From Rebecca billardiae RCC1528 (lineage: Eukaryota; Protista; Haptophyta), in the NCBI GenBank assembly GCA_965240325.2, contig OZ251230.1, positions 1,550,001 through 1,614,000 on the forward strand: 64,000 nt of DNA. Direction: 5' to 3'. The notes under the pieces are model-generated. The model worked only from the letters and a program-made list of their open reading frames with translations. It was not told the DNA's origin and did no database searches. Positions 1 to 64,000 of the stretch are shown here, one piece after another (positions within the stretch are counted from its first letter, which is position 1; each line of letters begins with the position of its first letter). The position numbers were made by a program, and so were the translations under genes.

Positions 1-445
1 CGCGCGCGCGAGAGAGAGAGATGCGAGATGTTATTGGATCTAGCTCTGTGACGAATATATGTGTGGGGGGTTATTGGCACAATAACTGATTGTCTAAGAG
101 GCCGGTGGGAGCGCAATGCGCGGAATGCGCCGTATGGCGTATGGTTAATGGTATCAACACCTGCCGCTGCCAATCGGCCCGAGGCAGGCGGCCGAGCGCA
201 AGTCCGGCTGCTATCTTGGCCACCCTCTTCTCGTGCCACGAGGGTCTTTCGAGCCTGCTCTGTGCGCGCGCACAACGGCCCAGAACTAACTAACTCGTTG
301 TGCTGCTCCTGATCGAGCTTTGATGAGCGGGTTGGCATGGTGATGGTGGCTCTGGACAGCCAATTGGTGGCCTGGATTCTTTCATCTGATTCTGAAGGGC
401 CAAGAGTTCTTATGCCTGCGTGTCGGTCGCTGGATTCGAACAGGT

Positions 446-512
446 GACTTTACGGTTGTGTCGAAGGCGTTGAAGAGCCCGAAACGACTGAGCTAAATCG
501 GTTCGCGCGACC
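446..512 (+). repeat. ~65-bp direct repeat, copy 1 (copy 2 at 1003-1069)
   Basis: ttgaagagcccgaaacgactgagctaaatcggttc occurs at 470-504 and again at 1026-1060, with similar flanks. Confidence 0.9.
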
Positions 513-1012
513 GACCGACGCGGGCAACTCTTGGCCTTTCACGCGAAGCGCTTTCGACCTCGCGAGAGCCTCGCGGCTCCGGGGGGGAATGATCATGAAA
601 AGCGAGGAGTCGGCAAAAAGACGAACGAAAGAGGGGAGCACGAAGAAGATGACCGACAAAGAAAGACGACAGAGAAACGAGCACGGTCCGCCGCCGACGA
701 ATCAGGAGACCCGCGTCGTCCTACCTGTGTCGTTAAATCATAGAATGGGTCCGCGACGCGCAACCTCCGGGTACAGTCGCCCGGGTCAACAACAAAAACT
801 ACAAAAAGAGCCTCACAAAGCCAGAGCAGCAAGAAGGGCTCACCGCCCACAAAAGACGGAGTCTCTACGAAGCCAGAGCAGAGCAGACGAGCACGCAGGG
901 TGGAACACCTGGGAGAGACCAGGCAGGGAGAGAAAAACCTCGACAACAAATCCGTCAGAACACTGGACTGGACTACAGCCCCTCGCGGGGTGTCCCACAG
1001 GAGACTTACGGT

Positions 1013-1105
1013 TATGTCCGAGGAGTTGAAGAGCCCGAAACGACTGAGCTAAATCGGTTCTCGCGAACCAATTTAGCTCAGTCGTTTCGGGCTCTTCATT
1101 CCCCC

Positions 1106-1112
<7 letters not shown>
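1013..1112. repeat. 100-bp palindrome (48-bp arms, 4-nt loop tcgc) abutting a TA microsatellite
   Basis: 1013-1060 is the reverse complement of 1065-1112 with about 4 mismatches. Confidence 0.9.

Positions 1113-1162
<50 letters not shown>
1111..1162. repeat. (TA)n microsatellite
   Basis: Pure TA run. Confidence 0.99.
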
Positions 1163-1163
<1 letters not shown>

Positions 1164-1898
1164 GACTAGCTACTATATACGACTATGCTTAGACGGCTGC
1201 TGATGACGATGCGCATGATGACGAGCAGACGATTGAGAAATAACATTCTGAGACGACGCTGTAGGAGGACTCCTCTGACGACTGAGCTGAGCCCTTTAAC
1301 AGTGACGTCCGTCGTACTACGCACTCATCCTGACGACGATGATGCTATAAGACCGAAAGACGATGACATGAGTGATGACAGATGTCAGATGATGATGACT
1401 GCTGCTGACGAGTGATGATGAAAGTGACGATGAGTGACGATGAATATGTGATGCTGAGTGACGGACGGGTAGTGTCACTATTGACGGCAACTGACGCGCT
1501 GTTGCCTGCTCCATCATCACGCGCAGTCGCGGCGGACGCTTACGGCCATCATCGAAAGTATACGTTCTACGACTGCTCTGCAGCAGTATAGCTTCCAGTA
1601 TTACTGACGACTATACGGGGCGGGCGTAGTCGTATAGGCATCATGGCAGGCCGACGACGAGGCAGCTAGCTATGTGCCAAGTGAGCGGACGAGTGCAGTC
1701 GCCGAGTGCGTACGCTGCCGCCTGCGGCCTGGCCCCCAAGTGGCCCAAGTGCGCTGCAGTCAGTCAGTGCCAGTCCTGTGGCACTGATGGCAGCAGATCA
1801 GGCTTTAAGATGACGAATCTCTCTGCTGGTCTGAGTCTCAGCAGACCAGGCGGCAAGATGATGAATCTCTCTGCTGTCTCCGGATTGATGCGATCAGG

Positions 1899-3929
1899 CT
1901 ACCCGAGCCATTTGGCCAACAGTGCTTCGGTGACCATTTCGCAGATCTTGGCGGTGGACTCTGACAGCAGCCCTTCCAGATGGGGATCGTCGCTTTTGTC
2001 GACGCGACGCAGCTCGGTCGTGTCAAGGCCGCCCTGCTCAGCTGTTGGCCCTGTCGCACGCGTCAGCAGCCGCCTGCGCTTGGGCATGCGCTCGTGCGCC
2101 TCCTCGACCATCTTGCCCGCGAGCAAATTCGGAACTGTCGCCTTTGAGCGCAGCACCGCGAGCGTGGTTGGGCTGGTGTCCTTCTCCTGCAGCCAGAGCT
2201 CGAGCGCGGCCTTCGAGTAGGTCTGCCCGTCCTCGATGAGCAGCGTTGGCTCCTCCATCAGCTGGCGCGTGAGGGGGCAAATCAGCTTGTGCGACGGCTC
2301 GTACGAAGGCAGCTGCTTGGTCACGGCGCTGGCAAGCTCGCGCTTGAAGGCCGCACGCAGCGGCGCGTGAGCAACGCATGCGTCGCGCAGAGCTCCTGCC
2401 TGGGTGGTGAGGGCCTTCAGCTCCTCCAAGCTCCGATTGGCCAGGCCAAGCGTGTTCAGGAGTTCCACGCCCTCCTGAGCCCGGTCGTGCTCGGCGCTGG
2501 CCGCCGCCCAGCGTGCAGCTGCACTGATGGCATCGTCGTCACTCGCTGAACCGCCCGAGAGCTTTTGCGCGATGAGCAGCTTGGCGACGCGCAGCGGCAC
2601 GTTGCTGAATTCCGCGCACGACGAGATCTCAGCAAAGTGGCGCGCGGCGTGCGGCAGCACGATCTGGTCGAACACGGCCTCAGAGCGCCCGCTCTCCACC
2701 CCGTGCGCTGCTTCGAGGTATGCGATGAGTGTGCACCACATCGCAGGCGGCAGTGGTGCACGGCGCGGCAGCTCGGGCTGGCTCGCGTGCGGGCTCGTGT
2801 TCTTGCGCAGCCAGTCGAGGAGCAGGTTGATGCGCGCGTTGGATGCGGAGCGCCGCACCCACACGATCGCGTCATCGCAGCCAAAAGGTAGGTCCAATCG
2901 GCACGCTTGTGTGGTCACAAATCTGCCGCAAAACGCCTTTTGCTGACATCTAAGGATCAAATAGGTGTCCACGCATACGGGCACAGCGCCAGTCACGGCC
3001 ACGGTGACCGCGGTGATCTCGGAGAACGCGCAGTGCGCCTGCAGGATGAGCGGCACCTGCTCGTCGTCCACCTTCAACGCAAGCTTGACCGCTGCTCTCG
3101 AATCGCGGATGGAAAGCGTCGTTCTATCCCACGCGTTGTGAGGATGCGGCTCATCCGCGTCTGCTGGGAGCGCGCGGGCGATCAGGGCGAGGCCTGGCGC
3201 GCTGAGCGCGTCCCACCCAGTGTACCTGCCGAACGCGTGCTGCTCGAACTGCTCGCGCGTGCCGTCGATACAGATCGCGGCAGAGGCGTGCTGCGCGAGC
3301 TCAGCAAGCGCGCTGACCCACTTCTGAACCGCCGGCCCACTACCGGAGGCGCGCGCGGCTTGCGCAGCCACGTCGAGAAGCCGCAGGCCGAAGCCAGTGG
3401 CGCACCCTTCCGTGCCAAGCTCGGCCAAGCACACCGTGACGGCCGTGAGCACCATGTCATGCAGGCCAAGCGCCGTGGCGTGCGTGATGATGCGCAGCAC
3501 AGACTCCTTCTCGCCATCGCGCGCCCGGCAGGCGAGGACGTCCTGGGTGTCGCCTTCGAGCGCCTGCGCGATGATGTGCAGCTCAGGAGTGTCACAGTCG
3601 ATTGGGAGCAGGCAATGGCCGACCGCCGACGAGCAGGCCTCTTCGAGCACGGGCGACGCGGCCTTGAGCACATCACAAGACACAGGCACGCGATACGCCG
3701 TTTCGAGGCGGCCAATAAGCCGCTCCTTGGAGCCGTGTGTGAGCCGCCCCGCGCGGCGCGCCCGCTCGCGCAACTCGTCAATGCTGAGCTTGTCGAGGTC
3801 CTTCGGCACGAGGAACGTGAACGCCGCCTGCGAGCTGTCGTCACATCGGAACAGCCAGTCAACCTTGATCGATGGCGCCTGGAGACGCCGTCGGAGCTCT
3901 TCGAGCTTGTTGCCACGGGGAGCGAGCAT
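1899..3929 (-). CDS. SAP-domain, BTB/BACK-like, U-box protein (putative E3 ubiquitin ligase)
   Basis: 676-aa ORF. SAP-like LDKLSIDELRERARRAGRLTHGSKERLIGRL; BACK-like HFAEISSCAEFSNVP...DAISAAARW; U-box LICPLTRQLMEEPTLLIEDGQTYSKAALELWL...SPTT...PNL. Confidence 0.85.
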   Translation of the reverse strand: MLAPRGNKLEELRRRLQAPSIKVDWLFRCDDSSQAAFTFLVPKDLDKLSIDELRERARRAGRLTHGSKERLIGRLETAYRVPVSCDVLKAASPVLEEACSSAVGHCLLPIDCDTPELHIIAQALEGDTQDVLACRARDGEKESVLRIITHATALGLHDMVLTAVTVCLAELGTEGCATGFGLRLLDVAAQAARASGSGPAVQKWVSALAELAQHASAAICIDGTREQFEQHAFGRYTGWDALSAPGLALIARALPADADEPHPHNAWDRTTLSIRDSRAAVKLALKVDDEQVPLILQAHCAFSEITAVTVAVTGAVPVCVDTYLILRCQQKAFCGRFVTTQACRLDLPFGCDDAIVWVRRSASNARINLLLDWLRKNTSPHASQPELPRRAPLPPAMWCTLIAYLEAAHGVESGRSEAVFDQIVLPHAARHFAEISSCAEFSNVPLRVAKLLIAQKLSGGSASDDDAISAAARWAAASAEHDRAQEGVELLNTLGLANRSLEELKALTTQAGALRDACVAHAPLRAAFKRELASAVTKQLPSYEPSHKLICPLTRQLMEEPTLLIEDGQTYSKAALELWLQEKDTSPTTLAVLRSKATVPNLLAGKMVEEAHERMPKRRRLLTRATGPTAEQGGLDTTELRRVDKSDDPHLEGLLSESTAKICEMVTEALLAKWLG

Positions 3930-5077
3930 CGCGCGTCACTCAAGCGCTCGACGCTCGTTGGCGGATGGTCCTCGGCCCTTGCTCGGCCGTTGGCGCTGGC
4001 GGCGTCGCCCGGAATTCAAATACAGAAGTAATCGGAGGAAGCAGGTCCGGGGTGCCGCATAGGTACCAGTGTTACGCACGGTATCAGTGCCACGGTGAAA
4101 AGCTGCTGTGCTGCCGCCGCCAGCTGGACAGCTGACAGACAGTTGCCTCAGCAGTGGCCGGGGCACCGGGCAGGCTCCGACACAGACGGTCTGACAATCA
4201 CCGGCTGATGACGGCGGCTGTCACTGACTCACGACTGAGTTTGAGTGCCGCTCAGGCTGGCACGGCTGCCGTTGCCTCCGCGCAGGTGAGCCTATGAATG
4301 ATACTATGATCCCGCGGCCAGACGGGTCACGCCGTGACGCCGTCCGTGCCCGTGGCCTCTGGAGTCTGGGCCCCGTCTCACTCTCAGACCGCGCACCGGC
4401 ACCGACCGCACTCGGCTTGAAGCGTCTTGCCGACTTAGGACGCGGTGCCAGACTGCCAGTCCAGTGAGTCCGCCCGCTGCCAGGGGCAGGGGGGCCCAGC
4501 CGCCAGCGGCCCAGCGCCAGCCCCAGCGGCAGCTCGGTTTCAGGCTCGGAGCACTACTACTCGTAACTGCAACAGCTCTGATCGATCTGCACTCTGATGC
4601 AGCAGTCATCAGCTGAGTCGTCGGTCTATCGCCTAACTAGTAACTATCGGCCGGCCGGCCGCCGACGCGGACGCGGGCGCCCGACGCCGACGGCCGCGCA
4701 CCGGGCCGCGACCGCGTCGGTGTACTGCCGGCACCGCGGCCGGCGCCGCGTGCACCAGCACCGCGGATTCCAGTGGGCGTGGCTGACCCGCGTTCCGTGG
4801 GCGACCGACGACCGTGACAGCGTGACCGTGTCCGCCGATACTCCGGCCATGAAGTTTAAGGCTCATGCGGTCATGGTAGACTCGCGGACTGGCCGGACTG
4901 CGCTGGATCGAGCATCGGCTGTGGAGTGCAGTGCGCCAAGTCGCGACGAGCGCGCCACGACAGAGCGCGCGCAAGCGCTTCCGACTTGCCCTGGTCCTGG
5001 ACCGCGTCTTCGCCACGACCCCGCACGCGCAGGATGCACCCGGCCAGGCGGCACGACCGCACAGGCCGTGAGAAGCG

Positions 5078-7059
5078 TCAGCCCTGCGCCGTCGCGGACA
5101 CGGCCAGCCGGTAGCAGGTGGTAGTGCCGCGCCGTTCGGCGAGGGCGCGGCCGGAGTGCGTGAGGAAGAGGATGAGCGCCTTGACCGACTTGGCGGGGCG
5201 GCCGTCCGCGGCTGCCGCGCGACGAGGGACAGCGGGGGCGGGGCGCACGACTCGCATGAGCGGCGCACGACAGCAGGCGCTCCGCGCGCGCGCGCGCGGG
5301 TAGCCGTGTGGGCGAGCGCGCGCCGAGCGCGCGCACCGTCGGCAGCGTCGACGTGCAGCGGGTTGAGCGCCGTCGCGCTCGCAATCTCCTCCGACGTGCA
5401 CACCACCGCGGCGTCCACGTCGCTCGAGCCCGCGATGCGCGCGCTCAGCGCGCGCGAGAGCTGCGCCAGGTGCGCGTTCAGAGCGCCCAGCTCAAACTGC
5501 GAGCGCAGGAAGGACGGCGCCGCGCCGTGCTCCGCCTCTGAGAGCGGGGCCAGTGCCCACGCCGGCGGGGCCGCGGGCGGCGGCGTGGGCGCCGAGGGCT
5601 GCGAGGCGAGCGGGCTGCGACGCACGCCACTCGCCGCCGCGGACGCCGGCGCCGCCGCCGGCCCCGCCCTGGGCGGCGGCGCCACGCCCGGCGGCAGACC
5701 GTCGAGCACGGCCACGGTGCGCGGCGGCGAGAAGCTCAGGTCGGCGCCCAGCTCTGAGAGCGCGCCCAGCCCGGCGTCGAGCTCGAGGGAGGGAGGCTCG
5801 GGCTGGGCAGGCGCGGGCTTGAGCGACGTCGTGCGCGGCGCCACCGAGGCGGGCGACTGCTTGGACGACGCCGGCGACGGCCGCGTCGTCATCGCCGCCG
5901 AGCGCGCGGCCGAGGCGCCAGTCCGCGCGGCCGCGCCGCTGCCCGGCGCAGCCGCCGAGCTGCGGGCCGCCGAGCCGCCCGAGCGTGCCGAGCCCGCGGT
6001 CGCGGGGCGGGATGCGCTGAGCGCTGACGTGCGCGGCGACGCGGCCCCGCCCCCCGCGCTCGTCAGCCCCGATCTCGAGCGCAGCGAGCTCCCGCGCGGG
6101 CTGGGGCTGGCCTTGGGCGTGGACGGCAGCGGCGAGCGCGAGGCGCCGCGCACAGCGGAGGCCGCGCCGGTCCTCGCGTGCCCTCGCGCGGAAGCGGAGT
6201 CTTGGACGCGGCCCGAGGCGAGCCGACGAGCTGCGCTGGAGGATGTGGGCGCCAGCAGGCTCCGCTCTGACCCGCGCTTCGCCGCGGACGATGACGGAGG
6301 CCCGGCGGTCGACGGGCGAGCGGGCGTGCGCGCGCTCGCGCCAGGAGACGGCGCCGGCGGCACGCTCGCAGCAGGCTCTGCACGGTCCGCGACGGCGGGC
6401 CGCGAGTAGTGCGAGAGCCCCATCGACTCAAGGGACGGGAACTCTGGCGATGGCGGGAGGTTCTCGTCCTCCACGCCGCGGATCGACGCCCCCGGCGGAG
6501 TCGGCGGCGGCGGCGGCGTGCGCGAGGCGGCAGCGCTGACGGGCGCAGGCGACTTGCCTCCTGGTGGGGGCGGGTGCGATGCCACGTCTGCGCCGGCGGC
6601 CAGACACGCGGTGGAAACCGCCACCTCCCCAGCCGCATCGGCGCGTGCCTCTCCCTCCGAATCGGCCGGCGTGCTCGGCTCGGCCGGCAGCAGGCTTGGA
6701 AGCGGCTCGGCTGGCGGGAGTCGCTCGTATCCGTAGGGCTCCAAGGCATCCTCGAGGCGGGTCATGGCGGCCTCGTTGCGCTCATAGAGCGCAAGTGCCT
6801 CGTCGAGTAGCCGCGACGCGGGCGCCACGTTCACCTGCTGCACGAGCTTGCGCGTGCGCACCTGCAGCTCGCCAACAGTTGACGTGAGCTCGCGCTCGAG
6901 GATGGAGCGCGCGTAGCCGCCATTGGCGGAGGACAGCGGCGGGCGGGAGACGGCGCTCTTGAGCTCGCGCGTCTCCGTGGCCATCCAGTCCATTTTCGAG
7001 CGGAAATCCGCGAAGAAGGCGACATGGGCCGCCTCGAGCTTGTCGCGGGGGCGCATCAT
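5078..7059 (-). CDS. SKA3: Spindle and kinetochore-associated protein 3 (SKA3)-like; exons 7059-5337 and 5211-5078
   Basis: N-terminal coiled coil ...ETRELKSAV...LYERNEAAMTRLEDALEPYGY and motif PPSPEFPSLESMGLSHY resemble SKA3. A GT(GCGC)...CAG intron at 5336-5212 restores the frame into KSVKALILFLTHSGR...CYRL. Confidence 0.75.
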
Positions 7060-7428
7060 CGCGAGCTCGTCGGCGCGCTTCAAACGTGGCGCGGTCAACG
7101 ACCGCCGCTCCACTGCGAGTCTGCACGCACGCCCGTCCGGTTGACTCCGCCGAGAAGTAGTCCGGGCGCGATGCCGACCGCGATGAATATCGCGCAATTG
7201 ATTTTCGAAGCAGCAGCTTTTCCGAATTGTGGGCTCCGTGGCTTGCCTCGGCGGTACAGGTGATGGCCTCGTGCGCGGCGGCAGCCACTGTGATCGCAGC
7301 CAGCGACCGCAGCTGGCGCGGAGCGCAGCCCTGACGTGCGCCCGCGCCCGTACCTATTCGTCCCGCGCCGCGGCCACCCTCGTGCGCTCGCGCTCCGGGC
7401 GGCAGGTGCAGCAAGTTGTCCGATCGCA

Positions 7429-8277
7429 ATGCCGTTTGTACCGGTGCCGCAATTCAGTGCGGCTGTGCAGAGCCTCCTCTCAGATGGGTTCGAGCCGGTG
7501 CGCGGGGTGGCCATCTCGAAGGGGCGACACCAGCTGAAGCTCATGCAGAACGTCGAGGACGGCGCTCTCGCGGCGATGGCCACAGCCTCGCGGCAAACGC
7601 GATTTGGGACGGTTGAGGCGGCGATCACGTCGGAGCTGATGCTGTGCACGACGCTCGCGGCGGAGCCTCCGATCCCCGGGCTTGCGCTGCGCGTGGATTC
7701 GGCCGTGGGTGCGCAGGGCGTGATGCCCATCGCCGGCCTGGAGGCGATGTACACTCACGAGCGCGCGACGGTCGCGGCGAGCGCGTCGCCCGCGGCCGGC
7801 CTCGTCGCGAGCTTGACCACCGGCGTTGAGCCCTTCATGGTCGGCGGCGCTGCGCTCGTGCAGCCGGACGGGCGGCGAAATCTGCTGCTGGGGGCGACGC
7901 TCGGCGGCGCGATCACGGCCATCGTCACGATGCCGCAGGGCGGCCCGCCGCTCGTGCACGCCTCCGCGGTGCTGCAGCCGACAGGCTCGCTCATGGTCGG
8001 CGCGATGATTGAGAAGGTGCCGTCTCGCCCTCCGACGACCGCGTTCGGCGCGGCGTTCGCGCACGAGCCGCTTGGGTTCTCGGTGAAGGGCATGGTCCTG
8101 GCGGGCACGGCCGAGCGGCCCGACGGCTCGTACCCCTTCGCCGTCGCCAAGGCGGCGGTGATCAAGATCGTCGACAGCATGCAGCTCGGGCTGAGCGTCG
8201 AGCAGCCGCTCCGCGTGCCCGCCGACGCGTCGTCCAAGCCCAAGGTGGGGTGCACCTTCGGGATCAGCTTCGAGTGA
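7429..8277 (+). CDS. Divergent mitochondrial porin (VDAC/Tom40, Porin_3 family)-like beta-barrel protein
   Basis: 282 aa. VDAC-like N-terminal helix (PVPQFSAAVQSLLSDGF), alternating beta-strand pattern and a C-terminal beta-signal-like KVGCTFGISFE. Confidence 0.65.
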   Translation: MPFVPVPQFSAAVQSLLSDGFEPVRGVAISKGRHQLKLMQNVEDGALAAMATASRQTRFGTVEAAITSELMLCTTLAAEPPIPGLALRVDSAVGAQGVMPIAGLEAMYTHERATVAASASPAAGLVASLTTGVEPFMVGGAALVQPDGRRNLLLGATLGGAITAIVTMPQGGPPLVHASAVLQPTGSLMVGAMIEKVPSRPPTTAFGAAFAHEPLGFSVKGMVLAGTAERPDGSYPFAVAKAAVIKIVDSMQLGLSVEQPLRVPADASSKPKVGCTFGISFE

Positions 8278-11200
8278 GCGTCGCCGCCCGCCGCAGCGAA
8301 GCTGCCTGCGGGCGGGCGGCGGGCCGAGACGCCCGAAGTGGGAACCGGGCGCTGCCGTGGCGTCTGGGCTGGCTGACCATGCGGGCGCCCTGCCCGAACG
8401 CCGGGCGCGCGGCCGGCGGGCCGGCCGCTGGGCCTGATGGAGCCGGCTCACCCGCCTGCCACCTGGTCGCGGCCGGGTGACGACGTTTTGTGGACGACGG
8501 CGGGGAGGGCACGGCGGGCGCGGGCGCACGGCAAGGTGACTGCTGCCCCCACCCATGCTCCGCAGGCGGACGGCTGAATGAATTGTCTGGCGGCGCTACT
8601 GCGTGCCCATGGATCGGCGACGGGTGCTACGGGTACGGCTCCGTGGCCCGCACGGTGACGGGCGCTGGACAGACCGACAGTCCAAGTGGGCGTCGCCCAC
8701 TACTCACTGGTGGAGTTTAGTTAATTATGTAGGAGCCACCGCCTGGCGCACCTTTGACGGACGACATAAGTTACGAGTAGCGCCACTCGGGCCACTGGCC
8801 ACCGGCACCAGTCGGGCAGCCTGGACCAATTCTATGATTTAAAGACACAGGCACGAGGGGGCAGCTCTCCTGATTCGTCTGTAGTGGTACTGGTCGAAGC
8901 TTGCAGCAGTGGCAGTGGTGTGAGCGCGTTGATGTTGGTCCCCATGGCGGATGTCGTTGTTGTCGTCGTCCGGACGTCGTCAGGCCCACCAGGAAGTGCA
9001 TGGGTACGAAACCGTAGGGGGGCCAAACCGCCCATTTAAAAATGAAAAGCAAAGTCGCGTCGCATTTTCGCTCCGCCCTCGGGCGGCCTTTTTATTAGGG
9101 TGGCGCGGAGCCTTTTTCTCATCGGACCTCGCTCGAAAATCGAGCTCCGACGCCTTCGGGCGCTCAGAGCTCGGTTCCGCTCCAGCACGAGCGGCCGGAG
9201 GCAGTGGACCGCCGCGCGCTCGCGACCTCTGAGACGCCGAGATGGTCTCGGGTGCGCGCGCGCGTGACGCCTGTGGGCGCTACTGACCCGTGCCTTTGCG
9301 CCACCAGCGGCTCACCACCCGCTTCTTGGCCACCTCGCGCCGTGCGCGGCGCGCGTCGGCCGGCTTGAATTGGTGCGCTGCGTACGCCCGCTACGCTACC
9401 GCACGGTGTGGCGCATGATCAACTCGGACCAATGAGATCGATGCTCGGACCAATCGTCCATGTATGTCTGTGAATGCCCAGCTCGCCTAACCTGCCCTAC
9501 TGCGCCGGAATCGCCGTCAGCAGACCGGCGCGAGCTCGCGCACAGCACCTCCGCGGAGCTCGCAACTGTCATGTTCCGCTTGTAGGGCCCGTGTTTGCAC
9601 CTGCCGTGGCACTTGCGATGGTCAGTACGTTGGGTATGGGTCACGTGTGCCCTCTGATGGCGTCTGGGCGCCTCCCATTCGCCTCTCAGGACGTCGCGGA
9701 CGTGCTCGCAGGCAGCGGTTGGCTGATTCGACAGGTCCGACGTGCACTCGACCGTGCCTGCAAGCGCGCCCCTGTGACGCTCATGCCTGCAGAAGCAGAT
9801 GCAGATGGGCCCTCATGCACCCTGGTGCGCCCAAGACCGGCGGGAGCGTCAGAGACCGTCTCAATCTTGACACCTTGCACACGCCGGCGCTTGCCGTTGG
9901 GCTCCGCGCAGCCAGCCAGGAGCGCCGAACAGCGCCGGATCAGCCTCTGTAGGCCGAATATCCGCCCCTAAGCCCAGAAATAGCGCGGAACAGGGTAGTG
10001 CGTACCTATGTGGACCAATCCCATCCAGCCTGGTTTGGTGCAGACACGCCAGCCACCGCCTGGAGCAGACGTTTGCTGCCGAATCGCATGCTCGGCACTG
10101 TGCCGCACTGCGACGACGACAGATTTGACCTGCCTCGTAGGTCTCGGCCAGGGAGCGGTGACGGTTGGCTCGAGTGACTTTAAACCTTGACTATGACCGA
10201 GAGCACTCCCGGGCTGAGGACGTGGGGCCGGTGCTTTGGGTCTAATATGTCTGCAATATGCCGTACGCGTGGCCGTATACACAGTCTGAAAACGTATCTC
10301 GCAGCTCGAGATCAGATGAGGCTGTATTCATCAGCATGGCGCCTATATACACAGTGGGTATGTAACGATCGATGGCTTCTAGGAAACTACATATTTGACC
10401 GCCTGCCAGTACACAGCCTATATCGCATGTTGCGGGACCTGCTGCTGCTGGGGACTCAGAACGATCTCGCTGAGATGCTCTAACAAAGTGAGGTCGACAT
10501 GGTCTATATGTCACATATGGGACGACCGTTACATGCCGTTTCCAATAAGTTCAGGCTCATTCTAATAAGTACTAATATGCTAGCCGTTACGCCCTATATT
10601 CAGGGTATGTGCACCTGATTTTTTTACATGGCCGGCCCAGACCCCTCCAGAGGGCAAATGATCCAGCCCGAAATCAGCTCTAAACACTCGCTAGGACCCG
10701 CGCTCGTGGCCGTCAGTAACGCTACAGTGCCACTTTGGCCCCCCTAGCCTGGCACCGTCGGGACCGCCAACTGAGTGACTGAGTGATGACGAGTAACTAC
10801 AGGCAATCGCGGGCAATGTCTACGGCCCGGAGTCTCAGTTTCTTCCCGCCGCGCAGGCGCGGGGGGCGCAGGGCGGGGCAGAGCCCCCCGCCGTAAGTCT
10901 TGCCTGGCCGGCGAGGCCGAAGAAAAATTTGCTGGGCCATTTTGCTGGAGCATCAATAAATCTGTCGCATGATGTTGCATGGATGCTGCGGTGCGCTGGC
11001 CAGGAGTCAGTCATCAGGAGAAATCGGGACTTGGCCTGTAGGATTCGTACAGTAGTCGGGCCGCGCGCCGCGTCCCACGGGCACTGCGCCTCGGCGGACC
11101 ACTCGTCTGAGTCGTCAGCCGCGACGAAGTAGTCCCCGGTTTCTTAGTGTGACTGCTATGCGTAGCTTATAGCGAACCAGCCAATCGTCGCTAATAACTC

Positions 11201-11570
11201 AGCAGTCTCAGCTTCTAGGCCAGATCCGCAGATAGCAAGCCCCAGTTTCTTAACGCGTGGCAGCTCCTTATTGCCCGCGATTACCTGTAACGGTCGTAGT
11301 TAGCAGCAGCCAAGTTACGCCAGTAGTCCGAAGAGCTAATTTTTATTATATTTATTATACGAAGAGTTCGTCGTCATCATATCATGATGATACACTACAA
11401 TCTCGGACCCGGTGACGCCGTCGCGTACGCGGCTGGGCTGACGGACTGTACCGTGTCGTACGTGTCGTCGCTGCCATGGATACGCCTCAGTCTCAGGCAA
11501 GGCCAGGCCTTTGTCCGTCAGAGTGGAATGCCACACATTGTAGTGGATGATTCGATTGTCGTAACACTAG

Positions 11571-12542
11571 CTACTGCGATGCTGTCGGGAGCCGGACCTG
11601 CCATCTCGAGGTGCGGCTGGGATCGCGGAGCTGGTCGGAGAGCGTGCGCAGCTGCTCGAGGAAGACGAAGACGAGGCAGCAGTACGGTCCGAACCGCAGG
11701 TAATTTGCGAGGACCCCCGAGTAGACGGCGGTGATGCCCTCGTGCCGTGCCGCCTGCACGAGCACGTCGCCAACGTGAGAGTACCGACCGCCGAGCGCGC
11801 GCGGCGGCTCGTCCATCATGCGCGTGCACGCAAAGTCGAAGGGCTGCATGGCGAGCACGACGGCGGCGCCGGTGACCAGGCTCGCGGCGAAGTGCGTCGT
11901 CACGTGCGTCGGCGACATGCCCACGCCGCGCACGAGCCCGCCCTTCACCGAGTCGTACGTGGAGAGCTGCACGGAGGACGCCGCCACGACGCGCGCCGAG
12001 AAGGCAGGGAGGCCCTTGTAGAAGCCGCGCAGGCCGTCGGTGGCGAGGATGTCGCGCGAGGCCTCCGTGAGCGTGGCGTACGTCCGGTGCGCGCTCGCCG
12101 CGGAGCCCTCCGCGCTCGACTGCGCCTGGAAGCGCGTCTTGAGCAGGAAGAAGGGGTTGCTCACGACGGCCGCAATCAGGCCCGAGCCCGCGCCGAGCAC
12201 CATCGACTTGGCGTGCGCGGTGCGCGCGTCCTCGCCGGGGCGGAGCAGGTAGCGCTTTCCCACGTCGTAGAAGCCGAAGCGGCAGGCGACGTTCGAGAAC
12301 TGCAGCAGGCTGGCTGCGCCCAGCCCGCGCTGGAGGCCGCGCACGCCCTCGTCGCGCGCGCACGTCCACAGGTTCTGCGCGATGCCAACATGTTGCAACT
12401 CGGGACGCAGCTGCATGCGCGTCTTCATCACATCCAGTGGATTCACGATCTTCGTCGCGCACACCGCTGCTGTGCCCGCATGCACGAACTCCAGCCATGC
12501 TGGCCGCGCGCGCTCCGTCGACGATGACGACGTGGGCGCCAT
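11571..12542 (-). CDS. Mitochondrial carrier family (SLC25) protein, OAC1/SLC25A34-35-like
   Basis: Three carrier-motif repeats: PLDVMKTRMQ, PFFLLKTRFQ, PFDFACTRM; C-terminal YLRFGPYCCLVFVFLEQLR. Confidence 0.92.
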   Translation of the reverse strand: MAPTSSSSTERARPAWLEFVHAGTAAVCATKIVNPLDVMKTRMQLRPELQHVGIAQNLWTCARDEGVRGLQRGLGAASLLQFSNVACRFGFYDVGKRYLLRPGEDARTAHAKSMVLGAGSGLIAAVVSNPFFLLKTRFQAQSSAEGSAASAHRTYATLTEASRDILATDGLRGFYKGLPAFSARVVAASSVQLSTYDSVKGGLVRGVGMSPTHVTTHFAASLVTGAAVVLAMQPFDFACTRMMDEPPRALGGRYSHVGDVLVQAARHEGITAVYSGVLANYLRFGPYCCLVFVFLEQLRTLSDQLRDPSRTSRWQVRLPTASQ

Positions 12543-12741
12543 TAGACGAGGAGTCCTCAGATTCCCGCCACTCGACTTGGCGCTCAACGGTGTGGCGGTC
12601 CGGTCAACCGGTACGTTCCAACGTACTTACTGCAGTAACCCAAGAGTACGTAACCGCACTGTACCCGATAAAGTTTACTATGATTTAACGTGCACACTTG
12701 GTTAAGGCGTACTACCAGTAACGGCAAACAGCTCCTATCAG

Positions 12742-14736
12742 TCATCCTCGGTCCGCACGCCCTGCCGCGCGCTGCATCCACCGATCCGCGCACCGCTTGC
12801 GGCGCTGCCATGAGGCCGATTGCGCAGCGAAGGTGAGCCGCATGGGGCTCTCTCGCACCCGCGTATGCTTGCGCTGTGCGAGCCGCGCGCTCGCCGCCCA
12901 CGCGCGCGCGACGACCGCATCGAACGCGGAGACGGCGTCGCAGATGCCGTGACCGAAGCTCGTGCCATTTGGGGCGGCATCGGCGGCGCAGTCGTGCGGC
13001 AGGTACGTGAAGAAGGGCGCGACGCGCTGCAGCTCGGCGCGCATGCTCGCGAGCCGCGGCGCGTCCGCGGCGAGCGCGAGCAACGCGCGCAGCCACGCGC
13101 CCGATTCGTCCGCGGCGACCCCCGCAGCGCGAAGCGGCACGCTGAAGCGCGAGTAGTCGAGGCTGAGCGTGGCAGGGCCGGCCGCCCGCGGCGGCTCGCG
13201 CGCGCCGTGCGCCCGGCGCGCGGCGCGCCACGCCCACCACGTCGGGCGCGACTCGTTGTACGCGCGGTGCCCGCCCTCGATCAGCACGGGCAGCGCGCCC
13301 GCGAGCGCGGCCGCGTACGCGTGCGACCGCCCGAGCGTGTCGCCGGGTGGCTCGAGCGTAAGCGCGGCGCGCGCGAGCGCCTCGTACGTCGGGCGGCGGT
13401 GCGCGCAGCACTGGCGCGAGCCCGCGCGCGCGCATGCGACGAGCGCGCCGTCGTCGCGTGGGCACGCGGCGGTGGCCGCGCTGCGCCGCATCGCGCGCTC
13501 GAGCAGCGGGCGCACGTACTGCTTGGCCGAGAAACGGTCCTTGCCCGTGCGCGTCGCGCTGGCGTCAAAGAGAAGGCTGACCGGCCGGGGCGCGGCGCGT
13601 GGGTCGAAGGCGCCCTGACGCGCCGCCCAGTCCACCGCGCGCAGCACGCCCACCGTCGTCGGCAGCGTGACGAAGAGCGGGCCGCCGCAGAAGGCGTGCA
13701 GCTCGGCGCCGCGCTTCTCCGCGTGCGCCAGCAGCGCCTCCCTCCTCTCCAGCTCCTCCTCCGCGCCGTCGAGCCAGCCGGCGCGGCCGAGCGGGTCGAG
13801 GTCCTCGGTGTCGACGAGCGCCATCGAGCTCATGGTCGTGCCGACCACCAGCCGCGCGCGCATCGCCTCGGGCAGCACCGCCATCATCCGCAGGTTCCGC
13901 AGCTGCGGCGGGCCGTTCCACATATACGGCTCGACAACCGCCAGCAGACGGTGGCCGCCGCGCGCGAGCGGCGCGGTGAAGTACAGGTCGTGGATCCCGC
14001 GCCAGTACGTCTCGACGAGCCGGCGGGTGAAGCAGCGGCGCATCTCCATGAAGACGTGGGGGCCGCGGATCGTGCGCAGGTGGAACGCGAGCGAGGGCAC
14101 CAGCACGACGTGCGCGTCGCACCACGCGCTCTCGGACGAGGCGCGCGCGCGCAGCTCGGCGAGGGTGCGCGCGCCCGCGCCGCAGACCAGGTCGGAGCGC
14201 TGCAGCCAGCGCGAGAGCACGTGGTGCTCGTGCGCGAACTGGTCGAAGAGCACGTACGGGGACGGCGGGAACATGCGCTGCACGCAGAAGTCCGGCGGCG
14301 CGGCGCCCTCGCTCGCCACCGCCGCGTTGCCCGCGCACACCGTGCGTGCTGGGTCGAACAGGTGCGCCGCCGCGAGGATCGTGGCGTTGAGCGCGCGCAT
14401 GGGGGGCAGGCGCGTCTCGGTCCGCGGGCTGCCCGCCCCCTTCTCACGCATCGCCGCCGAAGCATTCGAGTGCCACGATCCCGCCAGTGCGGGCCACGCA
14501 AGCCACGGCGCGGTGACCGTACTAGGCGTGCACTGCCGCCACGAATCCTCACCGTCAACGTGGCTGAAGATGTCGCGGAAGAGCTCGCTCACCGCGACGC
14601 GCAGCGGGCCGCCGGGCGGTGGCGGCGCCAGAGCGGAGTGAGTGCCACTGCTCGCCAGCGCGAGCAGCAGCGTGACGAGCCGCCGCCGGCGTGGTTGCCA
14701 TCGCGCGCGCCGCCTCGACGTCGCCGCCGACGGCAT
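12742..14736 (-). CDS. Exostosin-family (GT47) glycosyltransferase
   Basis: N-terminal hydrophobic anchor; GT47 motif LTLEPPGDTLGRSHAYAAALAGALPVLI; C-terminal SMRAELQRVAPFFTY. Start uncertain (14736-14805). Confidence 0.8.
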   Translation of the reverse strand: MPSAATSRRRARWQPRRRRLVTLLLALASSGTHSALAPPPPGGPLRVAVSELFRDIFSHVDGEDSWRQCTPSTVTAPWLAWPALAGSWHSNASAAMREKGAGSPRTETRLPPMRALNATILAAAHLFDPARTVCAGNAAVASEGAAPPDFCVQRMFPPSPYVLFDQFAHEHHVLSRWLQRSDLVCGAGARTLAELRARASSESAWCDAHVVLVPSLAFHLRTIRGPHVFMEMRRCFTRRLVETYWRGIHDLYFTAPLARGGHRLLAVVEPYMWNGPPQLRNLRMMAVLPEAMRARLVVGTTMSSMALVDTEDLDPLGRAGWLDGAEEELERREALLAHAEKRGAELHAFCGGPLFVTLPTTVGVLRAVDWAARQGAFDPRAAPRPVSLLFDASATRTGKDRFSAKQYVRPLLERAMRRSAATAACPRDDGALVACARAGSRQCCAHRRPTYEALARAALTLEPPGDTLGRSHAYAAALAGALPVLIEGGHRAYNESRPTWWAWRAARRAHGAREPPRAAGPATLSLDYSRFSVPLRAAGVAADESGAWLRALLALAADAPRLASMRAELQRVAPFFTYLPHDCAADAAPNGTSFGHGICDAVSAFDAVVARAWAASARLAQRKHTRVRESPMRLTFAAQSASWQRRKRCADRWMQRAAGRADRG

Positions 14737-14929
14737 TGTTGCATGCCACGCCACGGGTCCGGAGTTGAGAGTGGCTGCACGCATCAGAGGATGGCGGACG
14801 TACACGTAACGGGAAACGGCGGGAAACGGGGAAAGTCGGTTTTCCTTTTCGTTTCATCGTGCTCGTATCTTGGCAGAGCCCTCCTGGGCCCGGTGGAAAG
14901 CTGCCCGTCGGGTGCAAGAGTAAGGCACC

Positions 14930-16506
14930 ATGAACATCCCCACGACCGACACGCGCGGGACGCTCATCTACAAGGAGATGATGGAGCGTGAGAAGAAGTG
15001 CGCGCCCTAGCCGTCGCCCGTTGCAGCGCCCGCCGGATCCGGCACCCCGCGCGTGCGCTGAGCAAAGCGCGTGCGCGCAATGGGCTGCCGCTGCGCAGGT
15101 CGCTCGTGAACTGGGAGTACAAGCATGGCCCGCTCGCGGGCGCCTCTATGGACGCAGAATCAAAACCCGGTCGGCTATACGTCGAGCTGCAGCGCGGGCG
15201 CAACTTCGCGCCGCTGGACACCGATGGTACGCGCGTGTGTGTCCTCCCGAGCGCAAAGGGCTGAGCGCGGCGCCACGCGTGCATACAATGTCATGAGCGC
15301 CATGCCCGCGCCCCGCGGCCAATCGTCGCAGGGCTCGCCGACTCGTACGTGCAGCTGCGCCTCAACGACCAGGCGGTGAAGCGCTCGAGCACCGTGCGCA
15401 GCCTCGACCCGGTGTGGAACGAGCAGTTCCAGTTTGACTGCACGCGCACCGACACGCTGACCGTCGAGGTGTTCGACGACGACTCGATGAAGAAGGTGCG
15501 CATCTCGGAGTATTCGGAGCTGCAGGGCGCCGCGAAAATCAAGATGTCCTCGCTCAAGCCCAGCCAGCACGAGACGCGCACGCTGCAGCTCAGCGGCGGC
15601 CCCGGTCGGCCCACGCTGATGCTCTCAATCATGTGGCAGGCCAAGGCAGCCATCACCTTCGCCTCGCAGGAGACGGCGCTGCGAGCGTCGCTCGCGCAGA
15701 TGCGCACCGAGCTGGCCGTCGCACGCGCGAAGAAGGCATCCTGGGAGAACTCGTCGGGTGCGCCTCGCGCGAGCGCGCCCACTGCGCCCAGACGCTCGGG
15801 TGGCCGGGTGCCTTCCCCCTCCCCACACGCCGCCCAGCACCCACGGTGTGGGCACGTGCTCGCGCGGCACGCACAAACGCCCAATGACCCGCCTGCCCTG
15901 CGCCCGCACCGCGGCGCTTGCCGCAGGCTACCTGCGCTCCTTCGGCGTGCTTGCGCCCGCCGAGGCGCGCACGGGCACGCTCGAAGGCCCCGCCGTCTGC
16001 GAGGTCTTTCCCGACGCCAAGTGGCCGGAGGGGCAGCCTCGCAAGTACGGGCTGCTCAAGCCGGAGGAGATGCGGCCGTCGCGCGCGACGCTCGAGGCCA
16101 TCGCCAAGGCGCACGGCTCGAGCGAGTTCCAGGTGATCAAGCAGTCAGAGAACACGGGCGGCGTGGACGTGGTCGTGGGCCCTGGGCGCAACGCGCAGGC
16201 GTACCAGGACTTTCAGAACAGGTGGAAGGTGCGCCTGGCTGGGGCGGATCGCGGCCGCGCGCGGGCAGCAGGCGGCTTGGCGGTGGCCACGGGGATAGCA
16301 GATGGCATTGCGCTCCGGCGCACCGCGTGTGCTCACCGCTCCTCGCGCTCACCCGGTCCCGCGCTCCGGGCTGCCCGCAGGCTGTGGATATGGAGGTGCA
16401 GGACCGCGCAAAGCAGAATGCCTTCCGCTACCCGTCCGCGCCCGACGGAACGACGCTGCCGTGCCTCTATGGCGGCTTCAAGCGACGGGCAGGTCGCTTC
16501 TTTTGA
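14930..16506 (+). CDS. C2-domain protein; exons 14930-14997, 15099-15226, 15332-15757, 15927-16228, 16381-16506
   Basis: Four GT...CAG introns give one continuous frame. C2 motifs LYVELQRGRNFAPLDTDGLADSYV, SLDPVWNEQFQF, LTVEVFDDD. Confidence 0.85.
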
Positions 16507-16673
16507 CCAATGAATATACTTACAAGTCCTAAGCTACCTATACCGCTGCTGGCGGACCTGCGGCTCGTCTGACAGCACTGCGACGCCGCACGTAGTGCGA
16601 CGGCGCCCGTTGAAATCGTCCGAGTAGTCAACTCATCAGTCGTTCAGATTCAAAAAAGCGCTAGCGCCGCAGG

Positions 16674-16776
<103 letters not shown>

Positions 16777-17447
16777 AGTCGTTAATATTCAGCCAGAGAA
16801 GTATTCCGTGATCAGCTGATCAGCGCGCGCTGAATTTCACTTTCAGCAGCATCGACAGCAGTCGTATAGATAGCGTACAACGTAGACGGTAGAGACAATA
16901 GAGTCTCAGCAGTTGACTATTGGCATCGGAGTCTGAGACTGAGTCTGAGTCTGAGCCGCGGCTCGGAGTCTTCAAGGACAGTCCGAGGGCACCCGCGTGA
17001 GTCGGTCACTCGGGCTCAGAGCATCCTACTAGTACTACCCATACTACGCTAGTATAATTAAATATAGTCGCGTAAGGTAGTGACTAGTCCGGGAGTGAGC
17101 TGTCTGGCAGTGATGAGCACTCGGTCTCGTACGAGTACTACGTTACCCACACGGTCTAAGCCACTAGCCAGTAAGAGTGTGCCGGCGACCAGGCAGCCGC
17201 GTTGCCAGCCGAGCTTGTCGGCTCTCCGCCGACACCCTTTCGAGGATGGCCGCGGCGATGCTGGTGAATCCGATGGATCACGTCGCACGGCCCACCACTT
17301 GGACGGCAGCAAGCGGCTGCACCTGCCACAGTGGCCATCATTCATCAAGGCGCGAGCGGGATCGAGTATGGCCGTGCGGCCCCAGACTGCGGCTGCGAGC
17401 GGCGCGCGCGCGGGAGGCGCGAGGCTGCGAATGCTCCCATCATGGCG

Positions 17448-18104
17448 TCAGCTCGTGCCGCTGTTCGGCCGCCGCGGCCCGCCCCGCTGCTGGCCGCCGC
17501 GGTTGCCCTGCTGCTGCTGCTGCTGCTGCTGCTGCGAGCGATCAAAGCGGCGCACGTCCCTGCTGGTCTGCTTGTCCAGCAAGGAAAGGAAGCCGTCGTT
17601 CTCCAGCTCGCGCGTGAAGCCGATGTAGTGCGGAGAGTACCCGTGATCGACCAGCGTGTGCTTCCGCATCTCGCGCTGCACGGCGGTCGTCTCGGGCTCC
17701 TGAACGACTCCGGTCACATCCATCTCGATTCGGACGTGATCGCCCGCGCGCAGGATGCGGAGGTTATCGACGTGGATCGGGCGGTTGATGTCGTCCTCCT
17801 CGTCGAGCTCATCCGCACGCGTGGCAGGCTCCTCCTCGGCCGCCTCGGCCTGCTGCTTCCGCGCAGCCATCGCCTCCTTGCGCCGGTAGGTAATCTCAGC
17901 GTGCAGCTTGGACACGGCGTCATCCGCGCGCGACGGACGCGGGCGGTCCCGCGGCGGCGGGATGCCGAGTTTCCGCCGCACGTAGGCTGTTTTCTCTGGG
18001 CTCACTTCGACGACGCCTTTCATGTCCTTCTTGTCTTTTATGCGCCCCACGGACGACGAGAGGGCTCGGCGCACGGCGCCGAGCATCATCGTCGAGCGCA
18101 GCAT
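17448..18104 (-). CDS. Hypothetical protein, probably mitochondrion-targeted, with a polyQ tail
   Basis: MLRSTMMLGAVRRALSSS presequence-like start, charged K/E/D-rich composition unlike shadow ORFs, and a (CAG)n polyQ near the C-terminus. Confidence 0.7.
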   Translation of the reverse strand: MLRSTMMLGAVRRALSSSVGRIKDKKDMKGVVEVSPEKTAYVRRKLGIPPPRDRPRPSRADDAVSKLHAEITYRRKEAMAARKQQAEAAEEEPATRADELDEEDDINRPIHVDNLRILRAGDHVRIEMDVTGVVQEPETTAVQREMRKHTLVDHGYSPHYIGFTRELENDGFLSLLDKQTSRDVRRFDRSQQQQQQQQQGNRGGQQRGGPRRPNSGTS

Positions 18105-18188
18105 GACGGCTGCAAGCCTCGCCGTGGCACGGCGCCCGGCCCGGACTTGCAACAAGCAACCGGGTGCCGGACAGTACGTACGAAGCCG

Positions 18189-19414
18189 ATGGCGCCCCGC
18201 CAGCGCACGTTCGCGCGCCTGCTGCTGCCGCTGCTCGCGCTCGGCTGCGCCGGCCTGAGCGGCGCGGCGGCGCACCTCAGGCCGCGCACGGCCGCGCCCA
18301 TCCGCGCGCATCGCCCCCACCGATCGCGCTCGTCGCCCCGCGCCACAACCAACCTGCCGACCCTCGACGAGCTGCGCGCACGGCACGCGAGTGGCGAGCC
18401 GCTGTCGGAGCTCCTCCCGGACTGCCTGCCGTTCCCGCTGGACGACTTCCAGCGCGAGGCGCTCGACGCGCTCCTCGCGGGTGAGAACGTGCTGCTCTCC
18501 GCGCCGACGGGCTCGGGCAAGACCGCCGTCGGCGAGCTCGCCGTGCTCGGCGCGATCGCGCGCGGCGCGCGTGCCGTGTACACCACGCCGCTCAAGGCGC
18601 TGTCCAACCAGAAGTTTGCGGACTTCTGCGAGCGCTTCGGCGCGCGCAACGTGGGGCTGCTCACGGGCGACGTGTGCATCCAGCGCGACGCGCCCATCCT
18701 GCTCATGACCACCGAGGTCTTCCGCAACATTCTCTACGACGACGACGACGACGACGACGAGGGCAGCGGGCGCTCGGCGGGCGCGCTCGCGCCGCCGCGC
18801 GCGCGCTCGCTGCTGCCCGAGGTGGGCGTGTGCGTGCTCGACGAGTTCCACTACATGGGTGACGCCGCGCGCGGCGCCACGTGGGAGGAGGTCGTGATCC
18901 ACGCGCCCGCGCCCATGGCGCTCGTCGCGCTCTCGGCGACGGTTCCGAATGGCGACGAGCTGCGCCGCTGGATCGAGGCGACGCACGGCCGGAGCACGCG
19001 GCTGGTGAGCTCGAGCACGCGGCCGGTGCCGCTGCGCTTCCACTTCGCGGACGGGACGCACGGGCTCCGCCCGCTCTTCTCAGACCCGAGCGCGATGCCC
19101 AGGGCCGTCGCGGGCGACGACGCGCGCGCGGCGGCGGCGGGCACATCTGAAGAGGTGGGTGAGGGCGAGGGCGAGGGCGCGCGCGGGTTTGGCGCGCGGG
19201 GGCGCACGCGCTCGCGCGGCAGGCGCGCGTCCTCCGCGGACGTGCGCCTCAACCCGAAGCTGCTGCCGCCGCCGCCGACCGACGCCGAGCGCGCGCGCGC
19301 GGGCGGAGTGGAGCGCGCGTTTGGCCGCAGCGGCGGCCGCGGAGGCGGCTCGCTGCGCGCCGCCGCTCGGCGCGCGAGCCGCGGCGGCAAGCCGTCGAAG
19401 CGCGCGCGGTACAG

Positions 19415-19446
<32 letters not shown>

Positions 19447-22400
19447 GCGGGCGTGCAGCAGCCGGCAGCGGCGCCGGGCGTGCCGCCGGCGCAGGCCGCG
19501 GCTGGGACGACGCGGCCTCGCGCGCGCCCACCGTGCCAACCATGCCCTATCTGGCGCGCTCGCTGGGGCGCGCCGAGATGCTCCCAGCGATCGTCTTCAT
19601 CTTCAGCCGCGCGGGGTGCGACGCGGCGGCGGAGGCGGCGGCGCAGAGCGCGGGCGAGCTGCTCTCGCCCTCCGAGAAGCGCGCGCTCCACGCCGCCGTC
19701 GACGACTTCGACGCCGAGCAGCGCCGAGCCGCGCGCGCGGCGGGCGGCAGCGGCGCCCTTGTCAGCGCAGAATCGCTCGCCTTGCTGCGCGCCGGCGTGG
19801 CCGCCCACCACGCCGGGCAGCTGCCCTCGCTGAAGAAGCTGACGGAGACGCTCTTCGCGGCGAACCTGCTCAAGGTCGTCTTCGCCACCGAGACGCTCGC
19901 CGCCGGCATCAACATGCCGTGCCGCAGCGCGGTGGTCACCTCGCTCTCGAAGCGAGGCTCGTCGGGCATCGAAGATCTGGGTGGCTCTGCGCTGTTACAA
20001 ATGGCTGGGCGCGCGGGCCGGCGGGGCATGGACGAGGTGGGCCACGTGGTGATCGTGCAGTCGCGGTGGGAGGGCCCGCTCGAGGCGTTCCGCGCGGTGC
20101 AGCGCCCCGCCGAGCCCATCCAGTCGCACTTCAGCCTCTCGTACGCGTCCGTTCTCAAAACGGTCACGCGCGCGCGCGGGCTCGAGGGCGCGCGCCTCAC
20201 ACTGCGGAAGAGCTTTGGCGCGTTTCAGAACAGGGAGGCCGAGGCGGCGCTGGTGCCGCAGGCCGAGGCGGCGCGCTCGGCACAGGCGCCGGGCGCCGAG
20301 GCGCAGCCGCGCGCGCCCGAGCGCGACCCGCTGGCGCGCGCCGACGCGCTGCGCGCCCAGGCGGACGCAGTTCGCCAGCAGCTTGCGTCCACGCTCACGG
20401 CGGCCGGCGACGGCGGCGGCGGCGGCGGCGGCGGCGGCCCGCGCGCAGCCGCCGCTGCGGCGGGCGTGGCGGCGCTTGAGGCGGCGGCGACGGCGGATTG
20501 GGCGGGCGCGGACGAGCTCGCCGCCGCACCGCCGTCGAGCCCGGCCGCGGCGCCCGCCTCCACCGCCGCCATCGACGATGTCGTCGCATATGCCGCGCTG
20601 CGCGAGCGGCGCGCGGCCGAGGCGAATGTTTTGGAGTGGCTGCGGACGCAGACGGCGCGCGCCGAGGGCGCGAGGATGGGCGAGGCGGCCGCGTTCGCCA
20701 CGGCGGGCGCGCGCGCGCTGCTGAAGACGGGCGAGCAGGCCCTTGTGCTCCGCGCCGGCGCGCCGCGCGCGGACGCGCCCTTAGCCCCGGGCGGTCCGGA
20801 TGAGCAGCTGTTGCTTCTGGCCTGGCCACACGCGGGCGACGCGGCAGCAGCGGACGGCGGCGGCGGATCGGCCGGGGGCGCCGACGCCGATGGCGATGGC
20901 GCCGAGCGCGCGTGCCTGCTCTCGGCGAGCGTCACGTCGCTCGCCGCGATTGACGTCGACTCCGAGGCGGCGGCGGAATCCGGCAGCGCGGTGGCGGCAG
21001 CGCTCGGGGCTCTGATGGGCGGCAGCGGCGGGACTGGGGCCGCGGCCGGCGGCAGCGGCGGGGCCGCAGCCGAAAGAGCTACTGCTGACGAGCAGCCGTC
21101 CGCGGGCACGGAGGAGGGAGGCGCGGCGGCGCGGCCGGCGGCGGCGCGGCGCGCGGCGCCGCCATTCGTCCTGCCGCCGCTGCGCGCGGGCGCGTGGTCG
21201 CAGCGCGAGGCTGACGGCGCCTGGAGCTGCCCGGTGCGCGAGCTGGGCGCGGACGGCAGCGCCCAGCTGCGCGCACTCGCCGCGGCCGCGCGGCCGCTCG
21301 AGCCGGCGGCGGAGGACGAGGCTCTGGTCCAGCAGCGGGAGCGGCTGGCGGCGCTCGACTCGGCCCTCGAGGCGTGCGCCGTGCACGGCCGCGCGGACGC
21401 CGACTCGCTCGCCAGCCTCGGCGCGCAGCTGGCCGCAGTGCAGCAGGAGGAGGCGCGCGAGCGCAAGCGCGCGCGCCGCCGCGCCAAGCGCGGCGAGCGC
21501 GATGCTGGCGGCGCGGACGGCGGCGCGGACGGCGGCGCGGACGGCGGCGCGGACGGCGGCGCAGGGCTGAGCGGCGCAGCAGCGCGCGGCGACGGCGGCG
21601 GCCGCGAGGAGCTCAGCTGGCAGGCGCTGTGCGGCGCGCACGCGGTGCTCACGCAGTACGGCGCTCTGGTGCCCGCGGCGGCAGCGGGCGATGCCGATGG
21701 CGCCAAGGCCGGTGCGGTGACGGAGCCGCGAGAGGTAGCCGGCGCGCCGAGCGCGGCGTGCGAACTCTCCGAGTTCGGCAGACTCGTCGCCTCGCTCGGT
21801 GCGCGCGCCGCGCGCGCCGCGCGCCTCCTTTGCGTGCGCCGAGCGCACGCCCGGCTCCGCAGCCCGGCCGCGGGCACTCGGCCTCGCCTGCGCGCGCGGC
21901 CCCCCACCCCCCAGCACTCTGCTCATCATCGCCGCATGACGCGCGGGCGCCCGATGCGCCGCCCGCCCCCATCGCCCTCCCCGCGCGCGCGCGCCGCAGG
22001 CTCGGACAACGAGCTCTTCGTCGCGGTGGTGCTGATGTCCGCGCACATCTTCGACGGGTGCGAGCCGCACGAGGTCGCGGCGGCGCTCTCCGCGCTCGCC
22101 GCGGGCGAGATGCGCGCCTCGGCCTCGTGCGAGCTGGACGCGTCCGAGCGCGTGCTTGGCGCGTGCGCGCAGATCGAGCCGATCGCGCTCGAGCTGGCGC
22201 GCGCGCAGGAGGAGGCGGGCATCTGGTACCCCGTGAGCTACTCCGCGGCGTACGCCGGGCTGGTGCAGGCGTGGGCGGCGGGGATGAGCTGGACGGAGGT
22301 GATGGACGCGACCACGCTCGACGCGGGCGACGTACTCCGATTACTCACGCGCACGCTCGACCTGCTGCGCCAGACGCTCACCGCGCCGTACGTGCCACAG

Positions 22401-22613
22401 GCGGTGCGCGAGGGCGCGCGCGAGGCGCTCGCCACCTTCGACCGGCCACCGATCGCCGAAAGCCCGCTGCCCGTCACGGCGCTCGACGCGCCGGCCGCGA
22501 CGGAGGCCGGGACCGCGGCTGTCCTCACCGTGGACACGACTCGGAGCGCGGTGGCCTCCACAACTGGCGCAGAAGACGCTGATGCCCCGCCGCTGGCAGC
22601 AGCGGATGTGTGA
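18189..22613 (+). CDS. SKI2-family DExH-box RNA helicase, ISE2-like, probably plastid-targeted; intron 21799-21999
   Basis: APTGSGKT, YTTPLKALSNQK, DEFH, LSAT, ATETLAAGINMP, QMAGRAGRRG, and a DSHCT-like C-terminus (AWAAGMSW...LDAGDVLRLLTRTLDLLRQ). Signal peptide plus transit-like N-terminus. Confidence 0.92.
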
Positions 22614-23033
22614 GCTGTGAGCAGCACTTGACACGGTCACGGGCACTGGACAGCGATGCCCGCGCAGCGCGCTCGCCGAACTCGCCCTGGCGCATCACGC
22701 CCCTGCCCCTGCCAGGCTGCCAACGGCCCCTGGCCTGTGGCTTATTGATGTGGCGGCGTCCGCCCGCGCCGCGCGCGGCGTCGGGGCTCAGGCTGCCGCC
22801 GCGACAAAGTTGTCTGACAAGTGGGAAGTGCGCGAAAAGCCCAATATATATAATAAGCTGACAAGCAGCCTATTTGATAGGCAATAGCTGAATAGCGCAT
22901 ATATCAGTGTTATTGAGCTGGCTTTTTAAATAAATATTGCAAACGTCGTACTCGTAGTAGCCGCCGTAGCACAACTACACTGATCGTGACGACGATGATG
23001 TCGTGACGACACTAAGACTATGCATATCGATGA

Positions 23034-24272
23034 TCAGCAGATGGCGTGCGCCGCATCCTGCCGATGCTCGTCCGCAGCGCACAGCAGCGCCTCCGCATGG
23101 GCAGCAGCCTCCTCTTCGTGATGGCTGCTCAACTCAAAGTGACGACGCAATGTTGCGACGGCGCGGCATGTGGCGGTCTGCGCCACAGCTGCTGCGGATC
23201 GCCCAGGGCCGGGACGGACCGGCCCGCCCGATGGACGTGAGCGGGCAGAGACGGTGGCTGTGAGCGCGCCGATCGCCAGGACGGCAACGATGGCCCCGGC
23301 AGCGATCGCGAGGGTGGGCGCGCGGCGTGCTGGTGACGCGCCAAGGTGTGGCGACCACACAGCTGGGCCTAAAGAGGCGCGAACGGCAGGGCTGGCAAGG
23401 AAGACGGTTGCGGAATCTCCTTCGTTGTCGAGTGGCCGGTCAATCGCGTCGCTCGCCCTGTCGCCGCCACCGCCACCTCCGCCACCACCACCACCGCCGC
23501 CGCCACCGCCGCCACTGCCGCCGCCACCGCCACCGCCGCCAGCCTCGGACTCTGGTGGCCGCTGCAGCAACACCAACAGAGCGTCTCCACCCTCGGCCAC
23601 GCCGTCGGCTCCGCCGGCTGCGCCACCCCTACCGCCACCGCTGGCGCCACCGCCGCTGGAACTCGCCGCTGGGGGCGCGCTCTCCACGAGGACGAGCGAG
23701 GATGGCGCGAGCGTGGCCGTCAGCACATCTCCGGCGGCTGCGGGCTTGCCCGCCTTGGCGGTGACTGGGACCGGCGGTGCCCACGCAGGGCTCGGCTGCT
23801 GCCCGGACGGTGAAGCGTCGCCCGATGGCGACGGCGACGTAGGCTGCGATGGCGAAAGCGGCGGAGATGCTGACGGCGAGGGAGTGGAAGACAGCACGGT
23901 CGAGGTTGTACTGCCGTCATCGCCTCCGTCCGAGCCCGAGTCACCGCCTTCAGCGTCAGGATGGCTTCCTGCGTGGTCATCGCCGTCGTGGTCGTCGTCA
24001 CCCCCGCCACCACCGCCGCCGCCTCCACCGCCGCCTCCACCGCCGCCACCGCCTCCCCCGCCGCCGCCGCCACCACCTCCACCGCCGCCGCCGCCGCCGT
24101 CGCCGCCGCCACCACCGCCGCCGCCTTGCATGCGACGACCGCGGTGGGTGGCGATGGTCGCAGAGAATGTTTTCCCCTGATCGGCGGGCAGAAGTGCGTT
24201 CACGCTCATAGGGAGGTACGCACAGGCCACTGCGGCCCAAGCGAGCCACACGAGCGCGAAGCAGCGCGACAT
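23034..24272 (-). CDS. Gly/Ser/Pro-rich single-pass membrane protein
   Basis: Signal peptide MSRCFALVWLAWAAVACA, two long poly-Gly tracts, and a C-terminal TM segment LAIAAGAIVAVLAIGALTATV. Confidence 0.65.
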   Translation of the reverse strand: MSRCFALVWLAWAAVACAYLPMSVNALLPADQGKTFSATIATHRGRRMQGGGGGGGGDGGGGGGGGGGGGGGGGGGGGGGGGGGGGGGGGGDDDHDGDDHAGSHPDAEGGDSGSDGGDDGSTTSTVLSSTPSPSASPPLSPSQPTSPSPSGDASPSGQQPSPAWAPPVPVTAKAGKPAAAGDVLTATLAPSSLVLVESAPPAASSSGGGASGGGRGGAAGGADGVAEGGDALLVLLQRPPESEAGGGGGGGGSGGGGGGGGGGGGGGGGGDRASDAIDRPLDNEGDSATVFLASPAVRASLGPAVWSPHLGASPARRAPTLAIAAGAIVAVLAIGALTATVSARSRPSGGPVRPGPGRSAAAVAQTATCRAVATLRRHFELSSHHEEEAAAHAEALLCAADEHRQDAAHAIC

Positions 24273-24439
24273 CTCGCGCCTCGTCGTCCAAGCCCTGCCG
24301 CCTGGCGCCTGCGTGCGGACCTCTTGACCAACCGCCACGCCTGTTCGCGAGCCGCAACCTGCACCATTGAAGATTGAAGATTCGTCGTGTGCCGAGGAGA
24401 GTCAAGAGACAGCGCCGGTGGGCCGCTCAATCACGCACG

Positions 24440-25366
24440 ATGGCGCCCCACATGTGGTGGTCGTTCGCCGCATGGACATGCCTTGGCTGCAGCCTCATGG
24501 TCGTGCTCGCCGCGAGCCGGCGATCGGGCAGCGCGGGCACGGTTGAAGCGCTCTCCCAGCCGCTCGTCTTCGCACACCGTGGCGCGGCTGTGGGCGCGCC
24601 GTCGGGTTCGCTCGAGGCGCTGCGCAGGCTGGCTGCAGATGGCATCTGCCACGTAGACGTTGATGCCTTCCGCACGCGCGACGCGCACCTCGTGATCGGG
24701 CATCCGGCTGAGCTCAGGCTAGACGACTCGGGTGCACGCTCAGCCGAGGATCTCTCACTCGACGAGCTGCGTGGCCTCGCGCCCGCCCAGAGCCTGCCAA
24801 CTGCCGAGGCCTACCTGAGGGAGGCCTCGCTCCTCTGCTCTGAGCAATCCCGGCGCGATGGCCTGCCAGCGGTACTGGTCGAGCCCAAGGGCAGAGCCGC
24901 CGCCGCGGAGAACATCGACGATACCCTCGCCACGCTCGCGCGCGCGTCCGCGACGCTGCACGCGGTCGGCGTGTGGCTGGAGCGCGCGGATGCAGCGGCA
25001 CGTGCGCCTGCCCCGCTCGTCCCCATCCTGCCGATCAAGGCTTGGCACGTGGAGCCGGAGGGGCGGGCGCTGCGCGCGGCGGACGTGCCGAGGCAGGCGA
25101 GCTGGCGCGGTAGCGGCCCGTACTGGCGCATGCTCACGCCCGAGTTCGCCGACGCGCACAGGCTGAACCGTTCGCACCCATCGTCTCGGATGTATCTTTT
25201 CACGTGGGTCGTGGACACTGAGGAGGCGACTCGCACAGCTCTCGGCGCGGGCGTGGATGCGATCATCTCCGACGACGCGCCGGCCGCGCGGCGAGCCGTG
25301 CTCAGACTTCTGGGCCACTACCGTCGTCGCGACGCTGACGCCAGTGCGCCGACCCAGGCTGCTTGA
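24440..25366 (+). CDS. Glycerophosphodiester phosphodiesterase (GDPD) family protein
   Basis: VFAHRG, VDVDAFRTRDAHLVIGH, LVEPK, FTWVVD, GVDAIISD; N-terminal hydrophobic anchor. Confidence 0.85.
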   Translation: MAPHMWWSFAAWTCLGCSLMVVLAASRRSGSAGTVEALSQPLVFAHRGAAVGAPSGSLEALRRLAADGICHVDVDAFRTRDAHLVIGHPAELRLDDSGARSAEDLSLDELRGLAPAQSLPTAEAYLREASLLCSEQSRRDGLPAVLVEPKGRAAAAENIDDTLATLARASATLHAVGVWLERADAAARAPAPLVPILPIKAWHVEPEGRALRAADVPRQASWRGSGPYWRMLTPEFADAHRLNRSHPSSRMYLFTWVVDTEEATRTALGAGVDAIISDDAPAARRAVLRLLGHYRRRDADASAPTQAA

Positions 25367-25488
25367 CTCTCGGACGTCCGGAGCCCTGCAACTCGATCTG
25401 ATTGATAATGTTATGATGCATGTAATTCAGCTCTGACAGTGAGACTCAGACAGTCGATCTTCGGCAGCCGAAGCATCGATAATAATAT

Positions 25489-25558
25489 GTCACTTGATAT
25501 CTGAAACTTCGCGTCATACGTATGAAGTACGTATATGAAGTTTCAGATATCGAGTGAC
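25489..25558. repeat. 70-bp hairpin (22-bp stem)
   Basis: gtcacttgatatctgaaacttc pairs with gaagtttcagatatcgagtgac, with one G:T pair. Confidence 0.85.
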
Positions 25559-26399
25559 CCAGTGCTGTAGTAGCAGTCAGGGCAGTCAGATCAGCTGTGC
25601 GTCATCAAATTCGGCTCGCGAGCGTGATGTCGTAGTGATGATGCATGATGCTGCTGATGTCGTCGATCAGTCCGCGCCCTCTCGGATAGTTCATCGTCTA
25701 CTCTGAGCTGCTGCTAAGCGCAGCGATTAAGCAGGCTTTATTAAGCACAGCGGGCCCGCGCGGGCCGGGCCAGGTGGCCGCGTGCGTGCGGGGCCCCGGG
25801 CGGGGGACTGCTGTCACTGCTGCATGAGGAGCTCGCTGATGCTGCGCTGATTCCGCTCAGCCGCTGATGATCTAATCCTTCCGGGACTACAGTATTAGGT
25901 TGAGACTCATCCGGCGCCGATACGATACGACGATCCGATATTATGACATCATCAAACATTTGGACATGCGCGACTACGTACTTCTGCGAGAATTATACAT
26001 CACCCGTCAGATCCGGCGTGATATATCGTCTCATCAGATACATCGTCTCGGCTTGCCTGCCTGAGGCTGATGGCGATGCGGTATGTCGTCATCAATCACG
26101 GTGTGCTGACTCGGCCACACGCCAACACGGACTGTTAGTTAGCTACTGCTCACTGCTGCTGCACTTGTTCACGGGTCACGAGTCCCTCCGGTCTGACCGG
26201 ATGTATCAGCTTATTGGAGTTCGGGGGCACTAGCTGCCCACTGGCATCAGACATCACGGGCCGGACAGCCAGGCTGCCAAGGCCCAAGCCCAGCCGAGCA
26301 GTATGACTCGCGCCAGAGTAGTCCCCCGGGATGGCGCGGGCGTACAGTACGGCGGCTGATGACTCGTCGCGACGTACTTCGCGCATCATGCACGTCGTA

Positions 26400-27928
26400 C
26401 TACCGGTCCATTCTACGCATCATCCGCCGGCCGCCGATTGAGCCTACATACACATCAATCTGCCACATGGACGCCGCGCTGAGCACGCCCAGCTCGGCGT
26501 CCCCGCCCGCGCGAGCAGAGACGGTGCCCAGGCCGCCGAGCGCCGGGCGCTCGCCGATGTCGACGGCCTCGACGGTCTCGTCCTGCTCGGCCGCCATGAC
26601 GCGCGGCAGCGGGATCACCACGCGCTGCGCCGCCAGCGCGATGAGCGCGTTCGCCTCCGCCTGCGCCTGCGAGAGCCGGTCGGTGAGGCGGCGCGTCGAT
26701 TTGCGCATGTTGATGCGTGCGCGGTGCATTCTTGGCCTGCGCGATCGAGCGCGTGCTCCCCGCCGCGGCCCACGAGCGGTGGAACGCTTCGTGCGAGCGC
26801 GAGACGCGCTCGGCGGTGCCCTCGCTCGAGCCCCTGCGGTCCTCCTCCTCCGCCGAGCCCTCGCCGCCCGGCGCGGGGATCAGCCCCAAACGCGGCCGAG
26901 CGTCGTCGGCAGCGCGGCGGTGCGCTGGGGCGTGCGCGCGGGCGTGCGCGCGGGCGGCAGAGCGGGCGCCGACTTGGGCGTGCCGCGCGCGGCGGGGCGG
27001 CGCGGCGGCGGCGAGGCGCCGACGGTGAGCGGCCGACCGTCCGGCCGCAAGCCGTCGTCGTACAGCACGCGCAGCCTGCTAAACGGCGTGCCGTGGTACG
27101 AGATCGTCGAGAAGGCCTGCAACGCCATCTCCTTAGCGCGCGCGCGCTCGGCCTCGAGCGCTACGCGCCGCTCGGCGCGGCAGGTGCGCGCCGCTTCGCC
27201 CACGCACGCCGCCACCCGTCCGCGGGCTGCGGCGCCGGCCGCTTGCGCGGGGCGCGGGCGCCCGACTGCACGCTCCGCAGCACCGCCGCGCGCGCGTGCT
27301 CGTCGGGGAGCAGCTTGTCCAGCTCGGTCGCCAGCGCGCGCACGTCCACCCAGACCGCGCGCAGCATGCGCTCGACGGCTGCGAACGCGCGCGTCGGCTC
27401 GAGGCGCTCGATCGTCTTGTACGCGCCGAGGGTGACGTTGAGCCCACCGCAGTGCTCAAACTGCCGCACGCAGTGCCGGTTGCGCACGCGCCCTCGCCCG
27501 AGCGCTGCCGCCGCCTCGTCGAAGCTGGGGCGCGACATGCCGAATGCCTCCGAGCAATGGCGCGCGCCGTCCATGTCACGGCCCGCGGTGCACTTGGACG
27601 CGTACGCCGAGGCGAAGCGCTCGAGCGGCTCTCTGTAGAAGACAGCGGCGTGCCACGTCGGGTCGGCCAGCCGCGCCGCGGCGTCCTCCACGCCCAGCCC
27701 GAAGTAGCGCAGCGTGTTGGTGTTCTACACGAACAGCTGCTTGCGCAGCGCCGGGTCGTGCGGCGTGCGGACCGCGCGGAAGAGCTGCACGAAGTTCTGG
27801 CTCGCGACCTTGTCGATCTTGCAGAAGAGGAGCCGTTGCTCCGGCACGAGGATGAAGGAGCTGTACGAAACGAACGGTTTCGTCAGCGTGACCGCCACCC
27901 GGTCGCGTTGCTCCTCGCGCCCGCCATC
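26400..27928 (-). pseudogene. Carbohydrate sulfotransferase (Sulfotransfer_2)-like pseudogene, 5'-truncated; host locus of the array
   Basis: 5'-PAPS motif LLFCKIDKVAS and 3'-PAPS motif FYREPLERFASAY. In-frame TAG at 27725-27727 where other copies have CAG. Coding-like sequence continues left of 27127 (KEMALQAFSTISYHGTPFSRL) with frameshifts. Confidence 0.75.
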
Positions 27929-28121
27929 ATTGTGCGGCCGCCATACAATTCCGCTCCGAAAGCTGATGAGTGTTCACCACTGGCGGGCGGCGGCTGACGA
28001 AACCTTGGTGACCGTGGTGCGGGCCGAGCGGACGCACGTGTGCGGCAGTGTGGCAAGCCCTCTGCAGCTCGTCAGCACGCGCGCCCTTCCGGGTGACGCT
28101 GCCGGGCGACGCGCGCGCCAC

Positions 28122-29318
28122 ATGGTCGACGTGAAGCACCCCAAGTGTGATCACACCGGCTGCACCAAGGTGGCTTCGTTCGGCATGCCGGGCGACGCGC
28201 GCGCCAGCCGGTGCGCTGCGCACAAGCTGGACGGCATGGTGGACGTGACGCACCGCAAGTGTGGTCACGCGGGCTGCACCAAGCTGCCTTCGTTCGGCAT
28301 GCCGGGCGACGCGCGCGCCATCCGGTGCGCCACGCACAAGCTGGCCGGCATGGTCGACCTGAAGCACCCCAAGTGTGATCACACCGGCTGCACCAAGCAG
28401 CCTCACTTCGGCATGCCGGGTGACGCGCGCGCCAGCCGGTGCGCTACGCACAAGCTGGCCGGCATGGTCGACCTGAAGCACCCCAAGTGTGATCACACCG
28501 GCTGCACCAAGGTGGCTTCGTTCGGCATGCCGGGCGACGCGCGCGCCAGCCGGTGCGCTACGCACAAGCTGGCCGGCATGGTGGACGTGAGGAGCCCCAC
28601 GTGTGATCACACAGGCTGCACCACGCGGCCTTGCTTCGGCATGCCGGGTGACGCGCGCGCCAGCCGGTGCGCCACGCACAAGCTGGCCGGCATGGTCGAC
28701 CGGAAGCACCCCAAGTGTGATCACACCGGCTGCACCAAGGGGCCTTCGTTCGGCATGCCGGGTGACGCGCGCGCCAGCCGGTGCGCTACGCACAAGCTGG
28801 CCGGCATGGTGGACGTGAGGAGCCCCAAGTGTGATCACACAGGCTGCACCAAGGTGGCTTCGTTCGGCATGCCGGGCGACGCGCGCGCCAGCCGGTGCGC
28901 CACGCACAAGCTGGCCGGCATGGTGGACGTGAGGTGCCCCAAGTGTGATCACACAGGCTGCACCACGCGGCCTACCTTCGGCATGCCGGGCGACGCGCGC
29001 GCCAGCCGGTGCGCTACGCACAAGCTGGCCGGCATGGTATGCAGTCGGCTCGCCGTCCCCAAGCGTAGGCTGGAGCATGGCACCGGCGACCAGGGCACAC
29101 GCGCAGCCAAGCGACAGCACGAACGCACCAGCCGCATTGCCACCGTCTCGGACTCCGCCCCGCAGCTGCCCGAACTGCCGCCGCTGGTTGGGAGACTGGA
29201 GAGACGAGGCATCGGGGCGGATTGCCGAACGCCGCCACACGACGGTGACACAGATGATGAGTCTGACCATTGGACGGTGACTGATGGCATCCGATCTGTC
29301 CTCCCCTTCCGACGATGA
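28122..29318 (+). CDS. EsV-1-7-type Cys-rich repeat protein, unit 1 (8 repeats)
   Basis: 8 x 114 bp encoding C-x4-C-x16-C-x2-H. Possible upstream in-frame ATG at 27966. Confidence 0.85.
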   Translation: MVDVKHPKCDHTGCTKVASFGMPGDARASRCAAHKLDGMVDVTHRKCGHAGCTKLPSFGMPGDARAIRCATHKLAGMVDLKHPKCDHTGCTKQPHFGMPGDARASRCATHKLAGMVDLKHPKCDHTGCTKVASFGMPGDARASRCATHKLAGMVDVRSPTCDHTGCTTRPCFGMPGDARASRCATHKLAGMVDRKHPKCDHTGCTKGPSFGMPGDARASRCATHKLAGMVDVRSPKCDHTGCTKVASFGMPGDARASRCATHKLAGMVDVRCPKCDHTGCTTRPTFGMPGDARASRCATHKLAGMVCSRLAVPKRRLEHGTGDQGTRAAKRQHERTSRIATVSDSAPQLPELPPLVGRLERRGIGADCRTPPHDGDTDDESDHWTVTDGIRSVLPFRR

Positions 29319-29407
29319 TGATGATTAGTTATTCCATTTATTCCGATTATGCTGATCGCACGTAGCACTATACTAGTTATTACCGAGTAGTACTACGTAT
29401 ATCATGA

Positions 29408-30232
29408 ATCTCCTTGGCGCGCGCGCGCTCGGCCTCGAGCGCGCAACGCGCCGCTCGGCGCGGCGGGCGCGCGCCGCTTCGCCCACGCACGCCGCCACCC
29501 GTCCGCGGGCTGCGGCGCCGGCCGCTTGCGCGGGCGCGGGCGCCCGACTGCACGCTCCGCAGCACCGCCGCGCGCGCGTGCTCGTCGGGGAGCAGCTTGT
29601 CCAGCTCGGGCGCCAGCGCGCGCACGTCCTGTCGTCCACCCCGACCGCGCGCAGCATGCGCTCGACGGCTGCGAACGCGCGCGTCGGCTCGAGGCGCTCG
29701 ATCGTCTTGTACGCGCCGAGGGTGGCGTTGAGCCCGCCGCAGTGCTCAGACTGCCGCACGCAGTGCCGGTTGTGCACGCGCCCTCGCCCGAGCGCTGCCG
29801 CCGCCTCGTCGAAGCTGGGGCGCGACATGCCGAATGCCTCCGAGCAATGGCGCGCGCCGTCCATGTCACGGCCCGCGGTGCACAGTGCACTTGGACGCGT
29901 ACGCCGAGGCGAAGCGCTCGAGCGGCTCTCTGTAGAAGACAGCGGCGTGCCACGTCGGGTCGGCCAGCCGCGCCGCGGCGTCCTCCACGCCCAGCCCGAA
30001 GTAGCGCAGCGTGTTGGTGTTCTGCACGAACAGCTGCTTGCGCAGCGCCGGGTCGTGCGGCGTGCGGACCGCGCGGAAGCGCGGAAGAGCTGCACGAAGT
30101 TCTGGCTCGCGACCTTGTCGATCTTGCAGAAGAGGAGCCGGTGCTCCGGCACGAGGATGAAGGAGCTGTACGAAACGAACGGTTTTGTCAGCGTGACCGC
30201 CACCCGGTCGCGTTGCTCCTCGCGCCCGCCAT
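29408..30232 (-). pseudogene. Sulfotransferase fragment, unit 2
   Basis: Same PAPS motifs, broken by short duplications near 29880 and 30075. Confidence 0.75.
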
Positions 30233-30426
30233 CATTGTGCGGCCGCCATACAATTCCGCTCCGAAAGCTGATGAGTGTTGACCACTGGCGGGCGGCGGCT
30301 GACGAAACCTTGGTGACCGTGGTGCGGGCCGAGCGGACGCACGTGTGCGGCAGTCTGGCAAGCCCTCTGCAGCTCGTCACCACGCGCGCCCTTCCGGGTG
30401 ACGCGGCCGGGCGACGCGCGCGCCTC

Positions 30427-31515
30427 ATGGTCGACGTGAAGCACCCCAAGTGTGAATACGAGGGCTGCACCATGCGGCCTTCCTTCGGCATACCGGGCGA
30501 CGCGCGCGCTAGACGGTGCGCTACGCACAAGCTGGCCGGCATGGTCAACGCGAGGAGCCCCAAGTGTGGTCACGCGGGCTGCACCACGCAGCCTACCTTC
30601 GGCATGCCGGGCGACGCGCGCGCCAGCCGGTGCGCTACGCACAAGCTGGCCGGCATGGTCGACGCGAAGCACCCCAAGTGTGATCACACAGGCTGCACCA
30701 AGGTGGCTTCGTTCGGCATGCCGGGCGACGCGCGCGCCAGCCGGTGCGCTACGCACAAGCTGGCCGGCATGGTGGACGTGAGGAGCCCCACGTGTGATCA
30801 CACCGGCTGCACCACGCGGCCTGCCTTCGGCATGCCGGGCGACGCGCGCGCCAGCCGGTGCGCTACGCACAAGCTGGCCGGCATGGTGGACGTGAGGAGC
30901 CCCAAGTGTGATCACACTGGCTGCACCAAGGTGCCTTACTTCGGCATGCCGGGAGACGCGCGCGCCAGCCGGTGCGCTAAGCACAAGCTGGCCGGCATGG
31001 TCGACCTGAAGAACCCCAAGTGTGATCACACCGGCTGCACCACGCGGCCTTCGTTCGGCATGCCGGGCGACGCGCGCGCCAGCCGGTGCGCTACGCACAA
31101 GCTGGCCGGCATGGTCGACGTGAAGCACCCCAAGTGTGATCACACTGGCTGCACCAAGCAGCCTAACTTCGGCATGCCGGGTGACGCGCGCGCCAGCCGG
31201 TGCGCTACGCACAAGCTGGCCGGCATGGTATGCAGTCGGCTCGCCGTCCCCAAGCGTAGGCTGGAGCATGGCACCGGCGACCAGGGCACACGCGCAGCCA
31301 AGCGACAGCACGAACGCACCAGCCGCATTGCCACCGTCTCGGACTCCGCCCCGCAGCTGCCCGAACTGCCGCCGCTGGTTGGGAGACTGGAGAGACGAGG
31401 CATCGGGGTGGATTGCCGAACGCCGCCACACGACGGTGACACAGATGATGAGTCTGACCATTGGACGGTGATGGCATCCGATCTGTCCTCCCCTTCCGAC
31501 GATGATGATGATTAA
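30427..31515 (+). CDS. EsV-1-7-type Cys-rich repeat protein, unit 2 (7 repeats)
   Basis: 7 x 114 bp; tail ends SDDDDD. Confidence 0.85.
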   Translation: MVDVKHPKCEYEGCTMRPSFGIPGDARARRCATHKLAGMVNARSPKCGHAGCTTQPTFGMPGDARASRCATHKLAGMVDAKHPKCDHTGCTKVASFGMPGDARASRCATHKLAGMVDVRSPTCDHTGCTTRPAFGMPGDARASRCATHKLAGMVDVRSPKCDHTGCTKVPYFGMPGDARASRCAKHKLAGMVDLKNPKCDHTGCTTRPSFGMPGDARASRCATHKLAGMVDVKHPKCDHTGCTKQPNFGMPGDARASRCATHKLAGMVCSRLAVPKRRLEHGTGDQGTRAAKRQHERTSRIATVSDSAPQLPELPPLVGRLERRGIGVDCRTPPHDGDTDDESDHWTVMASDLSSPSDDDDD

Positions 31516-31594
31516 TTATTCCATTTATTCCGATTATGCTGATCGCACGTAGCACTATACTAGTTATTACCGAGTAGTACTACGTATATCATGA

Positions 31595-32409
31595 ATCTCC
31601 TTGGCGCGCGCGCGCTCGGCCTCGAGCGCGCAACGCGCCGCTCGGCGCGGCAGACCTGTGCGCGCCGCTTCGCCCACGCACGCCGCCACCCGTCCGCGGG
31701 CTGCGGCGCCGGCCGCTTGCGCGGGGCGCGGGCGCCCGACTGCACGCTCCGCAGCACCGCCGCGCGCGCGTGCTCGTCGGGGAGCAGCTTGTCCAGCTCG
31801 GGCGCCAGCGCGCGCACGTCCTGTCGTCCACCCCCACCGCGCGCAGCATGCGCTCGACGGCTGCGAACGCGCGCGTCGGCTCGAGGCGCTCGATCGTCTT
31901 GTACGCGCCGAGGGTGATGTTGAGCCCGCCGCAGTGCTCAGACTGCCGCACGCAGTGCCGGTTGCGCACGCGCCCTCGCCCGAGCGCTGCCGCCGCCTCG
32001 TCGAAGCTGGGGCGCGACATTCCGAATGCCTCCGAGCAATGGCGCGCGCCGTCCATGTCACGGCCCGCGGTGCACTTGGACGCGTACGCCGAGGCGAAGC
32101 GCTCGAGCGGCTCTCTGTAGAAGACAGCGGCGTGCCACGTCGGGTCGGCCAGCCGCGCCGCGGCGTCCTCCACGCCCAGCCCGAAGTAGCGCAGCGTGTT
32201 GGTGTTCTGCACGAACAGCTGCTTGCGCAGCGCCGGGTCGTGCGGCGTGCGGACCGCGCGGAAGAGCTGCACGAAGTTCTGGCTCGCGACCTTGTCGATC
32301 TTGCAGAAGAGGAGCTGGTGCTCCGGCACGAGGATGAAGGAGCTGTACGAAACGAACGGTTTTGTCAGCGTGACCGCCACCCGGTCGCGTTGCTCCTCGC
32401 GCCCGCCAT
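31595..32409 (-). pseudogene. Sulfotransferase fragment, unit 3
   Basis: CKIDKVAS and YREPLERFASAY in one frame; frameshift after AVGVDD. Confidence 0.75.
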
Positions 32410-32600
32410 CATTGTGCGGCCGCCATACAATTCCGCTCCGAAAGCTGATGAGTGTTGACCACTGGCGGGCGGCTGACGAAACCTTGGTGACCGTGGTGCG
32501 GGCCGAGCGGACGCACGTGTGCGGCAGTCTGGCAAGCCCTCTGCAGCTCGTCACCACGCGCGCCCTTCCGGGTGACGCGGCCGGGCGACGCGCGCGCCTC

Positions 32601-34028
32601 ATGGTCGACGTGAAGCACCCCAAGTGTGAATACGAGGGCTGCACCATGCGGCCTTCCTTCGGCATACCGGGCGACGCGCGCGCTAGACGGTGCGCTACGC
32701 ACAAGCTGGCCGGCATGGTCAACGCGAGGAGCCCCAAGTGTGGTCACGCGGGCTGCACCACGCAGCCTACCTTCGGCATGCCGGGCGACGCGCGCGCCAG
32801 CCGGTGCGCTACGCACAAGCTGGCCGGCATGGTCGACGCGAAGCACCCCAAGTGTGATCACACCGGCTGCACCACGCGGCCTTCCTTCGGCATACCGGGC
32901 GACGCGCGCGCCAGCCGGTGCGCTACGCACAAGCTGGCCGGCATGGTGGACGTGAGGAGCCCCAAGTGTGATCACACCGGCTGCACCAAGCTGCCTCACT
33001 TCGGCATGCCGGGAGACCCGCGCGCCAGCCGGTGCACTACGCACAAGGTGGCCGGCATGGTCGATGTGAAGAACCCCAAGTGTGAACACGCCAGCTGCAC
33101 CACGCAGCCTACCTTCGGCATGCCGGGCGACGCGCGCGCCAGCCGGTGCGCTACGCACAAGCTGGCCGGCATGGTCGACGCGAAGCACCCCAAGTGTGAT
33201 CACACCGGCTGCACCACGCGGCCTGCCTTCGGCATGCCAATCGACGCGCGCGCCAGCCGGTGCGCTACGCACAAGCTGGCCGGCATGGTGGACGTGAGGA
33301 GCCCCAAGTGTGATCACACCGGCTGCACCAAGGTGGCTTCGCTCGGCATGCTGGGCGACGCTCGCGCCAGCCGGTGCGCTACGCACAAGCTGGCCGGCAT
33401 GGTCGACGTGAAGCACCCCAAGTGTGATCACACTGGCTGCACCAAGGTGGCTTCGTTCGGCATGCCGGGCGACGCGCGCGCCAGCCGGTGCGCTACGCAC
33501 AAGCTGGCCGGCATGGTGGACGTGAGGAGCCCCAAGTGTGATCACACAGGCTGCACCACGCGGCCTTGCTTCGGCATGCCGGGTGACGCGCGCGCCAGCC
33601 GGTGCGCCACGCACAAGCTGACCGGCATGGTCGACGTGAAGCACCCCAAGTGTGATCACACTGGCTGCACCAAGCGGCCTAACTTTGGCATGCCGGGTGA
33701 CGCGCGCGCCAGCCGGTGCGCTACGCACAAGCTGGCTGGCATGGTATCATGTAGTCGGCTCGCCGTCCCCAAGCGCAGGCTGGAGCATGGCACCGGCGAC
33801 CAGGGCACACGCGCAGCCAAACGACAGCACAAACGCACCAGCCGCATTACCACCGTCTCGGACTCCGCCCCGCAGCTGCCCGAACTGCCGCCGCTGGTTG
33901 GGAGACTGGAGAGACGAGGCATCGGGGCGGATTGCCGAACGCCGCCACACGGCGGTGACACAGATGATGAGTCTGACCATTGGACGGTGACTGATGGCAT
34001 CCGATCTGTCCTCCCCTTCCGACGATGA
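32601..34028 (+). CDS. EsV-1-7-type Cys-rich repeat protein, unit 3 (10 repeats)
   Basis: 10 x 114 bp; tail ends VLPFRR. Confidence 0.85.
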   Translation: MVDVKHPKCEYEGCTMRPSFGIPGDARARRCATHKLAGMVNARSPKCGHAGCTTQPTFGMPGDARASRCATHKLAGMVDAKHPKCDHTGCTTRPSFGIPGDARASRCATHKLAGMVDVRSPKCDHTGCTKLPHFGMPGDPRASRCTTHKVAGMVDVKNPKCEHASCTTQPTFGMPGDARASRCATHKLAGMVDAKHPKCDHTGCTTRPAFGMPIDARASRCATHKLAGMVDVRSPKCDHTGCTKVASLGMLGDARASRCATHKLAGMVDVKHPKCDHTGCTKVASFGMPGDARASRCATHKLAGMVDVRSPKCDHTGCTTRPCFGMPGDARASRCATHKLTGMVDVKHPKCDHTGCTKRPNFGMPGDARASRCATHKLAGMVSCSRLAVPKRRLEHGTGDQGTRAAKRQHKRTSRITTVSDSAPQLPELPPLVGRLERRGIGADCRTPPHGGDTDDESDHWTVTDGIRSVLPFRR

Positions 34029-34117
34029 TGATGATTAGTTATTCCATTTATTCCGATTATGCTGATCGCACGTAGCACTATACTAGTTATTACCGAGTAG
34101 AACTACGTATATCATGA

Positions 34118-34929
34118 ATCTCCTTGGCGCGCGCGCGCTCGGCCTCGAGCGCGCAACGCGCGCCGCTCGGTGCGGCGGGCGCGCGCCGCTTCGCCCACGC
34201 ACGCCGCCACCCGTCCGCGGGCTGCGGCGCCGGCCGCTTGCGCGGGGCGCGGGCGCCCGACTGCACGCTCCGCAGCACCGCCGCGCGCGCGTGCTCGTCG
34301 GGGAGCAGCTTGTCCAGCTCGGGCGCCAGCGCGCGCACGTCCTGTCGTCCACCCCGACCGCGCGCAGCATGCGCTCGACGGCTGCGAACGCGCGCGTCGG
34401 CTCGAGGCGCTCGATCGTCTTGTACGCGCCGAGGGTGGCGTTGAGCCCGCCGCAGTGCTCAGACTGCCGCACGCAGTGCCGGTTGTGACGCGCCCTCGCC
34501 CGAGCGCTGCCGACGCCTCGTCGAAGCTGGGGCGCGACATGCCGAATGCCTCTGAGCAATGGCGCGCGCCGTCCATGTCACGGCCCGCGGTGCACTTGGA
34601 CGCGTACGCCGAGGCGAAGCGCTCGAGCGGCTCTCTGTAGAAGACAGCGGCGTGCCACGTCGGGTCGGCCAGCCGCGCCGCGCCGTCCTCCACGCCCAGC
34701 CCGAAGTAGCGCAGCGTGTTGGTGTTCTGCACGAACAGCTGCTTGCGCAGCGCTGGGTCGTGCGGCGTGCGGACCGTGCGGAAGAGCTGCACGAAGTTCT
34801 GGCTCACGACCTTGTCGATCTTGCAGAAGAGGAGCTGGTGCTCCGGCACGAGGATGAAGGAGCTGTACGAAACGAACGCGGCGCTCATCGCGACCGCCAC
34901 CCGGTCGCGTTGCTCCTCGCGCCCGCCAT
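34118..34929 (-). pseudogene. Sulfotransferase fragment, unit 4
   Basis: PAPS motifs present; 1-bp deletion near 34487. Confidence 0.75.
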
Positions 34930-35153
34930 TGTGCGGCCGCCATACAATTCCGCTCCGAAAGCTGATGACCACTGGCGAGCGGGCGGCGGCTGACGAAACC
35001 TTGTTGCTGCAACTTGGAGTGCGCTGGCGTGGATCCGGTGTCCGAGGCGCGGGCCGAGCGGACGCAACGTGTGGCGGCAGTGTGGCAAGCCCTCTGCAGC
35101 TCGTCACCACGCGCGCCCTTCCGGGTGACGCTGCCGGGCGACGCGCGCGCCAC

Positions 35154-36242
35154 ATGGTCGACGTGAAGCACCCCAAGTGTGATCACACCGGCTGCACCAA
35201 GGTGGCTTCGTTCGGCATGCTGGGCGACGCGCGCGCCAGCCGGTGCGCTACGCACAAGCTGGCCGGCATGGTCGACGTGAGGAGCCCCAAGTGTGATCAC
35301 ACCGGCTGCACCACGCGGCCTACCTTCGGCATGCCGGGTGACGCGCGCGCCAGCCGGTGCGCTACGCACAAGCTGACCGGCATGGTCGACTTGAAGCACC
35401 CCAAGTGTGATCACACTGGCTGCACCAAGCAGCCTAACTTCGGCATGCCAGGAGACGCGTGCGCCAGCCGGTGCGCTGCGCACAAGCTGGCCGGCATGGT
35501 CGACGTGAAGAACCCCAAGTGTGATCACACCGGCTGCACCAAGTGGCCTTCATTCGGCATGCCGGGCGAGCGGCGCGCCAGCCGGTGCGCTGCGCACAAG
35601 CTGGCCGGCATGGTCGACGTGAAGCACCCCAAGTGTGATCACACAGGCTGCACCAAGGTGGCTTCGTTCGGCATGCCGGGCGACGCGCGCGCAAGCCGGT
35701 GCGCTACGCACAAGCTGGCCGGCATGGTGGACGTGACGAGCCCCAAGTGTGATCACACAGGCTGCATCACGCGGCCTACCTTCGGCATGCCGGGCGACGC
35801 GCGCGCCAGCCGGTGCGCTGCGCACAAGCTGACCGGCATGGTCGACGTGAAGAACCCCAAGTGCGATCACACCGGCTGCACCAAGGGGCCTTCGTTCGGC
35901 ATGCCGGGCGACGCGCGCGCCAGCCGGTGCGCTACGCACAAGCTGGCCGGCATGGTACGCAGTCGGCTCGCCGTCCCCAAGCGTAGGCTGGAGCATGGCA
36001 CCGGCGACCAGGGCACACGCGCAGCCAAGCGACAGCACGAACGCACCAGCCGCATTGCCACCGTCTCGGACTCCGCCCTGCAGCTGCCCGAACTGCCGCC
36101 GCTGGTTGGGAGACTGGAGAGACGAGGCATCGGGGCGGATTGCCGTACGCCGCCACACGACGGTGACACAGATGATGAGTCTGACCATTGGACGGTGATG
36201 GCATCCGATCTGTCCTCCCGTTCCGACGATGATGATGATTAA
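35154..36242 (+). CDS. EsV-1-7-type Cys-rich repeat protein, unit 4 (7 repeats)
   Basis: 7 x 114 bp. Confidence 0.85.
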   Translation: MVDVKHPKCDHTGCTKVASFGMLGDARASRCATHKLAGMVDVRSPKCDHTGCTTRPTFGMPGDARASRCATHKLTGMVDLKHPKCDHTGCTKQPNFGMPGDACASRCAAHKLAGMVDVKNPKCDHTGCTKWPSFGMPGERRASRCAAHKLAGMVDVKHPKCDHTGCTKVASFGMPGDARASRCATHKLAGMVDVTSPKCDHTGCITRPTFGMPGDARASRCAAHKLTGMVDVKNPKCDHTGCTKGPSFGMPGDARASRCATHKLAGMVRSRLAVPKRRLEHGTGDQGTRAAKRQHERTSRIATVSDSALQLPELPPLVGRLERRGIGADCRTPPHDGDTDDESDHWTVMASDLSSRSDDDDD

Positions 36243-36319
36243 TTATTCCATTTATTCCGATTATGCTGATCGCACGTAGCACTACTAGTTATTACCGAGT
36301 AGTACTACGTATATCATGA

Positions 36320-37129
36320 ATCTCCTTGGCGCGCGCGCGCTCGGCCTCGAGCGCGCAACGCGCCGCTCGGCGCGGCGGGCGCGCGCCGCTTCGCCCACGC
36401 ACGCCGCCACCCGTCCGCGGGCTGCGGCGCCGGCCGCTTGCGCGGGGCGCGGGCGCCCGACTGCACGCTCCGCAGCACCGCCGCGCGCGCGTGCTCGTCG
36501 GGGAGCAGCTTGTCCAGCTCGGGCGCCAGCGCGCGCACGTCCTGTCGTCCACCCCGACCGCGCGCAGCATGCGCTCGACGGCTGCGAACGCGCGCGTCGG
36601 CTCGAGGCGCTCGATCGTCTTGTACGCGCCGAGGGTGGCGTTGAGCCCGCCGCAGTGCTCAGACTGCCGCACGCAGTGCCGGTTGTGACGCGCCCTCGCC
36701 CGAGCGCTGCCGACGCCTCGTCGAAGCTGGGGCGCAACATGCCAAATGCCTCTGAGCAATGGCGCGCGCCGTCCATGTCACGGCCCGCGGTGCACTTGGA
36801 CGCGTACGCCGAGGCGAAGCGCGCGAGCGGCTCTCTGTAGAAGACAGCGGCGTGCCACGTCGGGTCGGCCAGCCGCGCCGCGCCGTCCTCCACGCCCAGC
36901 CCGAAGTAGCGCAGCGTGTTGGTGTTCTGCACGAACAGCTGCTTGCGCAGCGCTGGGTCGTGCGGCGTGCGGACCGTGCGGAAGAGCTGCACGAAGTTCT
37001 GGCTCACGACCTTGTCGATCTTGCAGAAGAGGAGCTGGTGCTCCGGCACGAGGATGAAGGAGCTGTACGAAACGAACGCGGCGCTCATCGCGACCGCCAC
37101 CCGGTCGCGTTGCTCCTCGCGCCCGCCAT
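36320..37129 (-). pseudogene. Sulfotransferase fragment, unit 5
   Basis: PAPS motifs present (REPLARF variant); frameshifts. Confidence 0.75.
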
Positions 37130-37353
37130 TGTGCGGCCGCCATACAATTCCGCTCCGAAAGCTGATGACCACTGGCGAGCGGGCGGCGGCTGACGAAACC
37201 TTGTTGCTGCAACTTGGAGTGCGCGGGCGTGGATCCGGTGACCGAGGCGCGGGCCGAGCGGACGCAACGTGTGGCGGCAGTGTGGCAAGCCCTCTGCAGC
37301 TCGTCACCACGCGCGCCCTTCCGGGTGACGCTGCCGGGCGACGCGCGCGCCAC

Positions 37354-38670
37354 ATGGTCGACGTGAAGCACCCCAAGTGTGATCACACCGGCTGCACCAA
37401 GGTGGCTTCGTTCGGCATGCTGGGCGACGCGCGCGCCAGCCGGTGCGCTACGCACAAGGTGGCCGGCATGGTCGACCTGAAGCACCCCAAGTGTGATCAC
37501 ACCGGCTGCACCAAGGTGCCTTCCTTCGGCATGCCGGGCGACGCGCGCGCCATCCGGTGCGCTACGCACAAGCTGGCCGGCATGGTCGACCTGAAGAACC
37601 CCAAGTGTGATCACACCGGCTGCACCACGCGGCCTACCTTCGGCATGCCGGGTGACGCGCGCGCCAGCCGGTGCGCTACGCACAAGCTGCCCGGCATGGT
37701 CGACTTGAAGCACCCCAAGTGTGATCACACTGGCTGCACCAAGCAGCCTAACTTCGGCATGCCAGGAGACGCGTGCGCCAGCCGGTGCGCTACGCACAAG
37801 CTGGCCGGCATGGTCGACGTGAAGAACCCCAAGTGTGATCACACCGGCTGCACCAAGTGGCCTTCATTCGGCATGCCGGGCGAGCGGCGCGCCAGCCGGT
37901 GCGCTGCGCACAAGCTGGCCGGCATGGTCGACGTGAAGCACCCCAAGTGTGATCACACAGGCTGCACCAAGGTGGCTTCGTTCGGCATGCCGGGCGACGC
38001 GCGCGCAAGCCGGTGCGCTACGCACAAGCTGGCCGGCATGGTGGACGTGACGAGCCCCAAGTGTGATCACACAGGCTGCATCACGCGGCCTACCTTCGGC
38101 ATGCCGGGCGACGCGCGCGCCAGCCGGTGCGCTGCGCACAAGCTGACCGGCATGGTCGACCTGAAGCACCCCAAGTGTGATCACACCGGCTGCACCACGC
38201 GGCCTTCCTTCGGCATGCCGGGCGACGCGCGCGCCATCCGGTGCGCTACGCACAAGCTGGCCGGCATGGTGGACGTGAGGAGCCCCAAGTGTGATAACAC
38301 TGGCTGCACCAAGCAGCCTAACTTCGGCATGCCGGGCGACGCGCGCGCCAGCCGGTGCGCTACGCACAAGCTGGCCGGCATGGTACGCAGTCGGCTCGCC
38401 GTCCCCAAGCGTAGGCTGGAGCATGGCACCGGCGACCAGGGCACACGCGCAGCCAAGCGACAGCACGAACGCACCAGCCGCATTGCCACCGTCTCGGACT
38501 CCGCCCTGCAGCTGCCCGAACTGCCGCCGCTGGTTGGGAGACTGGAGAGACGAGGCATCGGGGCGGATTGCCGTACGCCGCCACACGACGGTGACACAGA
38601 TGATGAGTCTGACCATTGGACGGTGATGGCATCCGATCTGTCCTCCCGTTCCGACGATGATGATGATTAA
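37354..38670 (+). CDS. EsV-1-7-type Cys-rich repeat protein, unit 5 (9 repeats)
   Basis: 9 x 114 bp. Confidence 0.85.
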   Translation: MVDVKHPKCDHTGCTKVASFGMLGDARASRCATHKVAGMVDLKHPKCDHTGCTKVPSFGMPGDARAIRCATHKLAGMVDLKNPKCDHTGCTTRPTFGMPGDARASRCATHKLPGMVDLKHPKCDHTGCTKQPNFGMPGDACASRCATHKLAGMVDVKNPKCDHTGCTKWPSFGMPGERRASRCAAHKLAGMVDVKHPKCDHTGCTKVASFGMPGDARASRCATHKLAGMVDVTSPKCDHTGCITRPTFGMPGDARASRCAAHKLTGMVDLKHPKCDHTGCTTRPSFGMPGDARAIRCATHKLAGMVDVRSPKCDNTGCTKQPNFGMPGDARASRCATHKLAGMVRSRLAVPKRRLEHGTGDQGTRAAKRQHERTSRIATVSDSALQLPELPPLVGRLERRGIGADCRTPPHDGDTDDESDHWTVMASDLSSRSDDDDD

Positions 38671-38749
38671 TTATTCCATTTATTCCGATTATGCTGATCG
38701 CACGTAGCACTATACTAGTTATTACCGAGTAGAACTACGTATATCATGA

Positions 38750-39561
38750 ATCTCCTTGGCGCGCGCGCGCTCGGCCTCGAGCGCGCAACGCGCGCCGCTC
38801 GGTGCGGCGGGCGCGCGCCGCTTCGCCCACGCACGCCGCCACCCGTCCGCGGGCTGCGGCGCCGGCCGCTTGCGCGGGGCGCGGGCGCCCGACTGCACGC
38901 TCCGCAGCACCGCCGCGCGCGCGTGCTCGTCGGGGAGCAGCTTGTCCAGCTCGGGCGCCAGCGCGCGCACGTCCTGTCGTCCACCCCGACCGCGCGCAGC
39001 ATGCGCTCGACGGCTGCGAACGCGCGCGTCGGCTCGAGGCGCTCGATCGTCTTGTACGCGCCGAGGGTGGCGTTGAGCCCGCCGCAGTGCTCAGACTGCC
39101 GCACGCAGTGCCGGTTGTGACGCGCCCTCGCCCGAGCGCTGCCGACGCCTCGTCGAAGCTGGGGCGCGACATGCCGAATGCCTCTGAGCAATGGCGCGCG
39201 CCGTCCATGTCACGGCCCGCGGTGCACTTGGACGCGTACGCCGAGGCGAAGCGCTCGAGCGGCTCTCTGTAGAAGACAGCGGCGTGCCACGTCGGGTCGG
39301 CCAGCCGCGCCGCGCCGTCCTCCACGCCCAGCCCGAAGTAGCGCAGCGTGTTGGTGTTCTGCACGAACAGCTGCTTGCGCAGCGCTGGGTCGTGCGGCGT
39401 GCGGACCGTGCGGAAGAGCTGCACGAAGTTCTGGCTCACGACCTTGTCGATCTTGCAGAAGAGGAGCTGGTGCTCCGGCACGAGGATGAAGGAGCTGTAC
39501 GAAACGAACGCGGCGCTCATCGCGACCGCCACCCGGTCGCGTTGCTCCTCGCGCCCGCCAT
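38750..39561 (-). pseudogene. Sulfotransferase fragment, unit 6
   Basis: Essentially identical to the unit 4 fragment. Confidence 0.75.
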
Positions 39562-39784
39562 TGTGCGGCCGCCATACAATTCCGCTCCGAAAGCTGATGA
39601 CCACTGGCGAGCGGGCGGCGGCTGACGAAACCTTGTTGCTGCAACTTGGAGTGCGCTGGCGTGGATCCGGTGACCGAGGCGCGGGCCGAGCGGACGCACG
39701 TGTGGCGGCAGTGTGGCAAGCCCTCTGCAGCTCGTCACCACGCGCGCCCTTCCGGGTGACGCTGCCGGGCGACGCGCGCGCCAC

Positions 39785-40873
39785 ATGGTCGACGTGAAGC
39801 ACCCCAAGTGTGATCACACCGGCTGCACCAAGGTGGCTTCGTTCGGCATGCTGGGCGACGCGCGCGCCAGCCGGTGCGCTACGCACAAGCTGGCCGGCAT
39901 GGTCGACGTGAGGAGCCCCAAGTGTGATCACACCGGCTGCACCACGCGGCCTACCTTCGGCATGCCGGGTGACGCGCGCGCCAGCCGGTGCGCTACGCAC
40001 AAGCTGACCGGCATGGTCGACTTGAAGCACCCCAAGTGTGATCACACTGGCTGCACCAAGCAGCCTAACTTCGGCATGCCAGGAGACGCGTGCGCCAGCC
40101 GGTGCGCTGCGCACAAGCTGGCCGGCATGGTCGACGTGAAGAACCCCAAGTGTGATCACACCGGCTGCACCAAGTGGCCTTCATTCGGCATGCCGGGCGA
40201 GCGGCGCGCCAGCCGGTGCGCTGCGCACAAGCTGGCCGGCATGGTCGACGTGAAGCACCCCAAGTGTGATCACACAGGCTGCACCAAGGTGGCTTCGTTC
40301 GGCATGCCGGGCGACGCGCGCGCAAGCCGGTGCGCTACGCACAAGCTGGCCGGCATGGTGGACGTGACGAGCCCCAAGTGTGATCACACAGGCTGCATCA
40401 CGCGGCCTACCTTCGGCATGCCGGGCGACGCGCGCGCCAGCCGGTGCGCTGCGCACAAGCTGACCGGCATGGTCGACGTGAAGAACCCCAAGTGCGATCA
40501 CACCGGCTGCACCAAGGGGCCTTCGTTCGGCATGCCGGGCGACGCGCGCGCCAGCCGGTGCGCTACGCACAAGCTGGCCGGCATGGTACGCAGTCGGCTC
40601 GCCGTCCCCAAGCGTAGGCTGGAGCATGGCACCGGCGACCAGGGCACACGCGCAGCCAAGCGACAGCACGAACGCACCAGCCGCATTGCCACCGTCTCGG
40701 ACTCCGCCCTGCAGCTGCCCGAACTGCCGCCGCTGGTTGGGAGACTGGAGAGACGAGGCATCGGGGCGGATTGCCGTACGCCGCCACACGACGGTGACAC
40801 AGATGATGAGTCTGACCATTGGACGGTGATGGCATCCGATCTGTCCTCCCGTTCCGACGATGATGATGATTAA
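39785..40873 (+). CDS. EsV-1-7-type Cys-rich repeat protein, unit 6 (7 repeats; same as unit 4)
   Basis: 7 x 114 bp in the same repeat order as unit 4. Confidence 0.85.
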   Translation: MVDVKHPKCDHTGCTKVASFGMLGDARASRCATHKLAGMVDVRSPKCDHTGCTTRPTFGMPGDARASRCATHKLTGMVDLKHPKCDHTGCTKQPNFGMPGDACASRCAAHKLAGMVDVKNPKCDHTGCTKWPSFGMPGERRASRCAAHKLAGMVDVKHPKCDHTGCTKVASFGMPGDARASRCATHKLAGMVDVTSPKCDHTGCITRPTFGMPGDARASRCAAHKLTGMVDVKNPKCDHTGCTKGPSFGMPGDARASRCATHKLAGMVRSRLAVPKRRLEHGTGDQGTRAAKRQHERTSRIATVSDSALQLPELPPLVGRLERRGIGADCRTPPHDGDTDDESDHWTVMASDLSSRSDDDDD

Positions 40874-40950
40874 TTATTCCATTTATTCCGATTATGCTGA
40901 TCGCACGTAGCACTACTAGTTATTACCGAGTAGTACTACGTATATCATGA

Positions 40951-41760
40951 ATCTCCTTGGCGCGCGCGCGCTCGGCCTCGAGCGCGCAACGCGCCGCTCG
41001 GCGCGGCGGGCGCGCGCCGCTTCGCCCACGCACGCCGCCACCCGTCCGCGGGCTGCGGCGCCGGCCGCTTGCGCGGGGCGCGGGCGCCCGACTGCACGCT
41101 CCGCAGCACCGCCGCGCGCGCGTGCTCGTCGGGGAGCAGCTTGTCCAGCTCGGGCGCCAGCGCGCGCACGTCCTGTCGTCCACCCCGACCGCGCGCAGCA
41201 TGCGCTCGACGGCTGCGAACGCGCGCGTCGGCTCGAGGCGCTCGATCGTCTTGTACGCGCCGAGGGTGGCGTTGAGCCCGCCGCAGTGCTCAGACTGCCG
41301 CACGCAGTGCCGGTTGTGACGCGCCCTCGCCCGAGCGCTGCCGACGCCTCGTCGAAGCTGGGGCGCAACATGCCAAATGCCTCTGAGCAATGGCGCGCGC
41401 CGTCCATGTCACGGCCCGCGGTGCACTTGGACGCGTACGCCGAGGCGAAGCGCGCGAGCGGCTCTCTGTAGAAGACAGCGGCGTGCCACGTCGGGTCGGC
41501 CAGCCGCGCCGCGCCGTCCTCCACGCCCAGCCCGAAGTAGCGCAGCGTGTTGGTGTTCTGCACGAACAGCTGCTTGCGCAGCGCTGGGTCGTGCGGCGTG
41601 CGGACCGTGCGGAAGAGCTGCACGAAGTTCTGGCTCACGACCTTGTCGATCTTGCAGAAGAGGAGCTGGTGCTCCGGCACGAGGATGAAGGAGCTGTACG
41701 AAACGAACGCGGCGCTCATCGCGACCGCCACCCGGTCGCGTTGCTCCTCGCGCCCGCCAT
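40951..41760 (-). pseudogene. Sulfotransferase fragment, unit 7
   Basis: Essentially identical to the unit 5 fragment. Confidence 0.75.
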
Positions 41761-41984
41761 TGTGCGGCCGCCATACAATTCCGCTCCGAAAGCTGATGAC
41801 CACTGGCGAGCGGGCGGCGGCTGACGAAACCTTGTTGCTGCAACTTGGAGTGCGCGGGCGTGGATCCGGTGACCGAGGCGCGGGCCGAGCGGACGCAACG
41901 TGTGGCGGCAGTGTGGCAAGCCCTCTGCAGCTCGTCACCACGCGCGCCCTTCCGGGTGACGCTGCCGGGCGACGCGCGCGCCAC

Positions 41985-43301
41985 ATGGTCGACGTGAAGC
42001 ACCCCAAGTGTGATCACACCGGCTGCACCAAGGTGGCTTCGTTCGGCATGCTGGGCGACGCGCGCGCCAGCCGGTGCGCTACGCACAAGGTGGCCGGCAT
42101 GGTCGACCTGAAGCACCCCAAGTGTGATCACACCGGCTGCACCAAGGTGCCTTCCTTCGGCATGCCGGGCGACGCGCGCGCCATCCGGTGCGCTACGCAC
42201 AAGCTGGCCGGCATGGTCGACCTGAAGAACCCCAAGTGTGATCACACCGGCTGCACCACGCGGCCTACCTTCGGCATGCCGGGTGACGCGCGCGCCAGCC
42301 GGTGCGCTACGCACAAGCTGCCCGGCATGGTCGACTTGAAGCACCCCAAGTGTGATCACACTGGCTGCACCAAGCAGCCTAACTTCGGCATGCCAGGAGA
42401 CGCGTGCGCCAGCCGGTGCGCTACGCACAAGCTGGCCGGCATGGTCGACGTGAAGAACCCCAAGTGTGATCACACCGGCTGCACCAAGTGGCCTTCATTC
42501 GGCATGCCGGGCGAGCGGCGCGCCAGCCGGTGCGCTGCGCACAAGCTGGCCGGCATGGTCGACGTGAAGCACCCCAAGTGTGATCACACAGGCTGCACCA
42601 AGGTGGCTTCGTTCGGCATGCCGGGCGACGCGCGCGCAAGCCGGTGCGCTACGCACAAGCTGGCCGGCATGGTGGACGTGACGAGCCCCAAGTGTGATCA
42701 CACAGGCTGCATCACGCGGCCTACCTTCGGCATGCCGGGCGACGCGCGCGCCAGCCGGTGCGCTGCGCACAAGCTGACCGGCATGGTCGACCTGAAGCAC
42801 CCCAAGTGTGATCACACCGGCTGCACCACGCGGCCTTCCTTCGGCATGCCGGGCGACGCGCGCGCCATCCGGTGCGCTACGCACAAGCTGGCCGGCATGG
42901 TGGACGTGAGGAGCCCCAAGTGTGATAACACTGGCTGCACCAAGCAGCCTAACTTCGGCATGCCGGGCGACGCGCGCGCCAGCCGGTGCGCTACGCACAA
43001 GCTGGCCGGCATGGTATGCAGTCGGCTCGCCGTCCCCAAGCGTAGGCTGGAGCATGGCACAGGCGACCAGGGCACACGCGCAGCCAAGCGACAGCACGAA
43101 CGCACCAGCCGCATTGCCACCGTCTCGGACTCCGCCCCGCAGCTGCCCGAACTGCCGCCGCTGGTTGGGAGACTGGAGAGACGAGGCATCGGGGCGGATT
43201 GCCGAACGCCGCCACACGGCGGTGACACAGATGATGAGTCTGACCATTGGACGGTGATGGCATCCGATCTGTCCTCCCCTTCCGACGACGATGATGATTA
43301 A
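41985..43301 (+). CDS. EsV-1-7-type Cys-rich repeat protein, unit 7 (9 repeats; same repeats as unit 5)
   Basis: 9 x 114 bp; tail of the unit-8 type. Confidence 0.85.
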   Translation: MVDVKHPKCDHTGCTKVASFGMLGDARASRCATHKVAGMVDLKHPKCDHTGCTKVPSFGMPGDARAIRCATHKLAGMVDLKNPKCDHTGCTTRPTFGMPGDARASRCATHKLPGMVDLKHPKCDHTGCTKQPNFGMPGDACASRCATHKLAGMVDVKNPKCDHTGCTKWPSFGMPGERRASRCAAHKLAGMVDVKHPKCDHTGCTKVASFGMPGDARASRCATHKLAGMVDVTSPKCDHTGCITRPTFGMPGDARASRCAAHKLTGMVDLKHPKCDHTGCTTRPSFGMPGDARAIRCATHKLAGMVDVRSPKCDNTGCTKQPNFGMPGDARASRCATHKLAGMVCSRLAVPKRRLEHGTGDQGTRAAKRQHERTSRIATVSDSAPQLPELPPLVGRLERRGIGADCRTPPHGGDTDDESDHWTVMASDLSSPSDDDDD

Positions 43302-43378
43302 TTATTCCATTTATTCCGATTATGCTGATCGCACGTAGCACTACTAGTTATTACCGTGTAGTACTACGTATATCATGA

Positions 43379-44185
43379 ATCTCCTTGGCGCGCGCGCGCT
43401 CGGCCTCGAGCGCTACGCGCCTCTCGGCGCGGCGGGCGCGCGCCGTTTCGCCCACGCACGCCGCCACCCGTCCGCGGGCTGCGGCGCCGGCCGCTTGCGC
43501 GGGGCGCGGGCGCCCGACTGCACGCTCCGCAGCACCGCCGCGCGCGCGTGCTCGTCGGGGAGCAGCTTGTCCAGCTCGGGCGCCAGCGCGCGCACGTCCT
43601 GTCGTCCACCCCGACCGCGCGCAGCATGCGCTCGACGGCTGCGAACGCGCGCGTCGGCTCGAGGCGCTCGATCGTCTTGTACGCGCCGAGGGTGGCGTTG
43701 AGCCCGCCGCAGTGCTCAGACTGCCGCACGCAGTGCCGGTTGTGCACGCGCCCTCGCCCGAGCGCTGCCGCCGCCTCGTCGAAGCTGGGGCGCGACATGC
43801 CGAATGCCTCCGAGCAATGGCGCGCGCCGTCCATGTCACGGCCCGCGGTGCACTTGGACGCGTACGCCGAGGCGAAGCGCTCGAGCGGCTCTCTGTAGAA
43901 GACAGCGGCGTGCCACGTCGGGTCGGCCAGCCGCGCCGCGGCGTCCTCCACGCCCAGCCCGAAGTAGCGCAGCGTGTTGGTGTTCTGCACGAACAGCTGC
44001 TTGCGCAGCGCTGGGTCGTGCGGCGTGCGGACCGCGCGGAAGAGCTGCACGAAGTTCCGGCTCACGACCTTGTCGATCTTGCAGAAGAGGAGCTGGTGCT
44101 CCGGCACGAGGATGAAGGAGCTGTACGAAACGAACGCGGCGCTCAGGCGACCGCCACCCGGTCGCGTTGCTCCTCGCGCCCGCCA
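43379..44185 (-). pseudogene. Sulfotransferase fragment, unit 8
   Basis: PAPS motifs present; frameshift after AVGVDD. Confidence 0.75.
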
Positions 44186-44410
44186 TTGTGCGGCCGCCAT
44201 ACAATTCCGCTCCGAAAGCTGATGACCACTGGCGAGCGGGCGGCGGCTGACGAAACCTTGTTGCTGCAACTTGGAGTGCGCGGGCGTGGATCCGGTGACC
44301 GAGGCGCGGGCCGAGCGGACGCAACGTGTGGCGGCAGTGTGGCAAGCCCTCTGCAGCTCGTCACCACGCGCGCCCTTCCGGGTGACGCTGCCGGGCGACG
44401 CGCGCGCCAC

Positions 44411-45955
44411 ATGGTCGACGTGAAGCACCCCAAGTGTGATCACACCGGCTGCACCAAGGTGGCTTCGTTCGGCATGCCGGGCGACGCGCGCGCCAGCCGG
44501 TGCGCTGCGCACAAGCTGGCCGGCATGGTGGACGTGAGGAGCCCCAAGTGTGATCACACAGGCTGCACCACGCGGCCTACCTTCGGCATGCCGGGCGACG
44601 CGCGCGCCAGCCGGTGCGCTGCGCACAAGCTGGCCGGCATGGTCGACCTGAAGAACCCCAAGTGTGATCACACCAGCTGCGCCACGCGGCCTACCTTCGG
44701 CATGCCGGGCGACGCGCGCGCAAGCCGGTGCGCTACGCACAAGCTGCCCGGCATGGTCGACTTGAAGCACCCCAAGTGTGATCACACTGGCTGCACCAAG
44801 CAGCCTAACTTCGGCATGCCGGGCGACGCGCGCGCAAGCCGGTGCGCTACGCACAAGCTGGCCGGCATGGTCGACCTGAAGCACCCCAAGTGTGATCACA
44901 CCGGCTGCACCAAGGTGGCTTCGCTCGGCATGCTGGGCGACGCTCGCGCCAGCCGGTGCGCTACGCACAAGCTGGCCGGCATGGTCGACCTGAAGCACCC
45001 CAAGTGTGATCACACCGGCTGCACCAAGCTGCCTTCGTTCGGCATGCCGGGCGACGCGCGCGCCAGCCGGTGCGCTACGCACAAGCTGGCCGGCATGGTC
45101 GACGTGAAGAACCCCAAGTGCGATCACACCGGCTGCACCAAGGGGCCTTCGTTCGGCATGCCGGGTGACGCGCGCGCCAGCCGGTGCGCTACGCACAAGC
45201 TGGGAGGCATGGTGGACGTGAGGAGCCCCAAGTGTGATCACACAGGCTGCACCAAGCAGCCTAACTTCGGCATGCCGGGCGACGCGCGCGCCAGCCGGTG
45301 CGCTACGCACAAGCTGGCCGGCATGGTGGACGTGAGGAGCCCCACGTGTGATCACACAGGCTGCACCACGCGGCCTTGCTTCGGCATGCCGGGCGACGCG
45401 CGCGCCAGCCGGTGCGCCACGCACAAGCTGGCCGGCATGGTGGACGTGAGGAGCCCCAAGTGTGATCACACTGGCTGCACCAAGCAGCCTAACTTCGGCA
45501 TGCCGGGCGACGCGCGCGCCAGCCGGTGCGCTACGCACAAGCTGGCCGGCATGGTGGACGTGAGGAGCCCGAAGTGTGATAACACTGGCTGCACCAAGCA
45601 GCCTAACTTCGGCATGCCGGGCGACGCGCGCGCCAGCCGGTGCGCTACGCACAAGCTGGCCGGCATGGTATGCAGTCGGCTCGCCGTCCCCAAGCGTAGG
45701 CTGGAGCATGGCACCGGCGACCAGGGCACACGCGCAGCCAAGCGACAGCACGAACGCACCAGCCGCATTGCCACCGTCTCGGACTCCGCCCCGCAGCTGC
45801 CCGAACTGCCGCGGCTGGTTGGGAGACTGGAGAGACGAGGCATCGGGGCGGATTGCCGAACGCCGCCACACGGCGGTGACACAGATGATGAGTCTGACCA
45901 TTGGACGGTGATGGCATCCGATCTGTCCTCCCCTTCCGACGACGATGATGATTAG
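44411..45955 (+). CDS. EsV-1-7-type Cys-rich repeat protein, unit 8 (11 repeats)
   Basis: 11 x 114 bp. Confidence 0.85.
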   Translation: MVDVKHPKCDHTGCTKVASFGMPGDARASRCAAHKLAGMVDVRSPKCDHTGCTTRPTFGMPGDARASRCAAHKLAGMVDLKNPKCDHTSCATRPTFGMPGDARASRCATHKLPGMVDLKHPKCDHTGCTKQPNFGMPGDARASRCATHKLAGMVDLKHPKCDHTGCTKVASLGMLGDARASRCATHKLAGMVDLKHPKCDHTGCTKLPSFGMPGDARASRCATHKLAGMVDVKNPKCDHTGCTKGPSFGMPGDARASRCATHKLGGMVDVRSPKCDHTGCTKQPNFGMPGDARASRCATHKLAGMVDVRSPTCDHTGCTTRPCFGMPGDARASRCATHKLAGMVDVRSPKCDHTGCTKQPNFGMPGDARASRCATHKLAGMVDVRSPKCDNTGCTKQPNFGMPGDARASRCATHKLAGMVCSRLAVPKRRLEHGTGDQGTRAAKRQHERTSRIATVSDSAPQLPELPRLVGRLERRGIGADCRTPPHGGDTDDESDHWTVMASDLSSPSDDDDD

Positions 45956-46032
45956 TTATTCCATTTATTCCGATTATGCTGATCGCACGTAGCACTACTA
46001 GTTATTACCGAGTAGTACTACGTATATCATGA

Positions 46033-46843
46033 ATCTCCTTGGCGCGCGCGCGCTCGGCCTGGAGCGCTTCGCGCCTCTCGGCGCGGCGGGCGCGCGCCGC
46101 TTCGCCCACGCACGCCGCCACCCGTCCGCGGGCTGCGGCGCCGGCCGCTTGCGCGGGGCGCGGGCGCCCGACTGCACGCCCCGCAGCACCGCCGCGCGCG
46201 CGTGCTCGTCGGGGAGCAGCTTGTCCAGCTCGGGCGCCAGCGCGCGCACGTCCTGTCGTCCACCCCGACCGCGCGCAGCATGCGCTCGACGGCTGCGAAC
46301 GCGCGCGTCGGCTCGAGGCGCTCGATCGTCTTGTACGCGCCGAGGGTGGCGTTGAGCCCGCCGCAGTGCTCAGACTGCCGCACGCAGTGCCGATTGTGCA
46401 CGCGCCCTCGCCCGAGCGCTGCCGCCGCCTCGTCGAAGCTGGGGCGCGACATGCCGAATGCCTCCGAGCAATGGCGCACGCCGTCCATGTCACGGCCCGC
46501 GGTGCACTTGGACACGGACGCCGAGGCGAAGCGCTCGAGCGGCTCTCTGTAGAAGACAGCGGCGTGCCACGTCGGGTCGGCCAGCCGCGCCGCGGCGTCC
46601 TCCACGCCCAGCCCGAAGTAGCGCAGCGTGTTGGTGTTCTGCACGAACAGCTGCTTGCGCAGCGCCGGGTCGTGCGGCGTGCGGACCGCGCGGAAGAGCT
46701 GCACGAAGTTCTGGCTCGCGACCTTGTCGTCGATCTTGCAGAAGAGGAGCCGTTGCTCCGGCACGAGGATGAAGGAGCTGTACGAAACGAACGCGGCGCT
46801 CAGGCGACCGCCACCCGGTCGCGTTGCTCCTCGCGCCCGCCAT
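46033..46843 (-). pseudogene. Sulfotransferase fragment, unit 9
   Basis: Both PAPS motifs altered (CKIDDKVAS; ERFASASV). Confidence 0.75.
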
Positions 46844-47066
46844 TGTGCGGCCGCCATACAATTCCGCTCCGAAAGCTGATGACCACTGGCGAGCGGGCGG
46901 CGGCTGACGAAACCTTGTTGCTGCAACTTGGAGTGCGCGGGCGTGGATCCGGTGACCGAGGCGCGGGCCGAGCGGACGCACGTGTGGCGGCAGTGTGGCA
47001 AGCCCTCTGCAGCTCGTCACCACGCGCGCCCTTCCGGGTGACGCTGCCGGGCGACGCGCGCGCCAC

Positions 47067-48788
47067 ATGGTCGACGTGAAGCACCCCAAGTGTGATTACG
47101 AGGGCTGCACCACGCGGCCTACCTTCGGCATGCTGGGCGATGCGCGCGCCAGCCGGTGCGCTGCGCACAAGCTGGCCGGCATGGTCGACGTGAAGAACCC
47201 CAAGTGTGATCACACAGGCTGCACCAAGGTGCCTTCGTTCGGCATGCCGGGCGACACGCGCGCCAGCCGGTGCGCTACGCACAAGCTGGCCGGCATGGTG
47301 GACGTGAGGAGCCCCAAGTGTGATCACACCAGCTGCACCACGCGGCCTTCATTCGGCATGCTGGGCGACGCGCGCGCCAGCCGGTGCGCTGCGCACAAGC
47401 TGGCCGGCATGGTCGACCTGAAGCACCCCAAGTGTGATCACACCGGCTGCACCACGCGGCCTACCTTCGGCATGCCGGGCGACGCGCGCGCAAGCCGGTG
47501 CGCTACGCACAAGCTGGCCGGCATGGTCGACCTGAAGCACCCCAAGTGTGGTCACACCGGCTGCACCAAGGTGGCTTCGCTCGGCATGCTGGGCGACGCT
47601 CGCGCCAGCCGGTGCGCTACGCACAAGCTGGCCGGCATGGTCGACCTGAAGCACCCCAAGTGTGATCACACCGGCTGCACCAAGCTGCCTTCGTTCGGCA
47701 TGCCGGGCGACGCGCGCGCCAGCCGGTGCGCTACGCACAAGCTGGCCGGCATGGTCGACCTGAAGAACCCCAAGTGTGATCACACCAGCTGCGCCACGCG
47801 GCCTACCTTCGGCATGCCGGGCGACGCGCGCGCCAGCCGGTGCGCTACGCACAAGCTGGCCGGCATGGTCGACCTGAAGCACCCCAAGTGTGATCACACC
47901 GGCTGCACCAAGGTGCCTTACTTCGGCATGCCGGGCGACGCGCGCGCCAGCCGGTGCACTACGCACAAGCTGGCCGGCATGGTGGACGTGAAGCACCACA
48001 AGTGTGATCACACTAGCTGCACCAAGCAGCCTAACTTTGGCATGCCGGGTGACGCGCGCGCCAGCCGGTGCGCCACGCACAAGCTGGCCGGCATGGTGGA
48101 CGTGAGGAGCCCCAAGTGTGATCACACTGGCTGCACCAAGCAGCCTCACTTCGGCATGCCGGGTGACGCGCGCGCCAGCCGGTGCGCTACGCACAAGCTG
48201 GCCGGCATGGTCGATGTGAGGAGCCCCAAGTGTGATCACACTGGCTGCACCAAGCAGCCTAACTTTGGCATGCCGGGTGACGCGCGCGCCAGCCGGTGCG
48301 CCACGCACAAGCTGGCCGGCATGGTGGACGTGAGGAGCCCCAAGTGTGATCACACTGGCTGCACCAAGCGGCCTAACTTTGGCATGCCGGGTGACGCGCG
48401 CGCCAGCCGGTGCGCTACGCACAAGCTGGCCGGCATGGTATCATGTAGTCGACTCGCCGTCCCCAAGCGCAGGCTGGAGCATGGCACCGGCGACCAGGGC
48501 ACACGCGCAGCCAAGCGACTACAGCACGAACGCACCAGCCGCATTGCCACCGTCTCGGACTCCGCCCCGCAGCTGCCCGAACTGCCGCCGCTGGTTGGGA
48601 GACTCGAGAGACGAGGCATCGGGGCGGATGGCCGAACGCCGCCACGACACGACGGTGACACAGATGATGAGTCTGACCATTGGACGGTGATGGCATCCGA
48701 TCTGTCCTCCCAGCAGGCTGCTTCCGTGAGTTCCGACGATGATGATGATCTGATTCATTACGATGATTATGCTGATGATCGCACGTAG
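47067..48788 (+). CDS. EsV-1-7-type Cys-rich repeat protein, unit 9 (12 repeats)
   Basis: 12 x 114 bp; longer acidic tail SDDDDDLIHYDDYADDRT. Confidence 0.85.
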   Translation: MVDVKHPKCDYEGCTTRPTFGMLGDARASRCAAHKLAGMVDVKNPKCDHTGCTKVPSFGMPGDTRASRCATHKLAGMVDVRSPKCDHTSCTTRPSFGMLGDARASRCAAHKLAGMVDLKHPKCDHTGCTTRPTFGMPGDARASRCATHKLAGMVDLKHPKCGHTGCTKVASLGMLGDARASRCATHKLAGMVDLKHPKCDHTGCTKLPSFGMPGDARASRCATHKLAGMVDLKNPKCDHTSCATRPTFGMPGDARASRCATHKLAGMVDLKHPKCDHTGCTKVPYFGMPGDARASRCTTHKLAGMVDVKHHKCDHTSCTKQPNFGMPGDARASRCATHKLAGMVDVRSPKCDHTGCTKQPHFGMPGDARASRCATHKLAGMVDVRSPKCDHTGCTKQPNFGMPGDARASRCATHKLAGMVDVRSPKCDHTGCTKRPNFGMPGDARASRCATHKLAGMVSCSRLAVPKRRLEHGTGDQGTRAAKRLQHERTSRIATVSDSAPQLPELPPLVGRLERRGIGADGRTPPRHDGDTDDESDHWTVMASDLSSQQAASVSSDDDDDLIHYDDYADDRT

Positions 48789-48842
48789 CAGTATACGTGC
48801 ATGTCATCGCAAGACGATGCTGACGCGATGATGACGATATAT

Positions 48843-51319
48843 TCAGTCGACATCTCCGTCGTCCGCAAGCACTAGCAGCGGATGACTCGCCGCGAGCTCG
48901 AGCAAGGCGCGCGCGGCTGCAGCTGATAGTGATGACGACGCGGACGGTGGTGCGGAGGCCGCCGCGCGCGAGGGCGACGGGCTGCCGAAGGCGTGGTGGC
49001 GCGCAGCAATCACGCTGTGCCCCGTGGCGTCATCGGGCGTGAGGAGCCGTCCGATCACCGCGCCCGGGTGCCGCGCGGCGCCCATGGCGAGCCGGCACGG
49101 CGTGCTGTCCCCGCTGCCACCGGCGCGGTCTCCGAGCACCTGCGGTGTCTCAGGCTCCCAGCCGAACACCCGCGGCGTCGCCGGGCTCACGCACAGCCCG
49201 TACGCCCGGCCCCACGGCGCGCTGGACTCGCGCGTGTCTGGCTCGGGGATGATGCGGAGCGGCGTGGCAGCGGCGCTGGGCTGCTGCTGCTCGGAGCGCG
49301 TGCGCGCAGCCTCGGCTCCGCGCGGCGTGACGTCTCCCGCGCGCGTCGGCTCGGGCGTGGGCTGCTCGGGCGTGAAGGGCGTGCCTGGCGTGGAGGGCGT
49401 GGACGGGGCGGCGAGAAGCGGCGGCCTGGGCGTCGCCTGCCCCGGCGTGGACGACGCAACGCTCGGCGTGCCCGGACTCCCCGCCGAGGTCCCCGCCGGC
49501 GCCTTCTGCCGCGGCGTCTTCAGCCGCGGCGTGCAGCTCGAGGGTGTCGGGGTGGAGGCGGTGCTCGCCTCCTCGTCCGTCGGCGCCTCGGGCACGAGGG
49601 AGAGGCGCACGCGCTCGAGCTCGACGCGCGCGTGCAGCGCGTGCTCCTCCGCCTCGAGCTTCTGCTGCTCGGCGCGCTCGAGCTCGCTCGCGTGCCTCTC
49701 GTGCACGGCGCGCATCTGCGCCGTGTGCTCTGCGAGCGCGCGCTCATAGTCTGACATGCGCGCGAGCGCGGCCGACGCCCGCCACGAGGCGCGCTTGGCG
49801 TGGGTCGAGCCGAGCTGTGCGAGCAGCCCGTCCGCCTCGGCGGCGAGGTCGTCAAGCAGCTCCTCGGCGGGCAGCGCCTGCTGCCCCGCGCTCTCGGGCT
49901 CCTGCGCCACGCGCGCAAGGCGCACGCGCGGCGCGTGGGCGCGCGCCACTCGCAACGTGAGCGCGTGCTCACGACCGCAATGCGGGTGGGTGGGTGCGCA
50001 GGGCGACGGCACGGCCGTGGTGGTGTGGGCCTGGCACGCGGCGAGGGCGGGTTTGGCGCGCGTCGCACAGCGCGCACCGGCGTGGGCACACGATCCTGCT
50101 CCGCCTCGCCCTCAGCCGCGCCCTCGGCGCCGCCCTCGGCGCCGCCCTCGGCCGCGCCCGCGCGCTCGTCCAGCAGGACACCGGCGCCCGCCGCCCAGAG
50201 CGAGGCAAGGAGGCCGTCACCCACGTCCGAGCCGTCGCCCGCGCCGGAGCAGCTCGGCGCGCGGCTGCCGCCGGGCTCGGGCTTGAGCACGCACAGCGGC
50301 ATCGCGTCGATCTCGTTGAGCATCGTCGCCACCTCCGAGTCCTCCGCCTCCGAGTGCGCCAGCTCCCAGTCGGAGCGGCCGCCAACTGAGACCACGTCAC
50401 TGCGATCGTCGCGCAGGCACGCGGGCGCGCTCGGCCGGCGCGAGCGCGCGGGCGGCGGGGCCGCGCCTCCTCCGGCGTGGGACCACGAGTGGCGCGAGAG
50501 TGCCGGCAGGCTGTGCCGCGCCTCACGAGACGCCATCGGCCGGCCGACGGCGGGCAGCGCCTCCGAGTGCTCGTCCAAAGACGCCTCCAGGCACCGCGCG
50601 CCCTCGCGCGCCGCCTCGAGCTGCACGCGAAGGTGCTCGATGGCGGCGGAGGTGCGCGCGGTGGTGCGGTGGGTGTGCAGCCGCTCGAGCACGCGCGACT
50701 GATGCGCCGCGTGCTCGCGCGCGCACGCGCGTCTCAATGCCGCGGTCGCGGCCCTGCGCACACGGCGCGTCACCTCGTGTGCGCTGCGTGCGCTGGTCTC
50801 GGCGGCGCGCAGCGCGCGCGTGTGCGCGCTGCCGCGCGCGAGCCAGCCACACAGCGCACCGAGCGCGAGGACGAGCAGCGCGAGCGCCGAGGCCAAGCCC
50901 GCGCGCGTGCCGACGTGCGTCGTGGCAAAAACCAGCGGCGCTCGCGCCGCCTCGGCCGCGCCCATGTCCGCCGGCTGCGGCTGCTCCCAGTCCGCCCGCG
51001 AGTCGGGTGCGCACCAGTTGACGAAGGGTGCCGCCGGGCGAGCTGCGCAGGTCGGTGCGTCCGAAAGCGTGTGAGACCGGTCCGGTGTGCAGTGCAGTAG
51101 CATCAGCGCTCCGAGCCGCTTGAGCGGCTCGAGCACGCGCGCGACGAGGCCGGCCCAGCCCGCCCAGCCGCCGCGCCGCCTCGGTGGCGGCGCGGGACTC
51201 CTGCGCGTGCCCAAAGGCGGCGTGCGGGCCAGTAGCGCGGCGGCCGTGGCTGGCGTTGCAAGCGCGTACGCGAGCGCGGCGACGATGCAGACGAAGCGCA
51301 GCACAGCGGCGCTGCGCAT
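48843..51319 (-). CDS. Hypothetical single-pass membrane protein with coiled coils; exons 51319-50078 and 49901-48843
   Basis: Signal peptide MRSAAVLRFVCIVAALAYALA, TM segment LASALALLVLALGALCGWL, and a phase-0 GTGCGC...GCAG intron (50077-49902) joining the two ORFs. TP/SP-rich tail. Confidence 0.7.
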
Positions 51320-54214
51320 TGTCGCCAGCGTGGCCCAGCGGGGCCGCCCAGCAGCAAGACGACAGTGCCACTTTCCTGCGCAAGTTCAGTGATGGGTCAC
51401 TTGAATCTGAAATGGGTGAAACGGTCGGCCACCGTTCGCGCCCAGACCGAACCGGACGTGGACAGTCCGGGTCAAGTGCACGCTTCGCGAGATCTGAGCC
51501 TCGCGATGGCGTCGGCCGGGATGCGGCCCCGCAGCCGACGCCCCTCGGCGGAGGGCGGCGCGGCGCCGCGGCGCGAGCGAGGAGGCGGCGGCGAGGTGCG
51601 CGCCTGCACGCACCGGTCGTGTGTGGCCCTGCTCCGCGCCTCCGCGGCCAAGCAGCTGCACTCCCTCGCCCGCCCGCCCGCTCGCGCGTGTGGCGTGCGC
51701 GCGCGGGGCGGCCGCGCACCCTCGCGGGGTCGCGCGCGCGTGGCACGGCCGAGGGCGGCCAGGCGGGCGCCGCGCGCGGGGGGCGTGCGTATGACCCCAA
51801 GAGCCATCGCGCGCGCCCGGGCCACCGAGCCGGATACGGCCGCGTTGCGATTTCCGCAACCGCCAGACACGCGCGTGCTCAGAACGGCGCCCCGCGGCCC
51901 CGCGTGCGCGCGCGACGCGCGCGCAGGGCGAGGGAGCGCCGCAGGGGCTGTTTCTGGCGCGGGCAAAGAGGGGCAGGTACAGCTGACTGCCACCATCTCT
52001 TCTGACCTGGTCAGAGAGCGGCTGGCTGCCAGCCGACGTGATCTGTGTGTCTGTCCGTGCGCCGCCGGCCGGCGCGAACAGAGTGCGCACAGCCGAACTC
52101 GTACTCGTGAGCACGTCCCTCCCACTGGGAGGCGCTCTCGTTCGGAGGGAGGTGCTCTCGTCTGACGACACCACCTCCCTCCGCTGGCGCCGCCCGTTTG
52201 ACGCTGGTCGGGATGGCCGCGTGCGTGCGCAGCGCCCGCCTCGCGTCGCGCGTCCCTAGTGCAGAGCGCGCGCTTGGCCGCGCGCGACGCGGCGGAGTCG
52301 AGTCTGACATGCCCCTGGCCCTCCTGGCGCCGCGCAACGCCGCCCATCGCCGCTCTCACGTGCATGCCTGCCGCGCACGGCTTGGGCTTGTCAGCACAGG
52401 CTGGCGGCGGCGCGCCGGGCCAAGGGCTCGGCCAGTGTTGCGCCCCTCGGCCAGGCCGAGACTTGGCAGAGGCGTGGGTAGTGCCATCGCCCGCCCGGAT
52501 CCCGGGCCTCGCCGTCAGAGTGTGCACGCGAGGCGTGCTGTCGTGGTCGACAGGTGAGGCGGTGCGCGCTCGCCCTCGAGCAGGCAGCGGACGTACCGGC
52601 AGGCGCGCCACACAGCGGGGCTGTCGAGCTGCTTCCGGCTGGGTAGATCGACGGTGCATGCATGCCCCGGTCGGAGGCGTGCGCGGGTTCGGAGACTGGT
52701 GAATGCTCGGCAGCGGATCCACGTGTCTTGCCGGGCACGGCAGCGCGACAGCTCGGCAACCAGTATCGAGGACGCGCGGCATCAGAGCGCTGGCCGGCGT
52801 GCTGGCAGGCTCAAACGCCGGGCCGATGCCTGCGCCTTGGCCGGGACGTAGACTGCTGCGGGCGGTGGCTCAGTGATGGTGGAGACCGGTGGCTGGCTCG
52901 GTGGACGGTTCGGCGGCCCGACGAAGACGGGCTGTGAGACGGCTGAGGCGGCGGCGCGGCGGCGGGATCGCCGCGTCACTGTCGCTCTCGGTCAGAGCTT
53001 TGCGGTGACACAGCGCGGCCAAGCTCTGGGTGTTGGTGCTGACGCTGCCATGTTGTCGCACGGGCCACCCGCTTGGCTCTGGCTCACCGATGCCCGGACA
53101 TGCTGAAGCAGGGCTCTGCGGGATGGCTGTGTCACCTCAGTAAGGCTGAGTCCGTGAGAGGGATGGTCGTCGCTGCCCAGTCTGGTCGAGTTTGATGAAC
53201 TGACTTAGACTAAGACTCAGCGACCGTAGGCTGCTAGTGCTCCGCCAGCGTTGTCCGATCGTCATGAGACGAGTAGCTAGCTGTAAGTGTAGATCCCTAT
53301 ACGAGTACGGATCACAGCAGCATCATCATCCGCCCTGCTATTCATCGGCGTGACTCATCGTCAGCAGAGTTCGTCACGGGCTATTACTCGTCAACCGCGT
53401 CCTACCCGCCCCGCTGGCATCAACTTGGACAAGCGCCTGCGCTGATGATACGGCGTACCAGCATCACAATCTGAGCTCCTGCTGTGCTGGCTGTTGCTAA
53501 TTACTGCACCAGACGTTACTGCATGCTGCACGGCAGCAGCCATTCAGTACCGTATGCGCTCCGTCAGCAGGACAATGTGCGACTTATTCTGCATTCGAAC
53601 GGCAACGGCGCGTGCTGCGATGGCTATATGGTGTCCGTATCACTATCACTTGACGACTCGAGTGATCACGACGAGTCGTCGATCTTCATGACGAGCAAGT
53701 AGAGCAGCACTGCTACAGTGGAAGCATATCAGTACGTAGTCCGTCATTGTCGGGTTCCCCTGAAGTTTCTGCTGGGATACGTCAGCGATATACTGCGCTC
53801 CCGCGGCCTGGTCAGTGGTCCACGTCAGTCACATCAGGCAGCCTTACCTCATCCTACATGCCGCGCGGGCAGAGACCCGTGCCACGCCCGCACGAATTGC
53901 ATCCCTGAAATTGCCGCGTGACGGAGCGACCTCGGGTCAGCAGTGGGCAGCCGGGCAGTGCCGCCCCGCACCGCCGGGCCCAATGGCAATGAACCCCCGC
54001 GGCCGGCCGTGCGGCCTTAGTGCGGCGGATCTGTCTAGAACGACCGGCCGTCACGCACTGGGCGCCTCCAACATTCGGATGCGGCAATATTATAAGCATC
54101 ATGAGCCTCAGGCAGGCAGTCTCAGGTCGCGTGTCGTCAGGAGCAGGCCCCGGGCGCGCTGGCCGGGCACTCGCAGCCGAAGGACCGCAATCTATCAAGG
54201 ATTGATTGCCAAGT

Positions 54215-54558
54215 CGTCAGCCGACTGTGAAGCTGAGCCTGAGGATGCTGCCCGCTGCCGGGCCGCGAGACGATCGAATAAAAATAATGATATTATGACG
54301 ATGACGCGACGATAGTGATGCAGCCGCGATAGTAGACGGCTACTATACGGTTGTCGTTACGTGACTGCTAATCTGCAACATGCGGCGTCAGCCGACTGTG
54401 AAGCTGAGCCTGAGGATGCTGCCCGCTGCCGGGCCGCGAGACGATAAAAATAATGATATTATGACGATGACGCGACGATAGTGATGCAGCCGCGATAGTA
54501 GACGGCTACTATACGGTTGTCGTTACGTGACTGCTAATCTGCAACATGCGGCGTCAGC
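54215..54558 (+). repeat. ~170-bp tandem duplication with CGTCAGC microhomology
   Basis: 54215-54385 is repeated at 54386-54551 with a 5-bp indel. Confidence 0.95.
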
Positions 54559-55104
54559 TCCTGCTGTGGAACTCGATCTACCAGATCGACCGCCTGGTGA
54601 TGACGCCGATCGATCTCCCTCACGAACTCAGCCCTCCCGTGGTGACGCAGGGAGTCCCGCGGAGCTACTCCGGCCAGGAGGCTTTGACCTTCAGACTCTT
54701 CCCACCGCCATCGCCAGCGCCGAACCAGCCATGCTGGCCGCCGCGCGAGCCCGCTGATCAAGCCCGCCTCTGCCGCTTCCGCCACCGAGCCCGCGTCCAT
54801 CCCCACCACCCTCGCTGCCGCCCAGACTGCCCGGCCGTCTGCTTCTCTGGCCATCCGCCAAGCCGCAAGCGGCCCGTCGGCCGCGGGCCGTGGGTGGCGG
54901 GTCAGCTGCATACCGTCGCCGCTACCGAGCCCGTCGCCGAGCCCGCCACTGTCACCGCCTACGTCGCCGCCACCAAGCCCGCCGCCGAGCCCGCAACCGT
55001 CACTGCCTACATCTCCGCCACCAAGCCCTCTACCATCATCGCCGCCATCAGCACAGAAGCCGACCCGACCGCCGAGCTCGCTGCCGAGCCTGCCACCGTC
55101 ACCG
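54546..55104 (+). pseudogene. Fragment of a Ser-Pro (SPPP)-rich protein gene
   Basis: Frameshifted SPPPSPPPSP-type coding sequence, cut off at the right inverted repeat. Confidence 0.4.
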
Positions 55105-56983
55105 CCAGGTCAGAAGAGATGGTGGCAGTCAGCTATACCTGCCCCTCTTTGCCCGCGCCAGAAACAGCCCCTGCGGCGCTCCCTCGCCCTGCGCGCGCGT
55201 CGCGCGCGCGCGCGGGGCCGCGGGGCGCCGTTCTGAGCACGCGCGTGTCTGGCGGTTGCGGAAATCGCAACGCGGCCGTATCCGGCCCGGTGGCCCGGGC
55301 GCGCGCGATGGCTCTTGGGGTCATACGCACGGCCCCCACGCGCGGCGCCCGCCTGGCCGCCCTCGGCCGTGCCACGCGCGCGCGACCCCGCGAGGGTGCG
55401 CGGCCGCCCCGCGCGCGCACGCCACACGCGCGAGCGGGCGGGCGGGCGAGGGAGTGCAGCTGCTTGGCCGCGGAGGCGCGGAGCAGGGCCACACACGACC
55501 GGTGCGTGCAGGCGCGCACCTCGCCGCCGCCTCCTCGCTCGCGCCGCGGCGCCGCGCCGCCCTCCGCCGAGGGGCGTCGGCTGCGGGGCCGCATCCCGGC
55601 CGACGCCATCGCGAGGCTCAGATCTCGCGAAGCGTGCACTTGACCCGGACTGGGAGGGGATCTCCCTTGACACGAACGGGCAACGCCACGGCGGGCACTC
55701 CACCCGCTCCCGGACTCGACCGATGGCTGTCGCCGTGCAGCCCGTCCCGCCGTCCGGAGGGGGTGTCCATCGCCACCTCGCCGTCGGGCGCCCGGGCCGG
55801 CGCCGCCATGGCGGGCGCGTGGCGCCCGCCCAAAATGGGTAGGTCGTGGACGTGAGCTTACGTCCACCAAATATACCAGCTTGGAAGCCCGAAACGTCGC
55901 AAAATGGCGAGATGTGCGCTCTCTTCCACGCCGCGCTGACCATTGCGATCTGGCCTCTGGGCAGCCATTGCGGCCGCCACGGCGTCGAACGCCACGGGGA
56001 GCCTCATAGCTGGTCTGAGTCGCGTGCACATACACCTGTCATAGCGCACGCGTGCAGCAGTCCGCGCTGAACAGACCGCATCGCGCGCGCGCGTCTCGTG
56101 CTCGCACACAAGCCTCGGACGCGACTGCGTCCGATTGGTCTTGGTCGTGGCACAGGGCGGCGAGAAAGCATGGCGTGAGAGTCGTCCTACGTCCACGTTT
56201 TCTCGCGCGCGGGTGGCGGTGCGTCTCCCCGCGGACGCATGCGTAGGCAGCGACTGTGAGTACTGTCACTGTCAGTCAGCTGCGCTGGTCGCCTGGCCCG
56301 TGAGAGCCACTAGCCAGTGCGTGCACTGCAGCTTCACCTAGCGGCCTGATAGTGGGTCATCATCTGCCCCAGGCAGCAGATGACTTATTAGTTATTGGAA
56401 TATACATATTTAACGATGATTATTGTCATTGGAATATACATATTTAGCAATACATATTATTTTTAAACGACGTGGCATGCAACTCAGGCAGGCGTCAGGC
56501 GTGAGCCTCGGGGTGCAGCGTGCAGACACTGTGAGACACAAGCATATTGAAAGAATAATGCGTCCGCGCCTGCTTCCGACCAGGTCAGGCAGTACGCCAC
56601 CCGCAGCCCTGCCCCCCTGCGGGAGTCGCCGGGGCTGGGATGGAGCACCGCCTCGGCCTGGGGCACGAGGCCGGGAGGCGAATAGTCTTTTGCCCCGCAC
56701 GGCCACGGAGCAAAACCCCATGCCCGAACCGGGGGCGCCCCCCGGCCCCCGGGAACGCCTTGGGTAATTAATTGGCCGCAAGGGAGATATCGATATTTGC
56801 CGTAAACAGCTACAATCATGCAGCAGTTTCTAAGAATTTTATAAGAGACGCACACTCTCTAGCGGCAGGGCTAGCAGGCGCAAATCAGTCGTGAATCTCC
56901 GTTGTCATTGGCCGCCGCGGCCGCCCGGGGGCGCGAGCACGCGCACTTCGCGGCTCGCGCAGTCGTCCTTCGCGGTGATCATC

Positions 56984-58660
56984 ATGTCGTCGTCATTGCG
57001 TGACGTGAACGAGCACGTGTGGCTCGCGCTGGAGCTGGTGAAGAGCCTGCCGGGGGACAATCATCTCGAGCTCAAGGTCAAGATCGTCGGCGAAGTCCTG
57101 GCCCAGACCAAGATGCTCATGCTCTCGACCTCGGACCTGTCCACGCGGCTCAAGGCAGGCAAGCTGCTCGTTAAACTAAGGTTTGAGAGGTTTGACGCGG
57201 AGACCCGCCTGGAGGCGGCGCAGGCGGAAGTCGACGCGCTGCTGAGGCAGCAGCCAGGCGAGGACACGGCCGGCATGCAGAACGAGGCCCCGCTGGTCGA
57301 CCTGGATTCAGCTGATGCCACCCGCGTCTCGACCGCACCGCTCGACCGCGCGCGGCGCGGCGCATCGCAGGCGGATGCTGCGGTCGGGCCGACGGCGCCA
57401 CCCGCCGCGGGTGACACCTCGCCCGCATGGCTCGACGGCGACGCTCGTGGCGACGGGCTACTTCGCACTACGGCCAGGGTGCAAGCCGTCGACCCCAGCC
57501 CAGTCGCGCCCTCTCACGTCCCGCCCACACCGCCCGAGCGCGCGGCGCGCGCCGCTGAGCAGCAGCCGCGCGCCGACGCCCAGGGCGCGCCGGCGGCGCG
57601 GACGGGCAACGCGCAGGCGGCACAGAGCGCTGGCTCGCCGCAGAAGCGTGCGCGGGAAGATGAGCAGCAGCCGCGCGCCGACGCCCAGGGCGCGCCGGCG
57701 GCGCCGGCGGGCAAGGCGGCACAGAGCGCGGGCTCGCCGCAGAAGCGCGCGCGGCACGCGGCGGCACAGCGCGCGGGCCCGCCGCAGCCGCCGCAGAGGC
57801 GTGCGCGGGGAGAGTTCATGCGGCTGATGGAGGACACCGTCAAAATCATCCCCGAGAACCATCTCCCGGCAGCCTTTGAAAGGTTGTGCGATCGCGTCGC
57901 CGCCGCCGGCACGAGCGCGGCCAAGCCCACGGGCAAGCAGGCGGCAGAGCTGCTGCATAGCGCGATCCAGCGCGAGTCGACGCAAGAGGTAAAGGGGCTG
58001 ACGCAGAGAGTGCTGGACTTTCTGCGCTTCTGCCAGTGCGATCCCGCCACATTCCTCAACTACGAGTTCAAGCAGTTCCCGCACTTGGGTACGGCGCTCA
58101 TTTGGGCGATCGACTGCAACGAGGGCGAGTACGTGGGCGCCGTGGCCGCGCTGCTCCGTTGCTCAGCAGTGGACGTGAATCACGCGATGTGCAACGAGGA
58201 GACGGCGCTCACAAGGGCCGCGCACTGGGGCCGCGTCGCCACGGTGCGCGCGCTGCTCGCGGCCGGCGCGGACCCGAACGTGCAGCACCGTCATGGCCTC
58301 AGCGCGCTCCATTGGGCGTGCGCGTGGCCGTGGCCGGATAGCTCCCCCGAGAGGGACGACGCGCAGCGGCTGGAGGTGGTCAAGGCGCTGCTGGAGTATG
58401 GCGCGGACCTCTCGAAGAAGACGAACGGGGGAAAATCTAAGCTGTCTCCCGGCATCCTGCCGCGTGGCCATCAAGGTAAGGGAGAGCACCGGGCACTCAC
58501 GCCGGCCGAGATTGCCGGGATGTACGCCATGGCCGGGCGCAAAGTGCACAAGGCTATCGCCCACCATCTCAAAGTCAAACTCGCGGAGGAGTCTCAGTCA
58601 CTCGGGAGTCCAGCAGCGCGGACGTCGGAGTGTAAGACCAGGGATCGCAACGATCGATAA
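56984..58660 (+). CDS. Ankyrin-repeat protein
   Basis: GTALIWAI...VDVN, EETALTRAAHWGRVATVRALLAAGADPN, GLSALHWAC...VVKALLEYGADL, LTPAEIA. Internal ~33-aa duplication (EQQPRADAQGAPAA...AQSAGSPQKRAR). Confidence 0.88.
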   Translation: MSSSLRDVNEHVWLALELVKSLPGDNHLELKVKIVGEVLAQTKMLMLSTSDLSTRLKAGKLLVKLRFERFDAETRLEAAQAEVDALLRQQPGEDTAGMQNEAPLVDLDSADATRVSTAPLDRARRGASQADAAVGPTAPPAAGDTSPAWLDGDARGDGLLRTTARVQAVDPSPVAPSHVPPTPPERAARAAEQQPRADAQGAPAARTGNAQAAQSAGSPQKRAREDEQQPRADAQGAPAAPAGKAAQSAGSPQKRARHAAAQRAGPPQPPQRRARGEFMRLMEDTVKIIPENHLPAAFERLCDRVAAAGTSAAKPTGKQAAELLHSAIQRESTQEVKGLTQRVLDFLRFCQCDPATFLNYEFKQFPHLGTALIWAIDCNEGEYVGAVAALLRCSAVDVNHAMCNEETALTRAAHWGRVATVRALLAAGADPNVQHRHGLSALHWACAWPWPDSSPERDDAQRLEVVKALLEYGADLSKKTNGGKSKLSPGILPRGHQGKGEHRALTPAEIAGMYAMAGRKVHKAIAHHLKVKLAEESQSLGSPAARTSECKTRDRNDR

Positions 58661-58980
58661 GCAGCTGCGGTGGCGTCGAGCACTGTAAAGTGTAATTACT
58701 AGTCAGCATCCGATCATCAGCGCAGCACTGAATCTGATGAGTGATGCTGTATGAAGTGTACTGTTTATTATAATATGATCGGCTACGCCGATCTTCGGGT
58801 AGTAAACAACGAAGTTGAGGGCGCACGGCCCTGGTAGTTGTGAGTCTAGTAGTTGTCGTGCGCATTCTTCACCGCCGAATCACGATGCGCGCGCCCCGGG
58901 CGCGTCGCCGTGCAGGAGGCGCGGGCGCGAGTAATCGACGCGATCGACGGCCTCGGGGGGCTGCGCCGTGTCGCGGCTCT

Positions 58981-60285
58981 TCATTCAGTCTTCACGCAGC
59001 CGGCGTGCCCCTCGAGCGCGCGCACGCACTCTGACTCGGCGGTGTCCCACGCCCACAGCCGCACGACCGCGTCGCTGTCGTCGCCCGCGCTCGCCGCGAC
59101 GCGCCCGTCGGCCGAGAGTGCGACCGCCTCCACCCAGCCGGCGTGCGCTAGCAGCACAGCCTCGCACGGCCCGCGCGCGGCGAGCAGGGGCGCTCGCGCG
59201 CAGTGCTCGCGCCCGCGCGCCCAGCTGGCGCGGGCGGCCGGGTGCGCGGCGCGCGGCGCGCGCCGCGCCCACGCGGTCGCGGACTCGTGCGGCGCCGAGC
59301 CAACCGGCTGCTCGAGGCACAGCGCGAGGCAGCGGCCCGGCGCCGTGGCGGCGGCGGACGCGCTCAGCCGCGCGAGCTGCAGCCAGTCCGCGACGCGCGC
59401 GCGCAGCGCCGCAGCCTCCGCGCGCGCGGCCGCGCCCGGCTCGCCGCCGCCGCCGCCGCGCGCGTCGGCGTCGGCGAGCGCCGCGGCCGTGTCCGCGTGG
59501 TCGCGCACGTACTCGGTCTCGAGGCCGTGCCGCGCGCGCGCCTCCCACCCGTCCGCGCCCGCGTCAGTGAGCTCGCGCGCCGCGTCGGCCGCGCGCCCGG
59601 CCGCGAGCAGCGCTTGCACTAGCTCCTCGCACCGGCGCACATTGAGCACGGCGGCGTCGCGGCCGGCGAAGGCCGAGGCGCGCGGCGGAGAGGAGCAGGG
59701 GCTGCGGCGCGACGCGCCGCCGCCCGTCCTCGCCGCCGGTGGCCTTCGGGTGGCGCAGCGGTTTGGCGGCCTCGCCCGCCCACGTGCCAGCCCAGAAATC
59801 TGCGAGCGCGTGCGCGTCGGCCGCGCGGGCGTACCGTGCCGCCGCCGCCTCGGCCACCTGATGAGGCGGTGGTACCAGCGCAAACAAAGGGCCGTCGCCG
59901 CCGGCGGCGAGCAGCGAGCCGAGCGCGTCGCGCACGGCAAGCCACACGGGCAGCCGCACCACCGCCGGCACCCAGAACTCGAACACGGACGCCAGCACGT
60001 CCTCGTGCAGAGAGAGCGAGCCTCCTCCAGCTCGGCACTCGAGAGGCCGCGGCGCGACGCGCAGATGGCGCCGCACGCGCGCCGCACGAGCATCGCGCCG
60101 TGCAGCCGCTCGACGCGCTCGAAGGTGGCGGCGACGGCGGCGCGCGCGTCGGCGGGCAGGTGCGCGGGCGGCGGCTCGCCCGAGCGCCACTCCGCCGCCG
60201 CGTCGGCGAGCAGCACGGCGTGCAGCGCGCTCGGCGCCTCTCCGAGTGCCGAGCGCACCGCCTCGGCCTGCCGCGCGTCGCACCT
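58981..60285 (-). pseudogene. NACHT/WD40 (NWD1/NWD2-like) gene remnant, truncated and frameshifted
   Basis: ERVERLHGAMLVRRACGAICASRRGLSSAELEE, LSLHEDVLASVFEFWVPAVVRLP, WYHR, LNVRRCEEL, and a WD40 repeat HAGWVEAVALSADGRVAASAGDD..VRLW. These motifs are split over two frames. Confidence 0.7.
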
Positions 60286-61343
60286 GGGTATTTTTCGACA
60301 ACTCTTGTCCCTAAGTGCGGTAGCTCAAAAATGGCGTTTCGCTTCAAAGAATAATCGAATATACCAGCACCCTATGGGAGTTGAAAGAGATCGTACCTGT
60401 GCAAATACAAGAATTGATTGCCACCCGCATTGACGTCGCGCATCCGAGTAAGCTAGAGTGACCAAGAGTATATCACTCAATGAGTCAATATCAGCGTGCA
60501 GCGGGAACGCCGGTTCGGGCTACCCGCGCAATGACATCTCGCGTGTATGAATCAAGGGTAATCAAGGGGCTTAAACCCGCCACTGAGAAGCTGACGGTTC
60601 ATGACTTCATATGCCGGCATAATACTTTAATTCAAGCGACATAAAAGCCGACCCAACTTCTCTTTTCTATGGTTGGCAAGCTGTTTCAGGCTCTTACAAT
60701 TCAGGCATCTTACTATGACGGAATGTTCGAACACACGGCTGGTGTTATGTGCTATTCCACCCTGCATTCCCCTAAGTGTTACTATCGTTAAAATTAGCAT
60801 CTACTACAAACGCAATCATTGGCAGCGATATCCATGCTCATACGCTAGGCCACCTACCGAAAAAAACCCCAAATCCTGCGCGCATCCTCTTTTATTTGAT
60901 TTTGCGGAGCACGTGCGCCGCCCCCCCCGGCTTTCGCTCACGCTCAGACCTTTCGGGGGGGCCGTGCGCCATAATAATTTTCGTCATATTTATACATCAA
61001 TAATATACATATTAACGACGTGGTATGCAACGGGCAGGCGTCAGAGTCAGCAAGCTGTAGCAGCAGATCGAACAGCAGCGACAAACACCAGGATCAGCGC
61101 TCCTCGCCGTCGTCCCCCCCCCTCGTAGTCGCCCATCACTCCATCGCCGAGCGGAAGCTCGACGCACCGTCTGGCGTCGACGCGCGCGCGCCACCGCGGT
61201 TGTCGCGGTGCCACGCGTCGTCACTGTCAGCCGACAGCCATCGTCTCGAAGTACAGTAGTCGTCGTATGCAGCGCCCCCGCGGGCGCGTGCCCCCGGGCG
61301 CACGTGCGCCATGCGCGCGCGGACGATGAGCATCTTGGCCTGG

Positions 61344-61468
61344 CCACGCAGGCAGCGCATGCCCAGCTCGCGCCGCATGATGATTGATGCCGAGCAGCGC
61401 GCGCTCCACGCAGGCAGCGCATGCCCAGCTCGCGCCGCATGATGATTGATGCCGAGCAGCGCGCGCTC
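61344..61468 (+). repeat. 62-bp tandem duplication
   Basis: cacgcaggcagcgcatgcccagctcgcgccgcatgatgattgatgccgagcagcgcgcgctc occurs twice. Confidence 0.95.
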
Positions 61469-61792
61469 GGCGGCGGGGCGCGAGGGCGCGCTGAGGCGCG
61501 CGCGCCACGTGTTCCGCCTCATCTGCTTGGCATATATCATATATGACCGCGTTCCGCGGTCCTTTTCTGCATAGAATCAACGCAGTTGGGGGCCCGCGGT
61601 GGCCGTGCAATCGCGGCTCTCCGCCGTAGTGGCAGTTCGCCAGTTGAAGTCGGTTCTGAGATGACTGAAGCTATTAGTCCGACCGTCGCCCTGCCTGCGC
61701 GACCGCGAGACTCATTCACACTTCACACAATCACAGCAGCGGACCTGAGACCGCACCCGGCACCGGTCGTCAAATCGGACGTCCGTCTGACA

Positions 61793-61940
61793 ACTAGCTG
61801 CCAAATGTCCAAATGGCTGATCAGCTCGGATCCGACCCGTCCGCGATCGTGCCATCGGCATCGGAATTACTACTAGTAGCTGCCAAACTGTGTCCAACTC
61901 TGGCTGATCAGCTCGGATCCGACCCGTCCGCGATCGTGCC
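61793..61940 (+). repeat. ~85-bp-period duplication with an identical 40-bp core
   Basis: tggctgatcagctcggatccgacccgtccgcgatcgtgcc at 61814 and 61901. Confidence 0.9.
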
Positions 61941-63214
61941 GAGTGAGTCGTGCCGCGGAGCTCGGAGTACTGAAGGAGTCGGGTGTGACAGCAGGGTGCT
62001 TTAGCGCTGCGGCCCGTGCCAGCCAACGACCAGACGTACTCTGGCCACTTGACCCGTTGCACGGGTGAGTGACCGTACGCCCTGCCTAGTGCCTACCGCG
62101 CGCGCCGCGCGACCGGCGACTCGGGGTGATGGAGAGCGGATGGCGACAGCAGCAGCAGTCCTCATGAAGACGATGAAACTGGCGGCACGGGTGCACGAGG
62201 TGGCAGGCGAAAGCGCGCCGACGAGACCGCATTTGACACACCTGAGCCGCACGCGCGTGCCGTCGCCGAGCGGCGAGCGCTGCAAACGCGCAACCGTACC
62301 GCGCGCGCCACGACGGCGCGGCACTAGCTGATGCAGGCCGTACTGCCGGCACTGCTTCTGCGATCATGCGCCACGGTCGCAGCTGACTGCGTGAGCAGCA
62401 AGCGGGAGGCGGGTCCGGAGGCACGTGCAGGCGCCGTCCCGCATATCCGCCATCGCCCATCGTGCCGGGGCACGTCACCTCCGACGATCCGGATGTGGCC
62501 CAGTCCGGACGTCACGCGATCCGGGAAGACGAGTACGATTCGCTCGTAACGAACCGTTACACTAAAGTCACGGCCAGGCTCACGTCCCGTCCATCGATTA
62601 CTTATGGAATCAGCTGGGCGCGCTCTTTTTCGGCCTAATAGACCTCTCTATGCGATCTCAAAAACTCGAAACTCGGTCTCCGCCAGCCCTAAAAATCGCC
62701 CCCCGTCCCTTTTTTTCCGCCGCCCCCCGTCCCTTTTTTCTTGATCAAAGATCTTTTTGAAACGTGGTTCGGGCCCGCTGGTGCGGGCTCCACGCTGCGC
62801 GCTCCGCCCTGCACCGCGGGCCATTAATTGACTGAATAAATTCCAATAATCACGACTAGTAAATCTGAAAATCAGGAACGCCGAACGGGGCCGGGCAGCC
62901 CGGGCACTGCAGCCTGAGACGGCAGCGAACTCTGGCGCCAAGTAAATAGTACTGATATAAGCTACCCTGAGCGGTACCTAGCAGCAGTTCTGATCGACTT
63001 ATAGACTGAGCGCGGCCGCCGCCGGGAGGCCGTGACGCGCGCGCAACGGTGTGAGTGTCACGCGCAACGCTCGGCTGGCAGTCTCCCTAGTCCGACCCCA
63101 AGCGGACCGCGATGGACCCGCCGTGCTGCGGCTGCTGCGCGATGCGGCGATGCGGTGTGCACGGTGTGGGCGCGAGTGCGAAGTCCGCAGTGCCGCCGCG
63201 GCGCGCCCACGACC

Positions 63215-64000
63215 TCACGGGTGCGGCGGCGGCGGGAAGGGCCAGCGGCCCGCGCCGCCCGGCGGCGGCGCGCCCGACTGCCCCGGCGGCATGGGCCCGC
63301 CGTGCATGCCCGGCATCATCCCGCCCGCGCCCGGCCCGCCGCCCATGCCCATCATCCCGGGGAAGCTACCCATGCCCTGCGGCGCGCCGTACGGCAGCTG
63401 GCCGGGCGCGCCGCGCCCCGGCTGCGCCGCCCACGGCATCTGGCCCGGCGCTCCGTACGGCTGCAGCATGGGCGCGCACGCGTTCGGAGGCATGTGTTGC
63501 GCGCTGGGCATGGCGCCGCCCATGCCGGGCTGCTGCGGCTGCGGCTGCGGCGCGCGCGCTTGCTGGCTCTGCTGCGGCTGCGCCGCGCCGCCGCCCGCGT
63601 ACGCACCGCCCGCGTCCGCGCCCGCCCCCGCGCCGCCGCCTCCGCCGCGCATCGCCGCAGACACCATCTCGGCCGCGCGCTCGACCGCGTCCGCGCCGCC
63701 TGTCAGGGTGATGGTCCGCATCGCGCCAAAACCGTCCACCTGCGCGCTCTCGCGCGAGATTGCAATCTTGGCGCCGGCGCGCTCCTCGAGCGAGCGGATG
63801 AGCGCGCCGCCCGCGGCGAGCAGGCCGGCGGTCATCGCGGAGGGGACGCTCATCGTGTGCGCGCGCTCTTCGGCGCCCGCGCCCGCGCGCGCGCGCCGCG
63901 CGCCCCCGCCGCGCCGCGCCGCGCCGCCCGCCTCGTCAGCTGAGGACTCGGAGTCGGACGAAGGCGAGCGCTCGCGCCGGCGCCGCGCGCCGCGGCCGCG
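63215..64000 (-). CDS. 3' end of a KH-domain protein with a Pro/Gly/Met-rich tail (5' end outside the window)
   Basis: Frame open from 64000. KH fold MSVPSAMTAGLLAAGGALIRSLEERAGAKIAIS...RTITLTGGADAVERAAEMV; RS-like RRRRERSPSSDSES upstream. Confidence 0.8.
   Translation of the reverse strand, partial: RGRGARRRRERSPSSDSESSADEAGGAARRGGGARRARAGAGAEERAHTMSVPSAMTAGLLAAGGALIRSLEERAGAKIAISRESAQVDGFGAMRTITLTGGADAVERAAEMVSAAMRGGGGGAGAGADAGGAYAGGGAAQPQQSQQARAPQPQPQQPGMGGAMPSAQHMPPNACAPMLQPYGAPGQMPWAAQPGRGAPGQLPYGAPQGMGSFPGMMGMGGGPGAGGMMPGMHGGPMPPGQSGAPPPGGAGRWPFPPPPHP

Follow-up and report, generated by a model that had tools for sequence, protein, structure and literature searches.

The EsV-1-7 family, represented by ORF 7 of EsV-1, IMMEDIATE UPRIGHT (IMM) of Ectocarpus and a large brown-algal gene family, is already known, as is the clustering of its genes, which are reported to form tandem clusters in brown algae. 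In the accessible EsV-1-7 literature the function is called unknown and no nucleic-acid binding is reported, and we found there no selection analysis of the family. The locus described here lies in a 64-kb stretch of algal DNA (the window), in which an initial annotation had recognized a nine-gene array of EsV-1-7-type repeat proteins. The profile search bears out this family membership: all nine arrays match Pfam PF19114 (EsV_1_7_cys, C-x4-C-x16-C-x2-H, 38 aa) with E-values of 4e-110 to 7e-165, far above the Pfam threshold, with one matched stretch per repeat. The window genes share with the described family the same 38-aa repeat and the arrangement in a tandem cluster, and EsV-1-7 itself is among the structural matches in BFVD (E = 9e-15). 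They differ from it in that their repeats are ~90% identical within and between genes, with the variation focused on seven positively selected codons, and in the combination of 7-12 repeats with an orphan tail; the IMM-type N-terminal domain seems to be missing, judging by the apparent use of the repeat 1 ATG as start.

In this region of the GC-rich nuclear genome of a photosynthetic alga, a two-gene cassette has recently been amplified in tandem. Nine tandem units occupy positions 27127-48790 and carry, in order, 8, 7, 10, 7, 9, 7, 9, 11 and 12 repeats. Tandem Repeats Finder reported nine period-114 arrays of 8.1, 7.1, 10.1, 7.1, 9.1, 7.1, 9.1, 11.1 and 12.1 copies with 88-92% matches and no indels, and in-frame translation of the arrays gave 80 repeats of 38 aa without a stop or frameshift, i.e., 9.1 kb of open repeat sequence altogether. 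Both procedures reproduce the nine arrays and eighty 114-bp repeats counted initially, and the repeat consensus and the strings of variable words given for units 1 and 9 agree exactly with the translation. According to blastn, the amplification begins at 27127 and the repeated sequence stops near 48711, the stop codon of unit 9 being at 48788; no further copies of the unit were found elsewhere in the window. The cassette (2.2-2.7 kb per copy, nine copies) comprises a plus-strand gene, open in frame and apparently intronless in every copy, with the EsV-1-7 repeats followed by a tail of ~95 aa, and, on the minus strand, a Sulfotransfer_2 pseudogene, which the initial annotation had missed in each unit. 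The ~1.4 kb between arrays are thus no plain spacer and contain the tail of the upstream gene and this pseudogene. Since in-frame stops sit just upstream (units 6 and 9), repeat 1 supplies the first ATG. The features are as follows:

27127..27874, minus strand: unit 1 Sulfotransfer_2 pseudogene; in-frame TAG, without the 8-bp insertion common to the other eight
28122..29318, plus strand: unit 1 EsV-1-7 gene; 8 repeats (28122-29033), tail of 94 aa
29404..30179, minus strand: unit 2 sulfotransferase pseudogene; common 8-bp insertion plus private insertions of 8 and 7 bp
30427..31515, plus strand: unit 2 EsV-1-7 gene; 7 repeats (30427-31224), tail of 96 aa
31591..32356, minus strand: unit 3 sulfotransferase pseudogene; common 8-bp frameshift, downstream of the Pfam match
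32601..34028, plus strand: unit 3 EsV-1-7 gene; 10 repeats (32601-33740), tail with the 4-bp insertion of unit 1
34114..34876, minus strand: unit 4 sulfotransferase pseudogene; common 8-bp insertion, 1-bp deletion
35154..36242, plus strand: unit 4 EsV-1-7 gene; 7 repeats (35154-35951)
36316..37076, minus strand: unit 5 sulfotransferase pseudogene; common 8-bp insertion, 1-bp deletion
37354..38670, plus strand: unit 5 EsV-1-7 gene; 9 repeats (37354-38379)
38746..39508, minus strand: unit 6 sulfotransferase pseudogene; lesions as in unit 4
39785..40873, plus strand: unit 6 EsV-1-7 gene; 7 repeats (39785-40582), array identical to that of unit 4
40947..41707, minus strand: unit 7 sulfotransferase pseudogene; lesions as in unit 5
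41985..43301, plus strand: unit 7 EsV-1-7 gene; 9 repeats (41985-43010), array identical to that of unit 5
43375..44134, minus strand: unit 8 sulfotransferase pseudogene; common 8-bp insertion, 1-bp deletion near the 5' end
44411..45955, plus strand: unit 8 EsV-1-7 gene; 11 repeats (44411-45664)
46029..46791, minus strand: unit 9 sulfotransferase pseudogene; common 8-bp insertion, 1-bp deletion near the 5' end
47067..48788, plus strand: unit 9 EsV-1-7 gene; 12 repeats (47067-48434), longer acidic tail of 117 aa

Outside the arrays, units 2-9 are 97-100% identical, and units 6-7 duplicate units 4-5 at 99.8% identity (a 4.6-kb block), which leaves 64 independent repeats (58 distinct DNA and 53 distinct protein sequences). 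The tail has no homologue among 1.84 billion representatives. It is acidic in seven of the nine units; that of unit 2 combines a basic KRR..KRQ stretch with an acidic end, and in unit 1 the acidic C-terminal end is replaced through the 4-bp insertion. The near-identity of the units and of the duplicated block, the loss of the acidic end in two units and the decay of the partner gene in all nine would fit a young, neutral segmental amplification, the variable pattern of which was inherited from an older gene and is functionless now, or the genes of which are unexpressed. Against this, the 9.1 kb of repeats are free of lesions, while at least six independent ones have built up in the ~0.75-kb pseudogene next to each unit: a stop or frameshift is present in 9/9 sulfotransferase copies, including the best Pfam match, unit 3 (E = 1e-11, profile positions 2-183 of 252), and 9/9 EsV-1-7 frames are open.

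The open EsV-1-7 frames next to broken pseudogenes also count towards selection. Each module has four zinc ligands (C9, C14, C31 and H34) and a conserved repeat junction, H-K-L-x-G-M-V-D. Entropy reaches 2.17 and 2.06 bits at residues 17 and 19, and a second variable block comprises residues 4, 5 and 6 (1.25, 1.17 and 1.55 bits). At the variable residues 4-6 and 16-19, differences that alter the amino acid greatly exceed silent ones: NG86 dN/dS is 4.4-4.6 for these seven codons, a value inflated by their having been picked after inspection of the data, and 0.28-0.32 for the other 31, both being approximate only for recombining paralogous repeats (piS ~0.11). The variable codons are highly diverse at their first two positions and hardly vary at the third (nucleotide diversity 0.33/0.40/0.07 at positions 1/2/3); the corresponding scaffold values are 0.05/0.03/0.09. 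Such a selection signature in EsV-1-7 repeats appears not to have been reported before. The picture drawn earlier, of a few hypervariable positions set in an almost constant scaffold, is thus substantiated, and the third and fifth positions after the second Cys correspond to residues 17 and 19 with the same residue sets; the claim that variation is concentrated in the five residues after Cys14 holds for these two top positions and overlooks the block at 4-6. A scaffold dN/dS of ~0.3 implies that purifying selection acts on the EsV-1-7 protein. Together with the repeat number and order, which differ between arrays despite near-identical flanks, it makes the neutral explanation very improbable in our estimation.

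All arrays draw on the same repeat types, which they combine as mosaics in differing number and order. Residues 16-19 form 16 four-residue words and residues 4-6 form 11 triads; the two blocks reassort, and there is strong coupling between residues 17 and 19 (mutual information 0.96 bit). The nearest relative of each repeat sits in a different unit (median distance, 2 mismatches in 114 nt), and neighbouring repeats differ as much as random pairs do (10.9 vs 10.8 mismatches). The limited, reshuffled vocabulary noticed initially is thereby supported.

The closest database relatives are mostly giant-virus proteins or proteins encoded on giant-virus contigs, such as the homologue P0001, whose 329-kb contig also bears an NCLDV capsid gene and VLTF3, and the family is regarded as virus-associated; hence the region might be taken for an integrated giant-virus fragment. 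We hold this to be extremely improbable, considering that the EsV-1-7 genes match the flanking host genes in GC3 (0.81-0.84) and in overall GC, that the flanks contain genes for a plastid-type DExH15/ISE2-like helicase, a U-box protein and an ankyrin protein with no viral hallmark among their large ORFs, that the best homologue is just 43-57% identical, and that an IMG/VR search gave no related locus.

In the best 120 homologues (673 repeats), within-protein diversity is highest at residues 17, 19 and 6, residue 17 being Arg in 28% and Gln in 26% of the repeats, and the same positions are the most variable in Effrenium (a dinoflagellate), Coccomyxa (a green alga) and viral proteins, each taken separately. 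In ~100 of these 120 proteins the repeats are N-terminal to a nuclease-like domain; a C-terminal extension of ~200 aa is present in 105 and the motif RPD...E-x-D-E-x-Q-H in 83, with D98, E111, D113, E114 and H117 invariant in the domain. The AF2 model of the main C-terminal domain (pLDDT 85) is predicted to fold as a PD-(D/E)xK nuclease, since its top PDB matches by Foldseek are almost all of this type (R2 RLE domain, Hjc, R.BspD6I, McrC, Bax1, PspGI); the structural matches in BFVD include EsV-1-7 itself as well as proteins of cedratvirus, pithovirus and faunusvirus that bear the name "Endonuclease". In the relatives, EsV repeats are fused to at least two, and probably three, different nuclease-type domains, profile searches having given no confirmation of the second class (with a Vsr-like motif). 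Viral nuclease domains that are 85-100% identical bear arrays differing in repeat number and variable residues. This nuclease link, too, appears to be unreported.

Because viral relatives carry them on DNA-cutting enzymes, the repeats are probably a modular DNA-recognition device, so far uncharacterised; the argument is one by association, as the window proteins have no nuclease domain, and no remnant of one was found in them. We are somewhat inclined to regard the arrays as candidate host-resident, nuclease-less, sequence-specific nucleic-acid binders that diversify via repeat shuffling. Indirect support comes also from the family-wide variability of residues 17 and 19, from the differing arrays on near-identical viral nuclease domains and from the positive charge of the window arrays. 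Each array would bind most likely double-stranded DNA, with specificity set by residues 17 and 19 on either side of the conserved Pro18, probably together with residues 4 and 6, which would sit on the other limb of the zinc-knuckle hairpin. Unequal recombination and gene conversion could add, remove and exchange whole repeats and so create new specificities, as could selected substitutions at the specificity residues. The module presumably serves as the N-terminal targeting part of PD-(D/E)xK-type nucleases in the giant-virus and algal relatives, and the window genes may be its host-adapted, nuclease-less derivatives. Their basic arrays (net charge ~+3 per repeat, pI 9.3-9.5) and mostly acidic tails would suit regulators or blockers, not cutters. 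More speculatively, and as proposed initially, each repeat might read one base or a short motif, and the arrays might act against viruses or transposons.

The repeat model is a zinc knuckle with almost no helix and little regular secondary structure. From the strand register inferred via its DSSP bridges (2-3/20-21), residues 4, 6, 17 and 19 would lie on one face. Comparison of the model with the PDB gave no significant structural neighbour (best E = 1.7), nor was there a sequence match, and the favoured reading is backed by no known DNA-binding fold; the weak, non-significant neighbours include zinc domains that bind proteins (LIM, PHD and others) and some that bind DNA. The former would fit another explanation, namely that the repeats are protein-binding zinc modules like LIM, RING, B-box or MYND, the variable patch of which tracks fast-evolving partners, e.g., viral proteins, so that the cluster is a receptor or adaptor family and not a nucleic-acid reader. 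Protein interfaces between host and pathogen typically show diversifying selection on a surface patch, and residue 17 is commonly hydrophobic (Val, Leu, Trp or Gly in 34 of the 80 repeats). We nevertheless consider it rather unlikely, given the nuclease fusions of the relatives, the uniformly basic arrays and the junction that is invariant family-wide (in the 120 homologues, G38 100% and M1 99%), which suggests a regular geometry suiting a periodic polymer.

The polymer read might also be single-stranded RNA, as in PUF, PPR, RanBP2-type and CCHC zinc-knuckle proteins, the arrays then acting post-transcriptionally. Single-stranded nucleic acid is a frequent ligand of small zinc knuckles that have little regular secondary structure, and PD-(D/E)xK enzymes include RNA endonucleases, a bunyavirus cap-snatching nuclease being among the weak Foldseek matches. 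This is distinctly unlikely, in our view: in its fold, the fused domain most strongly resembles DNA enzymes (R2 RLE, Hjc, restriction enzymes, McrC), the carriers are DNA viruses, and neither an RNA-binding domain nor a localisation signal was found in the window proteins.

Sequence-specific DNA binding by the arrays, the reading that we favour, can be set against several known systems. One group comprises the uncharacterised viral and algal EsV-1-7 nuclease fusions (e.g., P0001, P0005, and those of cedratvirus, pithovirus and faunusvirus), which have the same module with the same variable residues 17/19 and arrays varying in number and words on an otherwise conserved protein; the window proteins differ in being nuclease-less, compositionally host-like and encoded in a nine-copy tandem cluster. 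The RLE domain of the R2 retrotransposon protein is the closest fold to the domain fused in these homologues (not to the window genes), and both are preceded by a four-cysteine zinc ribbon or knuckle; the fold matches are, however, weak (E = 6e-4, TM 0.3), the homologues have no reverse transcriptase, and the targeting repeats are of a different type. With C2H2 arrays (KRAB-ZNF clusters, PRDM9) the window genes share tandem zinc modules with a conserved linker, tandem gene clusters, a few hypervariable positions under positive selection and length change by unequal recombination. They are distinguished by a C2CH module of 38 aa instead of a C2H2 module of 28 aa, by the lack of a beta-beta-alpha finger in the model and of KRAB, SET or another Pfam domain, and by DNA binding that is a candidate property only. 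TAL effectors resemble them in near-identical repeats of similar length, a coupled pair of variable residues, a small vocabulary, repeat shuffling, and a basic stretch followed by an acidic C-terminal end. There is no sequence relationship, and TALE repeats are two-helix and metal-free, whereas those of the window are zinc knuckles; the TALE is a secreted bacterial effector, whereas the window genes belong to a eukaryotic host and their repeats possess a second variable block, residues 4-6.

Nine arrays of 114-bp repeats were delineated by Tandem Repeats Finder between 28121 and 48439, with 88-92% matches, zero indels and copy numbers in units 1-9 of 8.1, 7.1, 10.1, 7.1, 9.1, 7.1, 9.1, 11.1 and 12.1. 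In-frame translation yielded 80 repeats of 38 residues, interrupted by no stop codon and no frameshift, and reproduced the repeat counts of the initial annotation (8, 7, 10, 7, 9, 7, 9, 11 and 12); its consensus and the strings of variable words it had read in units 1 and 9 agree exactly with the translation. The coordinates that it had assigned to the cluster (27127-48790) are accurate, because the repeated block, as determined with blastn, extends from 27127 to about 48711, with the final stop codon lying at 48788. The profile search that had been proposed as a check on the assignment to the EsV-1-7 family bore this assignment out: the three proteins scanned matched PF19114 (EsV_1_7_cys) with 360-535 bits (E-values of 4e-110 to 7e-165, above the curated 25-bit threshold) over 8, 11 and 12 stretches, i.e., one per repeat. 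Additionally, C9, C14, C31 and H34 are invariant in 80 of 80 repeats, with the spacing C-x4-C-x16-C-x2-H and a period of exactly 114 bp. The genes are clear members of the EsV-1-7 family. Their best database matches are just 43-57% identical and largely metagenomic, the named ones coming from Coccomyxa, Effrenium, Hanusia and Scytosiphon; no exact record of a gene product of the window was found on look-up, and no close relatives were found in IMG/VR and JGI metagenomes. The EsV-1-7 domain defines the largest brown-algal orthogroup and the developmental regulator IMM (IMMEDIATE UPRIGHT of Ectocarpus), and is widespread in giant viruses. Tandem clustering of its genes was previously reported for brown algae, and according to a 2026 preprint the Ectocarpus members carry no other Pfam domain; published accounts still describe the biochemical function as unknown.

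The approximately 1.4 kb of sequence between the arrays is 97-100% identical among units 2-9. More than a simple spacer, it carries a gene remnant that the initial annotation had missed: its minus strand matches Sulfotransfer_2 (PF03567), with an E-value of 1e-11 in unit 3. Every unit contains such a Sulfotransfer_2-like pseudogene oriented divergently to the EsV-1-7 gene; the matches in units 3, 5 and 9 all exceed the 22-bit threshold, and an uninterrupted frame through the domain is present in none of the nine units. What was amplified is thus a cassette of two genes, the plus-strand EsV-1-7 gene and the minus-strand pseudogene, whose 5' ends are about 260 bp apart; at their 3' ends they converge on about 80 bp of AT-rich sequence, which separates the EsV-1-7 stop codon from the next pseudogene. 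The pseudogenes are located as follows.

Sulfotransferase pseudogenes of the nine units (coordinates, strand, lesions)
27127-27874, minus strand, unit 1: in-frame TAG; without the 8-bp insertion
29404-30179, minus strand, unit 2: common 8-bp insertion, private insertions of 8 and 7 bp
31591-32356, minus strand, unit 3: common 8-bp insertion; Pfam E-value 1e-11
34114-34876, minus strand, unit 4: common 8-bp insertion, 1-bp deletion
36316-37076, minus strand, unit 5: common 8-bp insertion, 1-bp deletion; Pfam E-value 1e-8
38746-39508, minus strand, unit 6: common 8-bp insertion, 1-bp deletion
40947-41707, minus strand, unit 7: common 8-bp insertion, 1-bp deletion
43375-44134, minus strand, unit 8: common 8-bp insertion, another 1-bp deletion (same in unit 9)
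46029-46791, minus strand, unit 9: common 8-bp insertion, another 1-bp deletion (same in unit 8); Pfam E-value 6.5e-7

Since the 8-bp frameshift is common to units 2-9 and absent from unit 1, units 2-9 were amplified after inactivation of the sulfotransferase gene. Units 6-7 repeat units 4-5 at 99.8% identity, differing over 4632 bp by 8 mismatches and a single gap and having identical arrays (34029-38670 and 38671-43301); this 4.6-kb block duplication is either the latest duplication step or an assembly spot needing a long-read check. As units 6-7 are a copy of units 4-5, the independent sample comprises 64 repeats with 58 distinct DNA sequences. The EsV-1-7 start codons sit in a CATG palindrome (e.g., 32599-32604), and consequently a minus-strand ATG occurs at the same spot and heads a long antisense ORF extending into the sulfotransferase pseudogene, which is probably a coincidence. 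Long antisense ORFs across the arrays (e.g., 43373-45901, minus strand) were dismissed, being attributed to the GC-rich nature of the repeats.

The array is immediately preceded by an in-frame stop in units 6 and 9, and the in-frame sequence upstream reads as non-coding, so the first ATG is that of repeat 1; an N-terminal extension into this sequence, which is also antisense to the pseudogene, was accordingly dismissed. The predicted products of 362-573 aa comprise the array and, C-terminal to it, a tail of 94-117 aa. This tail contains a basic KRR...KRQ stretch and terminates in an acidic segment in seven of the nine units. Close to the stop codon, a 4-bp insertion common to units 1 and 3 (29270-29318 and 33980-34028) replaces this acidic terminus of 14 residues with a basic peptide, and the tail of unit 9 is longer with a different acidic end. 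No homologue of the tail was detected among 1.84 billion representative proteins.

The cluster is flanked by genes for a U-box protein, an ankyrin protein and a plastid-type DExH15/ISE2-like helicase (1760-codon ORF, 17331-22613, plus strand), the best named relatives of the latter being from Tribonema, Pylaiella, Scytosiphon and a pelagophyte, by which the host was placed as a GC-rich alga among the ochrophytes. For a domain so common in giant viruses, the cluster might be regarded as a viral insert rather than as resident host genes; this is unlikely in view of its host-like composition and host-gene context, as the GC3 of the EsV-1-7 genes (0.81-0.84) is close to that of the flanking genes (0.80-0.88), GC likewise displays no compositional break, and no viral families were found among the ten large flanking ORFs scanned. 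The helicase ORF itself has 76% GC and long internal low-complexity runs of CGG/GGC type at about 20400-21600. Elsewhere in this sequence of about 70% GC, two microsatellites of pure (AT)n, with 26 and 50 copies, lie within low-GC islands (1110-1162 and 16676-16775), a 166-bp unit with an AT-rich core occurs twice at 97% identity (54215-54558), and a perfect 62-bp tandem duplication is present at 61344-61468.

The nearest relative of each repeat sits in another unit, at a median of 2 mismatches per 114 nt and at no more than 3 in 47 of the 64 repeats, and neighbouring repeats differ by 10.9 versus 10.8 for random pairs. This makes the arrays mosaics of repeat types held in common, as opposed to internally homogenised satellites. 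Residues 16-19 form 16 words (KVAS 13 times, TRPT 10, KQPN 10, others rarer) and residues 4-6 form 11 triads, the word and triad blocks meeting in many combinations, with tight coupling between residues 17 and 19 (mutual information of 0.96 bit). Synonymous divergence is about 11% among repeats versus 0-3% between units, hence the repeat types are older than the gene copies and were redistributed by gain, loss and exchange of whole repeats.

Variation had been described as concentrated in the five residues after the second Cys. This description is correct for the major entropy peak at residues 16-19 (1.08, 2.17, 0.75 and 2.06 bits) and misses a second peak at residues 4-6 (1.25, 1.17 and 1.55 bits), every other position having 0.84 bits or less. 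The estimation of dN/dS, which had been proposed together with per-site entropy, gave 4.4-4.6 at codons 4-6 and 16-19 and 0.28-0.32 at the remaining 31 codons, hereafter the scaffold, at piS of about 0.11 (Nei-Gojobori, all pairs of distinct repeats), values that should be read with regard to the choice of the variable codons after inspection of the data and to recombination among the repeats. Split by codon position (1/2/3), the nucleotide diversity of the variable codons is 0.33/0.40/0.07 versus 0.05/0.03/0.09 for the scaffold, and all six codons observed at residue 17 end in G. Third positions are thus spared, unlike in a local mutational hot spot, which points to selection as the force driving the diversity of the variable codons. 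The adjacent sulfotransferase pseudogene provides a useful internal control here: the pseudogenes accumulated at least six independent disabling lesions, against none in 9.1 kb of repeats. Neutral amplification, under which the cluster would have multiplied irrespective of any function of its genes, is unlikely given the intact repeats beside broken pseudogenes and the low scaffold dN/dS. The anatomy of the locus, the selection signature and the shuffling are all shown by these data.

The same positions stand out in relatives. In 673 repeats of the 120 best homologues, the highest within-protein diversities are those of residues 17, 19 and 6 (0.81, 0.76 and 0.73), Pro18 between the first two being conserved in 73%, residue 17 being Arg in 28% and Gln in 26%, and the junction residues G38 and M1 being essentially invariant. 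Ranked by variability, residues 17 and 19 take the first two places in Effrenium proteins and, separately, in the viral protein P0001, and both rank within the top four in the homologues P0005/P0013 and P0011; in Coccomyxa and the homologue P0006 residue 17 ranks first and residue 19 is outside the top eight. Variability at these positions is a family-wide property.

The AF2 model of the repeat (pLDDT 89.7, calculated without metal, the zinc ligands being predicted) matches EsV-1-7 itself in BFVD, as well as proteins of marseille-, pitho-, cedrat-, faunus-, klosneu- and Tetraselmis viruses, several of them named "Endonuclease". In every repeat DSSP placed residues 2-3, 20-21 and 30 in bridges and residues 32-34 in a single helical turn. 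If in this register the C9...C14 knuckle is the turn, residue 4 would lie opposite 19 and residue 6 opposite 17, which would bring the four most variable residues together in one patch on a hairpin. A Foldseek search of the PDB gave no significant structural neighbour of the model (best E-value of 1.7), and a profile search of the PDB gave no significant sequence match of the repeat.

Beyond the repeats, 105 of the best 120 homologues possess a C-terminal extension of approximately 170-270 aa. The strict motif RPD...E-x-D-E-x-Q-H...R-F-N-P-D occurs in 83 of these 105, with variants in a few more, and in an alignment of 38 domains D98, E111, D113, E114 and H117 are invariant and preceded by a four-cysteine ribbon. 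Pfam and phmmer/profile searches of the PDB provided no identity for this domain by sequence. Its AF2 model (pLDDT 85) matched almost only PD-(D/E)xK nucleases in the PDB, first the R2 RLE domain (E-value of 6e-4), then Hjc, R.BspD6I, McrC, Bax1 and PspGI; although the scores are modest, the list of matches is uniform and the motif agrees with the main domain being a PD-(D/E)xK nuclease, as the model suggests. About 10 of the best 120 homologues carry instead a Vsr-like motif (E-F-x-G-N-Y-Y-H-G ... Y-I-W-E), a resemblance at the motif level only, with one of them called a Vsr-type endonuclease by JGI and no confirmation of the class from profile or sequence searches. In about four homologues (P0030, P0073, P0075 and P0087) the repeats are followed by yet another type of domain, whose E-x-D-G-x-Q-H motif recalls DUF559; its confirmation would mean that the repeat module has been joined to several different nuclease families.

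No such C-terminal domain is present in about 18 of the best 120 homologues, and no nuclease domain or remnant was detected in the window, where tblastn with eight homologue C-terminal regions (nuclease-type domains plus, for P0033, a non-nuclease tail) matched the repeats alone. The nuclease-less eukaryotic P0033 (Coccomyxa elongata) and P0032 have long Gln/Ala-rich or Pro/Met-rich low-complexity tails, recalling activation regions of transcription factors. In seven relatives from the dinoflagellate Effrenium voratum (P0051, P0062, P0078, P0090, P0100, P0116 and P0120) the first knuckle is shortened to C-x-C or C-x2-C and C-C-x2-C replaces C-x2-H; they retain the FGMPGDAR core, vary at the same positions and end in the Vsr-like motif, again at the motif level only.

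The gene of P0001 lies on a 329-kb contig and adjoins an NCLDV capsid gene and VLTF3, and that of P0005, the nuclease-fused relative nearest to the window genes, is directly downstream of a gene for the small subunit of ribonucleotide reductase (L001, 2090-4777). Ribonucleotide reductase genes are frequent neighbours or targets of homing-type nucleases. Pairs of viral proteins with 85-100% identical nuclease domains differ in the number and variable residues of their repeats: P0005 and P0013 have identical nuclease domains and 7 versus 6 repeats, and the first repeat in the group of P0102, another homologue, reads KHPC, KHPY, KHPN or KQPN. Turnover is thus much more rapid in the repeats than in the catalytic domain, a behaviour that would be expected of a specificity module.

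Considering the repeated independent nuclease-type fusions, the rigid junction, the net charge of about +3 per repeat and the family-wide variability of residues 17 and 19, we somewhat favour the arrays as putative sequence-specific binders of nucleic acid. Proteins, which the arrays could bind instead, are plausible ligands too, and RNA is a less probable one. A simple modular code in the repeats is doubtful, and a role in defence or against transposons is speculation. In a possible mechanism a single zinc module would recognise a short DNA step of fixed length via residues 17 and 19, with residues 4 and 6 assisting. Giant viruses would aim PD-(D/E)xK nucleases with such modules; in algae the modules, domesticated and free of a nuclease, would serve as rapidly evolving factors in regulation or genome defence. 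Taken jointly, i.e., EsV-1-7 repeats as a new natural class of modular reprogrammable DNA recognition, nuclease-aiming in giant viruses and domesticated in algae, this proposal is a tentative one and rather unlikely to hold as a whole. If true, it would explain the biochemical role of IMM and of the largest brown-algal orthogroup, and any simple residue-to-base relation would offer a new programmable DNA-binding scaffold and link giant-virus nucleases to host gene regulation. The locus is unusually clean material, with 64 independent repeats, a near-fixed scaffold, a neutral control in the pseudogene of each unit and a well-defined set of candidate specificity residues. It opens the function of a large family of orphan domains to direct testing and, together with the nuclease fusions of its relatives, turns an uncharacterised cysteine-rich motif into a DNA-recognition hypothesis that can be tested cheaply.

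Neither positive selection at defined repeat positions nor the nuclease fusions were found described in the literature, the 2017 founding paper (Macaisne et al.) lying outside this comparison. The EsV-1-7/PD-(D/E)xK fusion proteins differ from those of the window by their RPD...E-x-D-E-x-Q-H nuclease domain. TAL effectors are built of two-helix repeats of 33-35 aa with a variable di-residue at positions 12/13, whereas PF19114 is the only Pfam match of the window repeats, whose model has short bridges and one helical turn per repeat (DSSP). The C2H2 arrays of KZFP and PRDM9 are characterized by beta-beta-alpha fingers, a TGEKP-type linker and KRAB/SET domains, features that the window genes lack; Pfam gave no match to zf-C2H2, KRAB or SET in the window proteins, and matches of the repeat model to WT1 fingers were not significant (E > 2). 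Like these C2H2 arrays, the window repeats are positively selected at few positions and otherwise homogenised, a likeness that is a functional analogy only. The locus behaves like KRAB-ZNF/PRDM9 clusters and TAL effectors, yet its genes fall outside the definitions of both.

Follow-up and report, generated by a model that had tools for sequence, protein, structure and literature searches.

How do tandem genes keep a repeated protein scaffold nearly uniform while a few fixed residues of each repeat stay diverse? The question is raised by a window of 64,000 nucleotides from Rebecca billardiae RCC1528 (contig OZ251230.1). A first-pass annotation of this DNA had proposed a two-part model, in which concerted evolution homogenises the scaffold of a 114-bp repeat and selection keeps diversity at contact sites, as in the PRDM9 minisatellite. 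The evidence below lends support to each half of the model without proving either as stated.

Organization of the gene cluster

Nine arrays of 114-bp repeats (7.1-12.1 copies each, 88-92% matches) were detected in the window with Tandem Repeats Finder, between positions 28121 and 48439. In-frame reading of the arrays gave 80 complete units of 38 residues in nine tandem genes (Table 1). The only Pfam matches in the array ORFs were to PF19114, with scores of 412 and 485 bits in two of these ORFs (9 and 11 stretches; the gathering cut-off is 25). The signature C-x4-C-x16-C-x2-H, recurring about every 38 residues, was present in 80 of 80 window units and in 439 units genome-wide; Cys9, Cys14, Cys31 and His34 (numbering from Met = 1) were invariant in both sets. 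All window units are EsV-1-7 cysteine-rich repeats (PF19114). These C2CH modules presumably bind zinc, judging from the invariant Cys/Cys/Cys/His set and from a confident AlphaFold model, for which no metal was included. In brown algae the EsV-1-7 family ranks among the largest gene families; it has IMM, a developmental regulator, as a member and also occurs in giant viruses. A first look at the present genome yielded 816 candidate members.

Each EsV-1-7 gene lies head-to-head with a Sulfotransfer_2-like ORF, as part of a duplicated unit of 2.2-2.7 kb; within units 1-8 the identity of these ORFs is 98-100%. Nine such gene pairs make up a young tandem cluster in the genome (about 70% GC, 72 Mb) of a eukaryotic alga. 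The flanks of the arrays are 97-100% identical, yet the arrays hold 7-12 units in differing order. Arrays 5 and 6 contribute no independent data, because they are base-perfect copies of arrays 3 and 4.

The arrays are strongly basic (pI 9.3-9.5, net charge +20 to +37, about +3 per module). The tails that follow them are 93-100% identical in the window, with a net charge of +7 in the first 35 residues and -11 in the last 35, and are predicted to be disordered (AlphaFold pLDDT 40-50). A basic bipartite segment is conserved across every tail class genome-wide.

Table 1. Features of the EsV-1-7 cluster (window positions)
Feature	Units (114 bp)	Position	Strand	Tail end	Basis or remark
EsV-1-7 array 0	8	28122-29033	+	29318	Repeat finder, in-frame reading, PF19114 in sister ORFs
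EsV-1-7 array 1	7	30427-31224	+	31515	Repeat finder, in-frame reading
EsV-1-7 array 2	10	32601-33740	+	34028	Repeat finder, in-frame reading
EsV-1-7 array 3	7	35154-35951	+	36242	With tail, query for homologue search and AlphaFold model
EsV-1-7 array 4	9	37354-38379	+	38670	PF19114, E 1.7e-126, 9 stretches
EsV-1-7 array 5	7	39785-40582	+	40873	Identical copy of array 3
EsV-1-7 array 6	9	41985-43010	+	43301	Identical copy of array 4
EsV-1-7 array 7	11	44411-45664	+	45955	PF19114, E 3.5e-149
EsV-1-7 array 8	12	47067-48434	+	48788	Repeat finder, in-frame reading
C-terminal tail (example, after array 3)		35952-36242	+		Basic nuclear-localisation-like segment, then acidic end
Sulfotransfer_2-like ORF (example)		40916-42007	-		PF03567, E 1e-8 to 1e-10
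Other Sulfotransfer_2-like ORFs		29373-30563, 31589-32737, 34112-35176, 36285-37376, 38744-40159 (part), 43373-44150 (approx.), 46027-47001			
Duplicated segment		35066-38385			Base-for-base identical to 39697-43016, offset 4631

Position and extent of the variation

Diversity in the window was scored on 64 units, after the two duplicated arrays had been dropped, and genome-wide on 439 units (379 distinct) from 29 loci. In the 439 units variation was confined to nine positions, each with a small set of alternative residues: 4-7 (the linker right before the first Cys), 12 (within the first Cys pair), 16, 17 and 19 (right after the second Cys) and 33 (within the Cys-x2-His pair). Positions 3 and 5 of the pentapeptide described in the first-pass annotation correspond to residues 17 and 19. 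Its codon lists were reproduced in the 64 window units: codon 17 was CGG, GTG, CAG, CTG, GGG or TGG, always with a wobble G, and codon 19 was TCG, ACC, AAC, TCC, CAC, TGC, TCA, GCC or TAC. The linker types that it had named were found at residues 4-7, and the scaffold codons that it had called much less variable (TGC14, GGC21, CGG30, TGC31, CAC34 and AAG35) were each present in 64 of 64 units. The further claim, that the scaffold is less variable even at silent sites, did not hold; scaffold piS (0.11) is not below that of the variable codons (0.09), and silent diversity is low everywhere.

In the window, piN/piS was 3.56 at residues 4-6 and 16-19 versus 0.34 elsewhere, and heterozygosity was 0.286 at nondegenerate sites of variable codons versus 0.128 at four-fold sites (Mann-Whitney p = 0.0098). 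Genome-wide, the values were 0.376 for variable nondegenerate, 0.145 for four-fold and 0.044 for scaffold nondegenerate sites (p = 0.0003), that is, 2.63 times the four-fold value at the variable sites (bootstrap over loci 2.44-2.84) and 0.3 times at the scaffold. The excess of replacement diversity at the variable positions is more than chance.

That CpG deamination or another local mutational bias creates this diversity is very improbable and already largely refuted. Some observations do fit it: CpG transitions account for the changes from CGG to CAG or TGG (codon 17) and from GCG to GTG (codon 33), and diversity at four-fold sites is four times as high in CpG context as elsewhere (0.248 versus 0.064). 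The variable nondegenerate sites nevertheless exceed even the CpG-context four-fold sites, and only 19% of the replacement steps at variable sites are CpG transitions, with 55% transversions, whereas CpG transitions make up 52% of silent scaffold steps. Moreover, third bases are quiet in seven of the nine variable codons (heterozygosity 0.04-0.11), and transversions or several steps are needed for K/T at 16, V/L at 4, P/R at 7 and KH versus RS at 5-6. CpG hotspots alone, which the first-pass annotation had named as a possible source of the diversity, are thereby refuted.

Homogenisation of the units

Four-fold silent divergence between 15 loci was 0.278 in the single-copy tail and 0.090 in the repeat units, with 0.088 within one array; the tail was the more diverged in 101 of 105 locus pairs. 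Since silent divergence between loci is three times lower in the units than in the adjoining tail, homogenisation is supported. The rare T-ending codons TGT9, GAT10, CCT18 and GCT32 were kept in 342-362 of 379 units, so the uniformity of the units stems from descent or conversion and not from codon preference. The process is genome-wide rather than array-local, with scaffold distances nearly the same within an array (0.051) and between loci (0.059). The proposed concerted evolution of the scaffold thus gains support, as a homogenisation that spans the genome.

The near-equality of these two distances would also be expected if the variable residues marked anciently diverged module classes and the scaffold were held uniform by strong purifying selection, with neither concerted evolution nor ongoing diversification. 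Module types do recur across chromosomes (K-V-P-S in 52 units, T-R-P-Y in 30), as such classes would. We regard this account as improbable, because purifying selection at the protein level can explain neither the low silent divergence of modules between loci relative to the adjacent tail nor the rare T-ending codons common to more than 90% of units. The variable positions, furthermore, combine fairly freely, with 64 types at residues 16-19, 87 linker types and pairwise mutual information between positions of 0.04-0.43 bits.

Selection tests

Site models were fitted to the 114-bp units with purpose-written likelihood code, which reproduces the IQ-TREE log-likelihood (-1125.96 versus -1125.958). 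Tree-based omega values given here are subject to inflation by recombination among units. In an M1a/M2a-type mixture test the likelihood-ratio statistic was 198.7 genome-wide, with omega2 = 2.5 at sites 5, 6, 17, 19 and 33, and 12.8 for the window only (p = 0.0017; sites 4, 17 and 19). When each site was given its own silent rate, sites 17, 7, 33 and 5 were significant genome-wide, site 17 with beta 4 versus alpha 0.1 (p = 2e-14); at sites 19 and 12 beta was below alpha, because silent rates there are very high. Site 17 is the sole site robust in every test. Four-fold sites are 86% G or C, and codon-usage selection could depress silent diversity.

Counting each codon allele once, the minimal number of mutations at the variable sites was 42 nonsynonymous to 15 synonymous. 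This equals the neutral ratio (2.85:1); in the limiting case of all sharing being due to recombination, omega is about 1. The proposed selection for diversity has the site models (omega about 2.5) in its favour and the count of single alleles against it. The latter count is what would be seen under relaxed constraint only, with the nine positions unconstrained (omega = 1) and a few old replacement alleles spread by duplication and recombination; the shortest network edges (1-2 nt; omega 0.83-1.30, not significant) and the fit of sites 4 and 16 near omega 1 genome-wide point the same way. We nonetheless judge relaxed constraint rather unlikely as the whole explanation. Neutral sites should match silent heterozygosity at any recombination rate, and 2.6 times more was seen. 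The residue sets are narrow, which argues against mere relaxation: S, H or N occupies position 6 in about 92% of units, P or R occupies position 7 in about 90%, and K or T occupies position 16 in 98%, though M and R could each be reached in a single step, ACG to ATG by a CpG transition. Finally, the arrays of distant relatives are most variable at the same positions (17, 6, 19, 5 and 33; Spearman 0.79), with a conserved residue repertoire.

Structure, relatives and a possible ligand

The AlphaFold model of array 3 with its tail is almost helix-free, with pLDDT about 95 over the repeats. A beta-bridge joins unit position 8 to position 17 and a ladder joins positions 20-22 to positions 1-3 of the next unit, so that in the predicted model residues 4-7 sit beside residues 17-19. 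No structural relative of the model was found among solved structures, the best Foldseek hit having E 1.6 and the best VIA-align 2 hit Z 2.7.

Giant-virus and metagenomic proteins, for example those labelled 'uncultured virus' or 'viral metagenome', carry EsV-1-7 repeats with 35-64% identity to the window protein, and within their arrays variation peaks at the same positions. They differ at the C-terminus: in 98 of 120 relatives the repeats are fused to a conserved domain of about 150 residues (R-P-D ... E-x-D-E-x-Q-H ... N-P-D), which is absent from the window genes, where a short disordered basic/acidic tail stands instead. Weak leads link this unclassified, nuclease-like domain to restriction or homing endonucleases, a hint that the ligand may be nucleic acid.

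The observations are probably best explained jointly by module shuffling, selection for diversity at recognition positions and a nucleic-acid ligand. The arrays would evolve as unequal exchange or gene conversion shuffles modules drawn from a pool of types that spans the genome; selection would keep, and at some sites drive, amino-acid diversity at the positions setting each module's recognition; and the ligand, most probably nucleic acid, would be read modularly along the array, new module orders thus giving new targets. A bolder form of this proposal, possible but on the unlikely side, is that EsV-1-7 modules are a natural programmable system of nucleic-acid recognition, in which residues 16, 17 and 19 and the preceding linker (4-7) read a short step of the target. 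Hundreds of constantly re-shuffled arrays, each with a nuclear-localisation-like segment and an acidic tail, might then serve as regulators or in defence against giant viruses and mobile DNA, and might derive from, or compete with, the viral nuclease-fused versions.

The genome offers an unusually clean natural experiment, with hundreds of modules identical save at nine positions and neighbouring genes that differ only in module order. The nine positions are candidate specificity residues, and binding assays could use the arrays as test sets just as they stand. Should nucleic acid prove to be read modularly, the modules would join zinc fingers, TAL effectors and PPR or PUF repeats as programmable binders of a further class. 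Even otherwise, the locus remains a clear case, outside animals, of genome-wide homogenisation with site-specific retention of diversity.

Comparison with known systems

The likening of the variable residues to the contact sites of PRDM9 is an analogy, as the modules are not C2H2 fingers. PRDM9 and KRAB C2H2 arrays resemble the present ones in being coding minisatellites of near-identical units, with few fixed variable residues, replacement diversity above silent diversity, a homogenised scaffold and shifts in unit number and order between very recent copies. They differ in that the unit here is a 38-residue C2CH module and the C2H2, SET and KRAB domains are absent. Identity with a PRDM9-type C2H2 and PR/SET (KRAB) protein was rejected on the Pfam result. 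PRDM9 is, in addition, one allelic locus homogenised within the array, whereas many paralogous genes are homogenised genome-wide here.

TAL effector (and BurrH/Bat) arrays are likewise long runs of near-identical 33-38-residue repeats with few variable positions, and in TAL effectors too a basic nuclear-localisation-like segment and an acidic C-terminus follow the array. TAL repeats, however, are two-helix units without metal, and their code uses two variable residues in 33-35-residue helical repeats; membership was rejected for the present modules, which are almost helix-free in the model, Cys/His based and variable at nine positions. A TAL-like reading of one base per module would be pure conjecture.

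[quoted passage not shown] Brown-algal EsV-1-7 genes also occur in tandem clusters (10.1101/2024.02.19.579948), and EsV-1-7 proteins, like those of the window, carry no other Pfam domain (10.64898/2026.04.27.720984). Neither fixed hypervariable positions nor selection tests for EsV-1-7 were described in the literature searched. The host there is a brown alga and here a reported haptophyte, in which the family is very large. Modules share about 85% identity here; within the sampled relatives the median is 54%.

Repeat arrays and gene organization

The EsV-1-7 locus of the window (PF19114; 114-bp units of 38 residues, numbered here from the unit Met) is a real, well-defined case, within a known family, of modules homogenized except at fixed positions whose diversity is probably selected, a reading that is partly supported by the analyses below. 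[quoted passage not shown] Fixed hypervariable positions, selection tests or arrays this homogeneous were not described in the EsV-1-7 literature searchable here.

The arrays, nine in number, were located in the window with Tandem Repeats Finder. The plus-strand reading gave 80 complete 38-residue units, with Cys9, Cys14, Cys31 and His34 present in every one. The window lies on contig 13 of the assembly (72 Mb, 41 contigs, ~70% G+C), figures that mark the DNA as eukaryotic. Each EsV-1-7 gene is arranged head-to-head with a minus-strand Sulfotransfer_2-like ORF, and nine such pairs follow one another every 2.2-2.7 kb; the flanks of the pairs are 97-100% identical, but the arrays comprise 7 to 12 units in differing order. 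The arrays at 35154-35951, 37354-38379 and 44411-45664, for example, have modules in common but arranged differently. The C-terminal halves of the Sulfotransfer_2-like copies differ through a frame change, and for this reason some of them may be pseudogenes or contain introns. A 3.3-kb stretch is found twice with zero mismatches (offset 4631 bp) and holds two complete arrays, which are therefore exact copies; the stretch may have been duplicated as a segment very recently, or the repeat may be an artefact of assembly. An in-frame Met was found 51-100 codons upstream of the array in seven of the nine genes. The other two have none and show a stop 37 codons upstream, so that the 5' ends of the genes may include an intron, or translation may begin at the Met of the first module. 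The neighboring genes, which encode a helicase of the Ski2/Mtr4 type, an ankyrin protein and a U-box protein, are of ordinary host kind, and the G+C content is uniform; a viral insertion was not supported.

Positions of the features of the window
Feature	Position	Strand	Remarks
114-bp unit, nine arrays	28121-48439	+	Tandem Repeats Finder
Sulfotransfer_2-like ORF copies	29373-30563, 31589-32737, 34112-35176, 36285-37376, 40916-42007, 43373-44150, 46027-47001	-	PF03567, model covered in part, E 1e-8 to 1e-10
Identical 3.3-kb stretches	35066-38385, 39697-43016
EsV-1-7 genes lacking an in-frame Met upstream of the array	39785, 47067	+
Long ORF, Ski2/Mtr4-type RNA helicase	17331-22613	+	DEAD, Helicase_C and DSHCT domains
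Repeats in the helicase ORF	20236-21606		several GC-rich trinucleotide and 12-27-bp coding repeats
Pure (AT)n microsatellites and 166-bp tandem duplication (sites listed together)	1110-1162, 16676-16775, 54215-54558		26 and 50 AT copies, amid 70% G+C sequence; duplication 97% identical

Sequence variation among the units

For genome-wide comparisons, the window was pooled with another 28 loci from its genome, which gave 439 units (379 distinct) in 53 arrays. The family is very large in this genome, with 816 first-look candidates on >20 contigs. At least three classes of tail (the C-terminal segment after the array) follow the arrays of the added loci, and all tail classes of the genome have a basic bipartite segment after the array. 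A degenerate half-unit precedes many of these arrays.

The first-pass annotation had described codons that change at fixed positions of the unit, in a pentapeptide around residues 17 and 19 and in a linker at residues 4-7. All the codon and linker types that it named were found in the window units, and the observation was confirmed; piN/piS was 3.56 at residues 4-6 and 16-19 vs 0.34 elsewhere (64 non-duplicated window units). Across the genome, variation falls at positions 4-7, 12, 16, 17, 19 and 33; position 18 is variable only in the K-V-A-S type of the window.

Mean per-nucleotide heterozygosity genome-wide was 0.376 at the nondegenerate sites of the variable codons (17 sites), 0.145 at four-fold degenerate sites (21 sites) and 0.044 at the nondegenerate sites of the scaffold, i.e. 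the remaining unit positions (58 sites). The excess of the variable over the four-fold sites was significant (Mann-Whitney p = 0.0003), with a ratio of 2.63 (2.44-2.84 by bootstrap over loci), and was also found in the window alone (0.286 vs 0.128, p = 0.0098). This comparison is tree-independent and is the firmest evidence for above-neutral diversity at the variable sites. The wobble bases were quiet in seven of the nine variable codons (heterozygosity 0.04-0.11), and the residue sets were narrow (K/T at 16, S/H/N at 6, P/R at 7 and V/L at 4), which mere relaxed constraint does not predict.

Mutation bias was considered as a source of the diversity. Silent sites do show CpG hypermutation: four-fold heterozygosity was 0.248 in CpG context vs 0.064 in other contexts, and CpG transitions made up 52% of the silent scaffold steps. 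The replacement steps at the variable sites comprised 55% transversions and 19% CpG transitions, so CpG hotspots alone do not account for the diversity at these sites.

A check on whether linker and pentapeptide co-vary had also been suggested. Mutual information exceeded that of shuffles both within the same unit (z = 14.6) and with the next unit (z = 10.7), values that are both confounded by paralogy; position by position it was small (<=0.23 bits). Avoidance of the same type by adjacent modules was not seen (10.1% same type among adjacent vs 12.5% among non-adjacent modules).

Tests for selection

Codon likelihoods were computed with a program written for this analysis, which reproduced the log-likelihood of IQ-TREE on the IQ-TREE codon tree (-1125.96 vs -1125.958). 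In the site-by-site test of the window (58 distinct units), site 17 gave beta 3.0 vs alpha 0 (p = 0.002), and sites 19 and 4 were significant only under a shared silent rate. With the 379 units of the genome, site 17 gave beta 4 vs alpha 0.1 (p = 2e-14) and beta exceeded alpha also at sites 7 (p = 6e-5), 33 (p = 2e-4) and 5 (p = 0.01); at sites 19 and 12 beta was below alpha because of very high silent rates. An M1a/M2a-type mixture, run on a fixed tree, gave an LRT of 198.7 genome-wide, with omega2 = 2.5 for 14% of sites (5, 6, 17, 19 and 33), and an LRT of 12.8 in the window (p = 0.0017; sites 4, 17 and 19).

Both tests presuppose a single tree, and the units clearly recombine; the opposite bound was therefore computed from allele counts and from a network. 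When each distinct codon allele was counted once, all sharing being attributed to recombination, the variable sites showed 42 replacement and 15 silent steps, which is the neutral ratio, and the scaffold 33 and 23 (omega ~0.4). On a minimum-spanning network of the units, omega at the variable sites was 0.83 for 1-nt edges and 1.30 for edges <=2 nt, neither significant; it was 1.62 for edges <=3 nt (p = 0.0005), with 1.52 for the network as a whole. From these bounds, the signal is therefore in the frequency of the replacement alleles, not in their number.

Homogenization of the units

Scaffold distance was 0.051 within an array vs 0.059 between loci on other contigs, so array-local homogenization is almost nil. 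Four-fold divergence between 15 loci was 0.278 in the single-copy tail and 0.090 between any units of those loci, with 0.088 within one array; tail divergence exceeded unit divergence in 101 of the 105 locus pairs. Non-preferred T-ending codons were kept in 342-362 of the 379 units. The low silent divergence of the units relative to the tail and the kept T-ending codons show that the modules are homogenized genome-wide relative to the adjoining unique sequence, and that the nine variable positions escape. The proposal that the scaffold is homogenized while the variable positions stay diverse was thus borne out, at the scale of the genome rather than of the array.

Database relatives and structure prediction

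The nearest database proteins, of giant-virus, green-algal, brown-algal and metagenomic origin, were <=64% identical. In the arrays of these relatives positions 17, 6, 19, 5 and 33 are likewise the most variable (Spearman 0.79). Unlike the homogeneous units of this genome, those of the relatives have a median identity of only 54% within arrays. Of the 120 relatives analyzed, 98 share a conserved domain of ~150 residues at the C terminus, in which R-P-D, E-x-D-E-x-Q-H, R and N-P-D motifs are invariant. It received no Pfam, PDB, PHROG or PADLOC assignment and only weak matches, to REase_MTES_1575 (E 0.13), to a PHROG homing endonuclease (E 0.006) and to a protein-atlas cluster of PvuRts1I-like endonucleases (score 0.89); in the atlas it lies closest to clusters of stand-alone proteins from giant viruses. 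Judged from these matches, it may be a restriction/homing-endonuclease-like nuclease. When a domain-bearing relative was used as query against this genome, the 150 matches listed were to the repeats only. Should the C-terminal domain prove to be a nuclease, the repeats would serve to target it, and DNA would be favored as ligand.

AlphaFold with 140 paralogous four-unit segments as the alignment gave a mean pLDDT of 36.6; only the alignment of diverse homologues gave a usable model, with the repeats at pLDDT ~95. In this model, DSSP showed unit positions 8 and 17 bridged and positions 20-22 paired in a short ladder with 1-3 of the next unit, which would therefore place residues 4-7 beside 17-19 around the first Cys pair. 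No fold relative was found in the PDB with Foldseek (best E 1.6) or among 48,161 chains with VIA-align 2 (where RING/B-box-like zinc domains scored highest, at Z 2.7), and three alignments run as HMMs against PDB sequences matched nothing. The arrays carry a net charge of ~+3 per module (pI 9.3-9.5); the tail, modeled as disordered, starts basic (+7) and ends acidic (-11).
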